This document shows, piece by piece, positions 1-64,000 of a stretch of 64,000 nucleotides of DNA; within the stretch, counting starts at the first letter, position 1; every line of letters starts with the position of its first letter. The translations under genes were made by a program, and so were the position numbers. The notes beneath the pieces are model-generated. The model made no database searches and was not told the DNA's origin. It worked only from the letters and a program-made list of their open reading frames with translations. The stretch is taken from positions 25,757 to 89,756 of IMG/VR virus record IMGVR_UViG_3300029309_000008; one strand, given 5' to 3'. The DNA is from a virus.

Positions 1-91
1 TTATGTCCTACAAAAAGTTAGTTCCACTAACAGTGTAGTTTATTTTAATCCATCTCAAGACTTTATATTATTATCTTAAAATTTAGAAAAA

Positions 92-379
92 ATGGCATTA
101 CAAGGTTCAATTACATTCAAAGGTTTACCAGTACCAAAGGCATATCTTGATATTCACAAAATTGTTATAGACGTAGAAAGCATGTCTGCTAACATGGAAT
201 ACAAAGTATATGCAAACGAAGATGTGTTTGCTAAGGATAAAAGCAATCACCTTACAACTCATATAGAAGTTGTACCTGTTCAGGAAGTCTTCATAGATAA
301 ACTCTTACGAGCTGGTAGAGAAGAAGCTAAGAAAGACGGTAAGAAGTTTGGTGGATTTAAGGATTATAGAAGAGAGTAA
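92..379 (+). CDS. hypothetical phage protein (tail-region accessory)
   Basis: 95-aa ORF with an A-rich upstream region, tightly packed with the next gene. Confidence 0.7.
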   Translation: MALQGSITFKGLPVPKAYLDIHKIVIDVESMSANMEYKVYANEDVFAKDKSNHLTTHIEVVPVQEVFIDKLLRAGREEAKKDGKKFGGFKDYRRE

Positions 380-382
380 CCT

Positions 383-1789
383 ATGGCTAATATTGGAAGC
401 ATATCAGGTGTATTAGCATCTGCTATATCTTCAATAGATGGTATAGCTAAGTCTGCTATATCTGCTGTTGATGGGGTATTATTTTCAGTTATTTCCACAT
501 TAATTGCTATTATTGCAAAAGGTACAGCAAATGATGCTATAACTTCGGGAATACAGGGTACTTCAGGGAATTCCAGTTGCGGAAAAACTGTACAATTAGA
601 TTTAGGAAAATATATAACGTTTAATGGTCAGTTAACAAATGCAAATAACCAAAATGTTCTTGGTGTTGGAATAACTCAATCGGATTTAACTCTAACGACT
701 AGTTCTTCAGTATTAAGTGTTTATCCAGGGACTGCTGATTTAGACCCATACGGTAGAGGTCAAGCAATGGGAGCGTGTAAATTAAATTCTAACCAAGCAC
801 TTGTTTGTTCTCCCTCAGTTGGAGTTGGAAATGTCTTTAAGGTATTAACATATAGTGGAGGCACAAATGCTCTTGTTATAGATGCTACATTTAATGATGG
901 TGATTCTGCAAATTTAGTTGACAGGTTCCCAAATTTTCAACTTTTAAAAGTTAGTGGTACTGTATATACAGTTGCATCTACTGGATTGAGTAGAGGAGGA
1001 GCATTCCCTTATGCAAGGGTGTGGGATATAGATATTTCAGGTTCTGGTTCAGCAACATCAAGAGGGATAATTTATCCTATGGGAACAGGACCAGCCTCTG
1101 GTAATGGAAAAACAAACTTATGTTATTTAGGTACTGTTGGTGGAAAAGAATGCTTTGCAATTTTTTATGCTAAATCCACTTCTGGTGCTGGAGTAGCTTA
1201 TTATGCAGTTTATGAATACAATACTTCAACTAATACTTTAGTTGAGACTGTTGGCGATACATTATATAAAAGTGGTTCAAATTCTTTTGAAGGATTTGTA
1301 GATTTTAAAATTGAAGATGGAAGAGGTCCAGTTATGTTTGTAGAAAACAGTGTAGGCTATATTGCAGGTGCAATATATGATGGAACATCGTTTAGTGTTG
1401 GGTCCTCTAGCACATGGGGAACAGCTTCGGATTTAGTAAGATTTCCAGGAATGTGTCCATATTATAATGGTCAAGAAAATTCCACTTCTCAATTTATTAT
1501 TGGTAATGGAAAAAATAGTAACGCGTCTGGACAAACGGCAAAATTTAATGTCTTTCCAGTAAATTATAACTCTTCATCTAATCAATTTGATACTTCTAAA
1601 TATAATACTTCAGATAGTGAAGATGTTTTAGAAGATTCAGCTACAACAACTACATTTAGTGGTGCCATACATAACCCATTTATAGGTACACAAAACACAG
1701 AATTTGGCTCAGTTGTTACCACTTATAGAGATTCTGTAGGAACATTTAGAGGACAAAGAGCTAATGCATTTAAAATGAGTAAGACATAA
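383..1789 (+). CDS. putative virion fibre/spike or beta-rich structural protein
   Basis: 468 aa, G/S/T/N-rich beta-type composition; N-terminal I-x-x-I-x-G-V repeats; structural gene context. Confidence 0.5.
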   Translation: MANIGSISGVLASAISSIDGIAKSAISAVDGVLFSVISTLIAIIAKGTANDAITSGIQGTSGNSSCGKTVQLDLGKYITFNGQLTNANNQNVLGVGITQSDLTLTTSSSVLSVYPGTADLDPYGRGQAMGACKLNSNQALVCSPSVGVGNVFKVLTYSGGTNALVIDATFNDGDSANLVDRFPNFQLLKVSGTVYTVASTGLSRGGAFPYARVWDIDISGSGSATSRGIIYPMGTGPASGNGKTNLCYLGTVGGKECFAIFYAKSTSGAGVAYYAVYEYNTSTNTLVETVGDTLYKSGSNSFEGFVDFKIEDGRGPVMFVENSVGYIAGAIYDGTSFSVGSSSTWGTASDLVRFPGMCPYYNGQENSTSQFIIGNGKNSNASGQTAKFNVFPVNYNSSSNQFDTSKYNTSDSEDVLEDSATTTTFSGAIHNPFIGTQNTEFGSVVTTYRDSVGTFRGQRANAFKMSKT

Positions 1790-2055
1790 TGAAATTTTTA
1801 GTAACACAATCAGATAGGCAAATTTGTTTAATTGCAGATAACATCATATTAGAAAGTGATGGGATATACTATGCTTGGGATGATGCATCTCCCCACAAGG
1901 TCACAAGAGCTAACTCAACAGACACCTTAGAAATAGTTGATGTACCTGAAGGAACTCAACTTCCTGATGATGAGTTTATCATAGGTAAGTATGTCTATGA
2001 CTTAGACGGAACATTTAGTATCTATCCTGATTGGGATAATGATGGCATCGATTAA
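1789..2055 (+). CDS. small acidic protein, possible fibre chaperone
   Basis: TAATG-coupled to the upstream gene; acidic 88 aa with GKYxY near the C-terminus. Confidence 0.45.
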   Translation: MKFLVTQSDRQICLIADNIILESDGIYYAWDDASPHKVTRANSTDTLEIVDVPEGTQLPDDEFIIGKYVYDLDGTFSIYPDWDNDGID

Positions 2056-2079
2056 TAGTATATATAAAATATTTTAAAA

Positions 2080-3267
2080 ATGGCAAAACAATACAGCAAA
2101 GACGTTGCTATAAAAAAGCAACAAGTAATGAAAAGTAAATGTAACATGCCAATTGGCTATGTTTCATTAAGTAATTTATTAGGTTCTTTTCCTAAATATG
2201 CAGACAATGCTGCAGCAAAAGAAGCAGGTCTTAGAAACTGTGATGTATACATAAATAGCCTTAATCAACTAGCAGTTGTGAGAGATGCTGCTTTATCTGC
2301 AAGACTACTAGATAAGATAGGGGCAACTCCAATAGCTGCTTATTCTACTAGACTTCTTAGAAATGCTTATACAGGACCCCTAATTAGAGTTAGAAAAGTT
2401 CCACCATTCCCTGGCATAGGAGGAGAAGAGAAGGATATATTTCCTGATTTAAACGGAAATCTAAATGAAGAAATTCTTCTTGACTTTTTAGGAACTTCAG
2501 ATGGAAAGGTAACCAAGTGGTACAATCAGGCAACTACAGGCTCTACCCACGACCTTGCCCAAGCATCAGCTCTTTCACAACCACAATTAGCTACAGGAGG
2601 TGTTCTTAACAAGACAAACAGTAAACCTACTATTAATTTAGGTAGTCAATCTAATTTATTAACATCGGGCACACTAGGATTTGTGGGACAAGGCTCCGCT
2701 GTAGGGGCTTATCACGCTTTTACTGTGGCTAAGGCTTTTAGTAATGGTGCCACTGGAGGGTTGCCTGCAACTTTAGCATCTGGTCCTATAGCAAGGGCTA
2801 TTACATCCACAGGGATAAGCGGTACTGTTATAGCTGAATTTGCAAGGATGCAACGGTCAGGTCTTTTTGACGGTACTTATGATATTGCTACAGAGGACAC
2901 TTTGGGAGCCGCTTCATTTCATCAGACAGGGCTTTCTCCTGTAAATATGTCTTTTAGACGAAGCAACTTTTTAGCTAATGCTGGAAATCAAAGCTACCTT
3001 GAAGCCAAAGACAATGGAGCCGCTGAATTGACTGTCACTTTGAATAATAGTTCAAACTTAGTAGCTGCAATAGGTAACGCACATCAAGCCGATGGTGTCT
3101 TAGAAATAGGTGGTCGAGGTTCATCTCCTAACGTTGCTTACACTAATAGTTTTCTTCTCACAAAAGAAATACAAGAATACATCCATTTTGGAGACAGCAA
3201 TACATCTATTGATGTAGCTGCATCTATAATTAAGAACGACATTAATAATTACTACTCAATATTTTAA
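2080..3267 (+). CDS. tail-fibre-associated protein with arabinofuranosidase-B/ConA-like beta-sandwich domain
   Basis: Motifs AAYSTRLLRNAYTGPLIRVR, VTKWYNQ, QPQL and a C-terminal 'INNYYSI'; N-terminal YADNAAA-x-AGL motif recalled from Flavobacteriia phage fibres. Confidence 0.55.
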   Translation: MAKQYSKDVAIKKQQVMKSKCNMPIGYVSLSNLLGSFPKYADNAAAKEAGLRNCDVYINSLNQLAVVRDAALSARLLDKIGATPIAAYSTRLLRNAYTGPLIRVRKVPPFPGIGGEEKDIFPDLNGNLNEEILLDFLGTSDGKVTKWYNQATTGSTHDLAQASALSQPQLATGGVLNKTNSKPTINLGSQSNLLTSGTLGFVGQGSAVGAYHAFTVAKAFSNGATGGLPATLASGPIARAITSTGISGTVIAEFARMQRSGLFDGTYDIATEDTLGAASFHQTGLSPVNMSFRRSNFLANAGNQSYLEAKDNGAAELTVTLNNSSNLVAAIGNAHQADGVLEIGGRGSSPNVAYTNSFLLTKEIQEYIHFGDSNTSIDVAASIIKNDINNYYSIF

Positions 3268-3269
3268 TC

Positions 3270-3551
3270 ATGCATTTATATTATCCATTTCCAAATAATG
3301 AAGCATCAAAGGATGCTAGTATGAATATCTACGACCTAAACGCTCCTTCAAGAAGTGAGCGTGTAACGTTATATGCTTTTGATTGGTTTCCAAATGAAAA
3401 CGATGATACTTGCGTTATTGCTTGGGAAGATGAAGAACAAGTTTTTAATACTGGCGACATACTAAATGGTATCACTCCTTTAACAGAAGAAGAAGCTATT
3501 GAAGCAGGATACCAACTAGGTGATGAGTATAGTGGCGTTAGGAACATATAG
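3270..3551 (+). CDS. small acidic hypothetical protein
   Basis: 93-aa ORF, 2 nt after the upstream stop. Confidence 0.65.
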   Translation: MHLYYPFPNNEASKDASMNIYDLNAPSRSERVTLYAFDWFPNENDDTCVIAWEDEEQVFNTGDILNGITPLTEEEAIEAGYQLGDEYSGVRNI

Positions 3552-3562
3552 AATAAGAGAAG

Positions 3563-4156
3563 ATGATAGATTTGTGGATAGCTCTTGTGGGGCTTTTGAG
3601 TGTATTTGTAGGGGGGATATTGGGTGTTATAAGTTCAAACTTTGATGCCTTTAAATATATGGTTCCTAAAAAGTGGAGACGAGAAACTGATTTTGGCCAA
3701 GTGGTATCTACAAAACTACATCTTGACACCTTAGCTAGATTGTTACAAAACAGAGCTAATGTTAACAAAGCGGTCCTTATACACGTATCTAACGGAGGAA
3801 CCATGGTGAAACCAGAGGGACTTCTGTATGGAACAATTATCAACCCTACAGAATTTACCCACACATTTAACAAACAAACTCTTGATAACGAGTACATACA
3901 TATGGTACAAGAAATATATCAAGATGGTAAAACAAAGAGAAGTGTAAAAGAATTGAATGCTAATGGATTACTAAGACCTTTATTGGTAACGCAGAAAGTT
4001 GGTGAAACCCATTGCTTTCACGTTAAAGAAATTCATCACAAAAACAATTTTTGTTACATCTTCTTGGCTGTTGACGTTCACATGGGTGCAACGCTAAATG
4101 ACGAGGATTTTGATGCAATCAGGAACGTCATCAGTCAGATACAAAACATATTGTAA
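3563..4156 (+). CDS. putative holin (single N-terminal TM plus soluble domain)
   Basis: N-terminal hydrophobic helix WIALVGLLSVFVGGILGVI followed by a globular domain (T4 T-like architecture); precedes a spanin-like pair. Confidence 0.4.
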   Translation: MIDLWIALVGLLSVFVGGILGVISSNFDAFKYMVPKKWRRETDFGQVVSTKLHLDTLARLLQNRANVNKAVLIHVSNGGTMVKPEGLLYGTIINPTEFTHTFNKQTLDNEYIHMVQEIYQDGKTKRSVKELNANGLLRPLLVTQKVGETHCFHVKEIHHKNNFCYIFLAVDVHMGATLNDEDFDAIRNVISQIQNIL

Positions 4157-4563
4157 TGAATTTTGATATTAAAGATATTTTACTTAAATTAGAGTCCCGT
4201 GGGGTAGGTAAAATACTGGACTTTTTACTGAGGACCGCCATCTTAATAATATTAACTATTATACTGTCTACAAGGAGCTGCAACTCTGATGTCAGTTATC
4301 TAGACCAAGAAATTATTAAGAAGAGAGAAAAGGTAGAGGAACAACTTGATGCTCTACTAAAATCCACTAAAGATATTGAAAAACTACAAGTTAAATTAGA
4401 TAGCTTGCAATCAAATATTTATAGTGAGTTAAATCAATTTGAAAACCTACTAACTAGAAACATTTATGAAACCGATTCTACTCTCATTATTATTAGTAAT
4501 ACTAACATTGACAGCCTTCTCTCAAACATCCCCGAATACCGTGGAGGAGATGGAGGTCTTTAG
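4156..4563 (+). CDS. putative spanin component (TM or lipoprotein plus coiled coil)
   Basis: Hydrophobic AILIILTIILS followed by TRSC, then a coiled-coil-like stretch; overlaps the next gene by 98 nt. Confidence 0.4.
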   Translation: MNFDIKDILLKLESRGVGKILDFLLRTAILIILTIILSTRSCNSDVSYLDQEIIKKREKVEEQLDALLKSTKDIEKLQVKLDSLQSNIYSELNQFENLLTRNIYETDSTLIIISNTNIDSLLSNIPEYRGGDGGL

Positions 4564-4933
4564 GTTTGAAGCAGATGACACTACATATGTAATGTTTTAT
4601 GCTGATGACTATAAAAAGTTATTAGAAATAGGTAGAGAAAATGTTTTACTAAACAATATAAAAGACTCTCTCACAATAAGTTACAATTCATTGGTGGGAA
4701 GCATTGATGTGTTTGTGATGGAGTATGAGGCTGTTGTAAGTTATATAGACACTATGAAAATAGTAGCTAACGACCTACAAAAAAGTTTTAAAAAGTATAC
4801 GGATGTTACCGAGACCAAATTAGAAAAGGCAGTGAGAAAATGGTACAGGTGGAGGTCGGTAGCATTAACATCAATAGGATTTAACTTTTTACAAGTTGGA
4901 GCCTTGATAACGACTATTAAAGTATTAAAATGA
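4466..4933 (+). CDS. putative spanin component (signal peptide plus C-terminal TM)
   Basis: MKPILLSLLLVILTLTAFS signal peptide, helical middle region, hydrophobic C-terminus. Confidence 0.4.
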   Translation: MKPILLSLLLVILTLTAFSQTSPNTVEEMEVFRFEADDTTYVMFYADDYKKLLEIGRENVLLNNIKDSLTISYNSLVGSIDVFVMEYEAVVSYIDTMKIVANDLQKSFKKYTDVTETKLEKAVRKWYRWRSVALTSIGFNFLQVGALITTIKVLK

Positions 4934-5505
4934 CAAACGGACTAGACCCAGTATTAAATTTTGAAGTTACTCCTTCTTGGGATAGTAGGGTTCTTGTAAT
5001 TACTGATATTTCCGATTGGAAGCACCTCATAGATGAGCCTTCTTATATAGAGATAACACTACCTGGTTCTAAGACCCCCGTAAGACATAGTTATTCTAAA
5101 AACAAGGTAATGGTGTTTAATGCTAGTACTTTGAACTTTGGTTGTAACAGTGGTTGCGAAGACGAACTGCCCACGTTACCTGATGGTATTTACAAGATAA
5201 AAATCTATGTTTGTGAGGGCACCCAATTTTCTTATGAAAAACATGTTCTTAGGACTGTTAATCTAGAAATAAGACTTCAAAGAGAGATAATGGCACTTGA
5301 TATTGAATGTATGCCAAATTCAGGATGCTTAAATAAAATTATAGAAGCTGAGTTTATGATTAAGGGAGCAAAGGCAGATATTTTCTTCGGAAATATCACT
5401 TCTGCTCAACGAAAGTATCATCTAGCTGTTGACATAGTAGAACACGTTGAACATTGTGACTGCTCAAAAAATTGTGGAAATGGACACACTACAACGACTT
5501 ACTAA
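4930..5505 (+). CDS. crAss-like conserved structural (ring/hub-type) protein
   Basis: LPDGIYxI motif, Ig-like N-half, Cys-rich C-terminus; ATGA-coupled. Confidence 0.5.
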   Translation: MTNGLDPVLNFEVTPSWDSRVLVITDISDWKHLIDEPSYIEITLPGSKTPVRHSYSKNKVMVFNASTLNFGCNSGCEDELPTLPDGIYKIKIYVCEGTQFSYEKHVLRTVNLEIRLQREIMALDIECMPNSGCLNKIIEAEFMIKGAKADIFFGNITSAQRKYHLAVDIVEHVEHCDCSKNCGNGHTTTTY

Positions 5506-5731
5506 TACGGAACAGTCCATATACGAGAAGATACAGAGATATTATCAGAAAAAATCTGATGGTCTTCTTCACAATTATATGTTTGACAAGGAGTTTCATT
5601 TTGATATACCTAATTGTACTATAGTTAAAACCTTTGAAAACATAATATGCCAAGACCTAGATTGTGATTATGGTATAGACAGCTGTATGTTAGAAAAAAT
5701 GAATATATACTTAGAAAAAAATAAAAAATGA
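5480..5731 (+). CDS. hypothetical Cys-containing protein
   Basis: The ORF track starts at TTG 5447; ATG 5480 is the more likely start. Confidence 0.6.
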   Translation: MDTLQRLTNTEQSIYEKIQRYYQKKSDGLLHNYMFDKEFHFDIPNCTIVKTFENIICQDLDCDYGIDSCMLEKMNIYLEKNKK

Positions 5732-6228
5732 GTTGCAGTAATTACAAATTCAAAGACACTTGTGGAGAATCTATATTTGCACCATGTGTTTATGTAGAGC
5801 AAACCTTTCCCGACATCTCTTCGTTATCAAGTGAAAGTTGTACGGACCTAGACAAAGTTATTGCTGATTTGTACACACTCGTAAATAAGAGTTACGTAGA
5901 CATGCATACGTATGCAAAAGGTTGTTTAGACTACTCCCCCACAACAGATGCTGACATTAAACCTGTTCAAGTTCTCAATAAGTTAACAGAGGAGGTTTGT
6001 AAACTTCAGCCTCTAATGGGACTAATAGACACCACAGTAAACCCTAATGTTTTAAAGAAGATACCAGAGTTTGATATTAATAAACTTAATCTCTGTTGTC
6101 TTGTTCCAGACCCTTGCGGAGCTACTCCTGCTACTTTAGAGCAGCTATTACAAATTATTATTAATAAGGTTTGTTTGTGTTGTGATAGTATTACTTGTGC
6201 ATCTAACCCAACATTATTCCCATCTTAA
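5728..6228 (+). CDS. Cys-rich virion protein (fibre/hub-like)
   Basis: Repeated C-V-Y and L-x-x-L-L-Q-x-I-I-x-K-V-C helical units. Confidence 0.55.
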   Translation: MSCSNYKFKDTCGESIFAPCVYVEQTFPDISSLSSESCTDLDKVIADLYTLVNKSYVDMHTYAKGCLDYSPTTDADIKPVQVLNKLTEEVCKLQPLMGLIDTTVNPNVLKKIPEFDINKLNLCCLVPDPCGATPATLEQLLQIIINKVCLCCDSITCASNPTLFPS

Positions 6229-6238
6229 AATTTAAATA

Positions 6239-6994
6239 ATGGCTTGTAAAAATTGTAAAGACGTAGTAGTAGAAAGTTGTGATACCTGTTATTGCAGCGA
6301 CACGGTTTGTACACCCTGTAAAATAAAATTAGCTGATAGATGTATAACTATTACATCGAACCTACCTGGTATTGCACCAAACCTGGAATGTAAGGACTTA
6401 AATACTGTGTTGTTAGCTATAAACAACAAATTAAGCAGTAGTCTAACCATTGCATCCAATCAGTTTTTTGCAACTGATGGTACTGCTAACTTTCCAGGTC
6501 CAGGCGATAATTATAGATGGGCTGGAGAGATAGTTACAGGTGTAAACTTATGGGACCAGAATAATTATACAGAGGGACTTGATGCTCCAAAAACAGGGTT
6601 TACTACTGTATCAGACCAAAGAATGGCAGGTATACCTGTACCTTTTGATATTGCTGCAGGGGAGAAGATAGTTCTTACAGGTACATTCAGTAATTTACAC
6701 TCCGTACAAGTAAATGGCAAGGTAGAGGTAGGAGTTACGCCATGTGCAGGTAGCGACACATCTTTACCTCGCACAATAGCTCCGCTTGTAGAAGCATCTA
6801 CACCTGCTAACAATGACATAGTGATGGAAAACTTCTATGGGGAGACCATGTACTCAACATGTTTTAGAAAGGAATTTAATGCCCCTGAAGGAGGCATTAC
6901 TAAAGGTTCAGACCTGCTTGTAGTGGGGTGGCAATTAAGTAGAACATTAACTGCTAGTGATAAGTTAGTAGTTGCATGGACGTTATCTGTTTAA
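6239..6994 (+). CDS. Cys-rich N-terminal fibre-like virion protein
   Basis: CxxC-rich N-terminus, short helical stalk, beta-rich C-terminal domain. Confidence 0.55.
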   Translation: MACKNCKDVVVESCDTCYCSDTVCTPCKIKLADRCITITSNLPGIAPNLECKDLNTVLLAINNKLSSSLTIASNQFFATDGTANFPGPGDNYRWAGEIVTGVNLWDQNNYTEGLDAPKTGFTTVSDQRMAGIPVPFDIAAGEKIVLTGTFSNLHSVQVNGKVEVGVTPCAGSDTSLPRTIAPLVEASTPANNDIVMENFYGETMYSTCFRKEFNAPEGGITKGSDLLVVGWQLSRTLTASDKLVVAWTLSV

Positions 6995-7009
6995 AATAAA
7001 TAAAAACCA

Positions 7010-7162
7010 ATGGAAAAATTTATTATAGATGGAGGATTATTAAATGATGTAAAAATGGTTATTCTGAATGGTAAGCAAGAAGTGGCAACAGCTCAACAAA
7101 TTATCAGTATTATGAATAGGCTACAGAATTTAACTCCACAAGAAACACCAGAAAAAGAATAA
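7010..7162 (+). CDS. small hypothetical protein (50 aa, not in ORF track)
   Basis: ATG 7010 to TAA 7162 encodes [11 protein letters not shown]...ETPEKE and fills the gap between flanking genes; A-rich upstream. Confidence 0.65.
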
Positions 7163-7163
7163 A

Positions 7164-8237
<1,074 letters not shown>

Positions 8238-8239
8238 TA

Positions 8240-9073
8240 ATGGGAAGTTTTAGATATCAAAAACAATTTGAAATATTAGCCGCTGGGGGCACAAATACGG
8301 TCTTAACTACAGACCCACATAGTAGTTATGTTATAAAGTCTACTGGCCACGTATCACTAGGAGCTAATAATTGGAGTGTCACTTACACAGGAACAGTCGC
8401 AGGGCAAACTATCATTACAAACTATATTGCTAACGTAGACTCCTCGGGAACAGGAACAGTTACTATTAACGGCACAGTGATTCCAGAGTATTTGACTTGT
8501 ATACAAAATGGGACAGGAGCAGGACAAACAGCTTCTGATTTATATGTAGTTTCTGTATATGATGGGGCTGCTTGGACTAATACTATTTTAATAGATAGGA
8601 CTAATGACCCTTTCGTCACTCCTTTCCTTACAATTGCCCCAGTATTATACACACCAGGAGTAAGTGATATAGTAGGACCATTGAGGTCAGGAAGGTTCTC
8701 TATAACTTCACCAGCTACTGGCATTTCGGATGCTACTTATATTTGGCAAAGAATAGGTAACGTAGTTACAGGAAACCTACAACTATCTATCAGCGATAGA
8801 ACGGCACTACCAATTGTAGCTGATAATCTTGATTTCACAATAGATGTCCCTGTTAGGCCTTCTTCTGCAGGTATTTCAAATTTACATGGAACGGGTACTG
8901 CACAATTATTTGCTTCAGCTAATCCAAATAAATTTTATCCAGTGTTTGTTCAAAATGATACAGGAGTACCAACTACTAAAATTAGAGTACTAGCTGAGAA
9001 TTTAAGTACAGCAAGTGTGACAGGAGGTACAGGCCTAGGTTCTATTTCTATAGAATTTAGCTATTACATATAA
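8240..9073 (+). CDS. tail fibre-like protein
   Basis: Beta-rich, T/G-rich; the WQRIGNVVT motif is typical of fibre C-terminal domains. Confidence 0.55.
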   Translation: MGSFRYQKQFEILAAGGTNTVLTTDPHSSYVIKSTGHVSLGANNWSVTYTGTVAGQTIITNYIANVDSSGTGTVTINGTVIPEYLTCIQNGTGAGQTASDLYVVSVYDGAAWTNTILIDRTNDPFVTPFLTIAPVLYTPGVSDIVGPLRSGRFSITSPATGISDATYIWQRIGNVVTGNLQLSISDRTALPIVADNLDFTIDVPVRPSSAGISNLHGTGTAQLFASANPNKFYPVFVQNDTGVPTTKIRVLAENLSTASVTGGTGLGSISIEFSYYI

Positions 9074-9110
9074 AATTAAAAGGGTGGTTTTGGTTGGTTT
9101 TCCACCTGCT

Positions 9111-9140
9111 GGGGGGTTCTTTTAGAGCCCCCTTTGTTAT
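9111..9140 (+). terminator. intrinsic terminator
   Basis: GGGGGTTCT-TTT-AGAGCCCCC hairpin followed by TTTGTTAT, downstream of the fibre genes. Confidence 0.7.
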
Positions 9141-9185
9141 TGTAATAAATTTGTATATTTAATTAATTTTCACTAATTTAGAAGA

Positions 9186-9884
9186 ATGACTGTTGGACAA
9201 TTTATCTCGGATGTAAAAAACTCTGTTCAAGCTATCAGACAAGATGATAGAATAAGTAATAAGTATATCCATTCGTTAGCAAGGGATTATACTAGTTTTA
9301 TATTGTCACAAAGACAATTGAGAGATGTATTTAGAGATAGCACTATCTTTACAGAGGTAACTTGTGTTGAAATGAAACAAATTCGTGCTGATAAGTGTGA
9401 TATTGCAGAGTTTAGAAAGTGCGATAAAGTCATGAAATCTGAGTGCAAGCTTCCAAATATTTTCAATTCTTCTATCGGGCCTATCATTATTGCAGTTTCA
9501 AATATTACAGGAGAAACTCAATATCAGCAGCTAAGAACAGCAGCAGACTACAAAAGTCAGCAGAAAAGAAAGTTCCAAACTGCCGTTAATTATTTTTATT
9601 TAGCTAACGGTTTTTTGTATGTTGTAGGGAGTACGCCCGAAAGGATATCAATAACTGCTCTATTTGAAGACCAACTTGAAGCAGAACAGTTTTCCGCTTG
9701 CTCTGGTGTTGATAGCTGTGAGTCTGCTCTTGATTATAAAATTATTATACCTAACAAGTATATCTCTACAGTAAAAGACCAAGTGGTACAACATTTAATT
9801 AAAACAAGAAAAAATATACCAGCCGATGAAAATCCCGATTTAGATAGTAACCAGAAAACTGGATTAGTAGCTAAACGTAAGTAA
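9186..9884 (+). CDS. crAss-like tail ring/structural protein
   Basis: DDRIS, C-V-E-M, LP-x-I and YFYLANGFLY motifs; sits just before the IHF-like, tubular and muzzle genes, matching crAss-like synteny. Confidence 0.55.
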   Translation: MTVGQFISDVKNSVQAIRQDDRISNKYIHSLARDYTSFILSQRQLRDVFRDSTIFTEVTCVEMKQIRADKCDIAEFRKCDKVMKSECKLPNIFNSSIGPIIIAVSNITGETQYQQLRTAADYKSQQKRKFQTAVNYFYLANGFLYVVGSTPERISITALFEDQLEAEQFSACSGVDSCESALDYKIIIPNKYISTVKDQVVQHLIKTRKNIPADENPDLDSNQKTGLVAKRK

Positions 9885-10378
9885 TGTTTAAACGAGGTGA
9901 TAGAAAACCATCTTCGTGGGGAGTTCCTGTAAATGTGATGGGTAAAAACTTTGAACGAAAAGTTAAAAGAAAATATCCCAACTTAAAAGACAGGTATACT
10001 CCGACTGAGTGGGCTAACATAAAAAAAGAGTTCTGGGGAACTGCAGCTGATGTTTTGATAAATCAGCCTAACGGAATAGTTTTAGATGGGATAGGATACT
10101 TTTGTTTCCCAGCCTACATAAAAAAAAGTAAATTCCCCTACACAAACAGAACCAATTTTAAGAACAAAGGACTATTGTATTACAGTCAGTTTTTTGGTCA
10201 TGTATTTAATAATTTTTTCTTGAGAGGACTAAGTTTTGAATTTATAAGACCACAAAAGAATAAATGGAAAGACAAAGTAAACGAAGGATACGAATATAAG
10301 TGTCACTACAAGAATATAGATAACATCATAGGCAATGGAAAAAAGCACTTACATCCCACTAGAAGAATTTATCGCTGA
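9884..10378 (+). CDS. IHF/HU-like DNA-binding protein (crAss-type)
   Basis: Basic protein; IVLDGIGYF resembles the HU/IHF V-x-L-x-GFG-x-F motif; crAss-like synteny. Confidence 0.5.
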   Translation: MFKRGDRKPSSWGVPVNVMGKNFERKVKRKYPNLKDRYTPTEWANIKKEFWGTAADVLINQPNGIVLDGIGYFCFPAYIKKSKFPYTNRTNFKNKGLLYYSQFFGHVFNNFFLRGLSFEFIRPQKNKWKDKVNEGYEYKCHYKNIDNIIGNGKKHLHPTRRIYR

Positions 10379-11291
10379 TTTAACTTCTAGTAATTATTTT
10401 AAAGACAACCCTCAATTAGTAGATGAGGCATCTATCGCTAGGTGGGTGTTTTTGAAATTAAAAAACTTTGGGAGAAACGTTATGGATAAGTATGAGAGAG
10501 TTATCCACGTTGATAACTATAGAGCAGAACTTCCAGAAAATTTTGCATCCCTTTTCTTAGCTGTATTTTGTGAACCACATTTAATTAGTATGCCAGAGGA
10601 TACTGAACCACTTAGAGTTCAGTCTAGACTGTACGCAGAAAAAATCAGCTGCCCTGAAGAAAGCATTTGTACTGACTGCCTACCAACTTGTAAAGAGGGA
10701 AGTTGTGTAGACAGAGTAGTAGAGAATTTATATTTAGACCCCACTACAAACGTAAACGTCCTTTACAGGAATCCTGTTTATGTAAAAATAGGTAGTGACT
10801 TGATTAGAAGCCAATGTGAGGCTAACTGTATAAATCGTCATGTAAAAGACAGCCCATATTCGATGAATATAAAAGGAAAGACAGTATACGCTAACTTCAA
10901 GAAAGGGGCTATCTACCTTCAATACTATGGATTACCGATGGATGACAATTGTCTTCCTGTTATTCCTATAACACCTAACGGATACTTAGAAGAATACCTA
11001 GAGTATTACGTCAAAAGAAAAATATTGGAAGATGCAATGCTATCTGACGATACCACTAATAAACAATACATATATAGTTCATACATACAACAAGAAACTG
11101 ATTTACACGCTAAGGCTAAAGCTGATACTTCTAAAATTGATATGGTTGCTTTGTTTAAAGCTATGGGCAACAACAGGTTTAGAATGCATAAATACGATGT
11201 TTATCTAGGTGCGTTGAAAACTAATTATGTTGATTCGGGACCAGCCGTAGGATTCGGTACGTTCCAGAACCCTAATCCATTTCGATTCTAA
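10335..11291 (+). CDS. tail tubular (ring) protein, crAss-like
   Basis: NYRAELP and NFKKG-x-IYLQYYG-x-P-x-D-x-x-x-LP-x-IP motifs; immediately upstream of the muzzle gene. Confidence 0.65.
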   Translation: MEKSTYIPLEEFIADLTSSNYFKDNPQLVDEASIARWVFLKLKNFGRNVMDKYERVIHVDNYRAELPENFASLFLAVFCEPHLISMPEDTEPLRVQSRLYAEKISCPEESICTDCLPTCKEGSCVDRVVENLYLDPTTNVNVLYRNPVYVKIGSDLIRSQCEANCINRHVKDSPYSMNIKGKTVYANFKKGAIYLQYYGLPMDDNCLPVIPITPNGYLEEYLEYYVKRKILEDAMLSDDTTNKQYIYSSYIQQETDLHAKAKADTSKIDMVALFKAMGNNRFRMHKYDVYLGALKTNYVDSGPAVGFGTFQNPNPFRF

Positions 11292-14200
11292 TGGCTAAGA
11301 GTAACAAAAGAATAGACAGACAGATAGGTGCACCCAAGCAGGGTATGAATAAGGATGTGCATCCCGCATCCTTAGACGAAAAAACCTACACACATGCCCT
11401 CAATGCAAACTATGAGGGACAGGATGGAGATATTGTTAACCTTCAAAATGAAGAAAGCAACATACTTTGTTCAAAGTTTAAACCAGGCTTTAAAGTAGTA
11501 GGACACCAAATTGACATCACAGGGGAAAGAACATATTTCTTTTTAGTTGATGATTCTACAACTCCCCCTCGCTCTGAGATAGGATTTATAGAGGACCTGG
11601 GTAAGCAAATTAATTTTACTGACACAGTAATTAAATGTGGGTGTAGTATAGAGGCTGTTCTATCTGATGGTTTAGAAAATCAAGTTCAAAGTGAGACCTG
11701 TACTTATACTACCTTAATAGCTGATTACGAATGTCCTAATGGCTTGACTCCTAATCACTGTCTAAATTTTAACATAAACTATCCAATATCGTCAGTACTA
11801 AAAGACGACAAGTTGGGGAAGATACTGTATTTTACAGATGACCTTAACCCCAGAAGAAGAATAGAACTAGATAACATTTCTCAGTACTACAAAACTCCTG
11901 TTGTTTGTGCCGATGATGCGGATGCTTGCATCAATTGTGGGCTAATGGATATGCTTCCAGAGACACCACCACTTTGCATCGATGTAGAAGGCACAGTAAT
12001 AGGTGGGGATGTTGACCATGGGGTGTATGCTTTTTTTGCAGGGTATTGTGATGGAGAGGGTAATATGGTTAGAGACTACTCCGCTTCTACAAATACCTTT
12101 TCAGTTAAAGACCCTAATAAGGATATTTATACTCAGCCTGAATTAGATATTCCTACAAACTTCTCTATAAAACTTAATATAAATAATCTAGATACACAAT
12201 TTGAATTTTACCAAGTAGCTGTAGTGGCTATTAAGGAGGTCAATGGTGCAAAGTCTTATTATAGTTTAGGAGTTTTTCCAACATCGAATCAAGAAGTTTT
12301 ATTCTCTGGATTAGAAACTTTACCACAGGAAAATAGGTTAGGCCTTTTTGAAATTACCCAAACTGTGCCAGAATACATCAAAGCTAAGTTTGTAACAAAC
12401 ACAAACAACACCCTTTACTTTGGGGACCTGGAGGGCAGGCCAGACCCTAACCTTCAGCCAGTTGTAAACTTTATGGGACAGTTTGCCAAGTGGCGAACTT
12501 TTATGGCAGAAGAAGACCTTTACAGTACTTCTTATGGTACAGGTAATTTTAAAGGATATATGCGAGACGAAGTTGTTCCTTTTGGAATTAGGTTCGTAAC
12601 TAAAAAAGGCTACAAGACTCCAATCTATCCTTTGATAGCAAGAGTAGCAGATGCAACTAGCGATTTATACTTTGATGATATATCTTCTGGAAGTATACCT
12701 TCTCACCAAGCTGACCCAACGGCTTGTATCGCAGCTATAAAAAGTTCTATCAACTTACCTACAGCAGCTAGCACACGTAAGTGGATAAAAGACGTTTACT
12801 CAACATTAAGGTATGGTAATGAAAACTGTAATGATGAAGAGAGAGTGTACAAGTGGCAGTACTACAACACCGCAGTAGAACAGAGAAGAGATATCGATGA
12901 TTGTGCAACGGTAAGTTCTACAACAGTTAAAAGAGATATAGAAAAGGTTTGTTCTCAAGAAGAAAACACTATACTAGGTACTTCTGTAGGTATACCTAAT
13001 GATAACACCACGGCATTAAGACTTGATTTCACAGAGGACGGAACTGTACCTGAGTTTGAAACTCCTCCTTGTGACCCCACGACTGACCCCACTTGCCCGT
13101 GTCCAGTAGGTATTGAGGTAGAAGGATTTTTTACAGGGTTTGCTGATTATGTTCAAAATAATCAATCCGTCTTTGAAGACATTGCAAATGATTCTACTGG
13201 TCTATATGGTGCAACTCAAAAACTACTAGCAAGTTACTTTATTTTAGATAATTATAAAGAAGGAGGCATACATGCACTCGACTGTTGTGATGTAGGGTTT
13301 GATAGTAGCGTTTGTGGCACGCCTACTAAAATATCTGAATTCATAGAAGTTTTAGGATTAGAGACAAGGGCTCCCTGTGCTAAGATAGTTTATGAAGAGT
13401 GCTCATATTATGATAGGCCTCCTGAATCAGATATCTGTTTTAACTATGCAATAGACCCTACCAATGGTGATAACAAAAACATAAATATTCAATGTGCTTA
13501 TGATGTAAAGGGGGACAATACCCAACGTTGCGAGAATGATTGTGGAGATGGTGCTAAAAATTATTTATTTACTTATGAATTTTTTGTAGGTGTAAGAAAA
13601 AAGAAAGATAAATATAATTTAGTATTTGATAGAACAACTCCCGTTTCTGGAGGAAGCAGTTGTAACAATTCCTCTAGTCTTCCATTAAGCTTTAATGAGT
13701 ATGATTCTGCATTTACCACACACATTACTCCTGATTTTCCTGATATTGAAATAGTTGAAAATGACGGGACCACTTCAGACGAAGATGCCAGGTACATTAG
13801 TAAACATATAAATAGCCAAGAAGCACAAGTCAAACAGTTAATGGACAAAGACTTTATAGCTGGTTATGGTTATGGGGAGGTAGACCCTAGACAAAATACT
13901 AATCCAGGAAGCAGAAGAAAGAAAAAATTCTGTGCAAAGGCAAAAAATGACATTTATTTAGGGCTTCCTGAGAATGCAGGGCCATTTGATAATTCAGATA
14001 ACGTATCAGGACCTGGTATTTTCTTTAATGGGGGGAGTGCAGGTTTTCCATTAGTAGATGGAGTAGATTATGGCAGAGTTCACAATAATGCTGTATGGTA
14101 TAAATTAGCTGTGGGTTCGAATAATAAAATTTATTTTGCTGTTTCTAGACAAAATGATTTTCCCTCTGACAACGATAAGAAAGACTGTTTATGGTATCCT

Positions 14201-17200
14201 GAAATAGCAAGAGTCAGTTTCTTTGTAAACTGTGATGGAGACATCTTTGAAAATTTCACACTTTGTGCTAATCCTTCTGAAAAGAATTTAAACTCCACGA
14301 AAGTAGATTTAGATGGGCCTGATGGAGTTATAGAGCTTGATATAAAAGCGGCTCTTGACTCTGGTGCGTTTCCAGGGGGTATATCAGAAATTTATGTTGC
14401 TGTAGACACACCAGTTGTGAGGGCTGAACAACGTCCAGGACAAGCCAATTCTTGTTTTTATCCTGGGGGATTGGGAGATAAGGAACATACAGATAAAGCT
14501 GGTGGCAGCGGTCAAAATATTTACTATTATAGTTCTGGTACAAACTGTTTTGTAGTCAAAGCTTATAACCAAGCCATAGATTATATTGAGGCTTACTTGG
14601 CACCCACACAACTAATTTTAGAAAAAACTTGTACTTTCAAAAGTAGTTGCACACTATCTGTTTACGATACTTTAAAGTGTGACCCTTTCTTTAGAAGTGA
14701 AGGTATATTTTCATATTGGGAATCAACTAACATCTACCCCGATAATGATTTTCTATATAACAGTAAAAATCAAATAACTAATATCGCTAACTTGGACTTA
14801 GGTAGTGCAGATGCAAATAATGAGTTCAATAATATATATGTAACGGGTGGAGAATTAAACGACAAGGCTAACTTTGCGTGTAAACCGATTAGACACTTTA
14901 AGTTCCCTGATGTAAACATTTCTCCAATGTTTGGGGCTGATACGTTCTTCAATGCCCAGCCTGTTCCTTTTGTACCATCTAAAATTTATCCAATAGGCTT
15001 CCATATTGATAACAATATTATCAATGGATTCTTGGATTTAGCCGTAGATAATACTTTAATCACTCAAGAGTTTAGGGATTCAATCACTAACTACGAAATA
15101 TTTAGAGGGGATGTCAGACTAAATAAGTCTATTATTTCTAAAGGTGTTCTCTACGATATGTACAAACACGTAGACGAGGATACCAACGATACATCTTATT
15201 TTAGTAACTTTCCTTACAATGATTTATCAGATAATAAACTACTTTACAGAAAAGAAAACAGGAAGAAGTTTATAGAGCATCCATTTAAGAATGATTTAAA
15301 ATCAAACAACAGGTTTACATTCCATTCTCCTAACACATCGTTTGACAGAGACTTGTTGCCTTTTGAAATGTATGTTGAAACTGATTTTGTAGGGTATAGT
15401 AGAGGTGCATTCGCAAAAGTAGAGGACCATCCGAAGTATACAGTCCTCGCACCAAGAGCCTACAGAATAGCTAGATTCTTAGCAGCAGCTGAAACAACAT
15501 TAGACTTTTTAACAAACTTAAGTTCGGCATTAATACAAGTGGGTCTTGCTGGTAATGTGGGTACAACTACCAACGTTTTACAGCCTGTAGCATGGGTAGC
15601 ATTTGGTCTATACACAGGACAAGCACTTATAAACTTAGTACCACAAGGTAAACAGAATACATCTAAGTGGTTAACTATATTTAGAACTTTAGGAAATGAC
15701 AGAAACTTCGCCAATTACTACTCTTCAGTAGGATTCTACAATGGTATGTATATACCCCCTTCACAAGAGGGCGACAAATTAAGAGGGCTAAGAGAAAAGT
15801 TATATATTGATAATGGTAGATACCGTGTCGATGAGATAGATGAAGATAGTAATATTATCATCAACAACTTTAACAGAGAGTCTTCAGTTTATTTAAGTCT
15901 TGGTGTAGAAAAGGATTCATCAGGCAACGTTAGACATAATTTTAATCTTGATAAGTCACCTGCTATTAGAAACTACGATAATAGTAGATTCATAGCATCG
16001 GACAAAGGGTGCTTTAAGGGAGCTGTATCAAGGGAGTATGAAGCACCTATCTCTTCCCCTTATGTTTCACTTAAACGATTCTTGCCTGGACAGTATGGAG
16101 GTATTAGTAGTGTAAGTTGGTTTGATACCGCATATTGTGGAGACCTTACAAAAACTAATTCTTGTGAAGCTGCCTTTGGTGGAGATACGTTTATAAGTAG
16201 GATGTACCTCAAAAGAAAGTTTTCGCTTTTCTCTACGCCAGCTTTGATAGGTAAAAACGGTACAGGAGACAATGTGCCTTATGAGTACTCTATTTATAGA
16301 AATGTAGGCTACCCTAGATTCTTCTTAGACTATCTGATGGATGGAGAAGATGATGTTACAATTTATGGTAACATCCCTAACTTAAGGTCAAATTTTGAAT
16401 TTGATTGTACAAATAGTAAGGGGTTGTACATGAAGCCCCCATCAAAGTTCTACTTGTTCTACTATGGTATACCTGGATTTTTGGTAGAGTCTAGAATTAA
16501 TCTTAACTTCCGTTATGGTAGAAATAATTCTGATAAATTCTTTTATCCAGGAACTAGGGATTACTTAGGGTGGACTCAAGAAAACTATGTGTCTGTACGT
16601 GAGGGAGAAGAGTTTTCATACAATGAGAACTACAGTAAAAACAATGATATCTCTGATGCATTTGTTCTTCCTGATAACTACGACCCAGCCATATGGAATG
16701 CACAGTATGATAATTATGATAGAGTAATATTCTCACTACCTGATAACAATGAGTCTAACAGAATTGACAACTTTAGATATTTCCTATCTAATAACTACCA
16801 TGACTTTGGTAATAAGTATGGCAGACTGGTAGACTTGGCTAATATAGAGTCAGATAAAGTACTTGTTCGTTTTGAAAATGGAGCATCTATATTTAATTCT
16901 TATAATGTTTTACGTGGCCAAAATCAATCCGACCCTAATTATGCGGTGAATCCTCAAGAAAACAGAACAATACTCAAGAGTAAACCTAGTGAGTTCTTTA
17001 GAACAGAGTTAGGCTACGGAGGTACTCAACACAGAGCTTTAGTTTCTTGTCAGCTGGGGCACTTTTGGACTGATGCTAAAAGAGGGAGAGTATACCAGTT
17101 AAGTCCTAACGGAACGTCTTGGGATGAAATATCTAACAAGGGTATGAAAAACTGGTTTAGAGAAAACTTGCCTTTCCGTATTAAAACTCAGTTTAAGGAT

Positions 17201-18172
17201 ATCCCAGATGATATGCTTGACAATACTATGGATGGGCTAGGAATAGCTATGACATGGGATGACAGGTATATGCGTTTATTCTTAACCAAGTTAGATTCAA
17301 AGGTAAAATCAAGCATTACGATTTGGACAGGAGATGATTCTCTAGCTCCTAATAACAGTATGAGAATCAAAGACTTAGACTTTATCTATAGAAATGATTT
17401 AGGAGTTGATTCTGTTGTAAACCCTCAAGACCCTACGTATTTTGATTTAGCTTCTTGGACGACAGCTTATAGTCCTGTAATTAAGGGGTGGGTATCTTTT
17501 TACTCTTTCACGCCTAACTATTATGTAAGTCATCAGAACTATTTCTCTTCTGGTCTTAATCCTCTTGTAAGTGGGACAAGAAAAGGTAGTACTGCAGGAA
17601 TATGGAATCACTTACTTGGTAGTAACCAAACATTCCAAGTATTCTATGGTTCTAGGCACTCGTGGATTATTGAAACTGTCGCTAAAACTAATTATCAAAG
17701 TAAGCTATATGAAGACTTTAGCTATAGGCTAAATGTTAGAAGATATGTGAATGAGTATGATTACCATTACTTCGATGAAAACTTCGATAAGATGGTTCTG
17801 TACAATGACAGAGAGTCTTCAGGATTATTAAGACTAGTGACTCAAGAGCCTAATAGTTTGAAACAACTTATTGATTTCCCTAAGTTCACTTCTACAGGTA
17901 TTGACATTATAGCCACAAATCAGGATTATACTTGGTCAGTTAACTACTTTTTCGATAATTTAAAAGAAAATCATACACAACCTATTTGGACTAATGCTCT
18001 AAATAATGTAGATAAGGATTTAAACAATGAAGCATTCAACTACAACCCTTCATTCAAAAACCATATTAGAGGTCAATACTTACTAATAAGAATGGAGCAG
18101 AGTAAAGAATCAAGACTTAAGTTTATATTTGAACACTTTATATCAGACTCATTAATGTACGATGCCTACTAA
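11291..18172 (+). CDS. tail stabilization / muzzle protein (P22 gp10-like, crAss-type)
   Basis: GMNKD...Y-x-HALNA N-terminus, LYFTDDLNPRR, GYMRDEV-x-x-FGI, PIRHFKFPD, FGGDTFI, W-x-SFYSF-x-P. Confidence 0.8.
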   Translation: MAKSNKRIDRQIGAPKQGMNKDVHPASLDEKTYTHALNANYEGQDGDIVNLQNEESNILCSKFKPGFKVVGHQIDITGERTYFFLVDDSTTPPRSEIGFIEDLGKQINFTDTVIKCGCSIEAVLSDGLENQVQSETCTYTTLIADYECPNGLTPNHCLNFNINYPISSVLKDDKLGKILYFTDDLNPRRRIELDNISQYYKTPVVCADDADACINCGLMDMLPETPPLCIDVEGTVIGGDVDHGVYAFFAGYCDGEGNMVRDYSASTNTFSVKDPNKDIYTQPELDIPTNFSIKLNINNLDTQFEFYQVAVVAIKEVNGAKSYYSLGVFPTSNQEVLFSGLETLPQENRLGLFEITQTVPEYIKAKFVTNTNNTLYFGDLEGRPDPNLQPVVNFMGQFAKWRTFMAEEDLYSTSYGTGNFKGYMRDEVVPFGIRFVTKKGYKTPIYPLIARVADATSDLYFDDISSGSIPSHQADPTACIAAIKSSINLPTAASTRKWIKDVYSTLRYGNENCNDEERVYKWQYYNTAVEQRRDIDDCATVSSTTVKRDIEKVCSQEENTILGTSVGIPNDNTTALRLDFTEDGTVPEFETPPCDPTTDPTCPCPVGIEVEGFFTGFADYVQNNQSVFEDIANDSTGLYGATQKLLASYFILDNYKEGGIHALDCCDVGFDSSVCGTPTKISEFIEVLGLETRAPCAKIVYEECSYYDRPPESDICFNYAIDPTNGDNKNINIQCAYDVKGDNTQRCENDCGDGAKNYLFTYEFFVGVRKKKDKYNLVFDRTTPVSGGSSCNNSSSLPLSFNEYDSAFTTHITPDFPDIEIVENDGTTSDEDARYISKHINSQEAQVKQLMDKDFIAGYGYGEVDPRQNTNPGSRRKKKFCAKAKNDIYLGLPENAGPFDNSDNVSGPGIFFNGGSAGFPLVDGVDYGRVHNNAVWYKLAVGSNNKIYFAVSRQNDFPSDNDKKDCLWYPEIARVSFFVNCDGDIFENFTLCANPSEKNLNSTKVDLDGPDGVIELDIKAALDSGAFPGGISEIYVAVDTPVVRAEQRPGQANSCFYPGGLGDKEHTDKAGGSGQNIYYYSSGTNCFVVKAYNQAIDYIEAYLAPTQLILEKTCTFKSSCTLSVYDTLKCDPFFRSEGIFSYWESTNIYPDNDFLYNSKNQITNIANLDLGSADANNEFNNIYVTGGELNDKANFACKPIRHFKFPDVNISPMFGADTFFNAQPVPFVPSKIYPIGFHIDNNIINGFLDLAVDNTLITQEFRDSITNYEIFRGDVRLNKSIISKGVLYDMYKHVDEDTNDTSYFSNFPYNDLSDNKLLYRKENRKKFIEHPFKNDLKSNNRFTFHSPNTSFDRDLLPFEMYVETDFVGYSRGAFAKVEDHPKYTVLAPRAYRIARFLAAAETTLDFLTNLSSALIQVGLAGNVGTTTNVLQPVAWVAFGLYTGQALINLVPQGKQNTSKWLTIFRTLGNDRNFANYYSSVGFYNGMYIPPSQEGDKLRGLREKLYIDNGRYRVDEIDEDSNIIINNFNRESSVYLSLGVEKDSSGNVRHNFNLDKSPAIRNYDNSRFIASDKGCFKGAVSREYEAPISSPYVSLKRFLPGQYGGISSVSWFDTAYCGDLTKTNSCEAAFGGDTFISRMYLKRKFSLFSTPALIGKNGTGDNVPYEYSIYRNVGYPRFFLDYLMDGEDDVTIYGNIPNLRSNFEFDCTNSKGLYMKPPSKFYLFYYGIPGFLVESRINLNFRYGRNNSDKFFYPGTRDYLGWTQENYVSVREGEEFSYNENYSKNNDISDAFVLPDNYDPAIWNAQYDNYDRVIFSLPDNNESNRIDNFRYFLSNNYHDFGNKYGRLVDLANIESDKVLVRFENGASIFNSYNVLRGQNQSDPNYAVNPQENRTILKSKPSEFFRTELGYGGTQHRALVSCQLGHFWTDAKRGRVYQLSPNGTSWDEISNKGMKNWFRENLPFRIKTQFKDIPDDMLDNTMDGLGIAMTWDDRYMRLFLTKLDSKVKSSITIWTGDDSLAPNNSMRIKDLDFIYRNDLGVDSVVNPQDPTYFDLASWTTAYSPVIKGWVSFYSFTPNYYVSHQNYFSSGLNPLVSGTRKGSTAGIWNHLLGSNQTFQVFYGSRHSWIIETVAKTNYQSKLYEDFSYRLNVRRYVNEYDYHYFDENFDKMVLYNDRESSGLLRLVTQEPNSLKQLIDFPKFTSTGIDIIATNQDYTWSVNYFFDNLKENHTQPIWTNALNNVDKDLNNEAFNYNPSFKNHIRGQYLLIRMEQSKESRLKFIFEHFISDSLMYDAY

Positions 18173-21100
18173 AAAAAATAACATACCAAAAGGAGGATTC
18201 ATAAGAAACCAAGATGCAGACAGAAAGCAAGAAATCCTAGATTTATTTATTAAAGAGACCAATGAATACGGTGCTCCTAATTATAATGCTACAGCCGAAT
18301 TCCCAAGTCCTATATACGAAGATGCTTACCAAGCGGCCATAGACTACCAGATAGAAATGTTAAACTCGCCTAGAGGCCAAGAGATGTTAAGGCAGGAAAC
18401 GGCAAGAAATTTTTTATTTAATAGAGATAAAAGAAATGAAAGAGCTTTTCAAGAAACTTTTGATGCAAGGTTACGTAATTTAGAAAATGCTAGAAGTTCA
18501 TTATTATTTGCACCAGAAATAGCTGGCACTGCATATGGGATGGCATTTCCAGATGGGGAAAACACTGTCGTTCTTACACAGGAATTAAGAGGGATACCAT
18601 ACACCGTTCCAAATATGTATAGTCCAGATGATTTAATGTTTACAATGGTGCATGAGGCTGACCATGTTGAAAAGGGGTCTGATTTTAATACAGAAGGTTT
18701 TAATTTTTTTGATGCCAATTTACAACCTAAAGCTTTTGAAAAAGTCAGGCTAACACAACGTAAGACAAAGGATGCTCTAGAAAACCTTGATGCCCAATTT
18801 GGAGGAGGATATCAGAGACAAACTGGTATGACCAAAGAAGATTTTTTATCTAATTACAAAAACAAAAAGAAAGGAGAAAAGGCTTATTATTTTGGAGAAA
18901 ATAACCCTGACAAAAAAGTAGAGGGGCATATACCCCTAGTAGAACTATATGATTTTGATTGGGCTACTAACCCTGACGAAGTGTCGTCTCAAATAGTTGA
19001 ACTTCAATTTCTTTCATCTCGGATAGGAATATACGACCCCAAAACAGAAGAATTTAACGAATCGCATTTGAAGAAACTAGAGCAATTAGTAAATTCAAAA
19101 CAGGTCCCTCGAACAGTTTTTAGGACTTTTAAAAACCTTAAGGGTATCTACGAAGATGATAACTTAATAGATATTATGAATCTTATCTCACAGGACAACT
19201 CCATGACAGACCAAACTAATATGACATACGCCCAAAACGGAGGGTATTCTAGACATCAAGATGATATACCAATACTTGACCCTAACCTTCCCATTAGCAG
19301 TCAAGCTAGTGGATATACACAATCCAGCGAAGCAGATAGAATATCTATTCAAGATGCAATGAATCAGGCTAATGCTCAGAGAGAAGAGGATAGGGCAAGG
19401 CTAGAATATTTGAAAAAACTTGATGATGAAGCTAGAGCATTAGGTTTTAATAATTATGCAGAATATTCACAAGCAAAAGGTAAAGAAAATAAAGCGGTAG
19501 TAGACAATACTTTCACAACACAGGCTTCTGATTTAGGTATGTATGATAGTTATCTACCTAATATAGATATAATAGAAGAACAAGGACCACAAAAATTTTT
19601 AGGAAGTGAGTTTCTAGGAGATTTATTTCCATTTGGAGGTGCAGAAATCATACCAGGTCCAAGTGAGGGTATAGATTTTGCAATGGGTGTAGATGCGGTA
19701 GACAGAGGAGCTTACGGAGAGGCAGCAGCTCATGCTGCAGGGTTTATTTTTCCTTTTGTAACGGGAAAGGGAATATTAAATTTTGCAAAAAAATATTTTG
19801 GAAAGTCAACACCACCAGTAGCAAGAAAAAATATTGCACGAGAGGGTGAGAATTTTGTAAGAATAGAAGTGCCCGTTGACCGCTTAGATGAAACTACTAA
19901 TGTTATAACACCTGGTGCCAGAAGTACAAGTCCATCTGTTGCTAGTGGAACAAACGCACCTGGCAGAGCTTCTGTTCATTTAGGAGAAGTGCCTTATTAC
20001 AATAATCCTAATAAAATGCTAAATAATGAAGCACAGTTGGCAGCTTTATCAAATATGAAAAGTCAAGGTAGATACCTAGATGATATTAATTTTAGTAGCT
20101 CTAATTTAAATCCAGGAGATGTTAATTATGTTGGTACTTCAGGTGGAAGACCTGTAGTATCTGTTCAAGTTCCTGGTCCAGATGGTAATATGTCAACTCA
20201 ATATTTTTATAAGTCAACTGGTTTAGGGGGTAAGACTGTAAGAGATGCTGACGGAGTAGTTAGAAGTACGGAAGGCATGTGGCAACCTTTTGGAGGCTTT
20301 GCAAATATAAACATGCATGGACTTCCCCCAGACAAAGAAATACAATGGTTTATAAAAGGTGCGGGATATAAAGATTTTTATGGAAGTAACGCTTTTGAAA
20401 ATATAGCAGAAAATTTAGATGATTTAACAAAGAATCAATTTCGTTATTATGATAGGGCTAATAATCAGTTTGGTCCTAATCCTATAAATAAACAGCAAGG
20501 GGGTTCAGTTAAATTTATGCAAGGAGGTACGATGGGAAGACATCAGGAACAATTTATTGTTAACCCTGATGGAGAGACTACCCCACTAACCGATAGAGGG
20601 TTTTACTATAATAGAGCTCTGGGCAGCAACGTAGGCGGCCAATCAGCTTACTCTGCCCCATCTCCAGGGGGTGGAGGTTTTCTTGGGTCCGCTACTAAAG
20701 ATATGACCCAAGCAGATGTAGTACGTCAGAATATAGTAAAAGATGAGGTAGAAGCTCAAATTGATAGAGACAATCAAAGACAAAGGGAGATAGACAGGGG
20801 AACCCTGCCTGCTTACTCTTTTAACAAAAGATATGGTAAAGATACAGAAACTCTAAATGGGTATGCACCTGGAACCCCAGGACACACCTTTGCTATGTAT
20901 GGACAGGACATAAACCTTTACAGATATGGTGACAATACTGCGGAAGAAAACCGTCAATTAGTAAACGAACTAGAGCAAATATTTAGAGAAAATGGATTAG
21001 GGTATAGTGAGGAATTAAATCAAAGTTTAAAAGCATTTAGAGATAGAGCTTATCATAATTATCTTGTTAAAAATAAAGATGTGCTTGATGGATATTACGC

Positions 21101-24100
21101 TCAAGTAAAAGACTACGATAATTTATTAGCTGCTCAGAGTGCTCCAGGTGTTGATAATACTCGAATGGAGGCAAGAACATTGGAGGCATTTAGACCTGAG
21201 TTTCCTCTAGAAGCCAAAAGAAATCCAGTTGTAATAAAAAAGAGCCCACTGTCGGCAGTTCATAATACTCTTGCATTGGCTGGGATGGTACCTGTTATAG
21301 GTGAACCTCTAGACTTACTTGATGCAGCTTTATACACTCTAGAAGGAGACTACGGAGGGGCTGCTTTAGCTGGTGCATCTGTTGTACCATTTATGGGTAG
21401 TGGTGCAGGGGCTTTAAGACTGACGGGTGCAGCCAAGACTCTGGCAAAAGGTGCAGAGGAAGGGTCTGATTTGAACAGGTATATAAAGCAGATAGAAAGG
21501 GAAAGAAGAATGTATGCAAATCCTGGTGCATCTCAAGAGGGATTTGATTATTTGCGATACTCGGAACAATTCCCCCAACTCAGTAAAGAATCAGAATATT
21601 TAAGTAATTTAGGCTTTTACAATATTAATCGTAAAATGGGTGCCCAAGCAGTAGATGATTACACAAGTTCTCATCATTTAGCAATGAATACAGCTTTTGA
21701 TAATTTAAACTTGCCTAATCAAAAAAGAGCTTCGGCACTCAATGAGTTAGTGCTTGACAACTCTAAAAGAATGGCTAATGATTTAGATGATTTTATTTCG
21801 TCAGGAATAGGAGGAAGAACATCTAAACCCATCACTTTGTCTAGAGCATCAACAGATGAAGTAGTCAGAGTTGTTAATGCAGATAATTCTATTACTGTAA
21901 AAAAGTTTAGCCAGTTACAACCTAACGATGTTATCTTAGAGACTAAGTTTACTTCCTACTATGACCCTAACAGGCCTTTATTTAACCAAAATATGTTTAC
22001 TAAAACTGCCGATGATTATGGATTAGTCTCTAAGACACCATCGCTTGGTTACTTCCCAGTTCGTCAACAAACATATATACCACAGGGTACAAAACTAGGC
22101 GTTCCTACTTTCCACGGTAAAGCAAGGATGTTTCAAGATGAAGCTGAATTTATAGGGAATAGGTTTGGTGTTAGAAGATTCACTGGCATGAATCCAGATG
22201 GAAGTTATGGTTTCCAACTTATAGGGGGCTTTCAAGATGGAGGAAGTGTCTCAGGCGAAGAACCTGTAAGTGACAATGTCATGGATAATGTGGAAGAATC
22301 TATTGACTATAGTCAGTATAATACAGACATACTTATTATGGCTTCTAAATTTTCTATGAGTCCTGATGAGTATATTGAATATTATAATAAGGGAATACAA
22401 ATGCTCAATGCAGGAAATACCATAGACGATTTAGTTAATATGGGTTATGGCAATAAAGAAGCATTATTATCTATGTTTCCTGGGGCATCTGTAGAGTCTA
22501 GAGGCAAATCCCAAACTCTTCAACAAGAAATAAAGCATATTCCTGTAACTAATTTACTAGAGGATACTGACTCTAGAACAGATGTGTCTAAGGTAGGAGC
22601 TGATATGATAGAATTTGTTGATAGTAGTAAAACAAAAGAAAGTGCTACATCAAAAATGCAGTCGGGAGGTATATTTGAAAATCCCATAACATCTGCTATG
22701 GAGAGTATGGATGAGTTCGGTAATATGATTGTAAATCAAAATTTAAAAAATGCTCTAGGGGAAACAGTAGAAGATACCTTTGGATTTAACTTCTTACCCG
22801 ATGATTCAAATTGTGAGGTGGAGGTGATTTACAAGGCACAGGAAGGGGGATATTATATGAATCAAGACAATGTAGTTAGACAATTAGTCGAAGACGCTGG
22901 AGACAGAGCAGGAAAAATTTATGATTTTATTTCAGACATGGGAGACCTTGCTGAAGATATTATAGAAATATCAAAAAATCCAAATTATGTAAATCAAAAT
23001 CAGCCCTTCCTTAATAAAGCACTGGATGCATTTAAATTGTATTTATCAGGTACTCCCGCCCCAGTTAAGACAGAGCAAGGGGAGAATGCAGATAGTCCTG
23101 TTGCATTGACTCCTGCAAAAATTAATGCTAATAATATCACAGCTGCTATAGAGCAAGTAGCGAAAGATGACGAAAATCTAGCTACACTCCTGGGTATGAC
23201 AGCTTACATGGAAAATTCGTATGGAGCGAATCCAAATGCTTACGGTAGAGAGTATACACATAGTTTTATGTCTCTTGATGACCCTTCTCTAAATCAAATT
23301 TTTGATATTAGAACTGGAGCTACTGATTATACAAAAGGTCAAAAAGCTATATTTAATATGTTTGAAAGCTTAGGCCTGCCGTCAGACAAAGAGTCGTTTA
23401 CAGAACTTTTAGACAAGGACGACCCTCTCGCTTCTGTAGCCGCAGCTAGGGCGTACTATGCTACTGTGCCTGAAGCACTGCCAGCATCATCAGATACTGA
23501 AGAGTTATTTAATTACTTTAGTAAGTACTACAACAGAGGAGGTCAAGGCAAGTACCAAACTGAGGAAGAATCACTTAACAGGTTTTTAGAGGGCTATACT
23601 CGACTGGTAGAGCAAGAGGACTTTGCGAATGGCGGCACTGTTGGTGAAACGGGAAAAATACTAGTTTCTAGTAATGGAGTATTTGACCGTAATTATGAAC
23701 CAGGCAAACCAGTGATTGTTCCTACAAGAAATGGTGTAATAACTATGGACGGTGTTGATGAAGACCTTTTAGCTATAAGTAATCTTGGAGAGTTTCGATT
23801 TATGGATGCTGATTCTGGTAATTATCAATTTGAAGGTAAAACTGTTCTGGAAGTGCCTGTTAAAATGTTTTATGGTAAAGATGGCGGTCTAGCTGATTGG
23901 TTTAAAGAAGAGTGGGTAAGAATCGATACTGAGGGCAATATCACAGGACCTTGTGGTACTATGAAAAAAGGCAAAGCCACTACCAGATGTCTTCCTAAAA
24001 AGAAAGCACAGTCCTTAAGCAAGGCAGAAAGAAAAGCAACTGCCCGTAAAAAGGTAAGAGGTTCTAAAAAGGGAAAACAGTTTGTAGCGAATACTAAGAA

Positions 24101-24626
24101 AGCCAAAGTGACGAGGAAAGATACGAAAAGATACGAAGCAGGAGGTCAAACTCCACTCAGCGAGTCATTCGTTATGGTAGATGTGTCTAAAATGGACACC
24201 CCAAGAGAGAACAAATCCTTTACTTTTGCAGATAATTTATCTCAGTACTCCACTGCCACTGCCGCATCTAAAGCTTTAAATGCCAATGATATTAGGGATT
24301 TTTTAAAGTCTGAAGGTTACGATGTGAGTCTTACGGATGGTAAAACTTTATCTTCAGATGAATTATCTGCTTTAAATGCTTATATGACTGGTCAACAAAG
24401 TGTAATGCTAGACGGGGGTGAGCTGCCTTACCAAACTTTTATAAGAGTAACTGGTTTACCTTGGCCCGAAGCAAAAAGAAGAGGATTCACAGACGGCAGT
24501 TATGAGAAAAATATAGCTCTACAAAATATGCTTTTAGAAGGGAAAACTCTTGGTACTACAATTAAACCAGAGAACAGAAGAAGCTTTGCAGAGGAGGAAG
24601 GACTAGTAGAAATAAACATCAGATAA
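18162..24626 (+). CDS. modular virion cargo polyprotein 1 (zincin, PT-TG-like x2, ADP-ribosyltransferase, lysozyme-like, DUF5872-like C-half)
   Basis: 2154 aa; HEADH; VPVIGEPLDLLDAALY; R...FTS...DEAE; modules separated by xxxGG linkers. Confidence 0.65.
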   Translation: MPTKKNNIPKGGFIRNQDADRKQEILDLFIKETNEYGAPNYNATAEFPSPIYEDAYQAAIDYQIEMLNSPRGQEMLRQETARNFLFNRDKRNERAFQETFDARLRNLENARSSLLFAPEIAGTAYGMAFPDGENTVVLTQELRGIPYTVPNMYSPDDLMFTMVHEADHVEKGSDFNTEGFNFFDANLQPKAFEKVRLTQRKTKDALENLDAQFGGGYQRQTGMTKEDFLSNYKNKKKGEKAYYFGENNPDKKVEGHIPLVELYDFDWATNPDEVSSQIVELQFLSSRIGIYDPKTEEFNESHLKKLEQLVNSKQVPRTVFRTFKNLKGIYEDDNLIDIMNLISQDNSMTDQTNMTYAQNGGYSRHQDDIPILDPNLPISSQASGYTQSSEADRISIQDAMNQANAQREEDRARLEYLKKLDDEARALGFNNYAEYSQAKGKENKAVVDNTFTTQASDLGMYDSYLPNIDIIEEQGPQKFLGSEFLGDLFPFGGAEIIPGPSEGIDFAMGVDAVDRGAYGEAAAHAAGFIFPFVTGKGILNFAKKYFGKSTPPVARKNIAREGENFVRIEVPVDRLDETTNVITPGARSTSPSVASGTNAPGRASVHLGEVPYYNNPNKMLNNEAQLAALSNMKSQGRYLDDINFSSSNLNPGDVNYVGTSGGRPVVSVQVPGPDGNMSTQYFYKSTGLGGKTVRDADGVVRSTEGMWQPFGGFANINMHGLPPDKEIQWFIKGAGYKDFYGSNAFENIAENLDDLTKNQFRYYDRANNQFGPNPINKQQGGSVKFMQGGTMGRHQEQFIVNPDGETTPLTDRGFYYNRALGSNVGGQSAYSAPSPGGGGFLGSATKDMTQADVVRQNIVKDEVEAQIDRDNQRQREIDRGTLPAYSFNKRYGKDTETLNGYAPGTPGHTFAMYGQDINLYRYGDNTAEENRQLVNELEQIFRENGLGYSEELNQSLKAFRDRAYHNYLVKNKDVLDGYYAQVKDYDNLLAAQSAPGVDNTRMEARTLEAFRPEFPLEAKRNPVVIKKSPLSAVHNTLALAGMVPVIGEPLDLLDAALYTLEGDYGGAALAGASVVPFMGSGAGALRLTGAAKTLAKGAEEGSDLNRYIKQIERERRMYANPGASQEGFDYLRYSEQFPQLSKESEYLSNLGFYNINRKMGAQAVDDYTSSHHLAMNTAFDNLNLPNQKRASALNELVLDNSKRMANDLDDFISSGIGGRTSKPITLSRASTDEVVRVVNADNSITVKKFSQLQPNDVILETKFTSYYDPNRPLFNQNMFTKTADDYGLVSKTPSLGYFPVRQQTYIPQGTKLGVPTFHGKARMFQDEAEFIGNRFGVRRFTGMNPDGSYGFQLIGGFQDGGSVSGEEPVSDNVMDNVEESIDYSQYNTDILIMASKFSMSPDEYIEYYNKGIQMLNAGNTIDDLVNMGYGNKEALLSMFPGASVESRGKSQTLQQEIKHIPVTNLLEDTDSRTDVSKVGADMIEFVDSSKTKESATSKMQSGGIFENPITSAMESMDEFGNMIVNQNLKNALGETVEDTFGFNFLPDDSNCEVEVIYKAQEGGYYMNQDNVVRQLVEDAGDRAGKIYDFISDMGDLAEDIIEISKNPNYVNQNQPFLNKALDAFKLYLSGTPAPVKTEQGENADSPVALTPAKINANNITAAIEQVAKDDENLATLLGMTAYMENSYGANPNAYGREYTHSFMSLDDPSLNQIFDIRTGATDYTKGQKAIFNMFESLGLPSDKESFTELLDKDDPLASVAAARAYYATVPEALPASSDTEELFNYFSKYYNRGGQGKYQTEEESLNRFLEGYTRLVEQEDFANGGTVGETGKILVSSNGVFDRNYEPGKPVIVPTRNGVITMDGVDEDLLAISNLGEFRFMDADSGNYQFEGKTVLEVPVKMFYGKDGGLADWFKEEWVRIDTEGNITGPCGTMKKGKATTRCLPKKKAQSLSKAERKATARKKVRGSKKGKQFVANTKKAKVTRKDTKRYEAGGQTPLSESFVMVDVSKMDTPRENKSFTFADNLSQYSTATAASKALNANDIRDFLKSEGYDVSLTDGKTLSSDELSALNAYMTGQQSVMLDGGELPYQTFIRVTGLPWPEAKRRGFTDGSYEKNIALQNMLLEGKTLGTTIKPENRRSFAEEEGLVEINIR

Positions 24627-24646
24627 AGGTAATTAAATGTAACATA

Positions 24647-24678
24647 TTTGTATTATCCGATTAATTGTTTTATATTTA
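24647..24678 (+). promoter_or_regulatory. Bacteroidota-type sigma70 promoter candidate
   Basis: TTTG-N20-TATATTTA, one mismatch to the TTTG-N19-21-TAnnTTTG consensus, in an 85-bp intergenic gap. Confidence 0.45.
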
Positions 24679-24711
24679 AACCTCCACTAAAGTACAAATT
24701 TCATACTAAAA

Positions 24712-27700
24712 ATGGCACAGGAATTTAAAAGAAAAAATGCCCCTCAATATAAGGATGGCGGGGGCTATTTCAAACATCAAATGATTAGTCCTTTTTTTGG
24801 GGTGTCAAACACTCCTGTGTTCGGGGTATCTCAAACTCCAGTAATGGGTTCGGCTTCTCAACCTTGGTGGCAAAGTATGTTTAGATTCTTACCTGCAAAC
24901 ACTCGAAGTGCGATAAGAACTCTATCGGGTAGAGGTGCGGGTTCAGGCACCCGTGGGGGAGGAACTCCTACACAAAACTTAATGAGGTTAGGCATAGAGA
25001 CAGGCCAAGTAGGTCCTGTTTCAGAGACATATAGGGAAACAAATATGCCTTACTTCGATTTGATAAGATTTCTTGCAAAATCTACATATGGTAGAGAGGA
25101 GCTAACTTCAGAAGAGTGGGACCGCATGTTAGGTGTTAATGCCGACAAGGTGGGGTTTTTAGGGGATTACTCTCGAATGATTAAAAGACTTGATTATTTT
25201 GATGAAGAAAAGGGGTATGAAATTCCTACATTAGCAAAAGATATTATACTAACCTTCGATGATGACGGTACAGCGTATTATGTGCCTTATGATGAGAAGA
25301 TAATGCAAGGAGATGCAGAAGCAAGGAAACAAGGAATACAAAATGCTTTTGGTGGACTTGATAACCCCTATTTGAATAGAGCTTTTGAAAATCAGAATAT
25401 ACCGATATATGGTCTTGATGAGTTCTATCCAGAGGATAAAAGATATTTAGTATACAACAGTGCTTTAAACAGGGTAGAAGTTATGGGTGAGGGACTTGCT
25501 AACCCTATTAAAAGTATGAGCATGAAAAGGTTTCAAGAACTTTACCCACAATTAGACACTTCAGGTGTACAAGCTTCTGGAGCTGATGTAAGAATAAATA
25601 TACCTGAAGAAGGAATAACTATAGGCGAAATGTCAGGGGGCATAAAGATTAGGCAAGAAGGGGGATTAACCTTAGCAAAAGACGGAAAAAAAATGAAAAA
25701 AGGATACACAAGAAAACAAGATAATACTGGAGCAACTGGAGCAACTGGAGCAACTGGAGCAACAGATGATGGAGCAGTCACACCTGGAGGGTCGGTAACT
25801 ACCACATCCACTTCTTCGCAAGACCAAGCCGTAACGGGTGCAGGGCCACAGCAGAGTACATTTGTAGGAGACCCTACCCAGCAACCATACCTCACTAAAA
25901 AGGAAGCTAGGCGAGCAAGAAAGGACTTAAGACTTTCAAATAGAACAGGTGTGCCTATCAACCTTTTTGGTAGTTTTCTAGACATGCCTATGGGTGACCC
26001 TAGTACTATTGCAAGAATGGCTGGACTTTCAGGAAGACCTGGTATGTATGGCAGACTTGGAGCTAGTATAGGAGGTAATGTATTGCAAGGATTACTTGCA
26101 GGAGCTCAACGAACAGGTGGAGGACGATTTGGAGGATTTTTTATGCCGCAAAATACTTTGAATCAAATGGCAGGAACGGGCATGGGCATGGGCATGGGTG
26201 ACGGTGTTAACGTTCAAGTTTTAGGACCTCTACAGAGAAGAAGACTACAGAGAAGAGGTGTAGACTTAGTACCTGCCTCGCAGTATATTACTGAAGGTTT
26301 TGAAAGAGGGAGAGTAGAACCTATCGAAGCCGTAGAACCAGGTACATTAAGCACAGAAGAAGCACAAACAGAACAAACTGCCTCAACAGGGCAAACTGCC
26401 TCAACAGCGACTACTCCACAAATGTATGAAATAGCTCCAGGGAGGACTACCACTAGTCAAATCAATCCTGAAACAGCAGATATAAATAGGCTGCTCTTTG
26501 CAGCAGGGTATGGTGTAAGACCAGGAAGAGCTAGACGAGCAATGATGGAAGATGCAAACATAGGTAGAGGAGATATTAGACTAGAAAGACAAACAACACC
26601 TTTTGGAGCAACTCGACAAGAAGCTATAGACAATCTTCTTAGAGAATACTTTATAGAACAGGTCCTACCTACCTTAAATCCTGATGCATTTATTCAAAAT
26701 AATATGCAAGGAGGAACTATCGTGGGGGGAACGCCTACTTCACAATATGGGGTAACTGTAAATCCTCTAAATAACTACGCAGGTTCCTTTATGGATTCAG
26801 CACTTAGTGCTGCTGGCTCATATGCTAATGGAGGATACACTAGGAATCAGGGTGCTCAAACAACCATACCCTCAATAGGAACAATGCAAAGACGATTAGA
26901 CCAAGCAGTTAGTGCTATTGCATCAATCACCGATTTATATGGAGATACTAAAGATGAAACTGTGGCTACTATTAATAGTTTTTCATTAGATGATTTAAAT
27001 AAGGAAATTAATAGACCAGGACTAGACCCTATTGTAAAATCACAATTACAAATTCTTAGGGACGGGTTAACTACGTCTCAAACAAATGCTTTGATTACCC
27101 CTCAAGATGGGTATACTATGAACAGAGATGGATTTGATGGTCAAACTTATGAAGAGTACGCTAAAACTACTCCTAACCCAATTCCTAAAGATGTTTTTAT
27201 TGCAAAAGGCCTAGCTATGGGTAATGAGAGCGTAGCTATGGAAGGAATGGTTATTCCCCCACCTCCGTCACCAACTAGAATCGGTATGCGTATGGCTCAA
27301 GAGGGTATACAAACTCCAATCGATTACTCTAGCAGTGATGCAAGTTTGATGGGAGATGAGCAAATGATGGCTAATGCTTTTAATAATTCTATGATGGCAG
27401 GAAATAATATTCCTAATGGTGGGATGATGATGGCAGCTGACGGAATGATGAAAGAAGATATGGGCGTTAATAACGCTATACAGCAGTATAGAAACGAAAT
27501 GTATCTTAGAAATGGAGGTGCGGTAGTGCGAAGTAGAGATGCATACTCTCCTGCTATACCTATGGGTTCAGGGATGGGGCCAAGCAACCTTTCACAATCA
27601 TTAGTAGACACAGCAATGGGGCCTGATTTAACTCAAGAACAAATGGATGTTCTAAATATGGTTGTAGGTGAAGAACCTATGGTACTGCCTGGTAATTCCG

Positions 27701-27777
27701 AGATAGTTCAAGGTAAATTTGGACCTATACACAGTCCTACTCCTGAGTATTTAATGAGAACAAATAGAATGGCATAA
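24712..27777 (+). CDS. modular virion cargo polyprotein 2 (low complexity, G/M/Q-rich)
   Basis: 1021 aa; YKDGG, RQEGG, YANGG, LRNGG and AQEG linkers. Confidence 0.6.
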   Translation: MAQEFKRKNAPQYKDGGGYFKHQMISPFFGVSNTPVFGVSQTPVMGSASQPWWQSMFRFLPANTRSAIRTLSGRGAGSGTRGGGTPTQNLMRLGIETGQVGPVSETYRETNMPYFDLIRFLAKSTYGREELTSEEWDRMLGVNADKVGFLGDYSRMIKRLDYFDEEKGYEIPTLAKDIILTFDDDGTAYYVPYDEKIMQGDAEARKQGIQNAFGGLDNPYLNRAFENQNIPIYGLDEFYPEDKRYLVYNSALNRVEVMGEGLANPIKSMSMKRFQELYPQLDTSGVQASGADVRINIPEEGITIGEMSGGIKIRQEGGLTLAKDGKKMKKGYTRKQDNTGATGATGATGATDDGAVTPGGSVTTTSTSSQDQAVTGAGPQQSTFVGDPTQQPYLTKKEARRARKDLRLSNRTGVPINLFGSFLDMPMGDPSTIARMAGLSGRPGMYGRLGASIGGNVLQGLLAGAQRTGGGRFGGFFMPQNTLNQMAGTGMGMGMGDGVNVQVLGPLQRRRLQRRGVDLVPASQYITEGFERGRVEPIEAVEPGTLSTEEAQTEQTASTGQTASTATTPQMYEIAPGRTTTSQINPETADINRLLFAAGYGVRPGRARRAMMEDANIGRGDIRLERQTTPFGATRQEAIDNLLREYFIEQVLPTLNPDAFIQNNMQGGTIVGGTPTSQYGVTVNPLNNYAGSFMDSALSAAGSYANGGYTRNQGAQTTIPSIGTMQRRLDQAVSAIASITDLYGDTKDETVATINSFSLDDLNKEINRPGLDPIVKSQLQILRDGLTTSQTNALITPQDGYTMNRDGFDGQTYEEYAKTTPNPIPKDVFIAKGLAMGNESVAMEGMVIPPPPSPTRIGMRMAQEGIQTPIDYSSSDASLMGDEQMMANAFNNSMMAGNNIPNGGMMMAADGMMKEDMGVNNAIQQYRNEMYLRNGGAVVRSRDAYSPAIPMGSGMGPSNLSQSLVDTAMGPDLTQEQMDVLNMVVGEEPMVLPGNSEIVQGKFGPIHSPTPEYLMRTNRMA
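26911..27060 (+). repeat. dispersed direct repeat, copy 1 (paralog at 33061-33210)
   Basis: 125/150 identical by manual ungapped alignment, including a 32-bp perfect core. Confidence 0.9.
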
Positions 27778-27786
27778 ACAATTCGT

Positions 27787-30700
27787 ATGTTTAGAAAAAA
27801 AGTAATTAGAAACCAAGAGGTACCTGTAGACCCAAATGCATATCAGTCTACCAACCCTGCCTATCAATATATTCCAGCAGGTATAGATATGATGGCAACA
27901 GAAGGGGAGCCTGCTACTGATGTTTTTGGAAATCCTAGGCCTCTTGTTTTTAAAAGACGAGCCCTTGGTAGTTTTGACTCTCAAGAAGACTTTAATAAGT
28001 ATCACGCAATAGTGAGGAATCGTCAAAATCAAATGTCTACTTCTGGAAAAATAATAGATGAAATTCAACAAGCATTGGTGGATGCAGCTTACGTTTTAAC
28101 TAATCCATTGAGTACGTATAAGGATGCTCATAGCATGGAGGGTTTGAGAAGAATGAGAGGTGAAATTGAGCAGAACGGAGGATATATTAGAAATCAAAAT
28201 GCTGTAGGAACTTCACTACCAGGATATGGGGGGTTTGCAGGACCTGGATTACCTGCAAATATTGATGCTGACTCAGATGGTATACCTGATGCATATGATA
28301 GTTTACCAGACTCAACGGGAGGCTCTTTTGTATTTGACACCCCAACTACAACTACTGAATCAACTACATCTCCGATGGTACCTTTTGTGCCTGACACAGT
28401 CGAAAGTCTTCCAAATATGAGACAGTTTAACCCTTATCAAAATGTTGGTTTTGGGTTGAGCACTGCCTTAACATCGGATAGTGCGGGTGAAAGAAGAGCT
28501 GGTGCTGTTCTTACAGGATTAGCAGGGGCTTCCTCAGCGTTTGACCTTGGCAGCAATCTATTGCTTGGTAGAGGGGCCAACAAAGAAATAACAGACATGA
28601 TGGCCCAAGCAGATAGAACTGCAGGCCTTGATTTTCAAGCACCTATTATGGACCAAACAGAAGGAGTAGAGTCTGCGTTATCTAGAACTGGCTTTGCTCA
28701 AGATGGTGCAACTATGTACAAAAAAGGTGGTAAGTCTAAAAAGAAAAATAAACCTAATAACCCTTCATTGTGGTCAAGAGCCATTGCTGCAGCAAAGAAA
28801 AAGTTTGATGTTTATCCATCGGCTTATGCCAATGCATGGGCTGTACAATGGTACAAAAAGAAAGGAGGCACTTGGAGAAAAGCTCAAGATGGTTTTGTAT
28901 ACGAAGAAGGAGGTCAAATCACTATTGAAGAGCAACTATCAGGTAGAAACGTGACGGGAATAGCTAGACCTGAATTATCAGGGACAGAGATAAATGCAGA
29001 GCTTGAGAAAAACGAATACGTTGAGTACCCAGAAGAGCAAAAAATATCTAAAGTTATAGGAAAGTCACACGCCCAAGGTGGAGAAAAAATGAACCTAGAG
29101 CCAGGTACAAGAATCCTCTCTGACAATATAAAGGTAGGTGCCGAGTACAAGAAAGCTTTATCTGATTTATTTGATATGAAAAATATCAAAGCAAATGATA
29201 CTGTAGCGAAGGTGATGGAAAAGTATCTTCAAAAGTCAGGAATTACAGCTATACAAAAAAGACAAGAAGAGGTACTGAAAGGTCTTAAAGAAAATATGTC
29301 TGTTAAGGACGAGGCTACTAGAAGAACTAACGAGCAGTTCTATGCTGATAAAATTATTAAGACTCAAGCTGAATTAAACGAGAAGCAAAAAGAACAAACA
29401 CTAGTGTTCAATGTATTGTTCCAGATGCAAGAAGCTCGTAAAGCTAAAAATGAGCAAGGAGACCCCTCTGCAAAAAACATTAGAAAAAGACCACCATTAG
29501 AACAGGAATTCGTACCTTACGAAGGCCCACCCCCAGTAGAAGAAGAAACCGCACAACCAGTTGAAGTGGCTCTGCAAAACGGAGGCACTATAGATATTTT
29601 AATGGATGGTACTAAAATATATGCATCTCCAGAAGCAATAGAAATTGTACGAAGAGATGCTTTAGAAGGAGGCTATGGCGACTTTATGGAGTACCTATCT
29701 GAAAATGTAACGGGTAGATACGCAGATGGTGGAGGTATCCCTGAGAGATACAAGAAAAAAGGCTTTAGAAAAGTAGGTGTAAAGAAAAGAGCTCCATCTG
29801 GTTCAAAACACAAGTGGGAAGTACTTGCACGCAAAAAAGTAGGAGGTAAGACTCGTTACAAAATTGTTAAAGGAGGCTTTAGAGGGATGAAGGACTTTAC
29901 CCAACACAAAGACAAAAAACGTCAAAAAAGTTTCTGGGATAGAATGGGAGGTAAAAACTCTGCTAAAACAAAAGACCCATTTTCTCCACTTTATTGGCAC
30001 AAACGCTTTGGTACTTGGGAAGATGGTGGTAAATTAGATGCGAAGAAAAATTTTAAACCGCATTGGATGTACGACCCTAATAACCCAAATAAGGCTGAGT
30101 TTGCAGAAAAGTATGAAGACCACGTAAGACTTGATAAGCTAGGATATGTTTACGAGAAGCCTAAAATCGAAGACTTTGAGTACGGTGGTATGAGCAGATA
30201 CCAAAGTGCGAATCAGGTTGAAATTATTGTCGATGCAGACGGTAATAGATATATTCCTCAGTTTAGAGACAGAGAGACAGGACAAGTTGTATATGCTGAT
30301 GCACAAGGTAATTATGTTGTACCTGGGCAAATGACTACTGAAAATTCAACTTTTAATGCAAATGCTCGAGGTATATACCGTGCGGGGCAGTATGGTTATG
30401 ATGAATTGGATGACGTAGGAAAGTCTAAATTAGACGAATCGTCTGGAGCTACAGCAGACTATGTGGCTGAACAATACAAAAAAACAGGAAGCGTACAAGG
30501 TCTTACTGTAAACGTGTTTGGTGCAAGTTCAAAAACTCCTGTTTCGCCCAAGAGCCAGATAGAGATATTTGAAAGCTTAGGCTATGAGCAAATTGGTAGT
30601 AACAAAAATAGATATAGAGTTCCTGATTTAGCTAATGACCCTACAGGTCAAACTTTTATAGAGGTTCTGGTTGGTACTTCTGAAGCAAGTGATGCAGCTA

Positions 30701-31641
30701 ATTATGGTTTACCTAAACTAAGAACTTCAGACCAAATTACTAAACTAAAAGAAGACCTATTAGCTAGAGGTATACCTCAAGAGCAAATTGACCAAATTGC
30801 TTTTAACACACAGGAAAGACCTATGATAGGTCCTGAATACGGAGGCGAAGGTGTCAGAAGCGATGACCCTAAGTATATGGGGTACCAAAACTCTGGTTTT
30901 AGCGTAGACTTGGCAGAAGATAAACAAGGTATGGTACCTTATGGTTATATGGAGGAAACACCACAACAGGAATTTGATTTTGAAATTCCTAATTTGGGAG
31001 CTTCTCTTAGTGTGCCAGCATTAGACTTTACCAGTGATTTAGTCAGACCTAGTATAGGCATAGCTACAACTCCTTTGCAACAACAAGCTAGAGTAGACCT
31101 CCAGCCTGTAAAATATAGTGAAGAACAAGCCCTTAGAGAGGGTGCGGCTGCTACTAATTTGGCTATGCGACAGTCTGCTAATATGGGAGGACCAGAAGCT
31201 AGGACTGCTGCAGTAGGCTCACAAAGTGTTAGAAGCCAGTATGCTAATGAGGCTACTCTACAAAGACAGGAAAAGGATGCGGAATCAGTATTTAAAACTG
31301 ATTTAGCAGAGGCACAGCTTAACAGCCCAATTGATAGTGCTAACTTAACTAGACAGTATCAGTACTCCTCTAATGCACTCAAAGCTGTTGATAATGAGAT
31401 ATCAGCCATTGCTGATTTTGAAAAAGCAGTACTTGACAGAGCAGACCAAAAAGAAAGGTTCGCTAATACATTAGCAGTTATGGGTCAATTTGCTCCTAAT
31501 TTCATGGTAACTCCTTCGGGTCCAGTATTCAACCCAGGAACACAGACAGATATACTGTATCCTTTTGCTAGCAATATAGCTCAACAAGTTCTTGCATCAT
31601 CAGGACAACCTATATCATTCGAGCAAGCATCTGGAAACTAA
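27787..31641 (+). CDS. modular virion cargo polyprotein 3 (DUF5872-like N-half, ExE/SHxxGG domain, DUF5754-like module)
   Basis: 1284 aa; many xxxGG linkers; NAELEKNE...GKSHAQGG...ILSD domain followed by a coiled coil. Confidence 0.6.
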   Translation: MFRKKVIRNQEVPVDPNAYQSTNPAYQYIPAGIDMMATEGEPATDVFGNPRPLVFKRRALGSFDSQEDFNKYHAIVRNRQNQMSTSGKIIDEIQQALVDAAYVLTNPLSTYKDAHSMEGLRRMRGEIEQNGGYIRNQNAVGTSLPGYGGFAGPGLPANIDADSDGIPDAYDSLPDSTGGSFVFDTPTTTTESTTSPMVPFVPDTVESLPNMRQFNPYQNVGFGLSTALTSDSAGERRAGAVLTGLAGASSAFDLGSNLLLGRGANKEITDMMAQADRTAGLDFQAPIMDQTEGVESALSRTGFAQDGATMYKKGGKSKKKNKPNNPSLWSRAIAAAKKKFDVYPSAYANAWAVQWYKKKGGTWRKAQDGFVYEEGGQITIEEQLSGRNVTGIARPELSGTEINAELEKNEYVEYPEEQKISKVIGKSHAQGGEKMNLEPGTRILSDNIKVGAEYKKALSDLFDMKNIKANDTVAKVMEKYLQKSGITAIQKRQEEVLKGLKENMSVKDEATRRTNEQFYADKIIKTQAELNEKQKEQTLVFNVLFQMQEARKAKNEQGDPSAKNIRKRPPLEQEFVPYEGPPPVEEETAQPVEVALQNGGTIDILMDGTKIYASPEAIEIVRRDALEGGYGDFMEYLSENVTGRYADGGGIPERYKKKGFRKVGVKKRAPSGSKHKWEVLARKKVGGKTRYKIVKGGFRGMKDFTQHKDKKRQKSFWDRMGGKNSAKTKDPFSPLYWHKRFGTWEDGGKLDAKKNFKPHWMYDPNNPNKAEFAEKYEDHVRLDKLGYVYEKPKIEDFEYGGMSRYQSANQVEIIVDADGNRYIPQFRDRETGQVVYADAQGNYVVPGQMTTENSTFNANARGIYRAGQYGYDELDDVGKSKLDESSGATADYVAEQYKKTGSVQGLTVNVFGASSKTPVSPKSQIEIFESLGYEQIGSNKNRYRVPDLANDPTGQTFIEVLVGTSEASDAANYGLPKLRTSDQITKLKEDLLARGIPQEQIDQIAFNTQERPMIGPEYGGEGVRSDDPKYMGYQNSGFSVDLAEDKQGMVPYGYMEETPQQEFDFEIPNLGASLSVPALDFTSDLVRPSIGIATTPLQQQARVDLQPVKYSEEQALREGAAATNLAMRQSANMGGPEARTAAVGSQSVRSQYANEATLQRQEKDAESVFKTDLAEAQLNSPIDSANLTRQYQYSSNALKAVDNEISAIADFEKAVLDRADQKERFANTLAVMGQFAPNFMVTPSGPVFNPGTQTDILYPFASNIAQQVLASSGQPISFEQASGN

Positions 31642-31668
31642 GTTATTAATTTTAACATTTAAATTAAC

Positions 31669-34600
31669 ATGGCTACACCATTTTCAAAACCTTTAGAGTA
31701 CGCAGAGTATATCGAACCAGTAGATATGGACCTACTGCTCAAAGCAGTTACGTACAAGCAAGGTAAATACGATTTAAATAAACAAAGAGTTAGTAATTTA
31801 GTCAATCAGGCTATTACTATGCCTTTTGCTAAAGAGGAGGATAGAGAATATTTTGATTCTAGAATGGCTGGTTTAATTAACGAGCTAAATAGATACGGTG
31901 CAGGGGATTTATCTTCAGATACTAGAGCTGATTATTTAGTAGGGTTTCTTTCTCAAGCGGCAGATGAATCGGTTGCTAATGGTGTAGAGGGTACTTTGTG
32001 GAAACAACAGTACGATGCATCCGCTTTGGAGGCTAGGAAAGAAAACCCAGAATCATTTAGTGAAAGAAACTACCAATACGGTTTACAGAATTACAATGAA
32101 TGGCTCAATGATAGGCAAGTAGGGACGAATGTTAATGACTATAGCAACCCTTGGACAGGAAAAGGCGTGGGGAGATATCAACCTTTTGTAAATGTTGATG
32201 CTATGTTGCGAGAGGAGCTTGAAAAAATAGACCCAGAAATAACTTTCGAAATATCGCCTTTTGGTAATGGTATTCAGTATTATAAAAACAAGTATGAGTT
32301 GATAACAGATGAAAAGTTATTAAACTCTATAAATCTTCAAGTAGAAGGTAATCCCCAGTTACAAACTCAACTAGACATAAATGCATGGTCAACTTACAGT
32401 GGAGCAACTTCTGAACAACTTACACCACAAATTCAAGAATATTATCAAGGAAAAGCTGCTGAGGCGGGAAAGAACATTGAGTATTTTCGCCAACAAAAGG
32501 CAGGGGCATCCACACAGGAGCTTGAAATTCTCAATCAAGAGATAGAGAACTTAAAAAAATTACAAAATAATTTTACACAACAAGCTAGTTTAGAAAGTGT
32601 AAATGCAACATTAGCCAATCCGTCTGCTAGAGTGGCTACCTTAAAGAATCTATACAGAGACGGTCTATACTCATCGTATGCTTATCAATATGCACAAACA
32701 AACCTTGTGGATATGGATATCTTTAGTGACGAAGCCGCAAAGATAAGTGCGACTGCTTCTGCAAATGCAGAGGTTGAAAGAATGAAACAAGCTAATGATG
32801 TGTTACTAAAAGCTTATGAAGCTGATGGTAAGGGAGAAACTGCATTAGCCGATGCATATGTTGGTTATCTTGAAGATGTATTACAATTCAATTATGAGGT
32901 ACCAGGAACTGGGATTGTAAGTCCTAGTGGAATGATGGCTCTTCATAGAATGGGAGAGGTGGGTACTGCTCTAAAAGATGAGTCTATAGAAAATGTAAGT
33001 ATTACACAGCAGTTTACAGCAAAACAAGCTCTAACACAACGACAAGTAGACGAAACAATTAGTGCTATTGCATCAAGTACTGATTTATATGGAAATACTA
33101 GAGCTGAAACTGTGGCCACTATCAATTCTTGGTCACCAGAAAGATTAACTGAGGAAATTAATAGACCAGGACTAGACCCTATTTTAAAAGGACAATTCGA
33201 AATTCTTAGGGAGGCGGTGACTATGAATACCACTTTAGCACAAACACATGAGCTAGCTGTTGACTTGACATATGCACAAATTGAAAGTAAACTAAGAAAT
33301 GGTGAAACTGCATGGACTGGGGGAGGTTATGCAGGCTATCGTGTAATAACAGATGAAAACGGTGAGACGGTCAAACTACCTGCTACAGGTACATTTTTAA
33401 AAGTTGAAAATGGTCAACTTGTAGGTTACGACTACATAACTCCAAAAGAGAGAGCAGTAGCTTTTCAAACCATGAAGGATGCGGAGTACGCAGCCAACAG
33501 AAGGCCAATAGGTGGAGGAGGGTTTGGTAATGTCGGAGGTTGGTTTGTAAACAGAGGAGTTGATTTCATGGATTTTGCAGGAAATGTTATGAGTGCTCTA
33601 TATGATTTTGGTCCAGGAAGAGTAACAACGGGGGGTCGTTATATAAACAGTTACAAACAAAATAGACTCGAGGCTAATCTAGATGCTCTTTACGAAAATG
33701 ACCCTACACCAGATAAAAGAATATATGCAGCTGTATCAGGATTTAGAGGCTATGATGTCGATGGAGATAATATAGCAGACCCAGGTGCGACTAGCGGAAC
33801 ACCAATCTACGGAGAGGGACTTGTTAGAAATTCACAGATGCCTGTGGGTACGCAACTTAGGCAAGAATTGGGTAAAGGTATCTTCACTTACTTAGCATTT
33901 ATGCCACAGGGTAATATTTTGAGAACTGGAGCTCCAGCTCTTGGAGGAGTTTTAGGCCCTCTCGGACCAGGTAGAATAGTTAGTAGGATACCTGGAGTCA
34001 GAACCCTTCTTCCGAGATATACAGGAAGAGCAGCTCTTGGTCGCAATTTACAGGGTTTATTTTTAGCAACAGGTTTAGGTACTGTTGCAGATGCTGGCAA
34101 TGTGCTGTTAGAGACGGGGGTGGCTCGTAGAGGAGGGTATAATACGAGTGTTAATAGAAGAGGTCAAGGATTAGGCATAGGGTTTGAGGCTCAGCAACAA
34201 GCCCCTGCTAATTATGGAGGGTTTCGGAACTTTCGGTTTTTTAGAAGAGGGTTGGCTTCAGATATCTTAGCATATGATGTTCTTGGTGACGATGATGCAC
34301 TACGCCAAGCTATTGGGGATGCTGCTGATATAGACTTCATGGCTAAACACGATGGTTTAATATTTTCTAATGGTAGACATTATTTAGGGGCGATACTTGA
34401 AAATAACCTTGAGCATGTGTTAATTCAAAATAATGTACAAGCTATCCCAACTAGACAATTAAGTTTAAATTCAATGGCGGCTAGGCCTTATTTGGAGGAT
34501 ATATTTAATGCTATGACTCCTGATGGTGTTCCACTATTCCCTGATGTACCTGAATTACAGAGTGCTCCAAGTTTTATAGCAGCAATGGATAAAGACCCTA

Positions 34601-35274
34601 CAGAGGACCAAGAAGCTCTTTTATTAGATATTAAAGGAATCGGTGGGGGCCAACTACAAGTAGTAATGCGAAGAGGGGATGACGAACCTGTGGTAAAGAT
34701 GTTTTACCCAGATAAGAATAGTGACTTTTACAAGCAAATTTTAGTACCAGAAACTCTTGACTACAATAATCAGATGGATAACATGTTATTCAATGTTGGT
34801 AATATGGCTAAATCTAGAGACCTAATAGCTAAGGGTACGGAAGTTATGCCAGACGGTACTATCAAGGAAGGTAGCCCTCTACAAAACAAACTGCAAACCA
34901 TATCTCTGATTGACGAGGAGACTGGATTATTTATAAGACCAGAATATACTATGACATATGAACCTAATCCTAAAGATGGATACTCATACTCTTCAACACC
35001 TTATGATGGAAATAAGGTTTTAAGAATGAAAGGCGTTACTATCTTGAATTCAGATAATGACGTTTTAGGTTTTGTGGAAAAGGCAGGGATATTTAAGTTT
35101 GACCAAATAATAGCTACCACGAGACCAAGTAGTGCACAAGAACCAGGTGTGGAAGACCTTCTATTCAATGTAGGAGACAATGTGCTTTCTGTCCAAGCTG
35201 CGAATGCATTTTTTTCTAATGAAGAACAAGTACAAGCTGTAATAGATGAATTTAGTAAATCCCAATCAAAATAA
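31669..35274 (+). CDS. large ejected/internal virion protein
   Basis: 1201 aa; the N-terminal YIEPVD...KQGKYD helical region is typical of crAss-like cargo proteins; central Gly-rich amphipathic segments. Confidence 0.6.
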   Translation: MATPFSKPLEYAEYIEPVDMDLLLKAVTYKQGKYDLNKQRVSNLVNQAITMPFAKEEDREYFDSRMAGLINELNRYGAGDLSSDTRADYLVGFLSQAADESVANGVEGTLWKQQYDASALEARKENPESFSERNYQYGLQNYNEWLNDRQVGTNVNDYSNPWTGKGVGRYQPFVNVDAMLREELEKIDPEITFEISPFGNGIQYYKNKYELITDEKLLNSINLQVEGNPQLQTQLDINAWSTYSGATSEQLTPQIQEYYQGKAAEAGKNIEYFRQQKAGASTQELEILNQEIENLKKLQNNFTQQASLESVNATLANPSARVATLKNLYRDGLYSSYAYQYAQTNLVDMDIFSDEAAKISATASANAEVERMKQANDVLLKAYEADGKGETALADAYVGYLEDVLQFNYEVPGTGIVSPSGMMALHRMGEVGTALKDESIENVSITQQFTAKQALTQRQVDETISAIASSTDLYGNTRAETVATINSWSPERLTEEINRPGLDPILKGQFEILREAVTMNTTLAQTHELAVDLTYAQIESKLRNGETAWTGGGYAGYRVITDENGETVKLPATGTFLKVENGQLVGYDYITPKERAVAFQTMKDAEYAANRRPIGGGGFGNVGGWFVNRGVDFMDFAGNVMSALYDFGPGRVTTGGRYINSYKQNRLEANLDALYENDPTPDKRIYAAVSGFRGYDVDGDNIADPGATSGTPIYGEGLVRNSQMPVGTQLRQELGKGIFTYLAFMPQGNILRTGAPALGGVLGPLGPGRIVSRIPGVRTLLPRYTGRAALGRNLQGLFLATGLGTVADAGNVLLETGVARRGGYNTSVNRRGQGLGIGFEAQQQAPANYGGFRNFRFFRRGLASDILAYDVLGDDDALRQAIGDAADIDFMAKHDGLIFSNGRHYLGAILENNLEHVLIQNNVQAIPTRQLSLNSMAARPYLEDIFNAMTPDGVPLFPDVPELQSAPSFIAAMDKDPTEDQEALLLDIKGIGGGQLQVVMRRGDDEPVVKMFYPDKNSDFYKQILVPETLDYNNQMDNMLFNVGNMAKSRDLIAKGTEVMPDGTIKEGSPLQNKLQTISLIDEETGLFIRPEYTMTYEPNPKDGYSYSSTPYDGNKVLRMKGVTILNSDNDVLGFVEKAGIFKFDQIIATTRPSSAQEPGVEDLLFNVGDNVLSVQAANAFFSNEEQVQAVIDEFSKSQSK
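33061..33210 (+). repeat. dispersed direct repeat, copy 2 (paralog at 26911-27060)
   Basis: Ungapped match to copy 1. Confidence 0.9.
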
Positions 35275-38200
35275 TCCTGTTTTTCAACAGGCTCAACAAG
35301 GTTTATCTCAGATACCCCGTCCTTCAGTCAGGAACATGGCTACCATAAAAGATTTTTATGAGTATGCAGGTCCTAAATATGGTTATATAACCAAGTATAA
35401 AGAAGGATTCATACCTGATTTTGATAACGAAACTTACTATGCAAATAAGCAGTCTGGTATAGACGTTACATTAGCAGGACTAAAACAATTTGGTAATTTA
35501 TTTGCTAATCAGTTTTTGAATAACTTTTCTCAGTATGGAAGAGATGTTACTGCTTTGGCAACCTTAGATGCTTCAAAACTTTGGGACAGTGATATGGCTT
35601 CTGGTGCAGCACAGACTGCAAAAGCACAACGGTTGCTCAACCCTATATTTAGAACACCAGAAATGGCTGAGTTTGAATTAGAGCAGGCCACAGGCAAAAG
35701 GGGGCCTTTTTCAGCTTTTACTAAATTTTTACCAGGTTCACCAGGTGCAGGAAGGTTCAGGTCCGAGCTTTTAGGACAAGCAGGTTTTTCGTTAGGTGCT
35801 TTAGGGGCGTATGGGGTTGAATCATTAGTACTGGCGGGTTTAACAACTCCTGCTGGAGGTCTAGCTAATGCAGCGATGAAAGCTCCTAAATTAGCAAGGA
35901 CTATCTACTCTATGTTCCGTACAGGTGACCAACTTAGAGATATTACTACAGCAAGAAGGGCGGTTCAAACTTCTCGTTCTTTAAAAAAGTTAGTAAACAG
36001 TGTGCCCACAGTAATTAGAAGGTCTAACTTGGCTGCATCAGAATCTGCTTTAGAAGCTAATATGGCAGCTTTAGAGTTTAAAGAACAAGAACTTAAAGTA
36101 AGAGAGTTAGACTCACGTTTACCTACTAGCGAGGAATTAAGCTCATTAGCAAAAGATACTGAAGAAGTAGGTGATTTTACTTTTGGGTGGAATATGCCTA
36201 TATTATTAGCGAGCAATGCTTTGTTTTTAAGTAATGTTGCAAACGGTAGATTTTTACTACCAAAGACAGCAAACCTAAGTGAGCACCTTTTATCTAAAGG
36301 AGCCAAGTTTATGACCTATAAGCAAGCTGCTAAACAAGGTTTACTTACATTTGGAGACAGGGTACGCAGAGCAGGAATGTACTTACCCATGCTTAATCTT
36401 CAAGAAGGGTTTGAAGAGGGTGCTCAAAGAGTCGCATCAGAAACAGCTAAAAAATACTTTAGCCAAACTAATAATCTATACGGTGAAACTATAAAATCAC
36501 AAGCATTAGTTGCAGGAGAAGAAATACACAATACACTTACAACAGCTGAAGGCTGGAATGAGATAGCTGCAGGTATTATTAATGGTATGGGCATGTCCAT
36601 GTCAAGGGCTGCTATAAATAGGTCTTTAGGTAACACAAGAGTTGGGCAGAAGTTAGGCCTTATGAGTCCTAGCAAAAGAGAGGAAAACTTAGTAAGTATT
36701 GCAACAAAGGTAAATGAGCAAGTATCTAAGTATGTTCAAAGTAGTGTAGTAAATGGACCACAGACTCATAATGCCTCCCAACAATTAGAGTCTGCTGCAG
36801 GAACTGCTGCAGAAGCAGGTAAAGGTAATCAAAAATCAGCAAGAGACTTTAGACAAGATTCAAAATACTCCTTATTTTCTCTTGGTAGAAGATATGGAAT
36901 TACAGATGCTATTATCGATAATGCTGTATTAGAGCTGAAAGAAGCTGTAAAAAATGACCCTTCACTAGAGAGTTCTCTTGGAGAGAATAGCGATATAGAC
37001 ACTCTAGGGTTTGACCTTAAACAAGAAGCAGAAGTCTACAATAAAAAGATGGATGCTGCAATGACTAATTTAGGTAGGGTCAGAGATAAACTTACCACCG
37101 ACCTAGCCAAACAAGCCCATGATGTGGCAGTAGATGTTCTTGTACGACTTGATATGGGGGCTGATAATGCCTTTTCTCGTGGTAGAAAAATGATGCAAGA
37201 GCTTAAAACTAGAGCTCAAGAAAGTAGTGATGCTGCAAAAATTATGGAAGTTCTAGATGCCGTATCTAGTCCAGAGTCTTTAGTAGAGTTAGCTCTTAGA
37301 GTAGAGTCAAGTATTCAACAACGGGAGGATGCCAATAAAGGTGTCGAGATGACCAAGCAACAAAGGGAAGCATTTAACTTGGAAATCATAAAAGAAAAAA
37401 ATTATCTAAAGACCCTTCAGAATTTAAGAGATACATTTTTAGATAAAAACGGAAAGCTAAAATCTGATGTTACTGCAAATGAAGCATCCGTTGCTATAGT
37501 TAATGAATTTGCTAATTATAATGGTAGGTTTGCAGATAGAGAATTCCAAGAGAAACTTGCTGACTATCTTTTACTAGAAGCAGAGGGGTCTTCAATTAGA
37601 GAACTATTTAACAGGGTACAAGACCCTAAATCATTCGAAGAAAACTTTTTAAAAGGTTTTGTAAGAGAAGCTAAGAAATCTGCTAATCAGCAGGCTAAGG
37701 CTATCGAAGTAAAAGATACTAGTACTACGGGCACTATCACTGATGAAGACTACCAACAAGCTTTATCTAATATACCAATATTTGTAGTAGCAAAAGTAGA
37801 AAATATCTTAAGAGGTATAACAGAACAAAATGGTAAATTCCTTTTTGGAAACAGAGAGTATACAACAGAAAAAGAGGCTATTGATACTGCTATAAATAGT
37901 TTAAATTTAAATGAAACAGATAAAGCTTCTGTTATGAATGCTATCGGTCCTTTCATGCGGAAGGCAAAGCAATCAGCTGCCGCAGAGGCTGCAAGCACAG
38001 AAACTCAAGAGGAAGCTGAAACGGGTATGAACGTAGTTGTGCCCCAAGGAAAAGAGGAGCCTAATACCAAGGAAGAAATAGAAGAAAGAAATAAAAAATA
38101 TAGTCTTAGTAGAAGTACTCCTGGAAATATTGTTACCCACTTTTTCGACAAAGCTTTAGCAAAAGTGTACTCGGTGTACGAGAAGTACTTGTATAAGTTT

Positions 38201-41200
38201 GCTGGCGAAAATGTTAAACAAGGTATTGAAAAGATGAAGAATCTTTACAGTAATAACATTACTGTAGTCTCCATACATCTAAACGATTCTTTAGTACCCA
38301 ATTTAAGAAAGGGAACAGAAAGTACAAGCACCCTACAAAGTGATATAACTTCAAACGGATATGTAGCTATTGAAGAACCAGAAGCTGGTAGAATATTCGT
38401 AATCGTTCCAGGAGATAGAAATGCAGCTGCGTTAGTCCTAGCCGAACAACTTAATCTTTTCATCAATCCTGAAATAGATGCAGCGTTCCAACCTATAAGG
38501 ACAGGCTCTCTTGGGGGAATGGTCGTAGACACAAATATCCCGTTTGACGGTAAAATTAAAGACTCAAGGCGAGAGATGTCTAAATTATTGGTGGGGGACA
38601 AAGTTAAAATAGTCATACCCGCTAACGATTTAAACACTAAACTAGTACAGGATTGGGTACAACAGGGTAGTCAACAGGATAAATTAGATGAAATAAAAAA
38701 TAGCATCTACATTACTATCATGTCAGGTGGTAAAGTTGTAGGGGTTATGAGAGCAGGAGACTTTGCAATGCAGACTTCTCAGTCCTCCGCAGCTATTACT
38801 AGGTTTAGAAATCAAGTAATCACAGATGATGTTATAACAAACTTAACACAAGGAATTGCTAGTAACGTAGGAACTTTAAGTGTTTCAAGTAAAGTTAATT
38901 TATTTAACATAAATTACAATGAGGATGGCACTATGTTGTGGACCAACCTTAAAGATTATATAGAGGCGGCAAAAGCTAACAAATATTTAGATGTAGACGT
39001 TTTCATTGCAACTTCTAGGGATATCATCACGAACAGTGAAGGAAAGGTTTTCTACCGAGCACAACTAGGTCGCACAAGTGATTTCAAAGTAGGAGCTGTG
39101 TATGCTGTTATAACGGAAGATAAAACTACTAGAACAGTAGTACAGGCCGCTACAGATAGTACAACTACATTTGACATAACTGCCTTGCAGGACCCAAATG
39201 TCGGGGTTGATGCTATAGCTGAACAGGTAGAAATATTTTTGAAACCCAATGAGTCTCCTACAATATCAACTAGGATAGGTGTAAATTTAAATGCTTACTC
39301 TAAAAGTCAATCTACAAGAGTAGATATTAATAAACTTAAGAAGCAGTTTAATAATAAGATAATTGAGGAGAGTAAAAAAATAATAGTTGTAACTAGAAAA
39401 GGCGATGTAGTTTTATTGCACAGTGCTGAATTGAGTGGACCGAATAATCAACAAATTGTAGGCCGAGACATATCAGGGAAAGAAAGAGCTATAGGCCTAA
39501 AAGAGGTTGTAGAGTTTCAAAAGGTATCAGCTGATGTTAGTGTCAGTGAAACTATGAAGGCAAACTTTGAGTATAAAAATACCTCTAGAGGAATTAAAGG
39601 TAACAAGACCAAAGGTTATACTGGACAAGAAGTGCTAGATGTATTGGGTCCCTATTTAGATGGAGCACAAAGAGCTTTTTTATTATCATACCAAAAAACA
39701 GGTGGAAAAATATACTTCTATAATGACCCTAAAATGCCATATGGTGGGGGATTCTTTAGATTTTTACGTGGAAATGTTTCATGGGAAAATGGTTTACAAC
39801 AAGGTAAAAATTTGGTAGGTATTAATATTTACAAATTTACTTCACTAGAACAATCAGGTAGTAGCCAAGAAAAGATAAATGATTTTTTAAGAGAAGTGCT
39901 AGGTCACGAAGTGATTCACGCACTAGCACAGTATGCTTTAACCTCTAGAAAAGGTAATGACGAGATAACTGCCGAGCAGCGAGAAAGAATTAACGAGTAT
40001 AAAAAAGAATTGCAGGCCTTAAGGCAAGAGGTTAAAGGTTTATGGGACAAAGATAAAAATAGACCAAGCCTCCCCGAAGCAAATTATGTGTTTAAGAGTG
40101 GCACTGCAGAAGAACTCTTAACTTATGCTATGACTAATGCTACCTTTGCTAAATGGCTAGACAGTCAAGTAGTGGGGCAACAAGAGGGCGAAGTTAAGGA
40201 TACTCTTTGGAACAGGTTCAAAGAAATTATAAGAAATATAGTTTCTGAAGTATTTACTGGAAACAAAACTTATTTAGATAAAGTAAACGAGATAGCAGAT
40301 AAATATTTGGTTTTAAATGATTTTTCAGTTGTGAATCTAACTGAAGAATTTGGTCCAGGTAGTATCGTAACTGAGGACTCCCCAAGTAGAGTAAGCTTGT
40401 TGTCTGAAACAGAAAAAGAGTTTTTAGAATTTAGAGAAAACGCTACACCCTTTGAGCAAGAGCAATGGATTATTGAAAACGGACAGGAGGGAGATTCTTT
40501 TGACATCACAGGGGGCACAGTAGTAGTGATAAATGAAAGGACCGATACGCAGTTACGAACAACTAGAGACGGTCTTCTTAATATTATTGGGCTTGAGGAA
40601 GCTTATGACCCCAATGAAATAATTGATAGACAAGTTTTAAGTGATATTATTACAAGAGAAAATAATGGTATACCCTTAACAGTAAGAGAGCACTTGATAA
40701 AAGTATATAATACAACTGCCTACAGAATTCTTAAAGGACAACTTAAATCAGTTGAAGCTAGATTAAAGACTACTCAAGAGGCGTATCTAATTGAGACTAT
40801 AAAAGATAATTTAGCAGACAAGATAGGGGAGAGAGTCGAAACTGTTTTAGCTATATTATCAGAAACATATTTAGCTTCTGTTATAGCACAAAACAGACCG
40901 ACAACAATGTCTCAATTGGTAACAATGTCAGAAGGTATATCTGAAGAAGAAAAGAATGCTATACTGAACTCTTTAGGCATAGGAGACTACACCTTAATGT
41001 GGGCTTATGTGACACAAGCAGATAAGGTCTTTAATATCAAACAATTAGAAAATTTAAGAAATATAATAGAGGGTAACTTTACAACTTTTCAATCTGTTGT
41101 TAACTTGAACAATACAATAGTATTTGATAGACAAACTCCTGATAATTTATCAAATAGACTACAAGCTGCAAGACAATATTTTCAAAATGTATTTAACTCG

Positions 41201-41878
41201 ATGAGTATTGCAATGCCTAACTTAGATAGAATAGAGTCGTTACCACAAAACTCATTTAGAGCTGTTATGAATGCTTTTGGTACTTTTATGGCAGCATCTA
41301 AGAGCACCACTACAGAATTGTTTAACAGTCTTGTTGACCTTAGAAGAAAATTAGTTGATTTTGGTATTGACTTAGACTTTGGTGGACTTATTTACACAAG
41401 AAAAGGTACCAACTCTAATATTATTAATAAAAACGAGGAATTTGCTTTGATGGAGCTTGATGATGTGGTTATGTCAAATGAGTTTGTAAGACTTATTGAG
41501 CAGGGGGGTAACATAGGATATGTTTTAAATGAGGAAAATGGGGGAATAGTAGAGTTTGATTTTAACGACCTTACAATGATGTCAACTCAGGATAGTATCC
41601 AGTATGATGTAGTTAGTAATTTTCTAGCACAATTTGGTATGCAAATGTCTCCTGAATACTTTCAGGCTTACATCCAGATAAACGGGGGTACTTCTGTAAT
41701 GCTCGAAAGAATGGATTCACAGTATAAAGAATTCAATTCTAACAGAGGTCAATTAGATATGGAAACCAGCACTTTTGAAGACTACTACGGGGCACCCTAC
41801 ACCACAGTACCATCGGCTGAGTCTTATATAGATGAAAAGAAGGCTGACGAAGACTTAAATGAAAAAACTTGTAAGTAA
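35246..41878 (+). CDS. giant ejected virion protein with zincin (HExxH) domain
   Basis: 2210 aa; N-terminal G/A-rich hydrophobic helices and EGFEEGAQ; HEVIH at 39905-39919 with downstream EELLTYA. Confidence 0.65.
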   Translation: MNLVNPNQNNPVFQQAQQGLSQIPRPSVRNMATIKDFYEYAGPKYGYITKYKEGFIPDFDNETYYANKQSGIDVTLAGLKQFGNLFANQFLNNFSQYGRDVTALATLDASKLWDSDMASGAAQTAKAQRLLNPIFRTPEMAEFELEQATGKRGPFSAFTKFLPGSPGAGRFRSELLGQAGFSLGALGAYGVESLVLAGLTTPAGGLANAAMKAPKLARTIYSMFRTGDQLRDITTARRAVQTSRSLKKLVNSVPTVIRRSNLAASESALEANMAALEFKEQELKVRELDSRLPTSEELSSLAKDTEEVGDFTFGWNMPILLASNALFLSNVANGRFLLPKTANLSEHLLSKGAKFMTYKQAAKQGLLTFGDRVRRAGMYLPMLNLQEGFEEGAQRVASETAKKYFSQTNNLYGETIKSQALVAGEEIHNTLTTAEGWNEIAAGIINGMGMSMSRAAINRSLGNTRVGQKLGLMSPSKREENLVSIATKVNEQVSKYVQSSVVNGPQTHNASQQLESAAGTAAEAGKGNQKSARDFRQDSKYSLFSLGRRYGITDAIIDNAVLELKEAVKNDPSLESSLGENSDIDTLGFDLKQEAEVYNKKMDAAMTNLGRVRDKLTTDLAKQAHDVAVDVLVRLDMGADNAFSRGRKMMQELKTRAQESSDAAKIMEVLDAVSSPESLVELALRVESSIQQREDANKGVEMTKQQREAFNLEIIKEKNYLKTLQNLRDTFLDKNGKLKSDVTANEASVAIVNEFANYNGRFADREFQEKLADYLLLEAEGSSIRELFNRVQDPKSFEENFLKGFVREAKKSANQQAKAIEVKDTSTTGTITDEDYQQALSNIPIFVVAKVENILRGITEQNGKFLFGNREYTTEKEAIDTAINSLNLNETDKASVMNAIGPFMRKAKQSAAAEAASTETQEEAETGMNVVVPQGKEEPNTKEEIEERNKKYSLSRSTPGNIVTHFFDKALAKVYSVYEKYLYKFAGENVKQGIEKMKNLYSNNITVVSIHLNDSLVPNLRKGTESTSTLQSDITSNGYVAIEEPEAGRIFVIVPGDRNAAALVLAEQLNLFINPEIDAAFQPIRTGSLGGMVVDTNIPFDGKIKDSRREMSKLLVGDKVKIVIPANDLNTKLVQDWVQQGSQQDKLDEIKNSIYITIMSGGKVVGVMRAGDFAMQTSQSSAAITRFRNQVITDDVITNLTQGIASNVGTLSVSSKVNLFNINYNEDGTMLWTNLKDYIEAAKANKYLDVDVFIATSRDIITNSEGKVFYRAQLGRTSDFKVGAVYAVITEDKTTRTVVQAATDSTTTFDITALQDPNVGVDAIAEQVEIFLKPNESPTISTRIGVNLNAYSKSQSTRVDINKLKKQFNNKIIEESKKIIVVTRKGDVVLLHSAELSGPNNQQIVGRDISGKERAIGLKEVVEFQKVSADVSVSETMKANFEYKNTSRGIKGNKTKGYTGQEVLDVLGPYLDGAQRAFLLSYQKTGGKIYFYNDPKMPYGGGFFRFLRGNVSWENGLQQGKNLVGINIYKFTSLEQSGSSQEKINDFLREVLGHEVIHALAQYALTSRKGNDEITAEQRERINEYKKELQALRQEVKGLWDKDKNRPSLPEANYVFKSGTAEELLTYAMTNATFAKWLDSQVVGQQEGEVKDTLWNRFKEIIRNIVSEVFTGNKTYLDKVNEIADKYLVLNDFSVVNLTEEFGPGSIVTEDSPSRVSLLSETEKEFLEFRENATPFEQEQWIIENGQEGDSFDITGGTVVVINERTDTQLRTTRDGLLNIIGLEEAYDPNEIIDRQVLSDIITRENNGIPLTVREHLIKVYNTTAYRILKGQLKSVEARLKTTQEAYLIETIKDNLADKIGERVETVLAILSETYLASVIAQNRPTTMSQLVTMSEGISEEEKNAILNSLGIGDYTLMWAYVTQADKVFNIKQLENLRNIIEGNFTTFQSVVNLNNTIVFDRQTPDNLSNRLQAARQYFQNVFNSMSIAMPNLDRIESLPQNSFRAVMNAFGTFMAASKSTTTELFNSLVDLRRKLVDFGIDLDFGGLIYTRKGTNSNIINKNEEFALMELDDVVMSNEFVRLIEQGGNIGYVLNEENGGIVEFDFNDLTMMSTQDSIQYDVVSNFLAQFGMQMSPEYFQAYIQINGGTSVMLERMDSQYKEFNSNRGQLDMETSTFEDYYGAPYTTVPSAESYIDEKKADEDLNEKTCK

Positions 41879-43812
41879 TGGCTTGTCAAATAACTAGAAA
41901 TGCGGCTGGGGTTCAAAAGGTTACCACGTTACAGGGTAAGCCTTCAAATCTATATGAGGCTTTGTCAAAGGTGGGCTATATAACTAGTGACACTCAGAGG
42001 TTAAAATATTATCTTGCAGCTTTTCGTATTAGAAAAGAGCAAGAATTTGAGGCGGGTGTAGACACTGTAAGAGATGAAAATAATGAGCCTATTTTATTTT
42101 TCAAACCTAGAAGCATAGGAACAAGTATCGCTAACTCTAACGGTACTGTTTTTTATTCGTCTGTAGAGGAAGCATATGAAGCTGATGTTAACAACCAAGG
42201 GGTTGAAATGATGACTCTAGCGTTTAACACCACAGTTGACTTCGAGAATATGCCTCCAGGCACAGCTGAGAGAGTTGCTGGTTTAGACAACATTCTTCGA
42301 GAGGTAAGTGGCCGAAAAGTATTAGGTACAACATTTGGTACTATACAGAGAAACGGTAATAATATAAAACTAACTATTCCAGCATCTTTTGAACAAGGAG
42401 TAACTGTAAACACTTTGGCTGCATTTAATCCTGATACAAATGAAAAATCATTATCAGGTTTTGTCACCAAAGCTATCTCTAGTAATTTGTTATCAGTTGC
42501 TACTAAAAAGCTATCAGAAATAGCTACCTTTAAACCTGTGGAAGTAGTCAAGGAAGCATTTGAGGGAGGTAACCAAAGATTAAAAGACTTTACCTACGAT
42601 TTTATCCAACTACAAAATCCTGCTAGACTTCTTAAAGGTATGTTTGGTAAAAGGAATGTAGACGGGAGTCTACGTACTGCACACCCTAGCGTAGAGGGCA
42701 CTTTTGCCACTTTAGATAAGAAGACGGCAGAGCGTTTTCAGGGAGAAGAGCCTCTTTCTAAAATAGACTTACCTGCGGGGACTACTGTAGAATACATAGA
42801 TAAAACACAACAGGAAGTCTCTACCCAACAATTAGTCACAGATGACATGGAGTATATGTCGGAGAATAAAACTAATGAAATTATAGACGAATATACGGGG
42901 ACTGATAACACACCAGGGGGGCGAAGAAGTGTTTGGTGGGATTGGTTTACTGGGGCTAGAAAAGAAAATAAAAGTAGAATAGCTTATGAGATAGATAGTG
43001 ATTTCGAACTTAGAAGAGCACTAATTAGTAATCTATATAATGAGTTAGGTGAGTATAAAAAAGAACTCGCTGAAGAAAATTTAACAGAGATACAGGATGC
43101 TGAACAGAGACAAAAAGACGAACTTGAAAATTTTGAATTTGACGGGAGTGCTGCAGACTTTAAAAAGTTTTTAAATAGTGAAATAACTCTTTACAGGGCC
43201 CCTACTGGAGACAATATATCGACTGAAACTATTAATACTGAAGGATTTGCTTCTTTCACAATAAAAAAATATTCAATCTTAAGGTTTAGCGATACAGCAA
43301 CTATAATTTCTACTAAAAGAAGAGTAAAGGACTTGTACGGGGCTATTAATCTATATGAGGTGGAAGTGATGGAGCCTATGCCGTATTCTGAAGAATTTGC
43401 CAATAGACTATTTAATCAATTCTCAAACGAGTTCTCTAAGTTAAGTGATGCAAACATTGAAAAACTTCTTAACACAAAAGACACACAAGGGGCTTATGTA
43501 GGTCTTAAATTGGGATTTGAAATGTTAAAAAGAGAAGAAGAAGGAAAGACAACACTTCGCTCAATATCTCTGGAAGAATTAAGAGCAGAAGAGACTGCAG
43601 CTATTAATGAATCAACAGCCCAAGTAGTTAAACTTAGGACTATAGATGCTACAGGTCAACTGGAAGACCAGTTTATAGTTAAAGATGAAACTTTAAGAGC
43701 AAATATTTCTCCACTTGTAGAACAAACTATTTCTCAAAATGTCAATAATATTGATTATGAAATGAGTAAATTAGTGGAAAGTAACAAGATAGAATCTAAT
43801 TGTAAATCGTAA
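41878..43812 (+). CDS. polyvalent-type virion protein with ADP-ribosyltransferase-like motifs
   Basis: GKPSNL...DENNEP N-terminus; LYR...SFT...EVE motif set. Confidence 0.45.
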   Translation: MACQITRNAAGVQKVTTLQGKPSNLYEALSKVGYITSDTQRLKYYLAAFRIRKEQEFEAGVDTVRDENNEPILFFKPRSIGTSIANSNGTVFYSSVEEAYEADVNNQGVEMMTLAFNTTVDFENMPPGTAERVAGLDNILREVSGRKVLGTTFGTIQRNGNNIKLTIPASFEQGVTVNTLAAFNPDTNEKSLSGFVTKAISSNLLSVATKKLSEIATFKPVEVVKEAFEGGNQRLKDFTYDFIQLQNPARLLKGMFGKRNVDGSLRTAHPSVEGTFATLDKKTAERFQGEEPLSKIDLPAGTTVEYIDKTQQEVSTQQLVTDDMEYMSENKTNEIIDEYTGTDNTPGGRRSVWWDWFTGARKENKSRIAYEIDSDFELRRALISNLYNELGEYKKELAEENLTEIQDAEQRQKDELENFEFDGSAADFKKFLNSEITLYRAPTGDNISTETINTEGFASFTIKKYSILRFSDTATIISTKRRVKDLYGAINLYEVEVMEPMPYSEEFANRLFNQFSNEFSKLSDANIEKLLNTKDTQGAYVGLKLGFEMLKREEEGKTTLRSISLEELRAEETAAINESTAQVVKLRTIDATGQLEDQFIVKDETLRANISPLVEQTISQNVNNIDYEMSKLVESNKIESNCKS

Positions 43813-43833
43813 ACACCAACTTAAATAAAATAA

Positions 43834-46800
43834 ATGGCTTGTTCATATTCATATAACGGTATAACCTACAGCAAAAAGAAGGACTTAGAAGTAGCAGTGC
43901 TAGAGGACTTAAACGCAGCTAAAATATCAGCACCTAGAGCTGCATTAGAGCATGTGTATAAGTTGAGAGGGGACTTGGCTGAAACTGTGGTTAGAATTGA
44001 AGCTGAAAAGGTATTTGGTTCCGATGAGTTTTTAACCACTATATTAGACCAAGTTACTGGTGAAAAATACATTGTCTTTGATGAAAGACTTATGAATGAG
44101 CAGGTTGGAAACATCAAAGAGTTTAGAGATGAGAACAACAAAAAAGTTGATGTCAACATAGAAGACCTTTATGAGAAGTGGAAGGGAGGGCAAAGTATGC
44201 CCAACTACAGAGGATTAGAAAGTGCCTTAAAAATTAAACTTTTTGATGAAATTATAGAGAGCAAAACACAAAAAGCAATTCAACCTAGGACTCAAGAGTC
44301 TAAGGCAGACTTGATGGAAACACTCACTCAATTTGCAGCATCGTTAGGCATTGATGTGATGACGATGGAAAACTACAAAAGAACATTTGAGGACAGACAC
44401 AATATCCCTGTAACAGCTAAAGGTCTAGCTGACATGTTTAATCAGGTAATTGCTCTTTCTAATGATGCTACTGTAGCAGACTTTACGGAAGAGGTTGCCC
44501 ACTTTACTATACAATATTACCAAGATAGGGGAACAATAGACGAAATGTTAGAACAAGTTCCTAACACTACTTTGTATCAAGCACAGGCAGAGCAGTATAG
44601 ACAGTTGTACTCTAAAAGAGCTGAGGGAGAAGCGTTAGAACAGCTTGTAAGGAAGGAAATATTAGGAAAGCTTTTAGCTGAAAGAATAATTCAAAATACT
44701 AACCCTCAAACCTCTACACAAGAAGAGGCTTCTATTCTTAATTTGCTATCACAATTGTGGGAGGCGTTTAAAGGCTTGTTTGTAAGAACAGATGCAAATG
44801 CAAAATTCTTTGTTGATTTTGGAAGAGTTTTGGACAGCATTTCTTACAATGTATCTAGACAAGAAACAGGTAAATTCGCTGCCTATCAATCTAATGAGGT
44901 ATACTACTCAGCTAGTACTAGAGACCAAGAACTTCAGGATAACTTTTCAGCTTTTCTTGATAACTTAAGAGGTGTTTACACAGCATTGTCAAGAGCTACC
45001 AATAAACAATATAGCACTCAAAAAAGGAATAAGTTGGGAGAGGTTGCAGAGCTTATAGCAAAAGCAGAATATACAAAAGCTATCCACGCTTCAGCCTTAT
45101 CTATCCTTCAAGATGCTCAAAGGGCTAACGAAATTATTAGAGTTGCTCAGGCTAAGATGGAAGAAAATGGCGAAACTGACCCATCATCTCTTTTGAAATA
45201 TATGGGTGTAGTAAATACTCAAAATTTAATATTATTTAAAGAAAACATTCCTGCCCTACTTGAACAATTAGGTGATTATCTTACCCAAATTCAAGAAGAG
45301 TACAGAGAGGGGAACACACTAGGCAATATTACTCTAGACGATATTAATAGGGTAAGAGAAACACTGAATGCTATTGAAGTGACCTTATCTGCAAAATCGC
45401 TTACTGGCGAAGCTTTTTCTAAAGTATACGGAAGCATAGCATTGGAGAAGACTAAAATGATTGCAAAAGAGATGTTAGAAGAAACAAGCTCTCCTGACCA
45501 AGTTAGAAAAGAGATGATTAAGCTTGTGGCAAATAACTTTGAAGACATCAGTTGGTTTAATACTAATGTGTATTCTATGTATGAGACAGGAGGACATAGC
45601 GGTATTCAGGCAATTTTAGGTCTTTACTTAAGAGCAATGGAAAAGGTTAGGGCTCGTACCGATAGGGTGTACTCTGAAATGGTTGATTTATCTGTTAAGC
45701 ACAATCTTACCATTGCCGAGACAAGAAAGTTAATGAAAGACGGGTTTATGTTAAATCCGTGGAAAATTAGAAAGTATAAAGAAGACGAAGAAGCTGCTAG
45801 AGAGGTTATTATTGAGAAATATATGGCTGAACTTGCTCAACTAAAAGAGGACGACCCTAACAGGTTAGTTAAAGAAACAAACATTTTACAACGGCAAAGG
45901 GAGGAAATACTTCAGCACGATATGAAGTGGAGAGAGATGCCGTTTAAGGAGGAGTTTTACAGAGACTTAGTCAAGAGAAAAACTGGTGAAAATTCATTAA
46001 CAAGAAGTAATGAAAGAAGACCCGAAGCACAAGAAATGATATCGTCTTACTCTGCATCTGTCAGAAGAATAATGTCTAAATATTATGATAAGAGTACTGG
46101 AAAAGTTATATATGGCAGAATTAGTGCAGCAGATGAGTCTGAACTAAGACAAATATATTCGGACATCAAGGCTATGCAATCATATTATGATAGTTCTGGT
46201 CAGCTTAAAAGTGATTTAGCTCTAGCCATCGCAGAGGATATTAGGGATTACTTTAGTTTTTCTGGAGATACTGAAATTTCCCCTGAAGCTATGGCTCGTT
46301 TTGAAGCGGAAAGAGTGGAGGCTGAAAGAACATTGTCAGCCAGGGAGTACCAAACATGGTTGCAAGCGTTTGCTTACCAAAGATATCAAATAGACTATGA
46401 GACATCTGAAGTAGAGGTAAATACCGATGCAACTGATTTAATTTTATCTACTAGAGGTAACCCATCTGATTACCTAGACTTGATGACAAGAGACCTTGTT
46501 CTTGAAAAAACAGTTAATGGTCAGGTGGTGATACAAAAACTAAATAGGTTCAGCGATTATCAAGATATATATGATGCCCTTCGTCAGAAAAGAAATCAAT
46601 TATTGAAACCATATAGAGTATCTAACGTGGCAGGAGAGATAGATGGAACTGCCGTAGAAGCAAATATTTTACTTGTAAATCAACTTGAAGTCATAGCTGA
46701 TTTTATGAGTACGTTTGCTGTTGAGTACGGAGACCGAAGTGTGGAAATGTCCCCTGTGGGTAACAAATCATTTCAAGCTGAATACCAAAGAAGGTTGAAT

Positions 46801-49113
46801 AACAGAGCCTCCAATCCTAGAGCTTACCAAGAATGGTATAGAGTAAATGTAAAAGGTAGAGATATGTTCGGTAAGCCATTACCTTCAAAGAGCTATTATA
46901 CTGCCTACATACCAATGAAGAATGGTCAGCCTATGGAGATGGTTGCTAGTCCTAAGTTTTTGTGGGAGATGACAACTCAGACCACAGATAATTTAAATCC
47001 TAACTACAATCAAGAGCTCGCACAGAAAGGAGTCATACAACCTAATTTAAATTTAAAGGAGTATTTAGATGACGATTATTTTAGAATATTTGGAATATCT
47101 AAAAATGATATATATTCTAAATCACCTACTTCTAACCAAAGTCTTTTTGAGGTAAGAAACTATTTCTTAAACCTTAAATATGAGGAGGACCAAAGTATCG
47201 GATTAAGAGGTAGGTATTCTTATTATCAGCTTCCACAAGTTAGACGTTACTTTAGAGAGTCTGCTTTTAGGGGAGCTAACTACCAATCATTCCTAAATAG
47301 AACTTTTGTAATTGATAGTTATGACGAGGATTTTGGTAATAAGTCAAGGTCTACCGTGGCTGCAAATGCTAGAGCAATACCACTCTATTTTACAAAACTC
47401 ATGGAAAATCCTAATGAGTTAACTGAAGATATAGGGTATATGTATATGAGTTATGTGCAGATGGCAGCTAACTACAGAGAGAAAGGTCAAATTGTAAACG
47501 ATATATCTTTATTAAGGGATAGGATAGCAGGAGCAAAAGATAAAAAGCTACAACCTCTCACTAATACTTTAAAGAAGGTAGATATGTGGTTGGACTCTTT
47601 TATGTACGGTAACAGCCAAGTAGACTTGGGCAGCTTTAGTGTATTGGGTAAAAGAATATCTAGCACAAAAATACTAAAAGCCTTTTACAGATGGGTATCT
47701 AACACAAACCTTGCATATAATATTTATGTGCCTGTAGTTGGTGCTGTAACTGGTGTAACTCAAAGAAGAGCTTTAAGTACGACTAATAGATTTTTTGGGC
47801 AAGACAGCCTCAACTGGGCTGTATCTAAATCAGGTATACATGTTCCAGGTATGTTTTTAGAAGCAGGTAAATTACAGCAAAGAAACATAGGGGATAGTCT
47901 ACTTGTTTTTTCAGGTGTAGGTAACAGATACCAAAAAATGAGAGGTATATTTACTGACAGGGCTACTCGTTCTGCTTTGAGAACACAACCTGGTTACTTG
48001 GTCTATGAAATATTTACAAAAACAAACGCTGTTAATACGGTATCTGCGGTGTATGATGCCCATAGACTGTACAATGACCCTCAAACAGGTAAAGCTAGGT
48101 TCGTAAATAAGATGCAGTTCAAAGAGCTTATGGACATAGAATTAGGTCCTAATGCTGACCCTGTTGAGATAAAAAATAGATGGGTAGCACTTCGTCCTAA
48201 ATCGTTTTATAATTATCTAAAGCCTACGGAAACTACGATGGAAGTGAACGAAGAGGCATTAGTCAAAGACGGTTTAGATGCATCAAGTATTAACGGTGCA
48301 GTGGCTAGAATTAATAGGGTAGCAGAAAATGCCCACAACTTCGTAGAGGGCCAAACTTCTGCTGAGGAGAGAGGTCTTCTTTCAAAAAATCCTTTTGGAG
48401 CATTTCTTTTCATGCACAGAGGTTTCTTACAGAGAGGTGTTGAACATAGATTTAAGAAGAAAAACTATGATTGGTTTACAGGCACAGAAGATGAAGGTGT
48501 GTATAGAGGTGCCTATCGAATGTTCACACAGGATGCATTTAAAAAAGGAAACGGCTTTGAGGGTATTTTATCTCTAGCTTCTTATATGTTTACTATGGGT
48601 CAAACTGCAGATGCTCTAAATAGGAATGTAGAATTAGACGAAAGTGACAAGTCAGCTCTAAGAAAGATAGGTGCGGATATGTACGTAACCTTGGCAATGT
48701 TTGCCTTATACTTACAAATGAACCTATTAGCAGGCGATGATGACAGAGAAGATGATTGGGCTACACAATATTTAGCCTACATCTCTAGTAGAACATTCCT
48801 TGAATCCACTTCTACAAGTATCTTTGCAGGTAGGGAACTCTTGAATATTGCCAACTCTCCTACAGCAGGTACTAACACTTTTAAAACAATATTAGGGTTA
48901 CCTACCTTCTTTATAGATGCAAATAAGGAAGTAACAAAGGGAGCCTACGCAGGAAGGAGTAAACTTTTCAAAAACTTTGTAAAGATGACTCCTTTCAAGA
49001 ATATATACGAACCATTAATGGATACCCCAGCAGGTGCGAATGCATTTTTCCGACAAAATGCTATTCCAAGTTTACCAAGAGAAATACTTAATAGAAAACT
49101 TAAAGATGAATAA
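43834..49113 (+). CDS. giant ejected virion protein (degenerate zincin, C-terminal hydrophobic helices)
   Basis: 1759 aa; EEVAH at 44488-44502; long helical body; hydrophobic C-terminal helices. Confidence 0.6.
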   Translation: MACSYSYNGITYSKKKDLEVAVLEDLNAAKISAPRAALEHVYKLRGDLAETVVRIEAEKVFGSDEFLTTILDQVTGEKYIVFDERLMNEQVGNIKEFRDENNKKVDVNIEDLYEKWKGGQSMPNYRGLESALKIKLFDEIIESKTQKAIQPRTQESKADLMETLTQFAASLGIDVMTMENYKRTFEDRHNIPVTAKGLADMFNQVIALSNDATVADFTEEVAHFTIQYYQDRGTIDEMLEQVPNTTLYQAQAEQYRQLYSKRAEGEALEQLVRKEILGKLLAERIIQNTNPQTSTQEEASILNLLSQLWEAFKGLFVRTDANAKFFVDFGRVLDSISYNVSRQETGKFAAYQSNEVYYSASTRDQELQDNFSAFLDNLRGVYTALSRATNKQYSTQKRNKLGEVAELIAKAEYTKAIHASALSILQDAQRANEIIRVAQAKMEENGETDPSSLLKYMGVVNTQNLILFKENIPALLEQLGDYLTQIQEEYREGNTLGNITLDDINRVRETLNAIEVTLSAKSLTGEAFSKVYGSIALEKTKMIAKEMLEETSSPDQVRKEMIKLVANNFEDISWFNTNVYSMYETGGHSGIQAILGLYLRAMEKVRARTDRVYSEMVDLSVKHNLTIAETRKLMKDGFMLNPWKIRKYKEDEEAAREVIIEKYMAELAQLKEDDPNRLVKETNILQRQREEILQHDMKWREMPFKEEFYRDLVKRKTGENSLTRSNERRPEAQEMISSYSASVRRIMSKYYDKSTGKVIYGRISAADESELRQIYSDIKAMQSYYDSSGQLKSDLALAIAEDIRDYFSFSGDTEISPEAMARFEAERVEAERTLSAREYQTWLQAFAYQRYQIDYETSEVEVNTDATDLILSTRGNPSDYLDLMTRDLVLEKTVNGQVVIQKLNRFSDYQDIYDALRQKRNQLLKPYRVSNVAGEIDGTAVEANILLVNQLEVIADFMSTFAVEYGDRSVEMSPVGNKSFQAEYQRRLNNRASNPRAYQEWYRVNVKGRDMFGKPLPSKSYYTAYIPMKNGQPMEMVASPKFLWEMTTQTTDNLNPNYNQELAQKGVIQPNLNLKEYLDDDYFRIFGISKNDIYSKSPTSNQSLFEVRNYFLNLKYEEDQSIGLRGRYSYYQLPQVRRYFRESAFRGANYQSFLNRTFVIDSYDEDFGNKSRSTVAANARAIPLYFTKLMENPNELTEDIGYMYMSYVQMAANYREKGQIVNDISLLRDRIAGAKDKKLQPLTNTLKKVDMWLDSFMYGNSQVDLGSFSVLGKRISSTKILKAFYRWVSNTNLAYNIYVPVVGAVTGVTQRRALSTTNRFFGQDSLNWAVSKSGIHVPGMFLEAGKLQQRNIGDSLLVFSGVGNRYQKMRGIFTDRATRSALRTQPGYLVYEIFTKTNAVNTVSAVYDAHRLYNDPQTGKARFVNKMQFKELMDIELGPNADPVEIKNRWVALRPKSFYNYLKPTETTMEVNEEALVKDGLDASSINGAVARINRVAENAHNFVEGQTSAEERGLLSKNPFGAFLFMHRGFLQRGVEHRFKKKNYDWFTGTEDEGVYRGAYRMFTQDAFKKGNGFEGILSLASYMFTMGQTADALNRNVELDESDKSALRKIGADMYVTLAMFALYLQMNLLAGDDDREDDWATQYLAYISSRTFLESTSTSIFAGRELLNIANSPTAGTNTFKTILGLPTFFIDANKEVTKGAYAGRSKLFKNFVKMTPFKNIYEPLMDTPAGANAFFRQNAIPSLPREILNRKLKDE

Positions 49114-49221
49114 ATGAGTTGGGGCAAAGCAATGTGGAAGTTATACCTTTTTTCTTGGAGCATATTTGCAGTGCTCGTAGGCTTAATGGGCTACTTAATA
49201 GTTAAACATTTCATTCTCTAA
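49114..49221 (+). CDS. small single-TM peptide (35 aa, not in ORF track)
   Basis: ATG directly follows the upstream TAA; MSWGKAMWKLYLFSWSIFAVLVGLMGYLIVKHFIL. Confidence 0.5.
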   Translation: MSWGKAMWKLYLFSWSIFAVLVGLMGYLIVKHFIL

Positions 49222-49232
49222 CTTATACCCAC

Positions 49233-49255
49233 AAAAAAGGGGAGCAATGCTCCCC
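49233..49255 (-). terminator. intrinsic terminator at the convergence of the two modules
   Basis: GGGGAGC-AAT-GCTCCCC hairpin with A6 on its left side (U-tract on the minus strand). Confidence 0.8.
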
Positions 49256-49280
49256 CACACAAAGTACAAAGTTGGATTGG

Positions 49281-49655
49281 TTATTCTGCTGTAGCAGCAA
49301 CTTTTTCTGCCTCCTCAGCTTCCATAGCTAGAGTCTGCATTTTTTCTTTGTAAGTATCAAAATCCAAAGTCTTACCATCTTCATAGAAACGTCTGTGAAG
49401 AGTTCGGTAAACCATACCATAGATTTCTGCCACTTCCTTAGCATAAGGCTGTAAGAAGTGCCCTGAAGGCTGGTTGTCAGCATTAAAAACAGCTTGAGTA
49501 TTATCATGTAGAAACTTCTCAAGTCTACCTTTAAGTTGCATCATCTCTGCACCGTAAATAGTTAGCTCAGTGTCAGGTAAATACATATGGTTCTCAATAG
49601 AACCGTAATCGAAATTGTCCTCTTGCGGAGGAGTTGTGTTAGCTTTTTTAGCCAT
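49281..49655 (-). CDS. hypothetical protein
   Basis: 124-aa ORF ending just before the terminator. Confidence 0.75.
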   Translation of the reverse strand: MAKKANTTPPQEDNFDYGSIENHMYLPDTELTIYGAEMMQLKGRLEKFLHDNTQAVFNADNQPSGHFLQPYAKEVAEIYGMVYRTLHRRFYEDGKTLDFDTYKEKMQTLAMEAEEAEKVAATAE

Positions 49656-49694
49656 AACATTTGGTTTTTTAAATTTAAAAATACAAATACAAAT

Positions 49695-50693
49695 TTACAG
49701 AATATTTTCTAAACTATCTGTAACTTCTTCAGATGTTTTTTCCACATCTTCAGGTTCTTTGACATCGAATAGTTTCTCAACCCATACGTCTTCGAAACCT
49801 TCCATGTCTTCAATATCTCTTGATTTAAGCATATGGTAAAAGTAGTTACCTTCGGGCTTGAAGTGGTTATATTTTCCCCCTCCTTCAACTATGAACTCCA
49901 TGTCTACATACTCGTATCCATATTTGGAGAACACCATATACTTACCGACTGACCCAACTTTATAAGGGTTGTACACAGCCATCACTAGGTCTGACAACTG
50001 AAATAGTTGGTCAGAACCGTAGAAATCTAACTGGCGAGGTGCTTCTGATGGGTGGTTGCCAACTCTATCAAGAAGGTCTCTTTTGAGTTGCATCAGAGGA
50101 ACAAAGAATACATAAGGATGCATTTTCTTGAGCTTATTCATCTCTTCGAAAAGGGCATCTATCTCAGACTTCTCTCTTCCTTTCACCAGGCCAACGTGGT
50201 CGATTGTTATCATGACCTTCTTATCTACATTCTCCTGCAAAAATGTTGCCACCTCCTCTCCGAACTGACAAGCTGTCACAGGTTCTTCAGAGTAAAATAA
50301 ACCATCTCTTCTCTCTTGCTTACAAATGTCTCTAATGTCCTCTAGGTTTTTTCCTTCAGGAAGGTTAAACAATATCTCTGACATCTTCATATTTGTCTTC
50401 TGTGTTATCTTTCTAAGAAGTAGCTTATAGACAGCTGACTCCCAGTTACATCGCAGTAGTACCACTTCCTCAGACGTATCAAGAACATAGTTCTCTAGCT
50501 TCTGCATAAGGTATGTCTTACCATGATTAGATAGACCACCAATGGTCATTATGGTAGAAGGTAGAAACCCGCCTAGTAAGTGTTTATCAAGCCAATCAAA
50601 GCCTGTAGAAATAGGTGTTATCTCACCTGATTGAAATTTGGCTATACTTTTTACAGCCTCGTCTGTTTTTTGTCTAGCTGATACTATTGGCAT
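49695..50693 (-). CDS. DnaB-like (SF4) replicative helicase, C-terminal domain only
   Basis: ISTGFDWLD, Walker A GGLSNHGKT, IDHVGL, MQLKR, DFYGSDQLFQLSDLV. Confidence 0.85.
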   Translation of the reverse strand: MPIVSARQKTDEAVKSIAKFQSGEITPISTGFDWLDKHLLGGFLPSTIMTIGGLSNHGKTYLMQKLENYVLDTSEEVVLLRCNWESAVYKLLLRKITQKTNMKMSEILFNLPEGKNLEDIRDICKQERRDGLFYSEEPVTACQFGEEVATFLQENVDKKVMITIDHVGLVKGREKSEIDALFEEMNKLKKMHPYVFFVPLMQLKRDLLDRVGNHPSEAPRQLDFYGSDQLFQLSDLVMAVYNPYKVGSVGKYMVFSKYGYEYVDMEFIVEGGGKYNHFKPEGNYFYHMLKSRDIEDMEGFEDVWVEKLFDVKEPEDVEKTSEEVTDSLENIL

Positions 50694-51216
50694 ATTCTCT
50701 GCATTTTGTGTAAAGTCTGCTGTCTTCTATTGTAAACTTACGAGCGTAAGCGTTAGCAGGTTTCCAAATAAATAAGTCTAACCTTGCTGTGTACTGAGGC
50801 TCGCTGCTCATTAAATAATCTTCTACTGTTTCGACTATTTGGTCAAAGGTAAACAAATTATTTGTTTCTTCTACAAACTGAGCGAAAACTTTTAGTGCCT
50901 TGTTAGCACTGCCTATATTACGTCCGTAGTCTTTATATAGTTGGGCTATTTTAAGAAAGCTAGCTTTTACCTCATCGCTAATACCTGCTATTCCTATATC
51001 TCTTAGGAATGCTGTCCCCTTCTTTGCTATCTTATACCAATTATCTGACTTACGGTGTGCAATCATTCCTTCGCTGAGTAGCAAATTAACGTGGTTTTCT
51101 ATTGTTTCGTTATCCATATCTAATTTTTCGCAATCACTTTGTTTGATTGCAACAAGTAAGACTAATGTTTCGTATGTTAGGTTGGATGCGTTTAGGACAT
51201 CAAAATTTATGTACAT
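50674..51216 (-). CDS. putative replication initiator / helicase loader (wHTH-like)
   Basis: wHTH-like N-half (LLSEGMI...YKIAKKG); overlaps the helicase start. Confidence 0.4.
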   Translation of the reverse strand: MYINFDVLNASNLTYETLVLLVAIKQSDCEKLDMDNETIENHVNLLLSEGMIAHRKSDNWYKIAKKGTAFLRDIGIAGISDEVKASFLKIAQLYKDYGRNIGSANKALKVFAQFVEETNNLFTFDQIVETVEDYLMSSEPQYTARLDLFIWKPANAYARKFTIEDSRLYTKCREYANSIS

Positions 51217-51259
51217 GCTTTTTTATATTTTAATTTTACTGTTTATACTACTAGAGTAG

Positions 51260-51325
51260 CTAGTCCTTTTTATCAGGGAATAAACAATCCATTATAGCTA
51301 TTGCTACAAATATTATAATAATCAT
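51260..51325 (-). CDS. possible 21-aa hydrophobic peptide
   Basis: MIIIIFVAIAIMDCLFPDKKD lies in an intergenic gap; may be spurious. Confidence 0.25.
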   Translation of the reverse strand: MIIIIFVAIAIMDCLFPDKKD

Positions 51326-51335
51326 AATCCCTATG

Positions 51336-52454
51336 TTAACAAATTCTGGCATAGTATTCTTTATTTGTATTTATTCTCTCTAATTCTGACAAAGGTACTA
51401 AATTGTTTTCAATTCTCCTACTCATTTCATCAACTAGGTTTTTTAGTTCTTTTGATTTACCTAAATAGAAACAGTTAATCATTAGACAATCTAAAAGCTC
51501 CCAATCGTATGTTGAGCTTGAGATAAATAATCTAGAGTTGGGAAAAGGGTTTTTTGAACAATTGTCCCATGCATACTTAGCTAAAGCATAAGATGTACTG
51601 TGGTTACCTTGTTGAGAGAAGTGCCTTAGAACTGGAACATAGTGTTCTGCTCTACTAGGGTCTATCATTGAACACTTTAGATACGCTTCAATCCACTCAC
51701 TTTTGTGAGTCTTTTGTAGTATCTCGGCTACCCTCAGTTGGGACATATACTTTTCTTCCCAATATCCTTCCATAGTTAGCCTCTCTTTGTACCATCTTAA
51801 TGCTTGTGTAAGTATACCTGCATCCCTGTAAGAGTTAGCAAGGTAGAATACCCAACGTGGGTCTTTGTTTTCTTCAATGTAATCTAGTAATAGAGTAGCG
51901 TGGTCTTTGTACTTCTTTTGCGTGGACTCATTCCAAGTTGCTCCATCGGAGTTTACCTTTACGTGAAAGCCCTCTGCTTTGCCACCATTTATAACCACAC
52001 CGTTTTCTAAAGTCATATATTCGTGAACTGCCCCTACCCATTTCCAATCTTCATTTGCTCTGAAAAATTGGTCACGAGTGTAGACAGTCCCATTGTATTT
52101 CACCTCCACACCTAAATTATTACACTTTGAAAGCTGTTCAAGTAAGGCTGACATATTTAAGTTATCTAAAATAACTTCTTCATCAGCATCAATCCAAAAC
52201 CCCCACTCAGCTTTACCTTTGAGTTCTTCTAGTGCTTTGTTGCGAGCATCCGCATAGTTGACCCACTTATGGCTGATAACTTCTCCCTCTATACCATGTG
52301 TGTTCATAACACTTTTAATTTTTTCTATGGTATCGTCTGAGGAACCTGTATCAACTATGGTATACCAGTCAACTATGGGTGCCACGCTATCCAAGAGCCG
52401 TTTAATAACCTTGCTCTCGTCCTTTACAATCATGTTAAGGCCTATCTTCTTCAT
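51336..52454 (-). CDS. GT2 family glycosyltransferase with C-terminal TPR repeats
   Basis: MIVKDE, VDTGSSD, ARN, IDADE, GAVHE; TPR-like FYLANSYRD. Confidence 0.9.
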   Translation of the reverse strand: MKKIGLNMIVKDESKVIKRLLDSVAPIVDWYTIVDTGSSDDTIEKIKSVMNTHGIEGEVISHKWVNYADARNKALEELKGKAEWGFWIDADEEVILDNLNMSALLEQLSKCNNLGVEVKYNGTVYTRDQFFRANEDWKWVGAVHEYMTLENGVVINGGKAEGFHVKVNSDGATWNESTQKKYKDHATLLLDYIEENKDPRWVFYLANSYRDAGILTQALRWYKERLTMEGYWEEKYMSQLRVAEILQKTHKSEWIEAYLKCSMIDPSRAEHYVPVLRHFSQQGNHSTSYALAKYAWDNCSKNPFPNSRLFISSSTYDWELLDCLMINCFYLGKSKELKNLVDEMSRRIENNLVPLSELERINTNKEYYARIC

Positions 52455-53335
52455 TATAGGCTCACTAACATATCCATCATCTCCTGTTGGGGATGAATAT
52501 CACACTTACCTGTGTTTGTGTTTGTATGAGACAATACACCTTTGACAAGACCTCTGTATGCTTCTTCTTTCCATTCGAAAGCCTTTGCACCTTCTTGCTT
52601 AATCCATTTAGGAAGACCCTCACGAATGTCTATCCCGTCTCTTTCAGCAATGAAGTACAGCCACTCACGAACTTGCTCTATCTGTGCATCTGAGAACTTG
52701 TGCCACACAGTCATACCTTTGAAAGGTTCAGCTAAAGTCACGATTTGAGAAGGGTCTGCTTTCACTCCTGCCCAAGTCTTGCCATCTTTCAGGTAACCCC
52801 AATTGCAAATTTCTAATCCTACAGAATGCTCGTGCATATACTGAGAACCATTTCTACCGATGTGCCAAGCATACGCTCCTGATGGGAAAGCCTGAACCAT
52901 TCTACCATCGTAGGTATTATCGTCCCCCTTGATAGAAGGACCTCCTAATACAAACTCAGTTGCAATACGCCCTCTACTATCTCTACCCCAATGGTCGATA
53001 CACTTGTAAGGATTGTGCCACCCTGCTGTGAAATGTAAGAACGCATACTCTTTTGTGGTGGGACCGTTTAGATATTCTCCTGTGGGTAGGTAGTGAGTGT
53101 CATAAGAAAAACTCGAGTCTATAGCTTTGTCCACGGTCAAATCCGTATCTAACAAACCCATAGCTTCTAGTGTCTTAGGGCCAACAAGTCCATCAACCAC
53201 CAAACCTCTAACCTTTTGAAAGGTTTTTACTGCATCCTCTGTTTGAGGACCAAATATGCCATCTACATCGATAGCACCCAAAAAGGACTGAATCTCCATT
53301 ACCATTCGTCCTCTGCTTCCCATTCTATAAATCAT
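52454..53335 (-). CDS. endolysin: PG-binding domain plus N-acetylmuramoyl-L-alanine amidase
   Basis: DGIFGPQT...FQ...DGLVGPKT (PG_binding_1); LHFTAG, AWH, SVGLEIC, SHTN...KCD (Amidase_2-like). Confidence 0.85.
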   Translation of the reverse strand: MIYRMGSRGRMVMEIQSFLGAIDVDGIFGPQTEDAVKTFQKVRGLVVDGLVGPKTLEAMGLLDTDLTVDKAIDSSFSYDTHYLPTGEYLNGPTTKEYAFLHFTAGWHNPYKCIDHWGRDSRGRIATEFVLGGPSIKGDDNTYDGRMVQAFPSGAYAWHIGRNGSQYMHEHSVGLEICNWGYLKDGKTWAGVKADPSQIVTLAEPFKGMTVWHKFSDAQIEQVREWLYFIAERDGIDIREGLPKWIKQEGAKAFEWKEEAYRGLVKGVLSHTNTNTGKCDIHPQQEMMDMLVSL

Positions 53336-53588
53336 GATTGTAATCTTTATAAGTTATTGAAATAAGTTTATCTAAATAAACTTTTGCCTTCTGTAAGTCC
53401 TCCAAACCATTCTTAGATTTGTGGCGAGTCACATACTTAATAATATTTCCTTCGAAGAAATCCAAGTTGTGAGCTGCTATATAATCCCACGTTTCTATGC
53501 TCTTATTGTAGAACTTAGGATATGTAGTGCCTCTACTCTTTGGTCTGTGTGGATTATCCATTAAAGGGTCTCTAGTGTTTTGTCCCAT
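53325..53588 (-). CDS. DUF3310 family protein (T7 gp1.7-like nucleotide kinase)
   Basis: IETWDYI...FFEGNIIKYVTRHKSKNGLEDLQKAKVYL; start moved from the track call to the ATG at 53588. Confidence 0.85.
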   Translation of the reverse strand: MGQNTRDPLMDNPHRPKSRGTTYPKFYNKSIETWDYIAAHNLDFFEGNIIKYVTRHKSKNGLEDLQKAKVYLDKLISITYKDYNHDL

Positions 53589-53589
53589 A

Positions 53590-53775
53590 CTACTTATTCT
53601 TTGCGACACTATACTCAGTATTGTTGTCTGCGTTAACATTCAAGAGGTCTACTAAATTATTAGCCTCTTCTTTCGATTCCAAGTTTAACACGACTCCCAT
53701 ACTATCTAACAAATATACGCTAGAAGAAGATAATTGAGAGTGTACTTTAATTTTTTTTATGATTTTATATCCCAT
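53590..53775 (-). CDS. hypothetical protein
   Basis: 61-aa ORF packed between neighbouring genes. Confidence 0.6.
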   Translation of the reverse strand: MGYKIIKKIKVHSQLSSSSVYLLDSMGVVLNLESKEEANNLVDLLNVNADNNTEYSVAKNK

Positions 53776-54475
53776 GAGTAATATAGTGTCTTCCTTCCTT
53801 AATTAATTTAATGCTATCACTGACAAGAGTTGAATCATCCAAGTTGATAATTAACTCAGGGTCAATGGGTAGTCCCAAGAACCTTGTCTCCAAGTGGAGG
53901 TGAGGACCCGTAGAACGACCTGTAGACCCCACCAATCCAATAGCATCCCCTGATTCTAAAGTATCACCTTGCTCCACAAACAAAGTCCTGTGGTGAGCAT
54001 AGTAAGTCTCAAGACCGTTAAAGTGTCTTATGATAACTAAGTTACCATAACCTCCATTATAACCTCTTTTTGAATACCTAACGACTCCAGGAAACATACT
54101 TCTTGTGGTATCTCTGTTGTTGTACGCTATGTCGATACCATCGTGGTTCCTCCCCCAACGCCATCCGTAGCCGCTTGTCATTGTCCCATCTACAGGATAA
54201 CAATACTCATGTTCGTGAGTAACTAAGGGTAGCTTTACAGTATCAGGAGTGTCATAATCCCTGTAATGCAATCTATTCCACGAATACGTAGAATCATACA
54301 AAGTATCCCCCATAAGAACTGCCGTATCCAAATCAAACGTAGAGTCCACAATTATCGCAGTCTCTATGTCGTAATAATTGTTTACAGTTTTGCTATCTAA
54401 CGATACCCAAACCCATAACATTAATATAGTAATAAATACTAATTTCCAATCAATCATATTTACTTTATGTTGCAT
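53765..54475 (-). CDS. M23 family peptidase with N-terminal membrane anchor
   Basis: HDGID, GYGN, YAH, GSTGRSTGPHLHLE; hydrophobic N-terminus. Confidence 0.9.
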   Translation of the reverse strand: MQHKVNMIDWKLVFITILMLWVWVSLDSKTVNNYYDIETAIIVDSTFDLDTAVLMGDTLYDSTYSWNRLHYRDYDTPDTVKLPLVTHEHEYCYPVDGTMTSGYGWRWGRNHDGIDIAYNNRDTTRSMFPGVVRYSKRGYNGGYGNLVIIRHFNGLETYYAHHRTLFVEQGDTLESGDAIGLVGSTGRSTGPHLHLETRFLGLPIDPELIINLDDSTLVSDSIKLIKEGRHYITHGI

Positions 54476-54477
54476 AA

Positions 54478-56505
54478 TTATTTTGCTTCATACCATGATG
54501 TGCCAATATTGGCTTCTGCCCCCATCTCCACTAATCCACTACTAAGGTAGTAATTTCCCCCATCTATCATACACTTTTCTAGAATTTTTCCATATTCGTC
54601 TGCTAAACTTGAGTCTACCTCAAGCACAAATTCATCGTGGGGTATATTGCATATTTTAACTTTTCCAAAGTGGTTATGTTTAACAATGTGTTCAAAAAGT
54701 AAAGAAGCTGCTCTTTTTGTTTGGTGAGCAGAGGTAGCTTGAACAGGATTGTTTAAAGACAACCTGAAGTACTTACCTCTTCTAGAAAAGTATTTAGAAA
54801 GCTTTGGTCTTACTTTTTCATAGTGTTCTAGAGAGGCAGCGTTTGTTACTTTGAATTCTTCGCCTTTCTCTTCTGCTTCAATTCTAAGTTTAGCCTGTTC
54901 TTTGCCTTCTTTGTATTTGACCCAAAACTCTGAGTCTTTACTTTCCATCCATTGATGCAACCCTTCGAACTCATCATAAAATGGTAGTGCAAGTTTAAAG
55001 CCATCAGCAGACTCTATGTAACCTAATGACATTGCCTCGGCTAGTTTTCTTTCTCCCCATTCATAAACTCCTGGATGCAGTTCTCTGTATAACTTTTCAA
55101 GGTTCTCTCCCTCTTCTACTGGTATATTAAGGCTTTTAGCCGCTGTAAAGCCTGTGCCGCCATACGAAAAACAAAAGCGGGGTGCCTTTGAGAATTGCCT
55201 TTTATCTTTATGGTTGTTTTTAATTTCATCGTCAGTTAATTCTTTTAGTTCAGGAAATATGAGTCTTGCAAATGCAGAGTGTAAATCATCTCCATTTTTA
55301 ATTGATGCAATCATAACTGCATCTTTGTGAAGGTCGGCTCCTACCACATTCTCTTGACCTTCGTAGTCAGCTACAACCATTTTGTATCCCTGCTTTGCTA
55401 CAAAGCATTCCCTTGTTCGCTGGTTTGCGGGGAAGTTGAGTATGTTAACTCCTCCCCTCCTTGTTGAAATACGTGCTGTATCTAACACAGGATTAAAGTC
55501 TGTGTATATCCTACCATCATCTATTTTATCTAATATATTTTCTCCATAGGTGCTTACATCGTGCTCTGCTTGCTTGTATCTTAACCATATCTCTACAAAA
55601 GGATGGTTACTTTTTTTAAGCACATCTTTGTTTAACGTTCTTTTATCGGGGTGGTCATCAGCATCTCTCAATTCTATTTCAAATGCCTCAAATACAGGAA
55701 TCATTTGTTGTTGAGATGTCAGCATAGGTATAATACGTTTAGACTTATCGAACATATCTATTTGTATGTCTCTAAACTTAGGGAGGTTGTCATATACATA
55801 CTCTACCACTTCTCTACTTGCTTCTTGTAAAACAAGTTTATCTTTTTCTATTTTATCTTTCCACTTATCGAGTGAGACAGGCATACCACATTGCTCCATA
55901 TAAGCAAGTGCTTTTATATATCTACAATGAAGCTTGAACGTGCCCACCGACTTGGCTTCTTTTAGTTTTCGACCTAACTCCTTTACAAGTTCTAAAACTT
56001 TGTCAACATCATTAAATGCATATTGGATAGCTCTATGGTTGGATAGTTGAGTTTTAGCAATGTTTTTCTGCTCTGATTTATCATAATCTAGTCCTAACTC
56101 TCTGTCCATTACAAATGCAAATCCATGTCTAGAAACTCTACCATTACCGTTGTAAAGTATTTTACTCGCTATAAAGGTGTCGTAAACATTTTCAGGAACA
56201 AAATTATGCTTGTAGAGCCACCCTAAGTCGAATGTAAGGTTATGACCTACTAATGTTTTTCCTTTTAGGTAAGGTGCAACTTCTTCGAAAGTTAGCTCAC
56301 CTCCTAGTTGCTGAAAGTCAATAATATAATTATTATCGCCTGTTCCTATCTGAACACAAAACATATGTCCTTTTCTAGGGGATAGTGAAGTAGTCTCTGA
56401 GTCAAAGGCTATGACATCAGGTAATACCATATCATCTAAAGAACAATAGTTATAGTTCCCTATCTTTTCAAAGAAAGGTTTGTTATTTGTTATGATATAG
56501 TTCAT
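54478..56505 (-). CDS. polA: family A DNA polymerase with 3'-5' exonuclease
   Basis: Exonuclease motifs DSET, HNLTFD, YAFND; motif A DYEGQE; motif B RQFSKAPRFCFSYG; motif C HDE. Confidence 0.92.
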   Translation of the reverse strand: MNYIITNNKPFFEKIGNYNYCSLDDMVLPDVIAFDSETTSLSPRKGHMFCVQIGTGDNNYIIDFQQLGGELTFEEVAPYLKGKTLVGHNLTFDLGWLYKHNFVPENVYDTFIASKILYNGNGRVSRHGFAFVMDRELGLDYDKSEQKNIAKTQLSNHRAIQYAFNDVDKVLELVKELGRKLKEAKSVGTFKLHCRYIKALAYMEQCGMPVSLDKWKDKIEKDKLVLQEASREVVEYVYDNLPKFRDIQIDMFDKSKRIIPMLTSQQQMIPVFEAFEIELRDADDHPDKRTLNKDVLKKSNHPFVEIWLRYKQAEHDVSTYGENILDKIDDGRIYTDFNPVLDTARISTRRGGVNILNFPANQRTRECFVAKQGYKMVVADYEGQENVVGADLHKDAVMIASIKNGDDLHSAFARLIFPELKELTDDEIKNNHKDKRQFSKAPRFCFSYGGTGFTAAKSLNIPVEEGENLEKLYRELHPGVYEWGERKLAEAMSLGYIESADGFKLALPFYDEFEGLHQWMESKDSEFWVKYKEGKEQAKLRIEAEEKGEEFKVTNAASLEHYEKVRPKLSKYFSRRGKYFRLSLNNPVQATSAHQTKRAASLLFEHIVKHNHFGKVKICNIPHDEFVLEVDSSLADEYGKILEKCMIDGGNYYLSSGLVEMGAEANIGTSWYEAK

Positions 56506-56738
56506 TCTTCTAAATATTCATCATCAGGGGTTAAGCATTCCCCTTTTACAAATATAGACTTAGATAACATAGATTCCAAATTCATTAATTCACCTTCCTC
56601 CAGACCATACACTTCTAATACTGGCGGCACGCTACCTGTAGTAAGCATAGAAGCCATTCTAATAAGTTCATCCTCTTCGCAAACAAGTTTATCATTAATA
56701 TATAATTGACAGTCTTTTAATATTATTTTATTGGTCAT
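56502..56738 (-). CDS. hypothetical acidic protein
   Basis: 78 aa, ATGA-coupled to polA. Confidence 0.65.
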   Translation of the reverse strand: MTNKIILKDCQLYINDKLVCEEDELIRMASMLTTGSVPPVLEVYGLEEGELMNLESMLSKSIFVKGECLTPDDEYLEE

Positions 56739-56740
56739 TT

Positions 56741-58156
56741 TTAATTATTTAAATTAATTAAGTTAATTGTTTTGAGATATTTTATTACTATATCTTTTGT
56801 TTCTTTTGCCGTTAATGTTGTTGGGTCAAAATCTTTGGATGCTATCCAGTTTAAATATTGAGGGTTTTGAGTGTAAATACTAGCAACACTTTTATTTTTG
56901 TACTTACCAAACGATATTTTAAAAGTTCCATAGTCTCCTCTGTTTGTAGATAGTTTTTGAAAGTTACTTTGCTTCTGTATCAGCTCTCTTTTAGTAATCT
57001 TTAATGCATCTGCCATAGGCACGCTACTAATCAATTTATCGTCTGCAAACATTCCCCAACCAAAACCTTTTACATCTTCAAAGTTAATGTTTTCTACTTT
57101 ACCAAACTTGTGAGAGTTTCCTGCTAAATCAATTATCTTGCAATTTTCTTTTCCTTCTGCGATGCGACAACCTCTACCTACTTGTTGGTAATAGATAGCT
57201 AAAGAAGCTGTAGGTCGAGTGGTTATGATTGCATCTAATTCAGGATGGTCAAACCCTACTGCAAACAAGTTACAATTAAATAAAACTTTTATGTTACCTG
57301 CCTTGAAGTCTTTTACTATCCTTTCCCTATCCTTTTTCTTTGTTTCTGCACTAGCCCACTCGCTGTCATCTACGATACTAGCTAATTCCTTTGCCTCTTC
57401 TACCGAGGGTACAAAAACTAATATTGATTTTCTGTTTTCTTTCCTTAACTCTCGTATCTCATTTACTAGGTTACCTCTAGTATTATTTAGTGTGTACATC
57501 CTACTTATGGAATCTTGGGTAAACTCTGAACCCGAAGAATTCATACGCAACATAGAAGTGTCTACATACCTATTTTCATAGAGAAGCTTACTCCAATAGT
57601 CTCTATTTACTAATTCTTTTATTTGTGTAACGTGTATGATGCGTTTGAAAAAAGAGTCTTTTGCTCTTACCATCATCTTGAGAACTGTACCTATCATTAA
57701 TGATTTCAAGTATATAGGTGTGGCAGTAAGACCTATTACTTTTTTAGGGTTGATTGCTCTAATGCTTTTATGTATGTTCCCACCGACTTTTGTCCCTAAA
57801 TGACACTCGTCAACGATTACATATTTGATGTGTCTAAATTGGTCTATAGAGTTCTTAACACTACCTGGTGTAGCGAAAACTACATTGCTTACTTCTTTTA
57901 ATCCAAGTGATGCACTAAATATAGATGCCTCTAGGCCATATGAAGTGTACTTTTCATAATTTTGTTCTAGCAATTCTTTTGAGGGCTGTAGACACAATAC
58001 AGGCTCGTTAAGTATCCTCGCTAAATTAGCAACAATGAGGCTCTTACCTGCTCCCGTTGGGGCTACCACAATACCATTTTTAGCACTGCTGTTTCTTATG
58101 AAGTCAATACAATCGTTTACTGCCCTTTGTTGGTAGTCTCTGAGTTTGTAAGCCAT
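56741..58156 (-). CDS. SF2 DExH helicase (RadD/UvsW-like)
   Basis: LRDYQ, PTGAGKS, DECH, TAT, GFDHP, QQVGRGCR; C-terminal FGKYK...YLNWI module. Confidence 0.9.
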   Translation of the reverse strand: MAYKLRDYQQRAVNDCIDFIRNSSAKNGIVVAPTGAGKSLIVANLARILNEPVLCLQPSKELLEQNYEKYTSYGLEASIFSASLGLKEVSNVVFATPGSVKNSIDQFRHIKYVIVDECHLGTKVGGNIHKSIRAINPKKVIGLTATPIYLKSLMIGTVLKMMVRAKDSFFKRIIHVTQIKELVNRDYWSKLLYENRYVDTSMLRMNSSGSEFTQDSISRMYTLNNTRGNLVNEIRELRKENRKSILVFVPSVEEAKELASIVDDSEWASAETKKKDRERIVKDFKAGNIKVLFNCNLFAVGFDHPELDAIITTRPTASLAIYYQQVGRGCRIAEGKENCKIIDLAGNSHKFGKVENINFEDVKGFGWGMFADDKLISSVPMADALKITKRELIQKQSNFQKLSTNRGDYGTFKISFGKYKNKSVASIYTQNPQYLNWIASKDFDPTTLTAKETKDIVIKYLKTINLINLNN

Positions 58157-58647
58157 TCTTCTAATTTAGTTTTTAAAATCCCATTCTCTTCTACTAAAGA
58201 TATAACTTTTTTCATTCTAGCAAAACTTTTTGGAAATTCTTTTTCTAGTCTATCAAAATTGTTTGTATCCACAAGTTTATCGAATCTTGTGTGTGCATCC
58301 CAAGATAAATAAACCACATTATCACTGTGGTCCTCTACGGAGCGATACTTTCTTTTAGGGAATAGGTGTGCAATGTTTAGTCTAGAAGGCGTGTAGATAT
58401 GTTCTCCTGTTTCATAACAAAATGGGTGTTGGGAAAGAAACTCTATGTGAGCATAAAAGAATTTATTTAACTTATCTTTTCTTTCTGTATCCATCTTGAA
58501 CGATTTTTTTATAGGTGTCTTTCGAGTCATCATAGTCTCTTCACCCTGATTCCGTCTCTGCATCTCTCTGCAGGGAGGACATAAGCCTTTGCTTCTGACA
58601 GGCACTTCTGCACCACATTCTTTACAAGGATATAACTTACGTTCCAT
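58117..58647 (-). CDS. Zn-finger plus HNH-like (NinG-type) nuclease
   Basis: CKEC...CPPC; AHLFPK...NVVYL...H-x-x-FD; start set at the TAATG overlap with the SET gene. Confidence 0.6.
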   Translation of the reverse strand: MERKLYPCKECGAEVPVRSKGLCPPCREMQRRNQGEETMMTRKTPIKKSFKMDTERKDKLNKFFYAHIEFLSQHPFCYETGEHIYTPSRLNIAHLFPKRKYRSVEDHSDNVVYLSWDAHTRFDKLVDTNNFDRLEKEFPKSFARMKKVISLVEENGILKTKLEEWLTNSETTNKGQ

Positions 58648-59003
58648 TATATCATATCTGCACACGCACCTTTAGTATCAAAATCTGTATCTCCACATAC
58701 ATTATAAAGGGTATACTTTAAAGTAAGTTCTTCTCCTACTTTTACATCTCGTATAGTTCTAACATATTTTAAATCTCCTTCTTCGACCAATATTAAGTTA
58801 GGGTCATCGTTATGGTTAATAAAACCACCGAGGGGAGTTCTAATATAGTTATTCTGAAATCTCTCATCATGCTTGTGAGATACACCTAATACTAGCCCTT
58901 TCTCTATTGGTTTAGTAGCAAATAAACCAAGTCCATGTATGCAGGAGTCTTTCACTGTAAGTCCTGTCATTAGTGGCGTATAAAAATCATGCTTTCCTAT
59001 CAT
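58647..59003 (-). CDS. SET-domain protein (putative lysine methyltransferase)
   Basis: IHGLGLFA, FINHNDDPN, IRDV-x-x-GEELT-x-x-Y. Confidence 0.9.
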   Translation of the reverse strand: MIGKHDFYTPLMTGLTVKDSCIHGLGLFATKPIEKGLVLGVSHKHDERFQNNYIRTPLGGFINHNDDPNLILVEEGDLKYVRTIRDVKVGEELTLKYTLYNVCGDTDFDTKGACADMI

Positions 59004-59009
59004 TATTAT

Positions 59010-59381
59010 TTATTTTAATTGACTTCCTCTAATTAGAATCGTGACATCTTTCGACTTAGAGTTAAATACAGTAGAAATATGTTTTACTACTTGCTCATGG
59101 TCAAAAGTATTGCACGAATATACATCAGCAGAAAAATATCCTCTTTCAGGAAATGAATGAAATGTAAAATGGCTCTCCATAAAAATAATACCTCCCGTGA
59201 CCCCAGTGCTTTTTTTATCAATCATGGATTCATCAACTTCATAGATTAGTGTATCAGACAGTGGTCTAAGCCCAATCATATTGGTAACTGTTAGTAATGT
59301 ATCCTTTATTAGCTCAATGTCCCACAAAGAGTCATAATCGCACCCATACGCATCCAATATCAAATGTTTACCATTTTTCAT
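59010..59381 (-). CDS. speD: S-adenosylmethionine decarboxylase proenzyme (class 1b)
   Basis: GKHLILD-x-YGC, GVTG, autocleavage site ESH-x-x-x-H-x-FPE, DVYSC. Confidence 0.9.
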   Translation of the reverse strand: MKNGKHLILDAYGCDYDSLWDIELIKDTLLTVTNMIGLRPLSDTLIYEVDESMIDKKSTGVTGGIIFMESHFTFHSFPERGYFSADVYSCNTFDHEQVVKHISTVFNSKSKDVTILIRGSQLK

Positions 59382-59392
59382 ATTTATCTAAT

Positions 59393-60052
59393 TTAATCTT
59401 CTATTTCATCAATGCCATACATATATCTGTCACTATCTTCTGTAATCCATTTTTCATACCCTTCGGCATTAAAAGTTTGTGTACACACTTTATAGTCAGG
59501 CCTCTCAGGAAAATCTTTAGTGGTAAATGATGGCTCAATCCACCTCACTCTATTGTTAGGTTGCAACGCAATATTACCATTATGTAAAAGGATAATGTGA
59601 TGTGACTTATGCTCGTGAGGAGTCTCACTCAATGTAAGGTCTGAATTTTCATTAGTATCTCCTGCCCACTGTATAGTGGCGAAATACTCACCATCATACC
59701 ACATTTTATCCTTTAAAAAAGCTGATGCAGTCACACTACCTAAATAGTTAAGTTGTACCAAAGAGAAATTCTTACTAAAAGAATTCCAAAGACAAAGATG
59801 GTCAAATGCCATAGCAGGAGCTTCGGCAGGGTCTATCTCCTTATCAAACACCACGAATGCAGAGCAAGGTAACTTGTCTCTCATCACACCATTCTCCAAT
59901 AACACTTGGAATAGTGGCACTTGTCCAGGTAAACATTTAACAGATACCATTCGACCTTTGTCAAACTCTCCATGATGTTCGTCCATATCATATAAGTATT
60001 CTCTTCTTACCCACACATCAAGAGGTGGGAAACTTGTTTCTATATAAGCCAT
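59393..60052 (-). CDS. conserved phage hypothetical protein
   Basis: VRREYLYD, LWNSFS, HKSHH and QPNNRV motifs recalled from aquatic phages. Confidence 0.7.
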   Translation of the reverse strand: MAYIETSFPPLDVWVRREYLYDMDEHHGEFDKGRMVSVKCLPGQVPLFQVLLENGVMRDKLPCSAFVVFDKEIDPAEAPAMAFDHLCLWNSFSKNFSLVQLNYLGSVTASAFLKDKMWYDGEYFATIQWAGDTNENSDLTLSETPHEHKSHHIILLHNGNIALQPNNRVRWIEPSFTTKDFPERPDYKVCTQTFNAEGYEKWITEDSDRYMYGIDEIED

Positions 60053-60083
60053 ATTTAGTTATTTTTAATTTTATTATTTATAG

Positions 60084-62231
60084 TTAACTGTTACATCCAA
60101 AACACTCGTATTGAGAGTCTTTTGGTTTTTCTTTACTCACTCCTGCTAATTTAGCATTATTTTCAATTTTAGACTTAGTTCTAGTGTAATAAACTCCTGT
60201 CTTTAATCCTACCTTCCAAGCGTACATCAATGCACTTGATATCTTAGAATATTTTGCATCTTTGTGGTACACATTCATTGACTGACTTTGGTCCACGTAC
60301 ATATTTCTAACAGATGCTAAATCAAGTAGAGTCTTCTGAGATATCTCCCACACATCTTTGTATCGGTATCTCACATCTTCAGGTATCTCTACGATGTTTT
60401 GGATAGAGCCACCATTGGCAATAATCTTATCCATCATTTCTTGATTCCACAAACTTAAATCATCTAATTCGCTTACAAGATATTTGTTAATCACAGTAAA
60501 CTCACCTTGACCAACTCTCCTTGTAAACAAGTTACTTGTCACGGGCTCAAAGCTTTCGAACACTCCAAGTAAAATAGAAGAACTTGCTGTAGGCATGAGT
60601 CCTAAGAATAGAGAGTTACGAACTTTGATAGGCTCTCTCTGAGAAAGGGCTATCACTCTGCCTGTTGTTTTACTTGTGTACTTAATACCTTTGCTGTAAG
60701 GGCTCCCTTCCCAAGCAGGATACACGCCTTCTTCCTCAGCCATCTTCTGACTCTCTTGCACAGCAGACTCATACATAGTTCCAAATATTTTGTGTTGCCA
60801 CTCGACTGCTTCTTCTGATTCAAAACTAATTTTTTTCTTTGCGAAAAAGTCTGCCATTCCTGCCACACCGATAGCCAATGCTCTTTGGTCCTCTCCTGCG
60901 TTCCTGCTCCAATCATCAGACCACTTGTTGTTGTCTATGACTCTGTTAAGCATTCTAGTTAGAACCTTGACACTATGCTTGATAGTCTTCTCACTCTCAT
61001 GCTCAGACAAGTTAACCGAACCTAGCGTACATTGTGGCGTGTAGGAAGGCTTTGATGCTTCCATAATTTCGATACACAAATTACTTTGTTTAATTACACC
61101 GATATTGCTCTGCATATTTTTTCTGTTGGCATTGTCCTTGAAGAACACGTAAGGTCTACCCGACTCTACTTGAGACTTGATTATTAAGTCCCAAATTTTC
61201 TTAGGTGATATTTCGTACCCAATACCGAGGTCAACTGCCTTCTGATATTCTGCTTCAAACTCCTCACCCCAAAGGTCTTCAAAGGGACGTAACCCATTGT
61301 CTTTCAACACTTTAGGACAGAACAAATGCCAAGATTCATTGCTCAACAATTTATTCATAAATAAATCGTTAATAGTTACAGACAAGAATAAGTCTCTTGT
61401 TCTAAGTTCTTCTTGACCTACAGGAAGAGTGAGTTCCAAGAAGTCCATAATATCTCTGTGCCAAACCGATAGGTATAATGCACAAGAACCTGAACGAGTA
61501 CCTTGCTTGTAGAAACGCATCTTGGACTGAACCATATCAGCAAAGCGTACAATCCCTCCTGCCTTTGCACTAAAAGAAGTCACATCTGATTTCTTACTTC
61601 TCAAGTTATCTATCATAAGACCAATACCTGCACCTTCCTTCGAAGCGTAAGCTATTTTAGTTAAAGTGTTTTCGATACCATCAATGCTGTCTTCCTGCAA
61701 GTGAGTAAGGTTACACGATATCATTCCGTTTCTACCTTCGATACCTGCATTGGTATAGATAGGCGTGGCACAGTTGATTCGCTTAGTCTTCAACTCATCT
61801 GCAAATAATTTATATTCCTTCTTGTCTTTTGCCAAGTGTTTAGCCACTCTTTCATACATACAAGAGGGTAATTCTGATGGAGAGCCATCAACTTTCTTAG
61901 AATACTTCTTCAAGAAAGTGATAGCACCAAAAAAATCGTATGTCTCATCAACAGGTTGAAGAGGCTTATCGATTAATTTAGATAATCTACTAAGTAGCAA
62001 TCTGCCTCCAAGCAAACTATAGTCAGGGTGTGTAGTTACCATATCAGCAGATGAAAAGGCAATCAGTTCATCCAAATCAGTAGTGGTCATCCCATCCTTG
62101 ATAGATGGGATAACCTTTTGAAACAACTCGTGAGGATTGACTTTTAATCCCTGAGAACGATTCTTAATTCTATTTAAAATTTTATTTGGAAGAAACTGTT
62201 GACTACTTCCGTCTCTCTTGGTAATCCTCAT
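60084..62231 (-). CDS. nrdA: ribonucleotide reductase class I alpha subunit with ATP cone
   Basis: ITKRDG ATP cone, ATP-x-x-x-NAG, SC, SNLCIEI, MPTASSS, LKTGVYY, C-terminal CxxC. Confidence 0.95.
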   Translation of the reverse strand: MRITKRDGSSQQFLPNKILNRIKNRSQGLKVNPHELFQKVIPSIKDGMTTTDLDELIAFSSADMVTTHPDYSLLGGRLLLSRLSKLIDKPLQPVDETYDFFGAITFLKKYSKKVDGSPSELPSCMYERVAKHLAKDKKEYKLFADELKTKRINCATPIYTNAGIEGRNGMISCNLTHLQEDSIDGIENTLTKIAYASKEGAGIGLMIDNLRSKKSDVTSFSAKAGGIVRFADMVQSKMRFYKQGTRSGSCALYLSVWHRDIMDFLELTLPVGQEELRTRDLFLSVTINDLFMNKLLSNESWHLFCPKVLKDNGLRPFEDLWGEEFEAEYQKAVDLGIGYEISPKKIWDLIIKSQVESGRPYVFFKDNANRKNMQSNIGVIKQSNLCIEIMEASKPSYTPQCTLGSVNLSEHESEKTIKHSVKVLTRMLNRVIDNNKWSDDWSRNAGEDQRALAIGVAGMADFFAKKKISFESEEAVEWQHKIFGTMYESAVQESQKMAEEEGVYPAWEGSPYSKGIKYTSKTTGRVIALSQREPIKVRNSLFLGLMPTASSSILLGVFESFEPVTSNLFTRRVGQGEFTVINKYLVSELDDLSLWNQEMMDKIIANGGSIQNIVEIPEDVRYRYKDVWEISQKTLLDLASVRNMYVDQSQSMNVYHKDAKYSKISSALMYAWKVGLKTGVYYTRTKSKIENNAKLAGVSKEKPKDSQYECFGCNS

Positions 62232-62232
62232 C

Positions 62233-63186
62233 TTAAAACTCGTCTGTGAACATACCTTCAGTAGTAGTAGGAATGTCTACTCTAGTGTACTGACCTGTTC
62301 TTTGTTCAAAGAAATTGTTTTTCGCTGATAACCCGATACGAGCCATGTAGTCAAGTGGGTTTCTAACATTAAAATATTTACCACAACCGAAGTCTTCTAA
62401 GACGATGTCAGTAACGTACTTAACATACTCCAGCATCTCTTCCTTTGTAAGACCTTGTAAGCCGTTAGGCATACTATCTAAAACAAACTTCTGCTCTACA
62501 TCGAAACACTCAAGAATGATTTTCTGAATTTCGTGGGTAGAAATTTTGTACTCATCCTTGATGTAGTTGTTGTATAGGTACTGAGCAAATTCATAATGCA
62601 AGGATTCATCTCTAAGGATTAATTCGTTCATAGAACCCAAGCCATTCATTTTGTTACGTGACCTATACCAAAACACTCCTGCAAACACAGAGGAGAAAGC
62701 AATACCCTCCACACAAGCAAATGCTACAAGTCGGTGAGCAAATGATGGATGGTCAATCCACTTCTCTGCCCAAGAAGCCTTGTCCTTTACTGCTTGGTTG
62801 GTAGACATTGAATTAAATAAATCGTTTCTTTCTTGGTTATCTTTTATGTATGTATCAATAAGGAGAGAGTAACCGTTGGCGTGTACTTGTTCAATAAAGG
62901 TCTGATGCCCATAAAAATACTGAGCCTCAAGTAAATCTACCTCATTCATAAAGTTGGTAGCCAAGTTGTCTATCACAAGACCATCAGATATAGCAAAGAA
63001 TGCAAGGATGTTTTTCAAGTAACTTTTTTCATCTTCTGACAACGCATCGAAGTCATCAGAACTCAAGTCAACTTCCTCAGCAACCCACGTTTGCTTTTCT
63101 GCTTTTTTATAATAATCCCACAAATCAGTATGGGACAATGGGAAAATAGAATACCTCTTCCCTAAATCCTTAGAGTTTAAATACAT
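62233..63186 (-). CDS. nrdB: ribonucleotide reductase class Ia beta subunit
   Basis: W-x-x-EEVD, FFA-x-SD, EQVH-x-x-x-Y, VEG-x-x-F, RDESLH, NFFE. Confidence 0.95.
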   Translation of the reverse strand: MYLNSKDLGKRYSIFPLSHTDLWDYYKKAEKQTWVAEEVDLSSDDFDALSEDEKSYLKNILAFFAISDGLVIDNLATNFMNEVDLLEAQYFYGHQTFIEQVHANGYSLLIDTYIKDNQERNDLFNSMSTNQAVKDKASWAEKWIDHPSFAHRLVAFACVEGIAFSSVFAGVFWYRSRNKMNGLGSMNELILRDESLHYEFAQYLYNNYIKDEYKISTHEIQKIILECFDVEQKFVLDSMPNGLQGLTKEEMLEYVKYVTDIVLEDFGCGKYFNVRNPLDYMARIGLSAKNNFFEQRTGQYTRVDIPTTTEGMFTDEF

Positions 63187-63210
63187 AGTTTAAGTTTAAC
63201 AAAATTAGAT

Positions 63211-63237
63211 AAAAAACCCACCGAAAATTCGATGGGT
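63211..63237 (-). terminator. intrinsic terminator
   Basis: Minus strand ACCCATCGAA-TT-TTCGGTGGGT followed by a T-run. Confidence 0.7.
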
Positions 63238-63293
63238 AAAGAGATGTAAGGTAATAATTACAAATTAGTTTTCCAAATTGAAAACAATTGTAA

Positions 63294-63605
63294 TTAGAAC
63301 GGCAAGTCATCTCTAACAGGTTTGTTGTATCTGAATACAACTGTTTTGGATTCCTCACAAGAAGCAGTCCCTTCTTTCTCTTCTAGTTTCTTTTGAGACT
63401 TCAATTCCGTCTCCATTTCAGTAACTTTTTCAGAGTAAGCCCACTTCTTACGAGTCTGCCAAGAATATGACCCATAGTAAAATTTAGTACCATGTTCAGG
63501 CATATCCTCTTTCAGTCTTTCTTTTAATTCAGACTGCTCTTGTTCAATGTCTCTTTTCTTTTCTTCAAGAAAAGCATAACGCTTATATACTTCTTCTAAT
63601 GTCAT
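63294..63605 (-). CDS. coiled-coil protein (Gp157/Gam-like) ending in DDLPF
   Basis: N-terminal coiled coil followed by beta strands; SSB-like C-terminal tail. Confidence 0.55.
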   Translation of the reverse strand: MTLEEVYKRYAFLEEKKRDIEQEQSELKERLKEDMPEHGTKFYYGSYSWQTRKKWAYSEKVTEMETELKSQKKLEEKEGTASCEESKTVVFRYNKPVRDDLPF

Positions 63606-63614
63606 AGTTTTAAT

Positions 63615-63998
63615 TTAAAAGGGTAAGTCTTCAATGCTTGGTTTTTTGACCTCGGTTTTTGTTGGTTCTGGTGTTGAGGCATTTTCATCTTTTGCGAAGT
63701 TTTCTCCAATGTGCTTTTGTAGAAAGTTGTATAGGTATTCATTTCGGTTATCGAAGTTTGGTTTCTTCTTACCCATTTTTTCTTCCCACACAATTGAAGG
63801 AATGTCTCCGTCCTCATTTTTGGCTGACTGATATGATAGTGATTTCTCTACCTTTTCTCCATCAACTCGGAACGTGAAGCCTCTGTAAGGATACTTTGCA
63901 TTTTCAGGTTGATAAACATATGCGTTGACCGTGTAAGTGCGACCTCTCTGTAGATTAGGTAACTGACGTACAAAGTCTGTTGTAAAAGGATTCACTTC
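63615..63998 (-). CDS. putative single-stranded DNA-binding protein (5' partial)
   Basis: Frame is open to the window edge; flexible acidic/Pro tail ending EDLPF. Confidence 0.55.
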   Translation of the reverse strand, partial: EVNPFTTDFVRQLPNLQRGRTYTVNAYVYQPENAKYPYRGFTFRVDGEKVEKSLSYQSAKNEDGDIPSIVWEEKMGKKKPNFDNRNEYLYNFLQKHIGENFAKDENASTPEPTKTEVKKPSIEDLPF

Positions 63999-64000
63999 TT

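What the first reader, a model, noticed from the sequence alone, without database searches (positions are those of the whole stretch)
18162..31641. Three consecutive virion ORFs look like GG-punctuated multi-effector polyproteins
Seen: a short linker recurs at apparent domain boundaries. ORF1 has YAQNGG (19227), KQQGG, FMQGG, FQDGG (22230), MQSGG, AQEGG, FANGG (23622), YGKDGG, YEAGG and MLDGG. ORF2 has YKDGG, RQEGG, MQGG, YANGG, LRNGG and single-G variants AKDG, PQDG, AMEG, AQEG, AADG. ORF3 has EQNGG, FAQDG, YKKGG, AQDG, YEEGG, LQNGG, YADGG, WEDGG and FEYGG. The segments between linkers differ sharply in character (enzyme-like, very basic, acidic, low-complexity). The motif is rare in the four downstream giant ORFs. 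Known: adenovirus and ASFV proteases and Ubl proteases cleave after GG, and FAxGG-like motifs occur in tape-measure proteins. Inference: these are polyproteins cut into many packaged and ejected effectors, forming a plug-in cargo cassette.
Basis: partly seen in the sequence, partly recalled or inferred. Interest (0 to 1): 0.88.

Follow-up and report, generated by a model that had tools for sequence, protein, structure and literature searches.

The report
Gly-Gly seams in phage cargo proteins
Three large proteins that this crAss-related phage most likely carries in its particle and injects are strings of swappable modules joined by one short conserved peptide ending in Gly-Gly, but nothing yet shows that the strings are cut there.

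Summary
The strict motif [FYWM]-x-x-G-G occurs 15 times in ORF1-3 (4,459 aa) and 11 times in the other 28 ORFs (15,270 aa), Poisson P 1.5e-6. ORF2 alone is not enriched.

The three ORFs follow crAss-type ring and muzzle genes, which is where phage crAss001 keeps its cargo proteins. Small families known as stand-alone phage proteins sit exactly between motifs. Close relatives add, drop or swap whole units from one GG to the next. In 52 distant proteins, 57% of 705 GG contexts carry F/Y/W/M three residues before the GG, against a background of 14%.

So "plug-in cargo cassette" is supported. "Cut into effectors" is not shown. No C5, C48, C39, S78, S77 or ClpP protease was found in 4 of 4 records. 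About a quarter of inter-motif stretches are 20 aa or shorter. An uncut hinge or docking handle is about as likely as a cut site.

The closest known kinds are the polyvalent proteins of Iyer et al. 2017 and the crAss001 cargo proteins. My searches found no paper describing the seam motif. This scan has noted the same motif before on other phage DNA.

The parts
9186..9884 (+). Context: tail ring protein 2
   Evidence: Pfam PF25702 CrAss_Ring_2, E 2.3e-26
10335..11291 (+). Context: tail ring protein 1
   Evidence: Pfam PF24228 CrAss_Ring_1, E 1.6e-12; phrog_34036 virion structural protein
11291..18172 (+). Context: muzzle-type protein (ORF0, 2293 aa), the gene just upstream of the cargo block
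   Evidence: phrog_37948, E 1.5e-286. 37% identical to phi4:1 gp042 and 31% to the csAssE-Sib protein annotated 'Muzzle protein'
18162..24626 (+). ORF1, 2154 aa, modular cargo protein with about 12 seams
   Evidence: Relatives differ from it by whole units
18162..18197 (+). ORF1 N-terminal basic leader ending IPKGG, followed by the tag FIRNQ
   Evidence: The same leader occurs in P0070, P0074 and P0080; P0072 starts MPKGG-FTRKQ
18198..19244 (+). ORF1 module(s) 13-361: uncharacterised HExxH (HEADH at residues 164-168) domain whose helical C-terminal part ends in YAQNGG. It is a putative zincin-like metallopeptidase. A further GGG seam lies at residues 214-216
   Evidence: A 396-aa stand-alone homologue, P0081. 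Alignment A3 keeps E165 and H168 in at least 90% of rows and E273 in all. Two copies in phi4:1 gp041. The AF2 model is poor (mean pLDDT 49.2) and the best VIA rows are M13 zincins at only Z 4.5. No Pfam, NCBIfam or PDB sequence match
19227..19259 (+). Seam YAQNGG plus tag YSRHQ. In P0071 it is one end of the 429-aa deletion; in P0072 it is the right border of the swapped N-terminal module
20490..20549 (+). Double seam KQQGG-SVKFMQGG plus tag TMGRHQ, the other end of the P0071 deletion
22230..22244 (+). Seam FQDGG
22656..22670 (+). Seam MQSGG. Around this seam, relatives P0070 (109 aa, just after it, ending KQAGG) and P0072 (about 200 aa, just before it) carry an extra unit
22836..22865 (+). 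Seam AQEGG plus tag YYMNQ, left border of a unit absent from P0073 and P0075-77
23160..23561 (+). ORF1 residues 1667-1800, match to phrog_3108 (unknown function), inside the unit 1564-1825
   Evidence: My guess of a lysozyme was not borne out: BLASTP against the phi4:1 gp041 N-terminus gave E 2.7
23622..23636 (+). Seam FANGG, right border of the unit 1564-1825
23871..24146 (+). Seam YGKDGG, a basic 86-aa module (pI 10.5), then seam YEAGG
   Evidence: phrog_23735 profile positions 2-80 of 81 match ORF1 1908-1986. The 78-aa stand-alone protein of phage C75C1 starts MG-ELKKW, in register with the GG, and ends without a motif. P0075-77 end just before the second seam
24405..24419 (+). Seam MLDGG
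24712..27777 (+). ORF2, 1021 aa, Gly/Met/Thr-rich cargo protein with few seams
   Evidence: Not enriched for the strict motif
24712..24780 (+). ORF2 N-terminal leader ending QYKDGGG, then tag YFKHQ
25690..25719 (+). KMKKG-YTRKQ. Relative P0111 starts here (MKRG-YTKKQ)
26821..27120 (+). Variable slot in ORF2: YANGG-YTRNQ, about 85 aa, then PQDG-YTMNRD
   Evidence: The stretch is replaced or lengthened in the ORF2 homologue on L005, in P0110 and in P0111. P0110 has EQNGG-YSRNMD where ORF2 has PQDG-YTMNRD
27787..31641 (+). ORF3, 1284 aa, modular cargo protein
27787..27816 (+). ORF3 N-terminus MFRKK-VIRNQ: the tag without a GG
28168..28197 (+). Seam EQNGG plus tag YIRNQ
28717..28914 (+). Seams YKKGG, WYKKKGG and YEEGG around a basic 46-aa module
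   Evidence: phrog_27331 at ORF3 330-355; pI 10.4. Similar stretches stand in distant proteins for which PF19197 is precomputed, by my reading of the printed sequences
28897..29463 (+). Conserved domain of ORF3 (residues 371-559), shared with phi4:1 gp040
   Evidence: phrog_36695, E 2.2e-21. Many invariant columns in A1. AF2 pLDDT about 60-88 in the 10-residue blocks of ORF3 401-570; Foldseek found no match at E <= 0.001
29572..29586 (+). Seam LQNGG. The GG is kept in 15 of 15 homologues
29719..30030 (+). Seam YADGGG, a very basic DUF5754-like module (pI 11.2), then seams DRMGG and WEDGG
   Evidence: Pfam PF19058 at ORF3 673-720, E 5.9e-5, 23.5 bits, below the 27.4 cut-off. GG is invariant in 15 of 15 rows at 649-650, 721-722 and 747-748. 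Large insertions in 4 homologues start right after WE[DEQ]GG
30175..30204 (+). Seam FEYGG plus tag MSRYQ
31669..35274 (+). ORF4, first conserved gene after the variable cargo block; motif-poor
   Evidence: 1 strict motif in 1201 aa. Similar N-terminus in the positional counterparts on L013, L015 and L016. phrog_32131

Best explanation
ORF1-3 are the cargo (ejection) proteins of a crAss-related phage. They sit where phage crAss001 has cargo genes gp45 and gp46. Each is a chain of small, independently evolving modules: very basic peptides (a DNA-binding role is only my guess), an HExxH domain, and many modules of unknown function.

Every seam carries a conserved peptide: hydrophobic (M/Y/W/F) - polar - polar - Gly - Gly. 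In this lineage the seam is often followed by the tag [YF]-x-R-[NH]-Q. Whole units from one GG to the next are gained, lost and swapped between relatives, so the block works as a plug-in cassette.

My leading reading of the seam itself is inferred, not shown. I take it to be a recognition site at which the chain is cut after Gly-Gly, in the particle or after ejection, by a protease not yet identified. Candidates are the cargo-borne HExxH domain, whose own C-terminus is a canonical Y-A-x-N-G-G, or a host enzyme. The modular cassette part I hold at about 0.85. The confidence given below is for the whole statement including the cut.
For: Position:
- CrAss_Ring_2, CrAss_Ring_1 and a muzzle homologue lie directly upstream.
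- phi4:1 gp040 and gp041 are annotated as virion proteins by MS/MS.

Motif:
- 15 in 4,459 aa against 11 in 15,270 aa.
- Absent from portal, putative scaffold and MCP.
- In 52 distant proteins, 405 of 705 distinct GG contexts have F/Y/W/M at -3, background 14%.
- Preferences run from P5 to P2' (P4 A/Q/E/K, P3 D/E/N/Y, P1' E/I/Y/Q/S, P2' Pro 110 against 28 expected). That is a footprint of the size proteases read.

Seams are module borders:
- phrog_23735, phrog_27331 and DUF5754 matches lie between motifs.
- A stand-alone 78-aa phage protein starts in register with the GG and has no motif at its end.
- P0075-77 and phi4:1 gp041 end without a motif.
- The junction GGs tested in the AF2 model of ORF3 301-1030 lie in coil, and all but one (721-722) in or beside stretches with pLDDT under 50.
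- Junction GGs are invariant in 15 of 15 homologues down to 38% identity.

Cassette exchange:
- P0070 has a 109-aa unit inserted after KMQSGG and ending KQAGG.
- P0071 lacks 429 aa between two GG-x-x-RHQ seams.
- P0072 has its first module swapped between MPKGG-FTRKQ and TFAEGG-YSRHQ.
- P0073 and P0075-77 lack 1564-1825.
- The ORF2 slot after YANGG-YTRNQ is replaced in 3 relatives.
- L016 has 117 aa between two YQDGG.
- Both ends lie within 3 aa of a GG in 2 of 13 internal indels of at least 20 aa, against 0.107 expected, P 0.004.

Precedent for a cut at a glycine-rich junction of a phage virion protein: TP901-1 Tal (passages of PMC11409707). Iyer et al. 2017 propose that an embedded metallopeptidase processes polyvalent proteins (passages of PMC5512222). 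HExxH occurs in 39 of the 111 proteins collected.
Against: - No cut has been observed.
- 0 of 4 records (this contig, CheckV 59% complete, and the whole records of phi4:1, csAssE-Sib and crAss001) match Peptidase_C48, C5, C39, S78, S77 or CLP_protease at E <= 1.
- The HExxH family is absent from csAssE-Sib and crAss001 and is swapped out in P0072. Its fold is not established: mean pLDDT 49.2, best Z 4.5.
- Natural N-termini carry the tag without a GG (ORF3, and P0111 with a single G).
- P0008 and P0009 have lost the seam at ORF3 375. P0073 and P0075-77 have only single-G remnants at one junction.
- 124 of 543 distinct inter-motif stretches are 20 aa or shorter.
- An N-terminal motif within 30 aa occurs in 26 of 101 proteins against 17.8% expected, so it is barely enriched.
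- P1' Pro is depleted but present: 13 of 509 against 28 expected.
- 10 of the 13 internal indels are not GG-to-GG. With a loose test (either end within 8 aa of any GG) the count is 7 of 13 against 4.75 expected.
- N4 virion RNA polymerase, a polyvalent protein, is packaged uncut (passage of PMC5512222).
Confidence: 0.4

Rival explanations
1. The chains are not cut. In this reading the seam peptide is a hinge plus a short docking handle. Gly-Gly gives flexibility between beads that must unfold and pass the tail one after another. The hydrophobic residue, and the lineage-specific tag after the GG, dock the cargo to a partner inside the capsid or tail barrel, or make the cargo stick to itself. 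The handle is repeated for avidity.
For: - Tandem arrays of motifs only 5-20 aa apart: 124 of 543 stretches, for example GG-SVKFMQ-GG and GG-FQD-GG here and the runs in P0018 and P0043.
- Tags stand at natural N-termini without a GG.
- Tags differ by lineage ([YF]-x-R-[NH]-Q here, W-L-D-K-Y elsewhere), as expected for co-evolution with a partner.
- No protease was found.
- In crAss001, short pieces of gp45 are seen bound to the portal and to the ring proteins, and no processing is mentioned in the passages read.
Against: Only three positions are tightly constrained (one hydrophobic residue and GG), which is little for a binding handle. A plain hinge needs no conserved residue at P5 and no preferences at P4, P3, P1' and P2'. 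No partner is known and no complex was predicted here.
Confidence: 0.38
2. In this reading the motif has no function of its own as a peptide. It is a tolerated scar or a convenient in-frame recombination joint: short similar stretches at seams let illegitimate or homologous recombination shuffle cassettes, and the repeats persist for that reason.
For: The deletion in P0071 joins two seams inside the shared RHQ tag (GGYSRHQ|EQF). Units come and go between GG seams.
Against: - Copies of the seam use different codons and share only about 8 identical bases at the P0071 joint (my reading of the codons), so the DNA is not what is conserved.
- GG and the P5 residue stay invariant in orthologues at 38% identity.
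- The same peptide pattern recurs in unrelated proteins and in crAss001 gp45. This points to selection on the protein.
Confidence: 0.1
3. In this reading the pattern is a chance or compositional effect of Gly-rich, low-complexity proteins, and ORF1-3 are ordinary structural proteins.
For: ORF2 alone is not enriched (2 against 1.85 expected).
Against: 0 of 2000 shuffles reach the ORF1 count and 10 of 2000 the ORF3 count. The P5 bias is 57% against 14% in independent proteins. GG-to-GG indels have P 0.004. Family boundaries fall at the motifs.
Confidence: 0.03

Closest known systems
Polyvalent proteins of phages and conjugative elements (Iyer, Burroughs, Anand, de Souza, Aravind 2017, PMC5512222; passages read)
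   Same: Giant multi-domain proteins encoded among late or virion genes and thought to be delivered with the DNA. They mix unrelated effector domains, show extensive mosaicism, and often have an embedded HExxH metallopeptidase proposed to process them. Two distant proteins that share a module with ORF3 carry Pfam PF18760, which I recall as the ART-PolyVal family.
   Different: ORF1-3 match none of that paper's Pfam families (LPD, ART-PolyVal and so on) at E <= 0.01. The only link is a weak language-model lead to LPD23, score 0.87. The paper's main text holds neither 'linker' nor 'glycine' (0 occurrences each), so the seam motif is not part of that description.
Cargo proteins C1 (gp45) and C2 (gp46) of Bacteroides phage crAss001 (Bayfield et al. 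2023, PMC10172136; abstract and passages read)
   Same: They are the genes directly after the ring and muzzle genes. They are stored in capsid and tail and thought to be ejected partly unfolded. gp45 itself has a basic N-terminal leader ending FDTGG (17-21), plus FAEGG (260-264) and FAYGG (559-563). Its Pfam domain crAss_CARG1 (424-555) stops 4 aa before FAYGG.
   Different: There is no sequence relationship: no PF25725 or PF25712 match in ORF1-3, and hhalign of A1 against gp45 gives probability 0.2%. ORF1-3 are far larger (4,459 aa against 1,376 aa) and far more modular.
Internal proteins of T4 (IPI-III, Alt) and inner-body proteins of phiKZ-like phages, cut by the prohead protease at short motifs (recalled, not read here; related cases in earlier notes e1-5766136 and e1-6057127)
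   Same: Head-internal, ejected proteins marked by a short degenerate motif that is enriched only in them, with leader peptides at the N-terminus.
   Different: Those motifs end in Glu, and the protease (S77 or related) is encoded next to the head genes. No S77 or S78 protease was found here, and MCP, portal and scaffold carry no motif.
Gly-Gly-cut polyproteins of adenovirus, ASFV and other large DNA viruses (adenain C5, pS273R; consensus recalled, not read here)
   Same: Core or internal virion proteins, some very basic, cut after Gly-Gly with a hydrophobic residue upstream.
   Different: The hydrophobic residue there is at P4 ((M/I/L)-X-G-G); here it is at P5. No C5 or C48 protease was found in 4 of 4 records.
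Tail-associated lysin Tal of lactococcal phage TP901-1 (passages of PMC11409707)
   Same: A virion protein processed at a glycine-rich motif that lies at the junction between a structural domain and a catalytic domain.
   Different: There is one long Gly run (NGGGNSGGGD) in one protein, not a short motif repeated at many seams. It is a tail-tip protein of a siphovirus. Pfam found no match at all in ORF1-3, so no domain shared with Tal is detectable.

Membership tests
Polyvalent proteins (Iyer et al. 2017) | Several unrelated domains in one polypeptide of a phage or conjugative element | tested here: met
   Separate PHROG or Pfam families match separate inter-motif segments. Units are present or absent independently in relatives.
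Polyvalent proteins (Iyer et al. 2017) | Carries the hallmark domains of the class (MPTase, LPD families, ART-PolyVal and others) detectable by their profiles | tested here: inconclusive
   No Pfam match in ORF1 or ORF2, and only DUF5754 below cut-off in ORF3. An HExxH domain is present but unassigned. LPD23 is only a 0.87 lead. 2 of 66 distant homologues carry PF18760.
Polyvalent proteins (Iyer et al. 2017) | Encoded among late or virion genes and delivered into the host with the DNA | tested here: inconclusive
   The gene position is met, and the phi4:1 counterparts are annotated as virion proteins by MS/MS. Delivery cannot be tested with these tools.
crAss001 cargo protein 1 / 2 families (Pfam PF25725, PF25712) | Match to the family profile | tested here: not met
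   No match at E <= 0.01, while gp45 and gp46 match at 2.3e-66 and 6.4e-219. hhalign probability 0.2%.
crAss001 cargo protein 1 / 2 families (Pfam PF25725, PF25712) | Genes directly downstream of ring and muzzle genes | tested here: met
Gly-Gly-cut viral polyproteins (adenain / pS273R / Ulp1-like type) | Cognate cysteine protease (C5, C48 or related) encoded by the virus | tested here: not met
   0 of 4 records at E <= 1 for PF00770 and PF02902. The window's own contig is only 59% complete, but phi4:1, csAssE-Sib and crAss001 were searched whole. C57 and C63 were not searched.
Gly-Gly-cut viral polyproteins (adenain / pS273R / Ulp1-like type) | Consensus with the hydrophobic residue at P4 ((M/I/L)-X-G-G; recalled) | tested here: not met
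   F/Y/W/M are 57% at P5 but only 7% at P4.
Gly-Gly-cut viral polyproteins (adenain / pS273R / Ulp1-like type) | Cleavage products observed in virions | not testable with these tools
   Needs proteomics. Supplements and extended data of the relevant papers were not available.
Prohead-protease-processed internal proteins (T4 / phiKZ / HK97 type) | Prohead protease gene (S77, S78 or ClpP-like) in the head module | tested here: not met
   0 of 4 records for PF03420, PF04586 and PF00574. The gene between portal and MCP has no protease match.
Prohead-protease-processed internal proteins (T4 / phiKZ / HK97 type) | The same motif also processes capsid, scaffold or portal proteins | tested here: not met
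   No [FYWMLIV]..GG in portal, putative scaffold or MCP.
Zincin-like metallopeptidase (for ORF1 residues 13-361) | HExxH on a helix plus a third ligand downstream, and a zincin fold | tested here: inconclusive
   The E and second H of HExxH are kept in at least 90% of the 10 rows and E273 in all. HExxH lies on a predicted helix, 155-171. The top VIA rows are M13, M35 and M1 peptidases but only at Z 3.8-4.5, on a model with mean pLDDT 49.2. There is a weak NCBIfam metalloprotease hit for phi4:1 gp041: E 0.008, 16 bits against a cut-off of 80.

The most novel reading that the evidence does not exclude
The M/Y/W/F-x-x-Gly-Gly seam is the cut site of an undiscovered processing system shared by crAss-related phages and many other uncultured phages. 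The protease could be the uncharacterised HExxH domain that rides in the cargo and ends in its own Y-A-x-N-G-G. Under this reading, three genes here would deliver some 25 separate proteins into the host. In this lineage each larger product would begin with the same [YF]-x-R-[NH]-Q peptide. It could also explain why different parts of crAss001 gp45 are seen in the capsid (425-552) and in the tail (214-245): they would be separate fragments cut at FAEGG 264 and FAYGG 563.
Probability: 0.33. Interest if true: 0.85.

Novelty: new variant of a known kind. Interest (0 to 1): 0.62.

Why it matters
crAss-like phages are among the most abundant gut and marine viruses. What they inject ahead of their DNA, and how, is largely unknown.

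A conserved seam gives three things:
- A simple rule for splitting these huge unannotated proteins into their real functional units.
- An explanation for how cargo sets diversify so quickly, by exchange of whole units between seams.
- A sharp test that can be run on cultured phages. crAss001 gp45 carries three such motifs, and phi4:1 gp040 and gp041 carry several.

If the seams are cut, this would be a new phage polyprotein-processing system with an unknown protease. If they are not cut, it is a new kind of repeated handle for packing or ejecting proteins.

Tried and rejected
Approaches that led nowhere:
- Function of the modules. Pfam on the whole ORFs and on 10 large segments at E <= 1, NCBIfam and phmmer against PDB gave nothing significant. 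I therefore do not adopt 'enzyme-like' labels. The ADP-ribosyltransferase and toxin-tip ideas of earlier notes e1-6115362 and e1-6115363 got no support from these scans, and I did not test them further.
- My own guess that ORF1 1564-1825 is a lysozyme. BLASTP against the lysozyme-like N-terminus of phi4:1 gp041 gave E 2.7, and phrog_3108 has no function. I dropped it.
The AF2 model has pLDDT about 60-88 in the blocks of ORF3 401-570, but Foldseek against PDB found 0 matches at E <= 0.001. There is no support and no refutation.
- Fold of the HExxH domain. The AF2 model was poor (mean pLDDT 49.2). VIA wide gave 0 chains at Z >= 5. The A3 profile against PDB gave a best E of 0.012, to an unrelated helicase fragment. 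Pfam found no relevant family in 10 of 10 family members.
- Known proteases. Six families were searched in 4 records with 0 matches.
- Relatives among named phages. tblastn of the DUF5754-like stretch and of ORF1 261-361 found no match; the low-complexity filter may be the cause. ORF1 as a whole matched only one record, over 4% of its length.
- Statistics that did not support me. The loose indel test gave 7 of 13 against 4.75 expected. The strict-regex count gave 5 of 14 indels, including one at an N-terminus. The N-terminal leader count gave 26 of 101 against 17.8% expected. For some searches I left out indels that touch a protein end.
- Literature. Four searches for a description of the seam motif or its families found none, and the name csAssE-Sib is in no paper of the library. 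Subscription papers are not covered. The phi4:1 virion proteomics paper (Holmfeldt et al. 2013) is recalled, not read. Supplements and extended-data figures (for example the MS coverage map of gp45 in PMC10172136) were not seen and may bear directly on cleavage.
- Not run: complex prediction, the look-up of sequencing runs, read laying, the RNA tools, and the metagenome contigs and genome-contig scans. I make no binding claim, and reads cannot show protein processing.

Full report
WHAT THE WINDOW IS

The window is the right-hand 64 kb of an 89.7-kb viral contig that CheckV rates 59% complete. Terminase, portal and major capsid genes lie upstream.

Inside the window, + strand genes run from tail fibres to a block of giant ORFs. 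A - strand replication block starts near 49.7 kb.

Three genes identify the phage type:
- 9186-9884 matches Pfam CrAss_Ring_2 and 10335-11291 matches CrAss_Ring_1.
- ORF0 (11291-18172) matches phrog_37948 at E 1.5e-286. It is 37% identical to gp042 of Cellulophaga phage phi4:1 and 31% identical to the csAssE-Sib protein annotated 'Muzzle protein'.

So this is a crAss-related phage of the phi4:1 kind. ORF1 (18162-24626, 2154 aa), ORF2 (24712-27777, 1021 aa) and ORF3 (27787-31641, 1284 aa) stand where crAss001 has its cargo genes gp45 and gp46, directly after the muzzle gene. The phi4:1 genes in the same place (gp041, gp040) are annotated as virion proteins from MS/MS.

THE OBSERVATION

Listing every GG with its context shows a pattern: a hydrophobic, mostly aromatic or Met residue three positions before the first Gly, then two mostly polar residues, then GG.

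To avoid circular reasoning I derived the motif from other proteins. In the 52 proteins P0018-P0069 of the ORF3 search, nearly all of which share only the DUF5754-type module with it, 405 of 705 distinct GG contexts have F/Y/W/M at that position (background 14%); Met alone is 30%. Applied to the window, [FYWM]..GG gives:
- ORF1: 8 (0 of 2000 shuffles reach it).
- ORF3: 5 (10 of 2000).
- ORF2: 2 (not enriched).
- ORF1-3 together: 15 in 4,459 aa, against 11 in 15,270 aa for the other 28 ORFs, Poisson P 1.5e-6.

Portal, putative scaffold and MCP have none. The downstream giant ORFs have 1, 1, 0 and 1.

A second feature follows 8 of the GGs: the tag [YF..]-x-[RKM]-[NHKY]-Q. It is found once in ORF4 and nowhere else among 240 six-frame ORFs of the contig. 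It also stands at the very start of ORF3 (MFRKK-VIRNQ) and just after short basic leaders in ORF1 and ORF2.

SEAMS ARE MODULE BORDERS

Family matches end at the motifs:
- phrog_23735 (81 positions) covers ORF1 1908-1986, between YGKDGG and YEAGG.
- phrog_27331 lies between YKKGG and WYKKKGG of ORF3.
- The DUF5754 match ends at residue 720, just before GG 721-722.

The 78-aa stand-alone homologue in phage C75C1 starts MG-ELKKW, in register with GG-LADWF, and ends without a motif. Proteins that end with a given module also lack the motif there (P0075-77, phi4:1 gp041). So the motif belongs to the joint, not to the fold.

In an AlphaFold model of ORF3 301-1030 (15-sequence alignment, mean pLDDT only 56.6), the junction GGs lie in coil, and all but one (721-722) in or beside stretches with pLDDT under 50. 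The in-domain SHAQGG lies in a loop of the one confident domain. Junction GGs at 599, 649, 721 and 747 are invariant in 15 of 15 homologues down to 38% identity. The non-junction ALEGG at 628 is not conserved. One seam (375) is lost in P0008 and P0009.

Segments differ strongly in charge: three have pI 10.4-11.2, and most of the rest have pI 4-5.6.

CASSETTE EXCHANGE

A relative 84-92% identical over the three ORFs (IMG/VR contig, L005) and other homologues differ from the window by whole units:
- P0070 has 109 aa inserted right after KMQSGG, and the insert itself ends KQAGG.
- P0071 lacks 429 aa, with the joint GGYSRHQ|EQF made from two seams.
- P0072 has a different first module between MPKGG-FTRKQ and TFAEGG-YSRHQ, and an extra unit of about 200 aa just before the MQSGG seam.
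- P0073 and P0075-77 lack 1564-1825, the unit between AQEGG and FANGG.
- P0111 starts at the ORF2 tag (MKRG-YTKKQ).
- The ORF2 stretch after YANGG-YTRNQ is replaced in three relatives.
- In another lineage, L016 has 117 aa between two YQDGG that L015 lacks.

The statistics are mixed, and I give them all. Of 13 internal indels of at least 20 aa in nine pairwise alignments, 2 have both ends within 3 aa of a GG, against 0.107 expected (P 0.004). A third is at 5 aa. With a loose test (either end within 8 aa) the count is 7 against 4.75 expected, which is not significant. Several indels lie inside modules.

In the positional counterparts of four more distant contigs the picture repeats: the ORFs between muzzle and the ORF4 homologue reach 3-9 strict motifs per 1000 aa, and the ORFs after them 0-2.7.

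WHAT THE SEAM DOES

This step is inference. Preferences extend from P5 to P2', which is the size of a protease footprint. There is a precedent for cutting at a glycine-rich domain junction of a phage virion protein in TP901-1 Tal. Iyer et al. proposed that embedded metallopeptidases process polyvalent proteins.

ORF1 starts with an uncharacterised HExxH domain (13-361):
- It has a 396-aa stand-alone homologue, P0081.
- phi4:1 gp041 carries two copies.
- Its helical tail ends in Y-A-x-N-G-G across many unrelated proteins.
- HExxH occurs in 39 of the 111 proteins collected.
- I could not establish its fold.

Against cutting:
- No C5, C48, C39, S78, S77 or ClpP protease in any of 4 records, three of them searched as whole phage records.
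- The HExxH family is absent from csAssE-Sib and crAss001.
- Tags stand at natural N-termini without a GG.
- Some seams are lost.
- 124 of 543 inter-motif stretches are 20 aa or shorter, which looks like tandem arrays.
- The passages I read of the crAss001 paper mention no processing.

I put the cut-site reading at about 0.4, an uncut hinge or handle at about 0.38, and a mere recombination scar at 0.1. At the DNA level the seams share little, which argues against the scar reading.

COMPARISON WITH WHAT IS KNOWN

The architecture fits the polyvalent proteins of Iyer et al. 2017. The position fits the cargo proteins of crAss001. However, ORF1-3 match neither set of Pfam families.

crAss001 gp45 carries the motif three times:
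- At the end of its N-terminal leader (17-21).
- After the tail-bound helix (260-264).
- 4 aa after its portal-binding Pfam domain (559-563).

Four literature searches found no description of the seam motif. Earlier notes of this scan report the same or similar seams in other crAss-like phages, so this is a recurring feature rather than a peculiarity of this contig.

VERDICT

The cassette idea is supported. Cleavage remains open. This is a new variant of a known kind. It is of real interest because it is general and because it can be tested at once on cultured phages.

Noticed in passing
window 18198-19244 (ORF1 residues 13-361); L001 26929-29148 (phi4:1 gp041): An uncharacterised HExxH domain family with no Pfam, NCBIfam or PDB match. 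phi4:1 gp041 has two copies after a lysozyme-like N-terminus. HExxH occurs in 39 of 111 collected cargo-like proteins, often as HE-x-[ST]-H-x-x-D by my reading of the printed hits.
   Followed up: partly
L008 16988-19516 (crAss001 gp45): gp45 carries FDTGG (17-21), FAEGG (260-264) and FAYGG (559-563). The two pieces resolved by cryo-EM (214-245 in the tail, 425-552 on the portal) lie in different inter-motif segments, so cutting could explain the dual location.
   Followed up: partly
P0067, P0087, P0097 (N-termini); P0085, P0086 (C-termini): Other lineages have a different peptide after the GG: W-L-D-K-Y (or W-L-D-N at protein ends). The part after the seam is therefore lineage-specific, while the part before it is general.
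   Followed up: no
window 25720-25760 (ORF2 residues about 337-350): A short Thr-Gly-Ala repeat (TGATGATGATGA in protein letters) whose length differs by 1-2 residues between close relatives.
   Followed up: no
window 7164-8237: A collagen-like tail fibre gene: phrog_5073 and many other tail-fibre families match it, and it is 14.6% Gly.
   Followed up: no
window 31669-49113: ORF4-ORF7 (1201, 2210, 644 and 1759 aa) are motif-poor and conserved in order with phi4:1 gp039-gp035. By position they may correspond to the virion RNA polymerase proteins of crAss001, but I did not test this.
   Followed up: no
L002 (csAssE-Sib) 1-2174 and 13344-19771: The gut relative carries a diversity-generating retroelement next to a tail-fibre gene and two TnpB-type genes within the tail module, as annotated in the record.
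   Followed up: no
L007 5231-6994 (phage C75C1): A run of very small, highly basic ORFs next to the head genes. One is the stand-alone form of the ORF1 basic module. The same modules therefore exist either as separate tiny genes or strung into one chain.
   Followed up: partly
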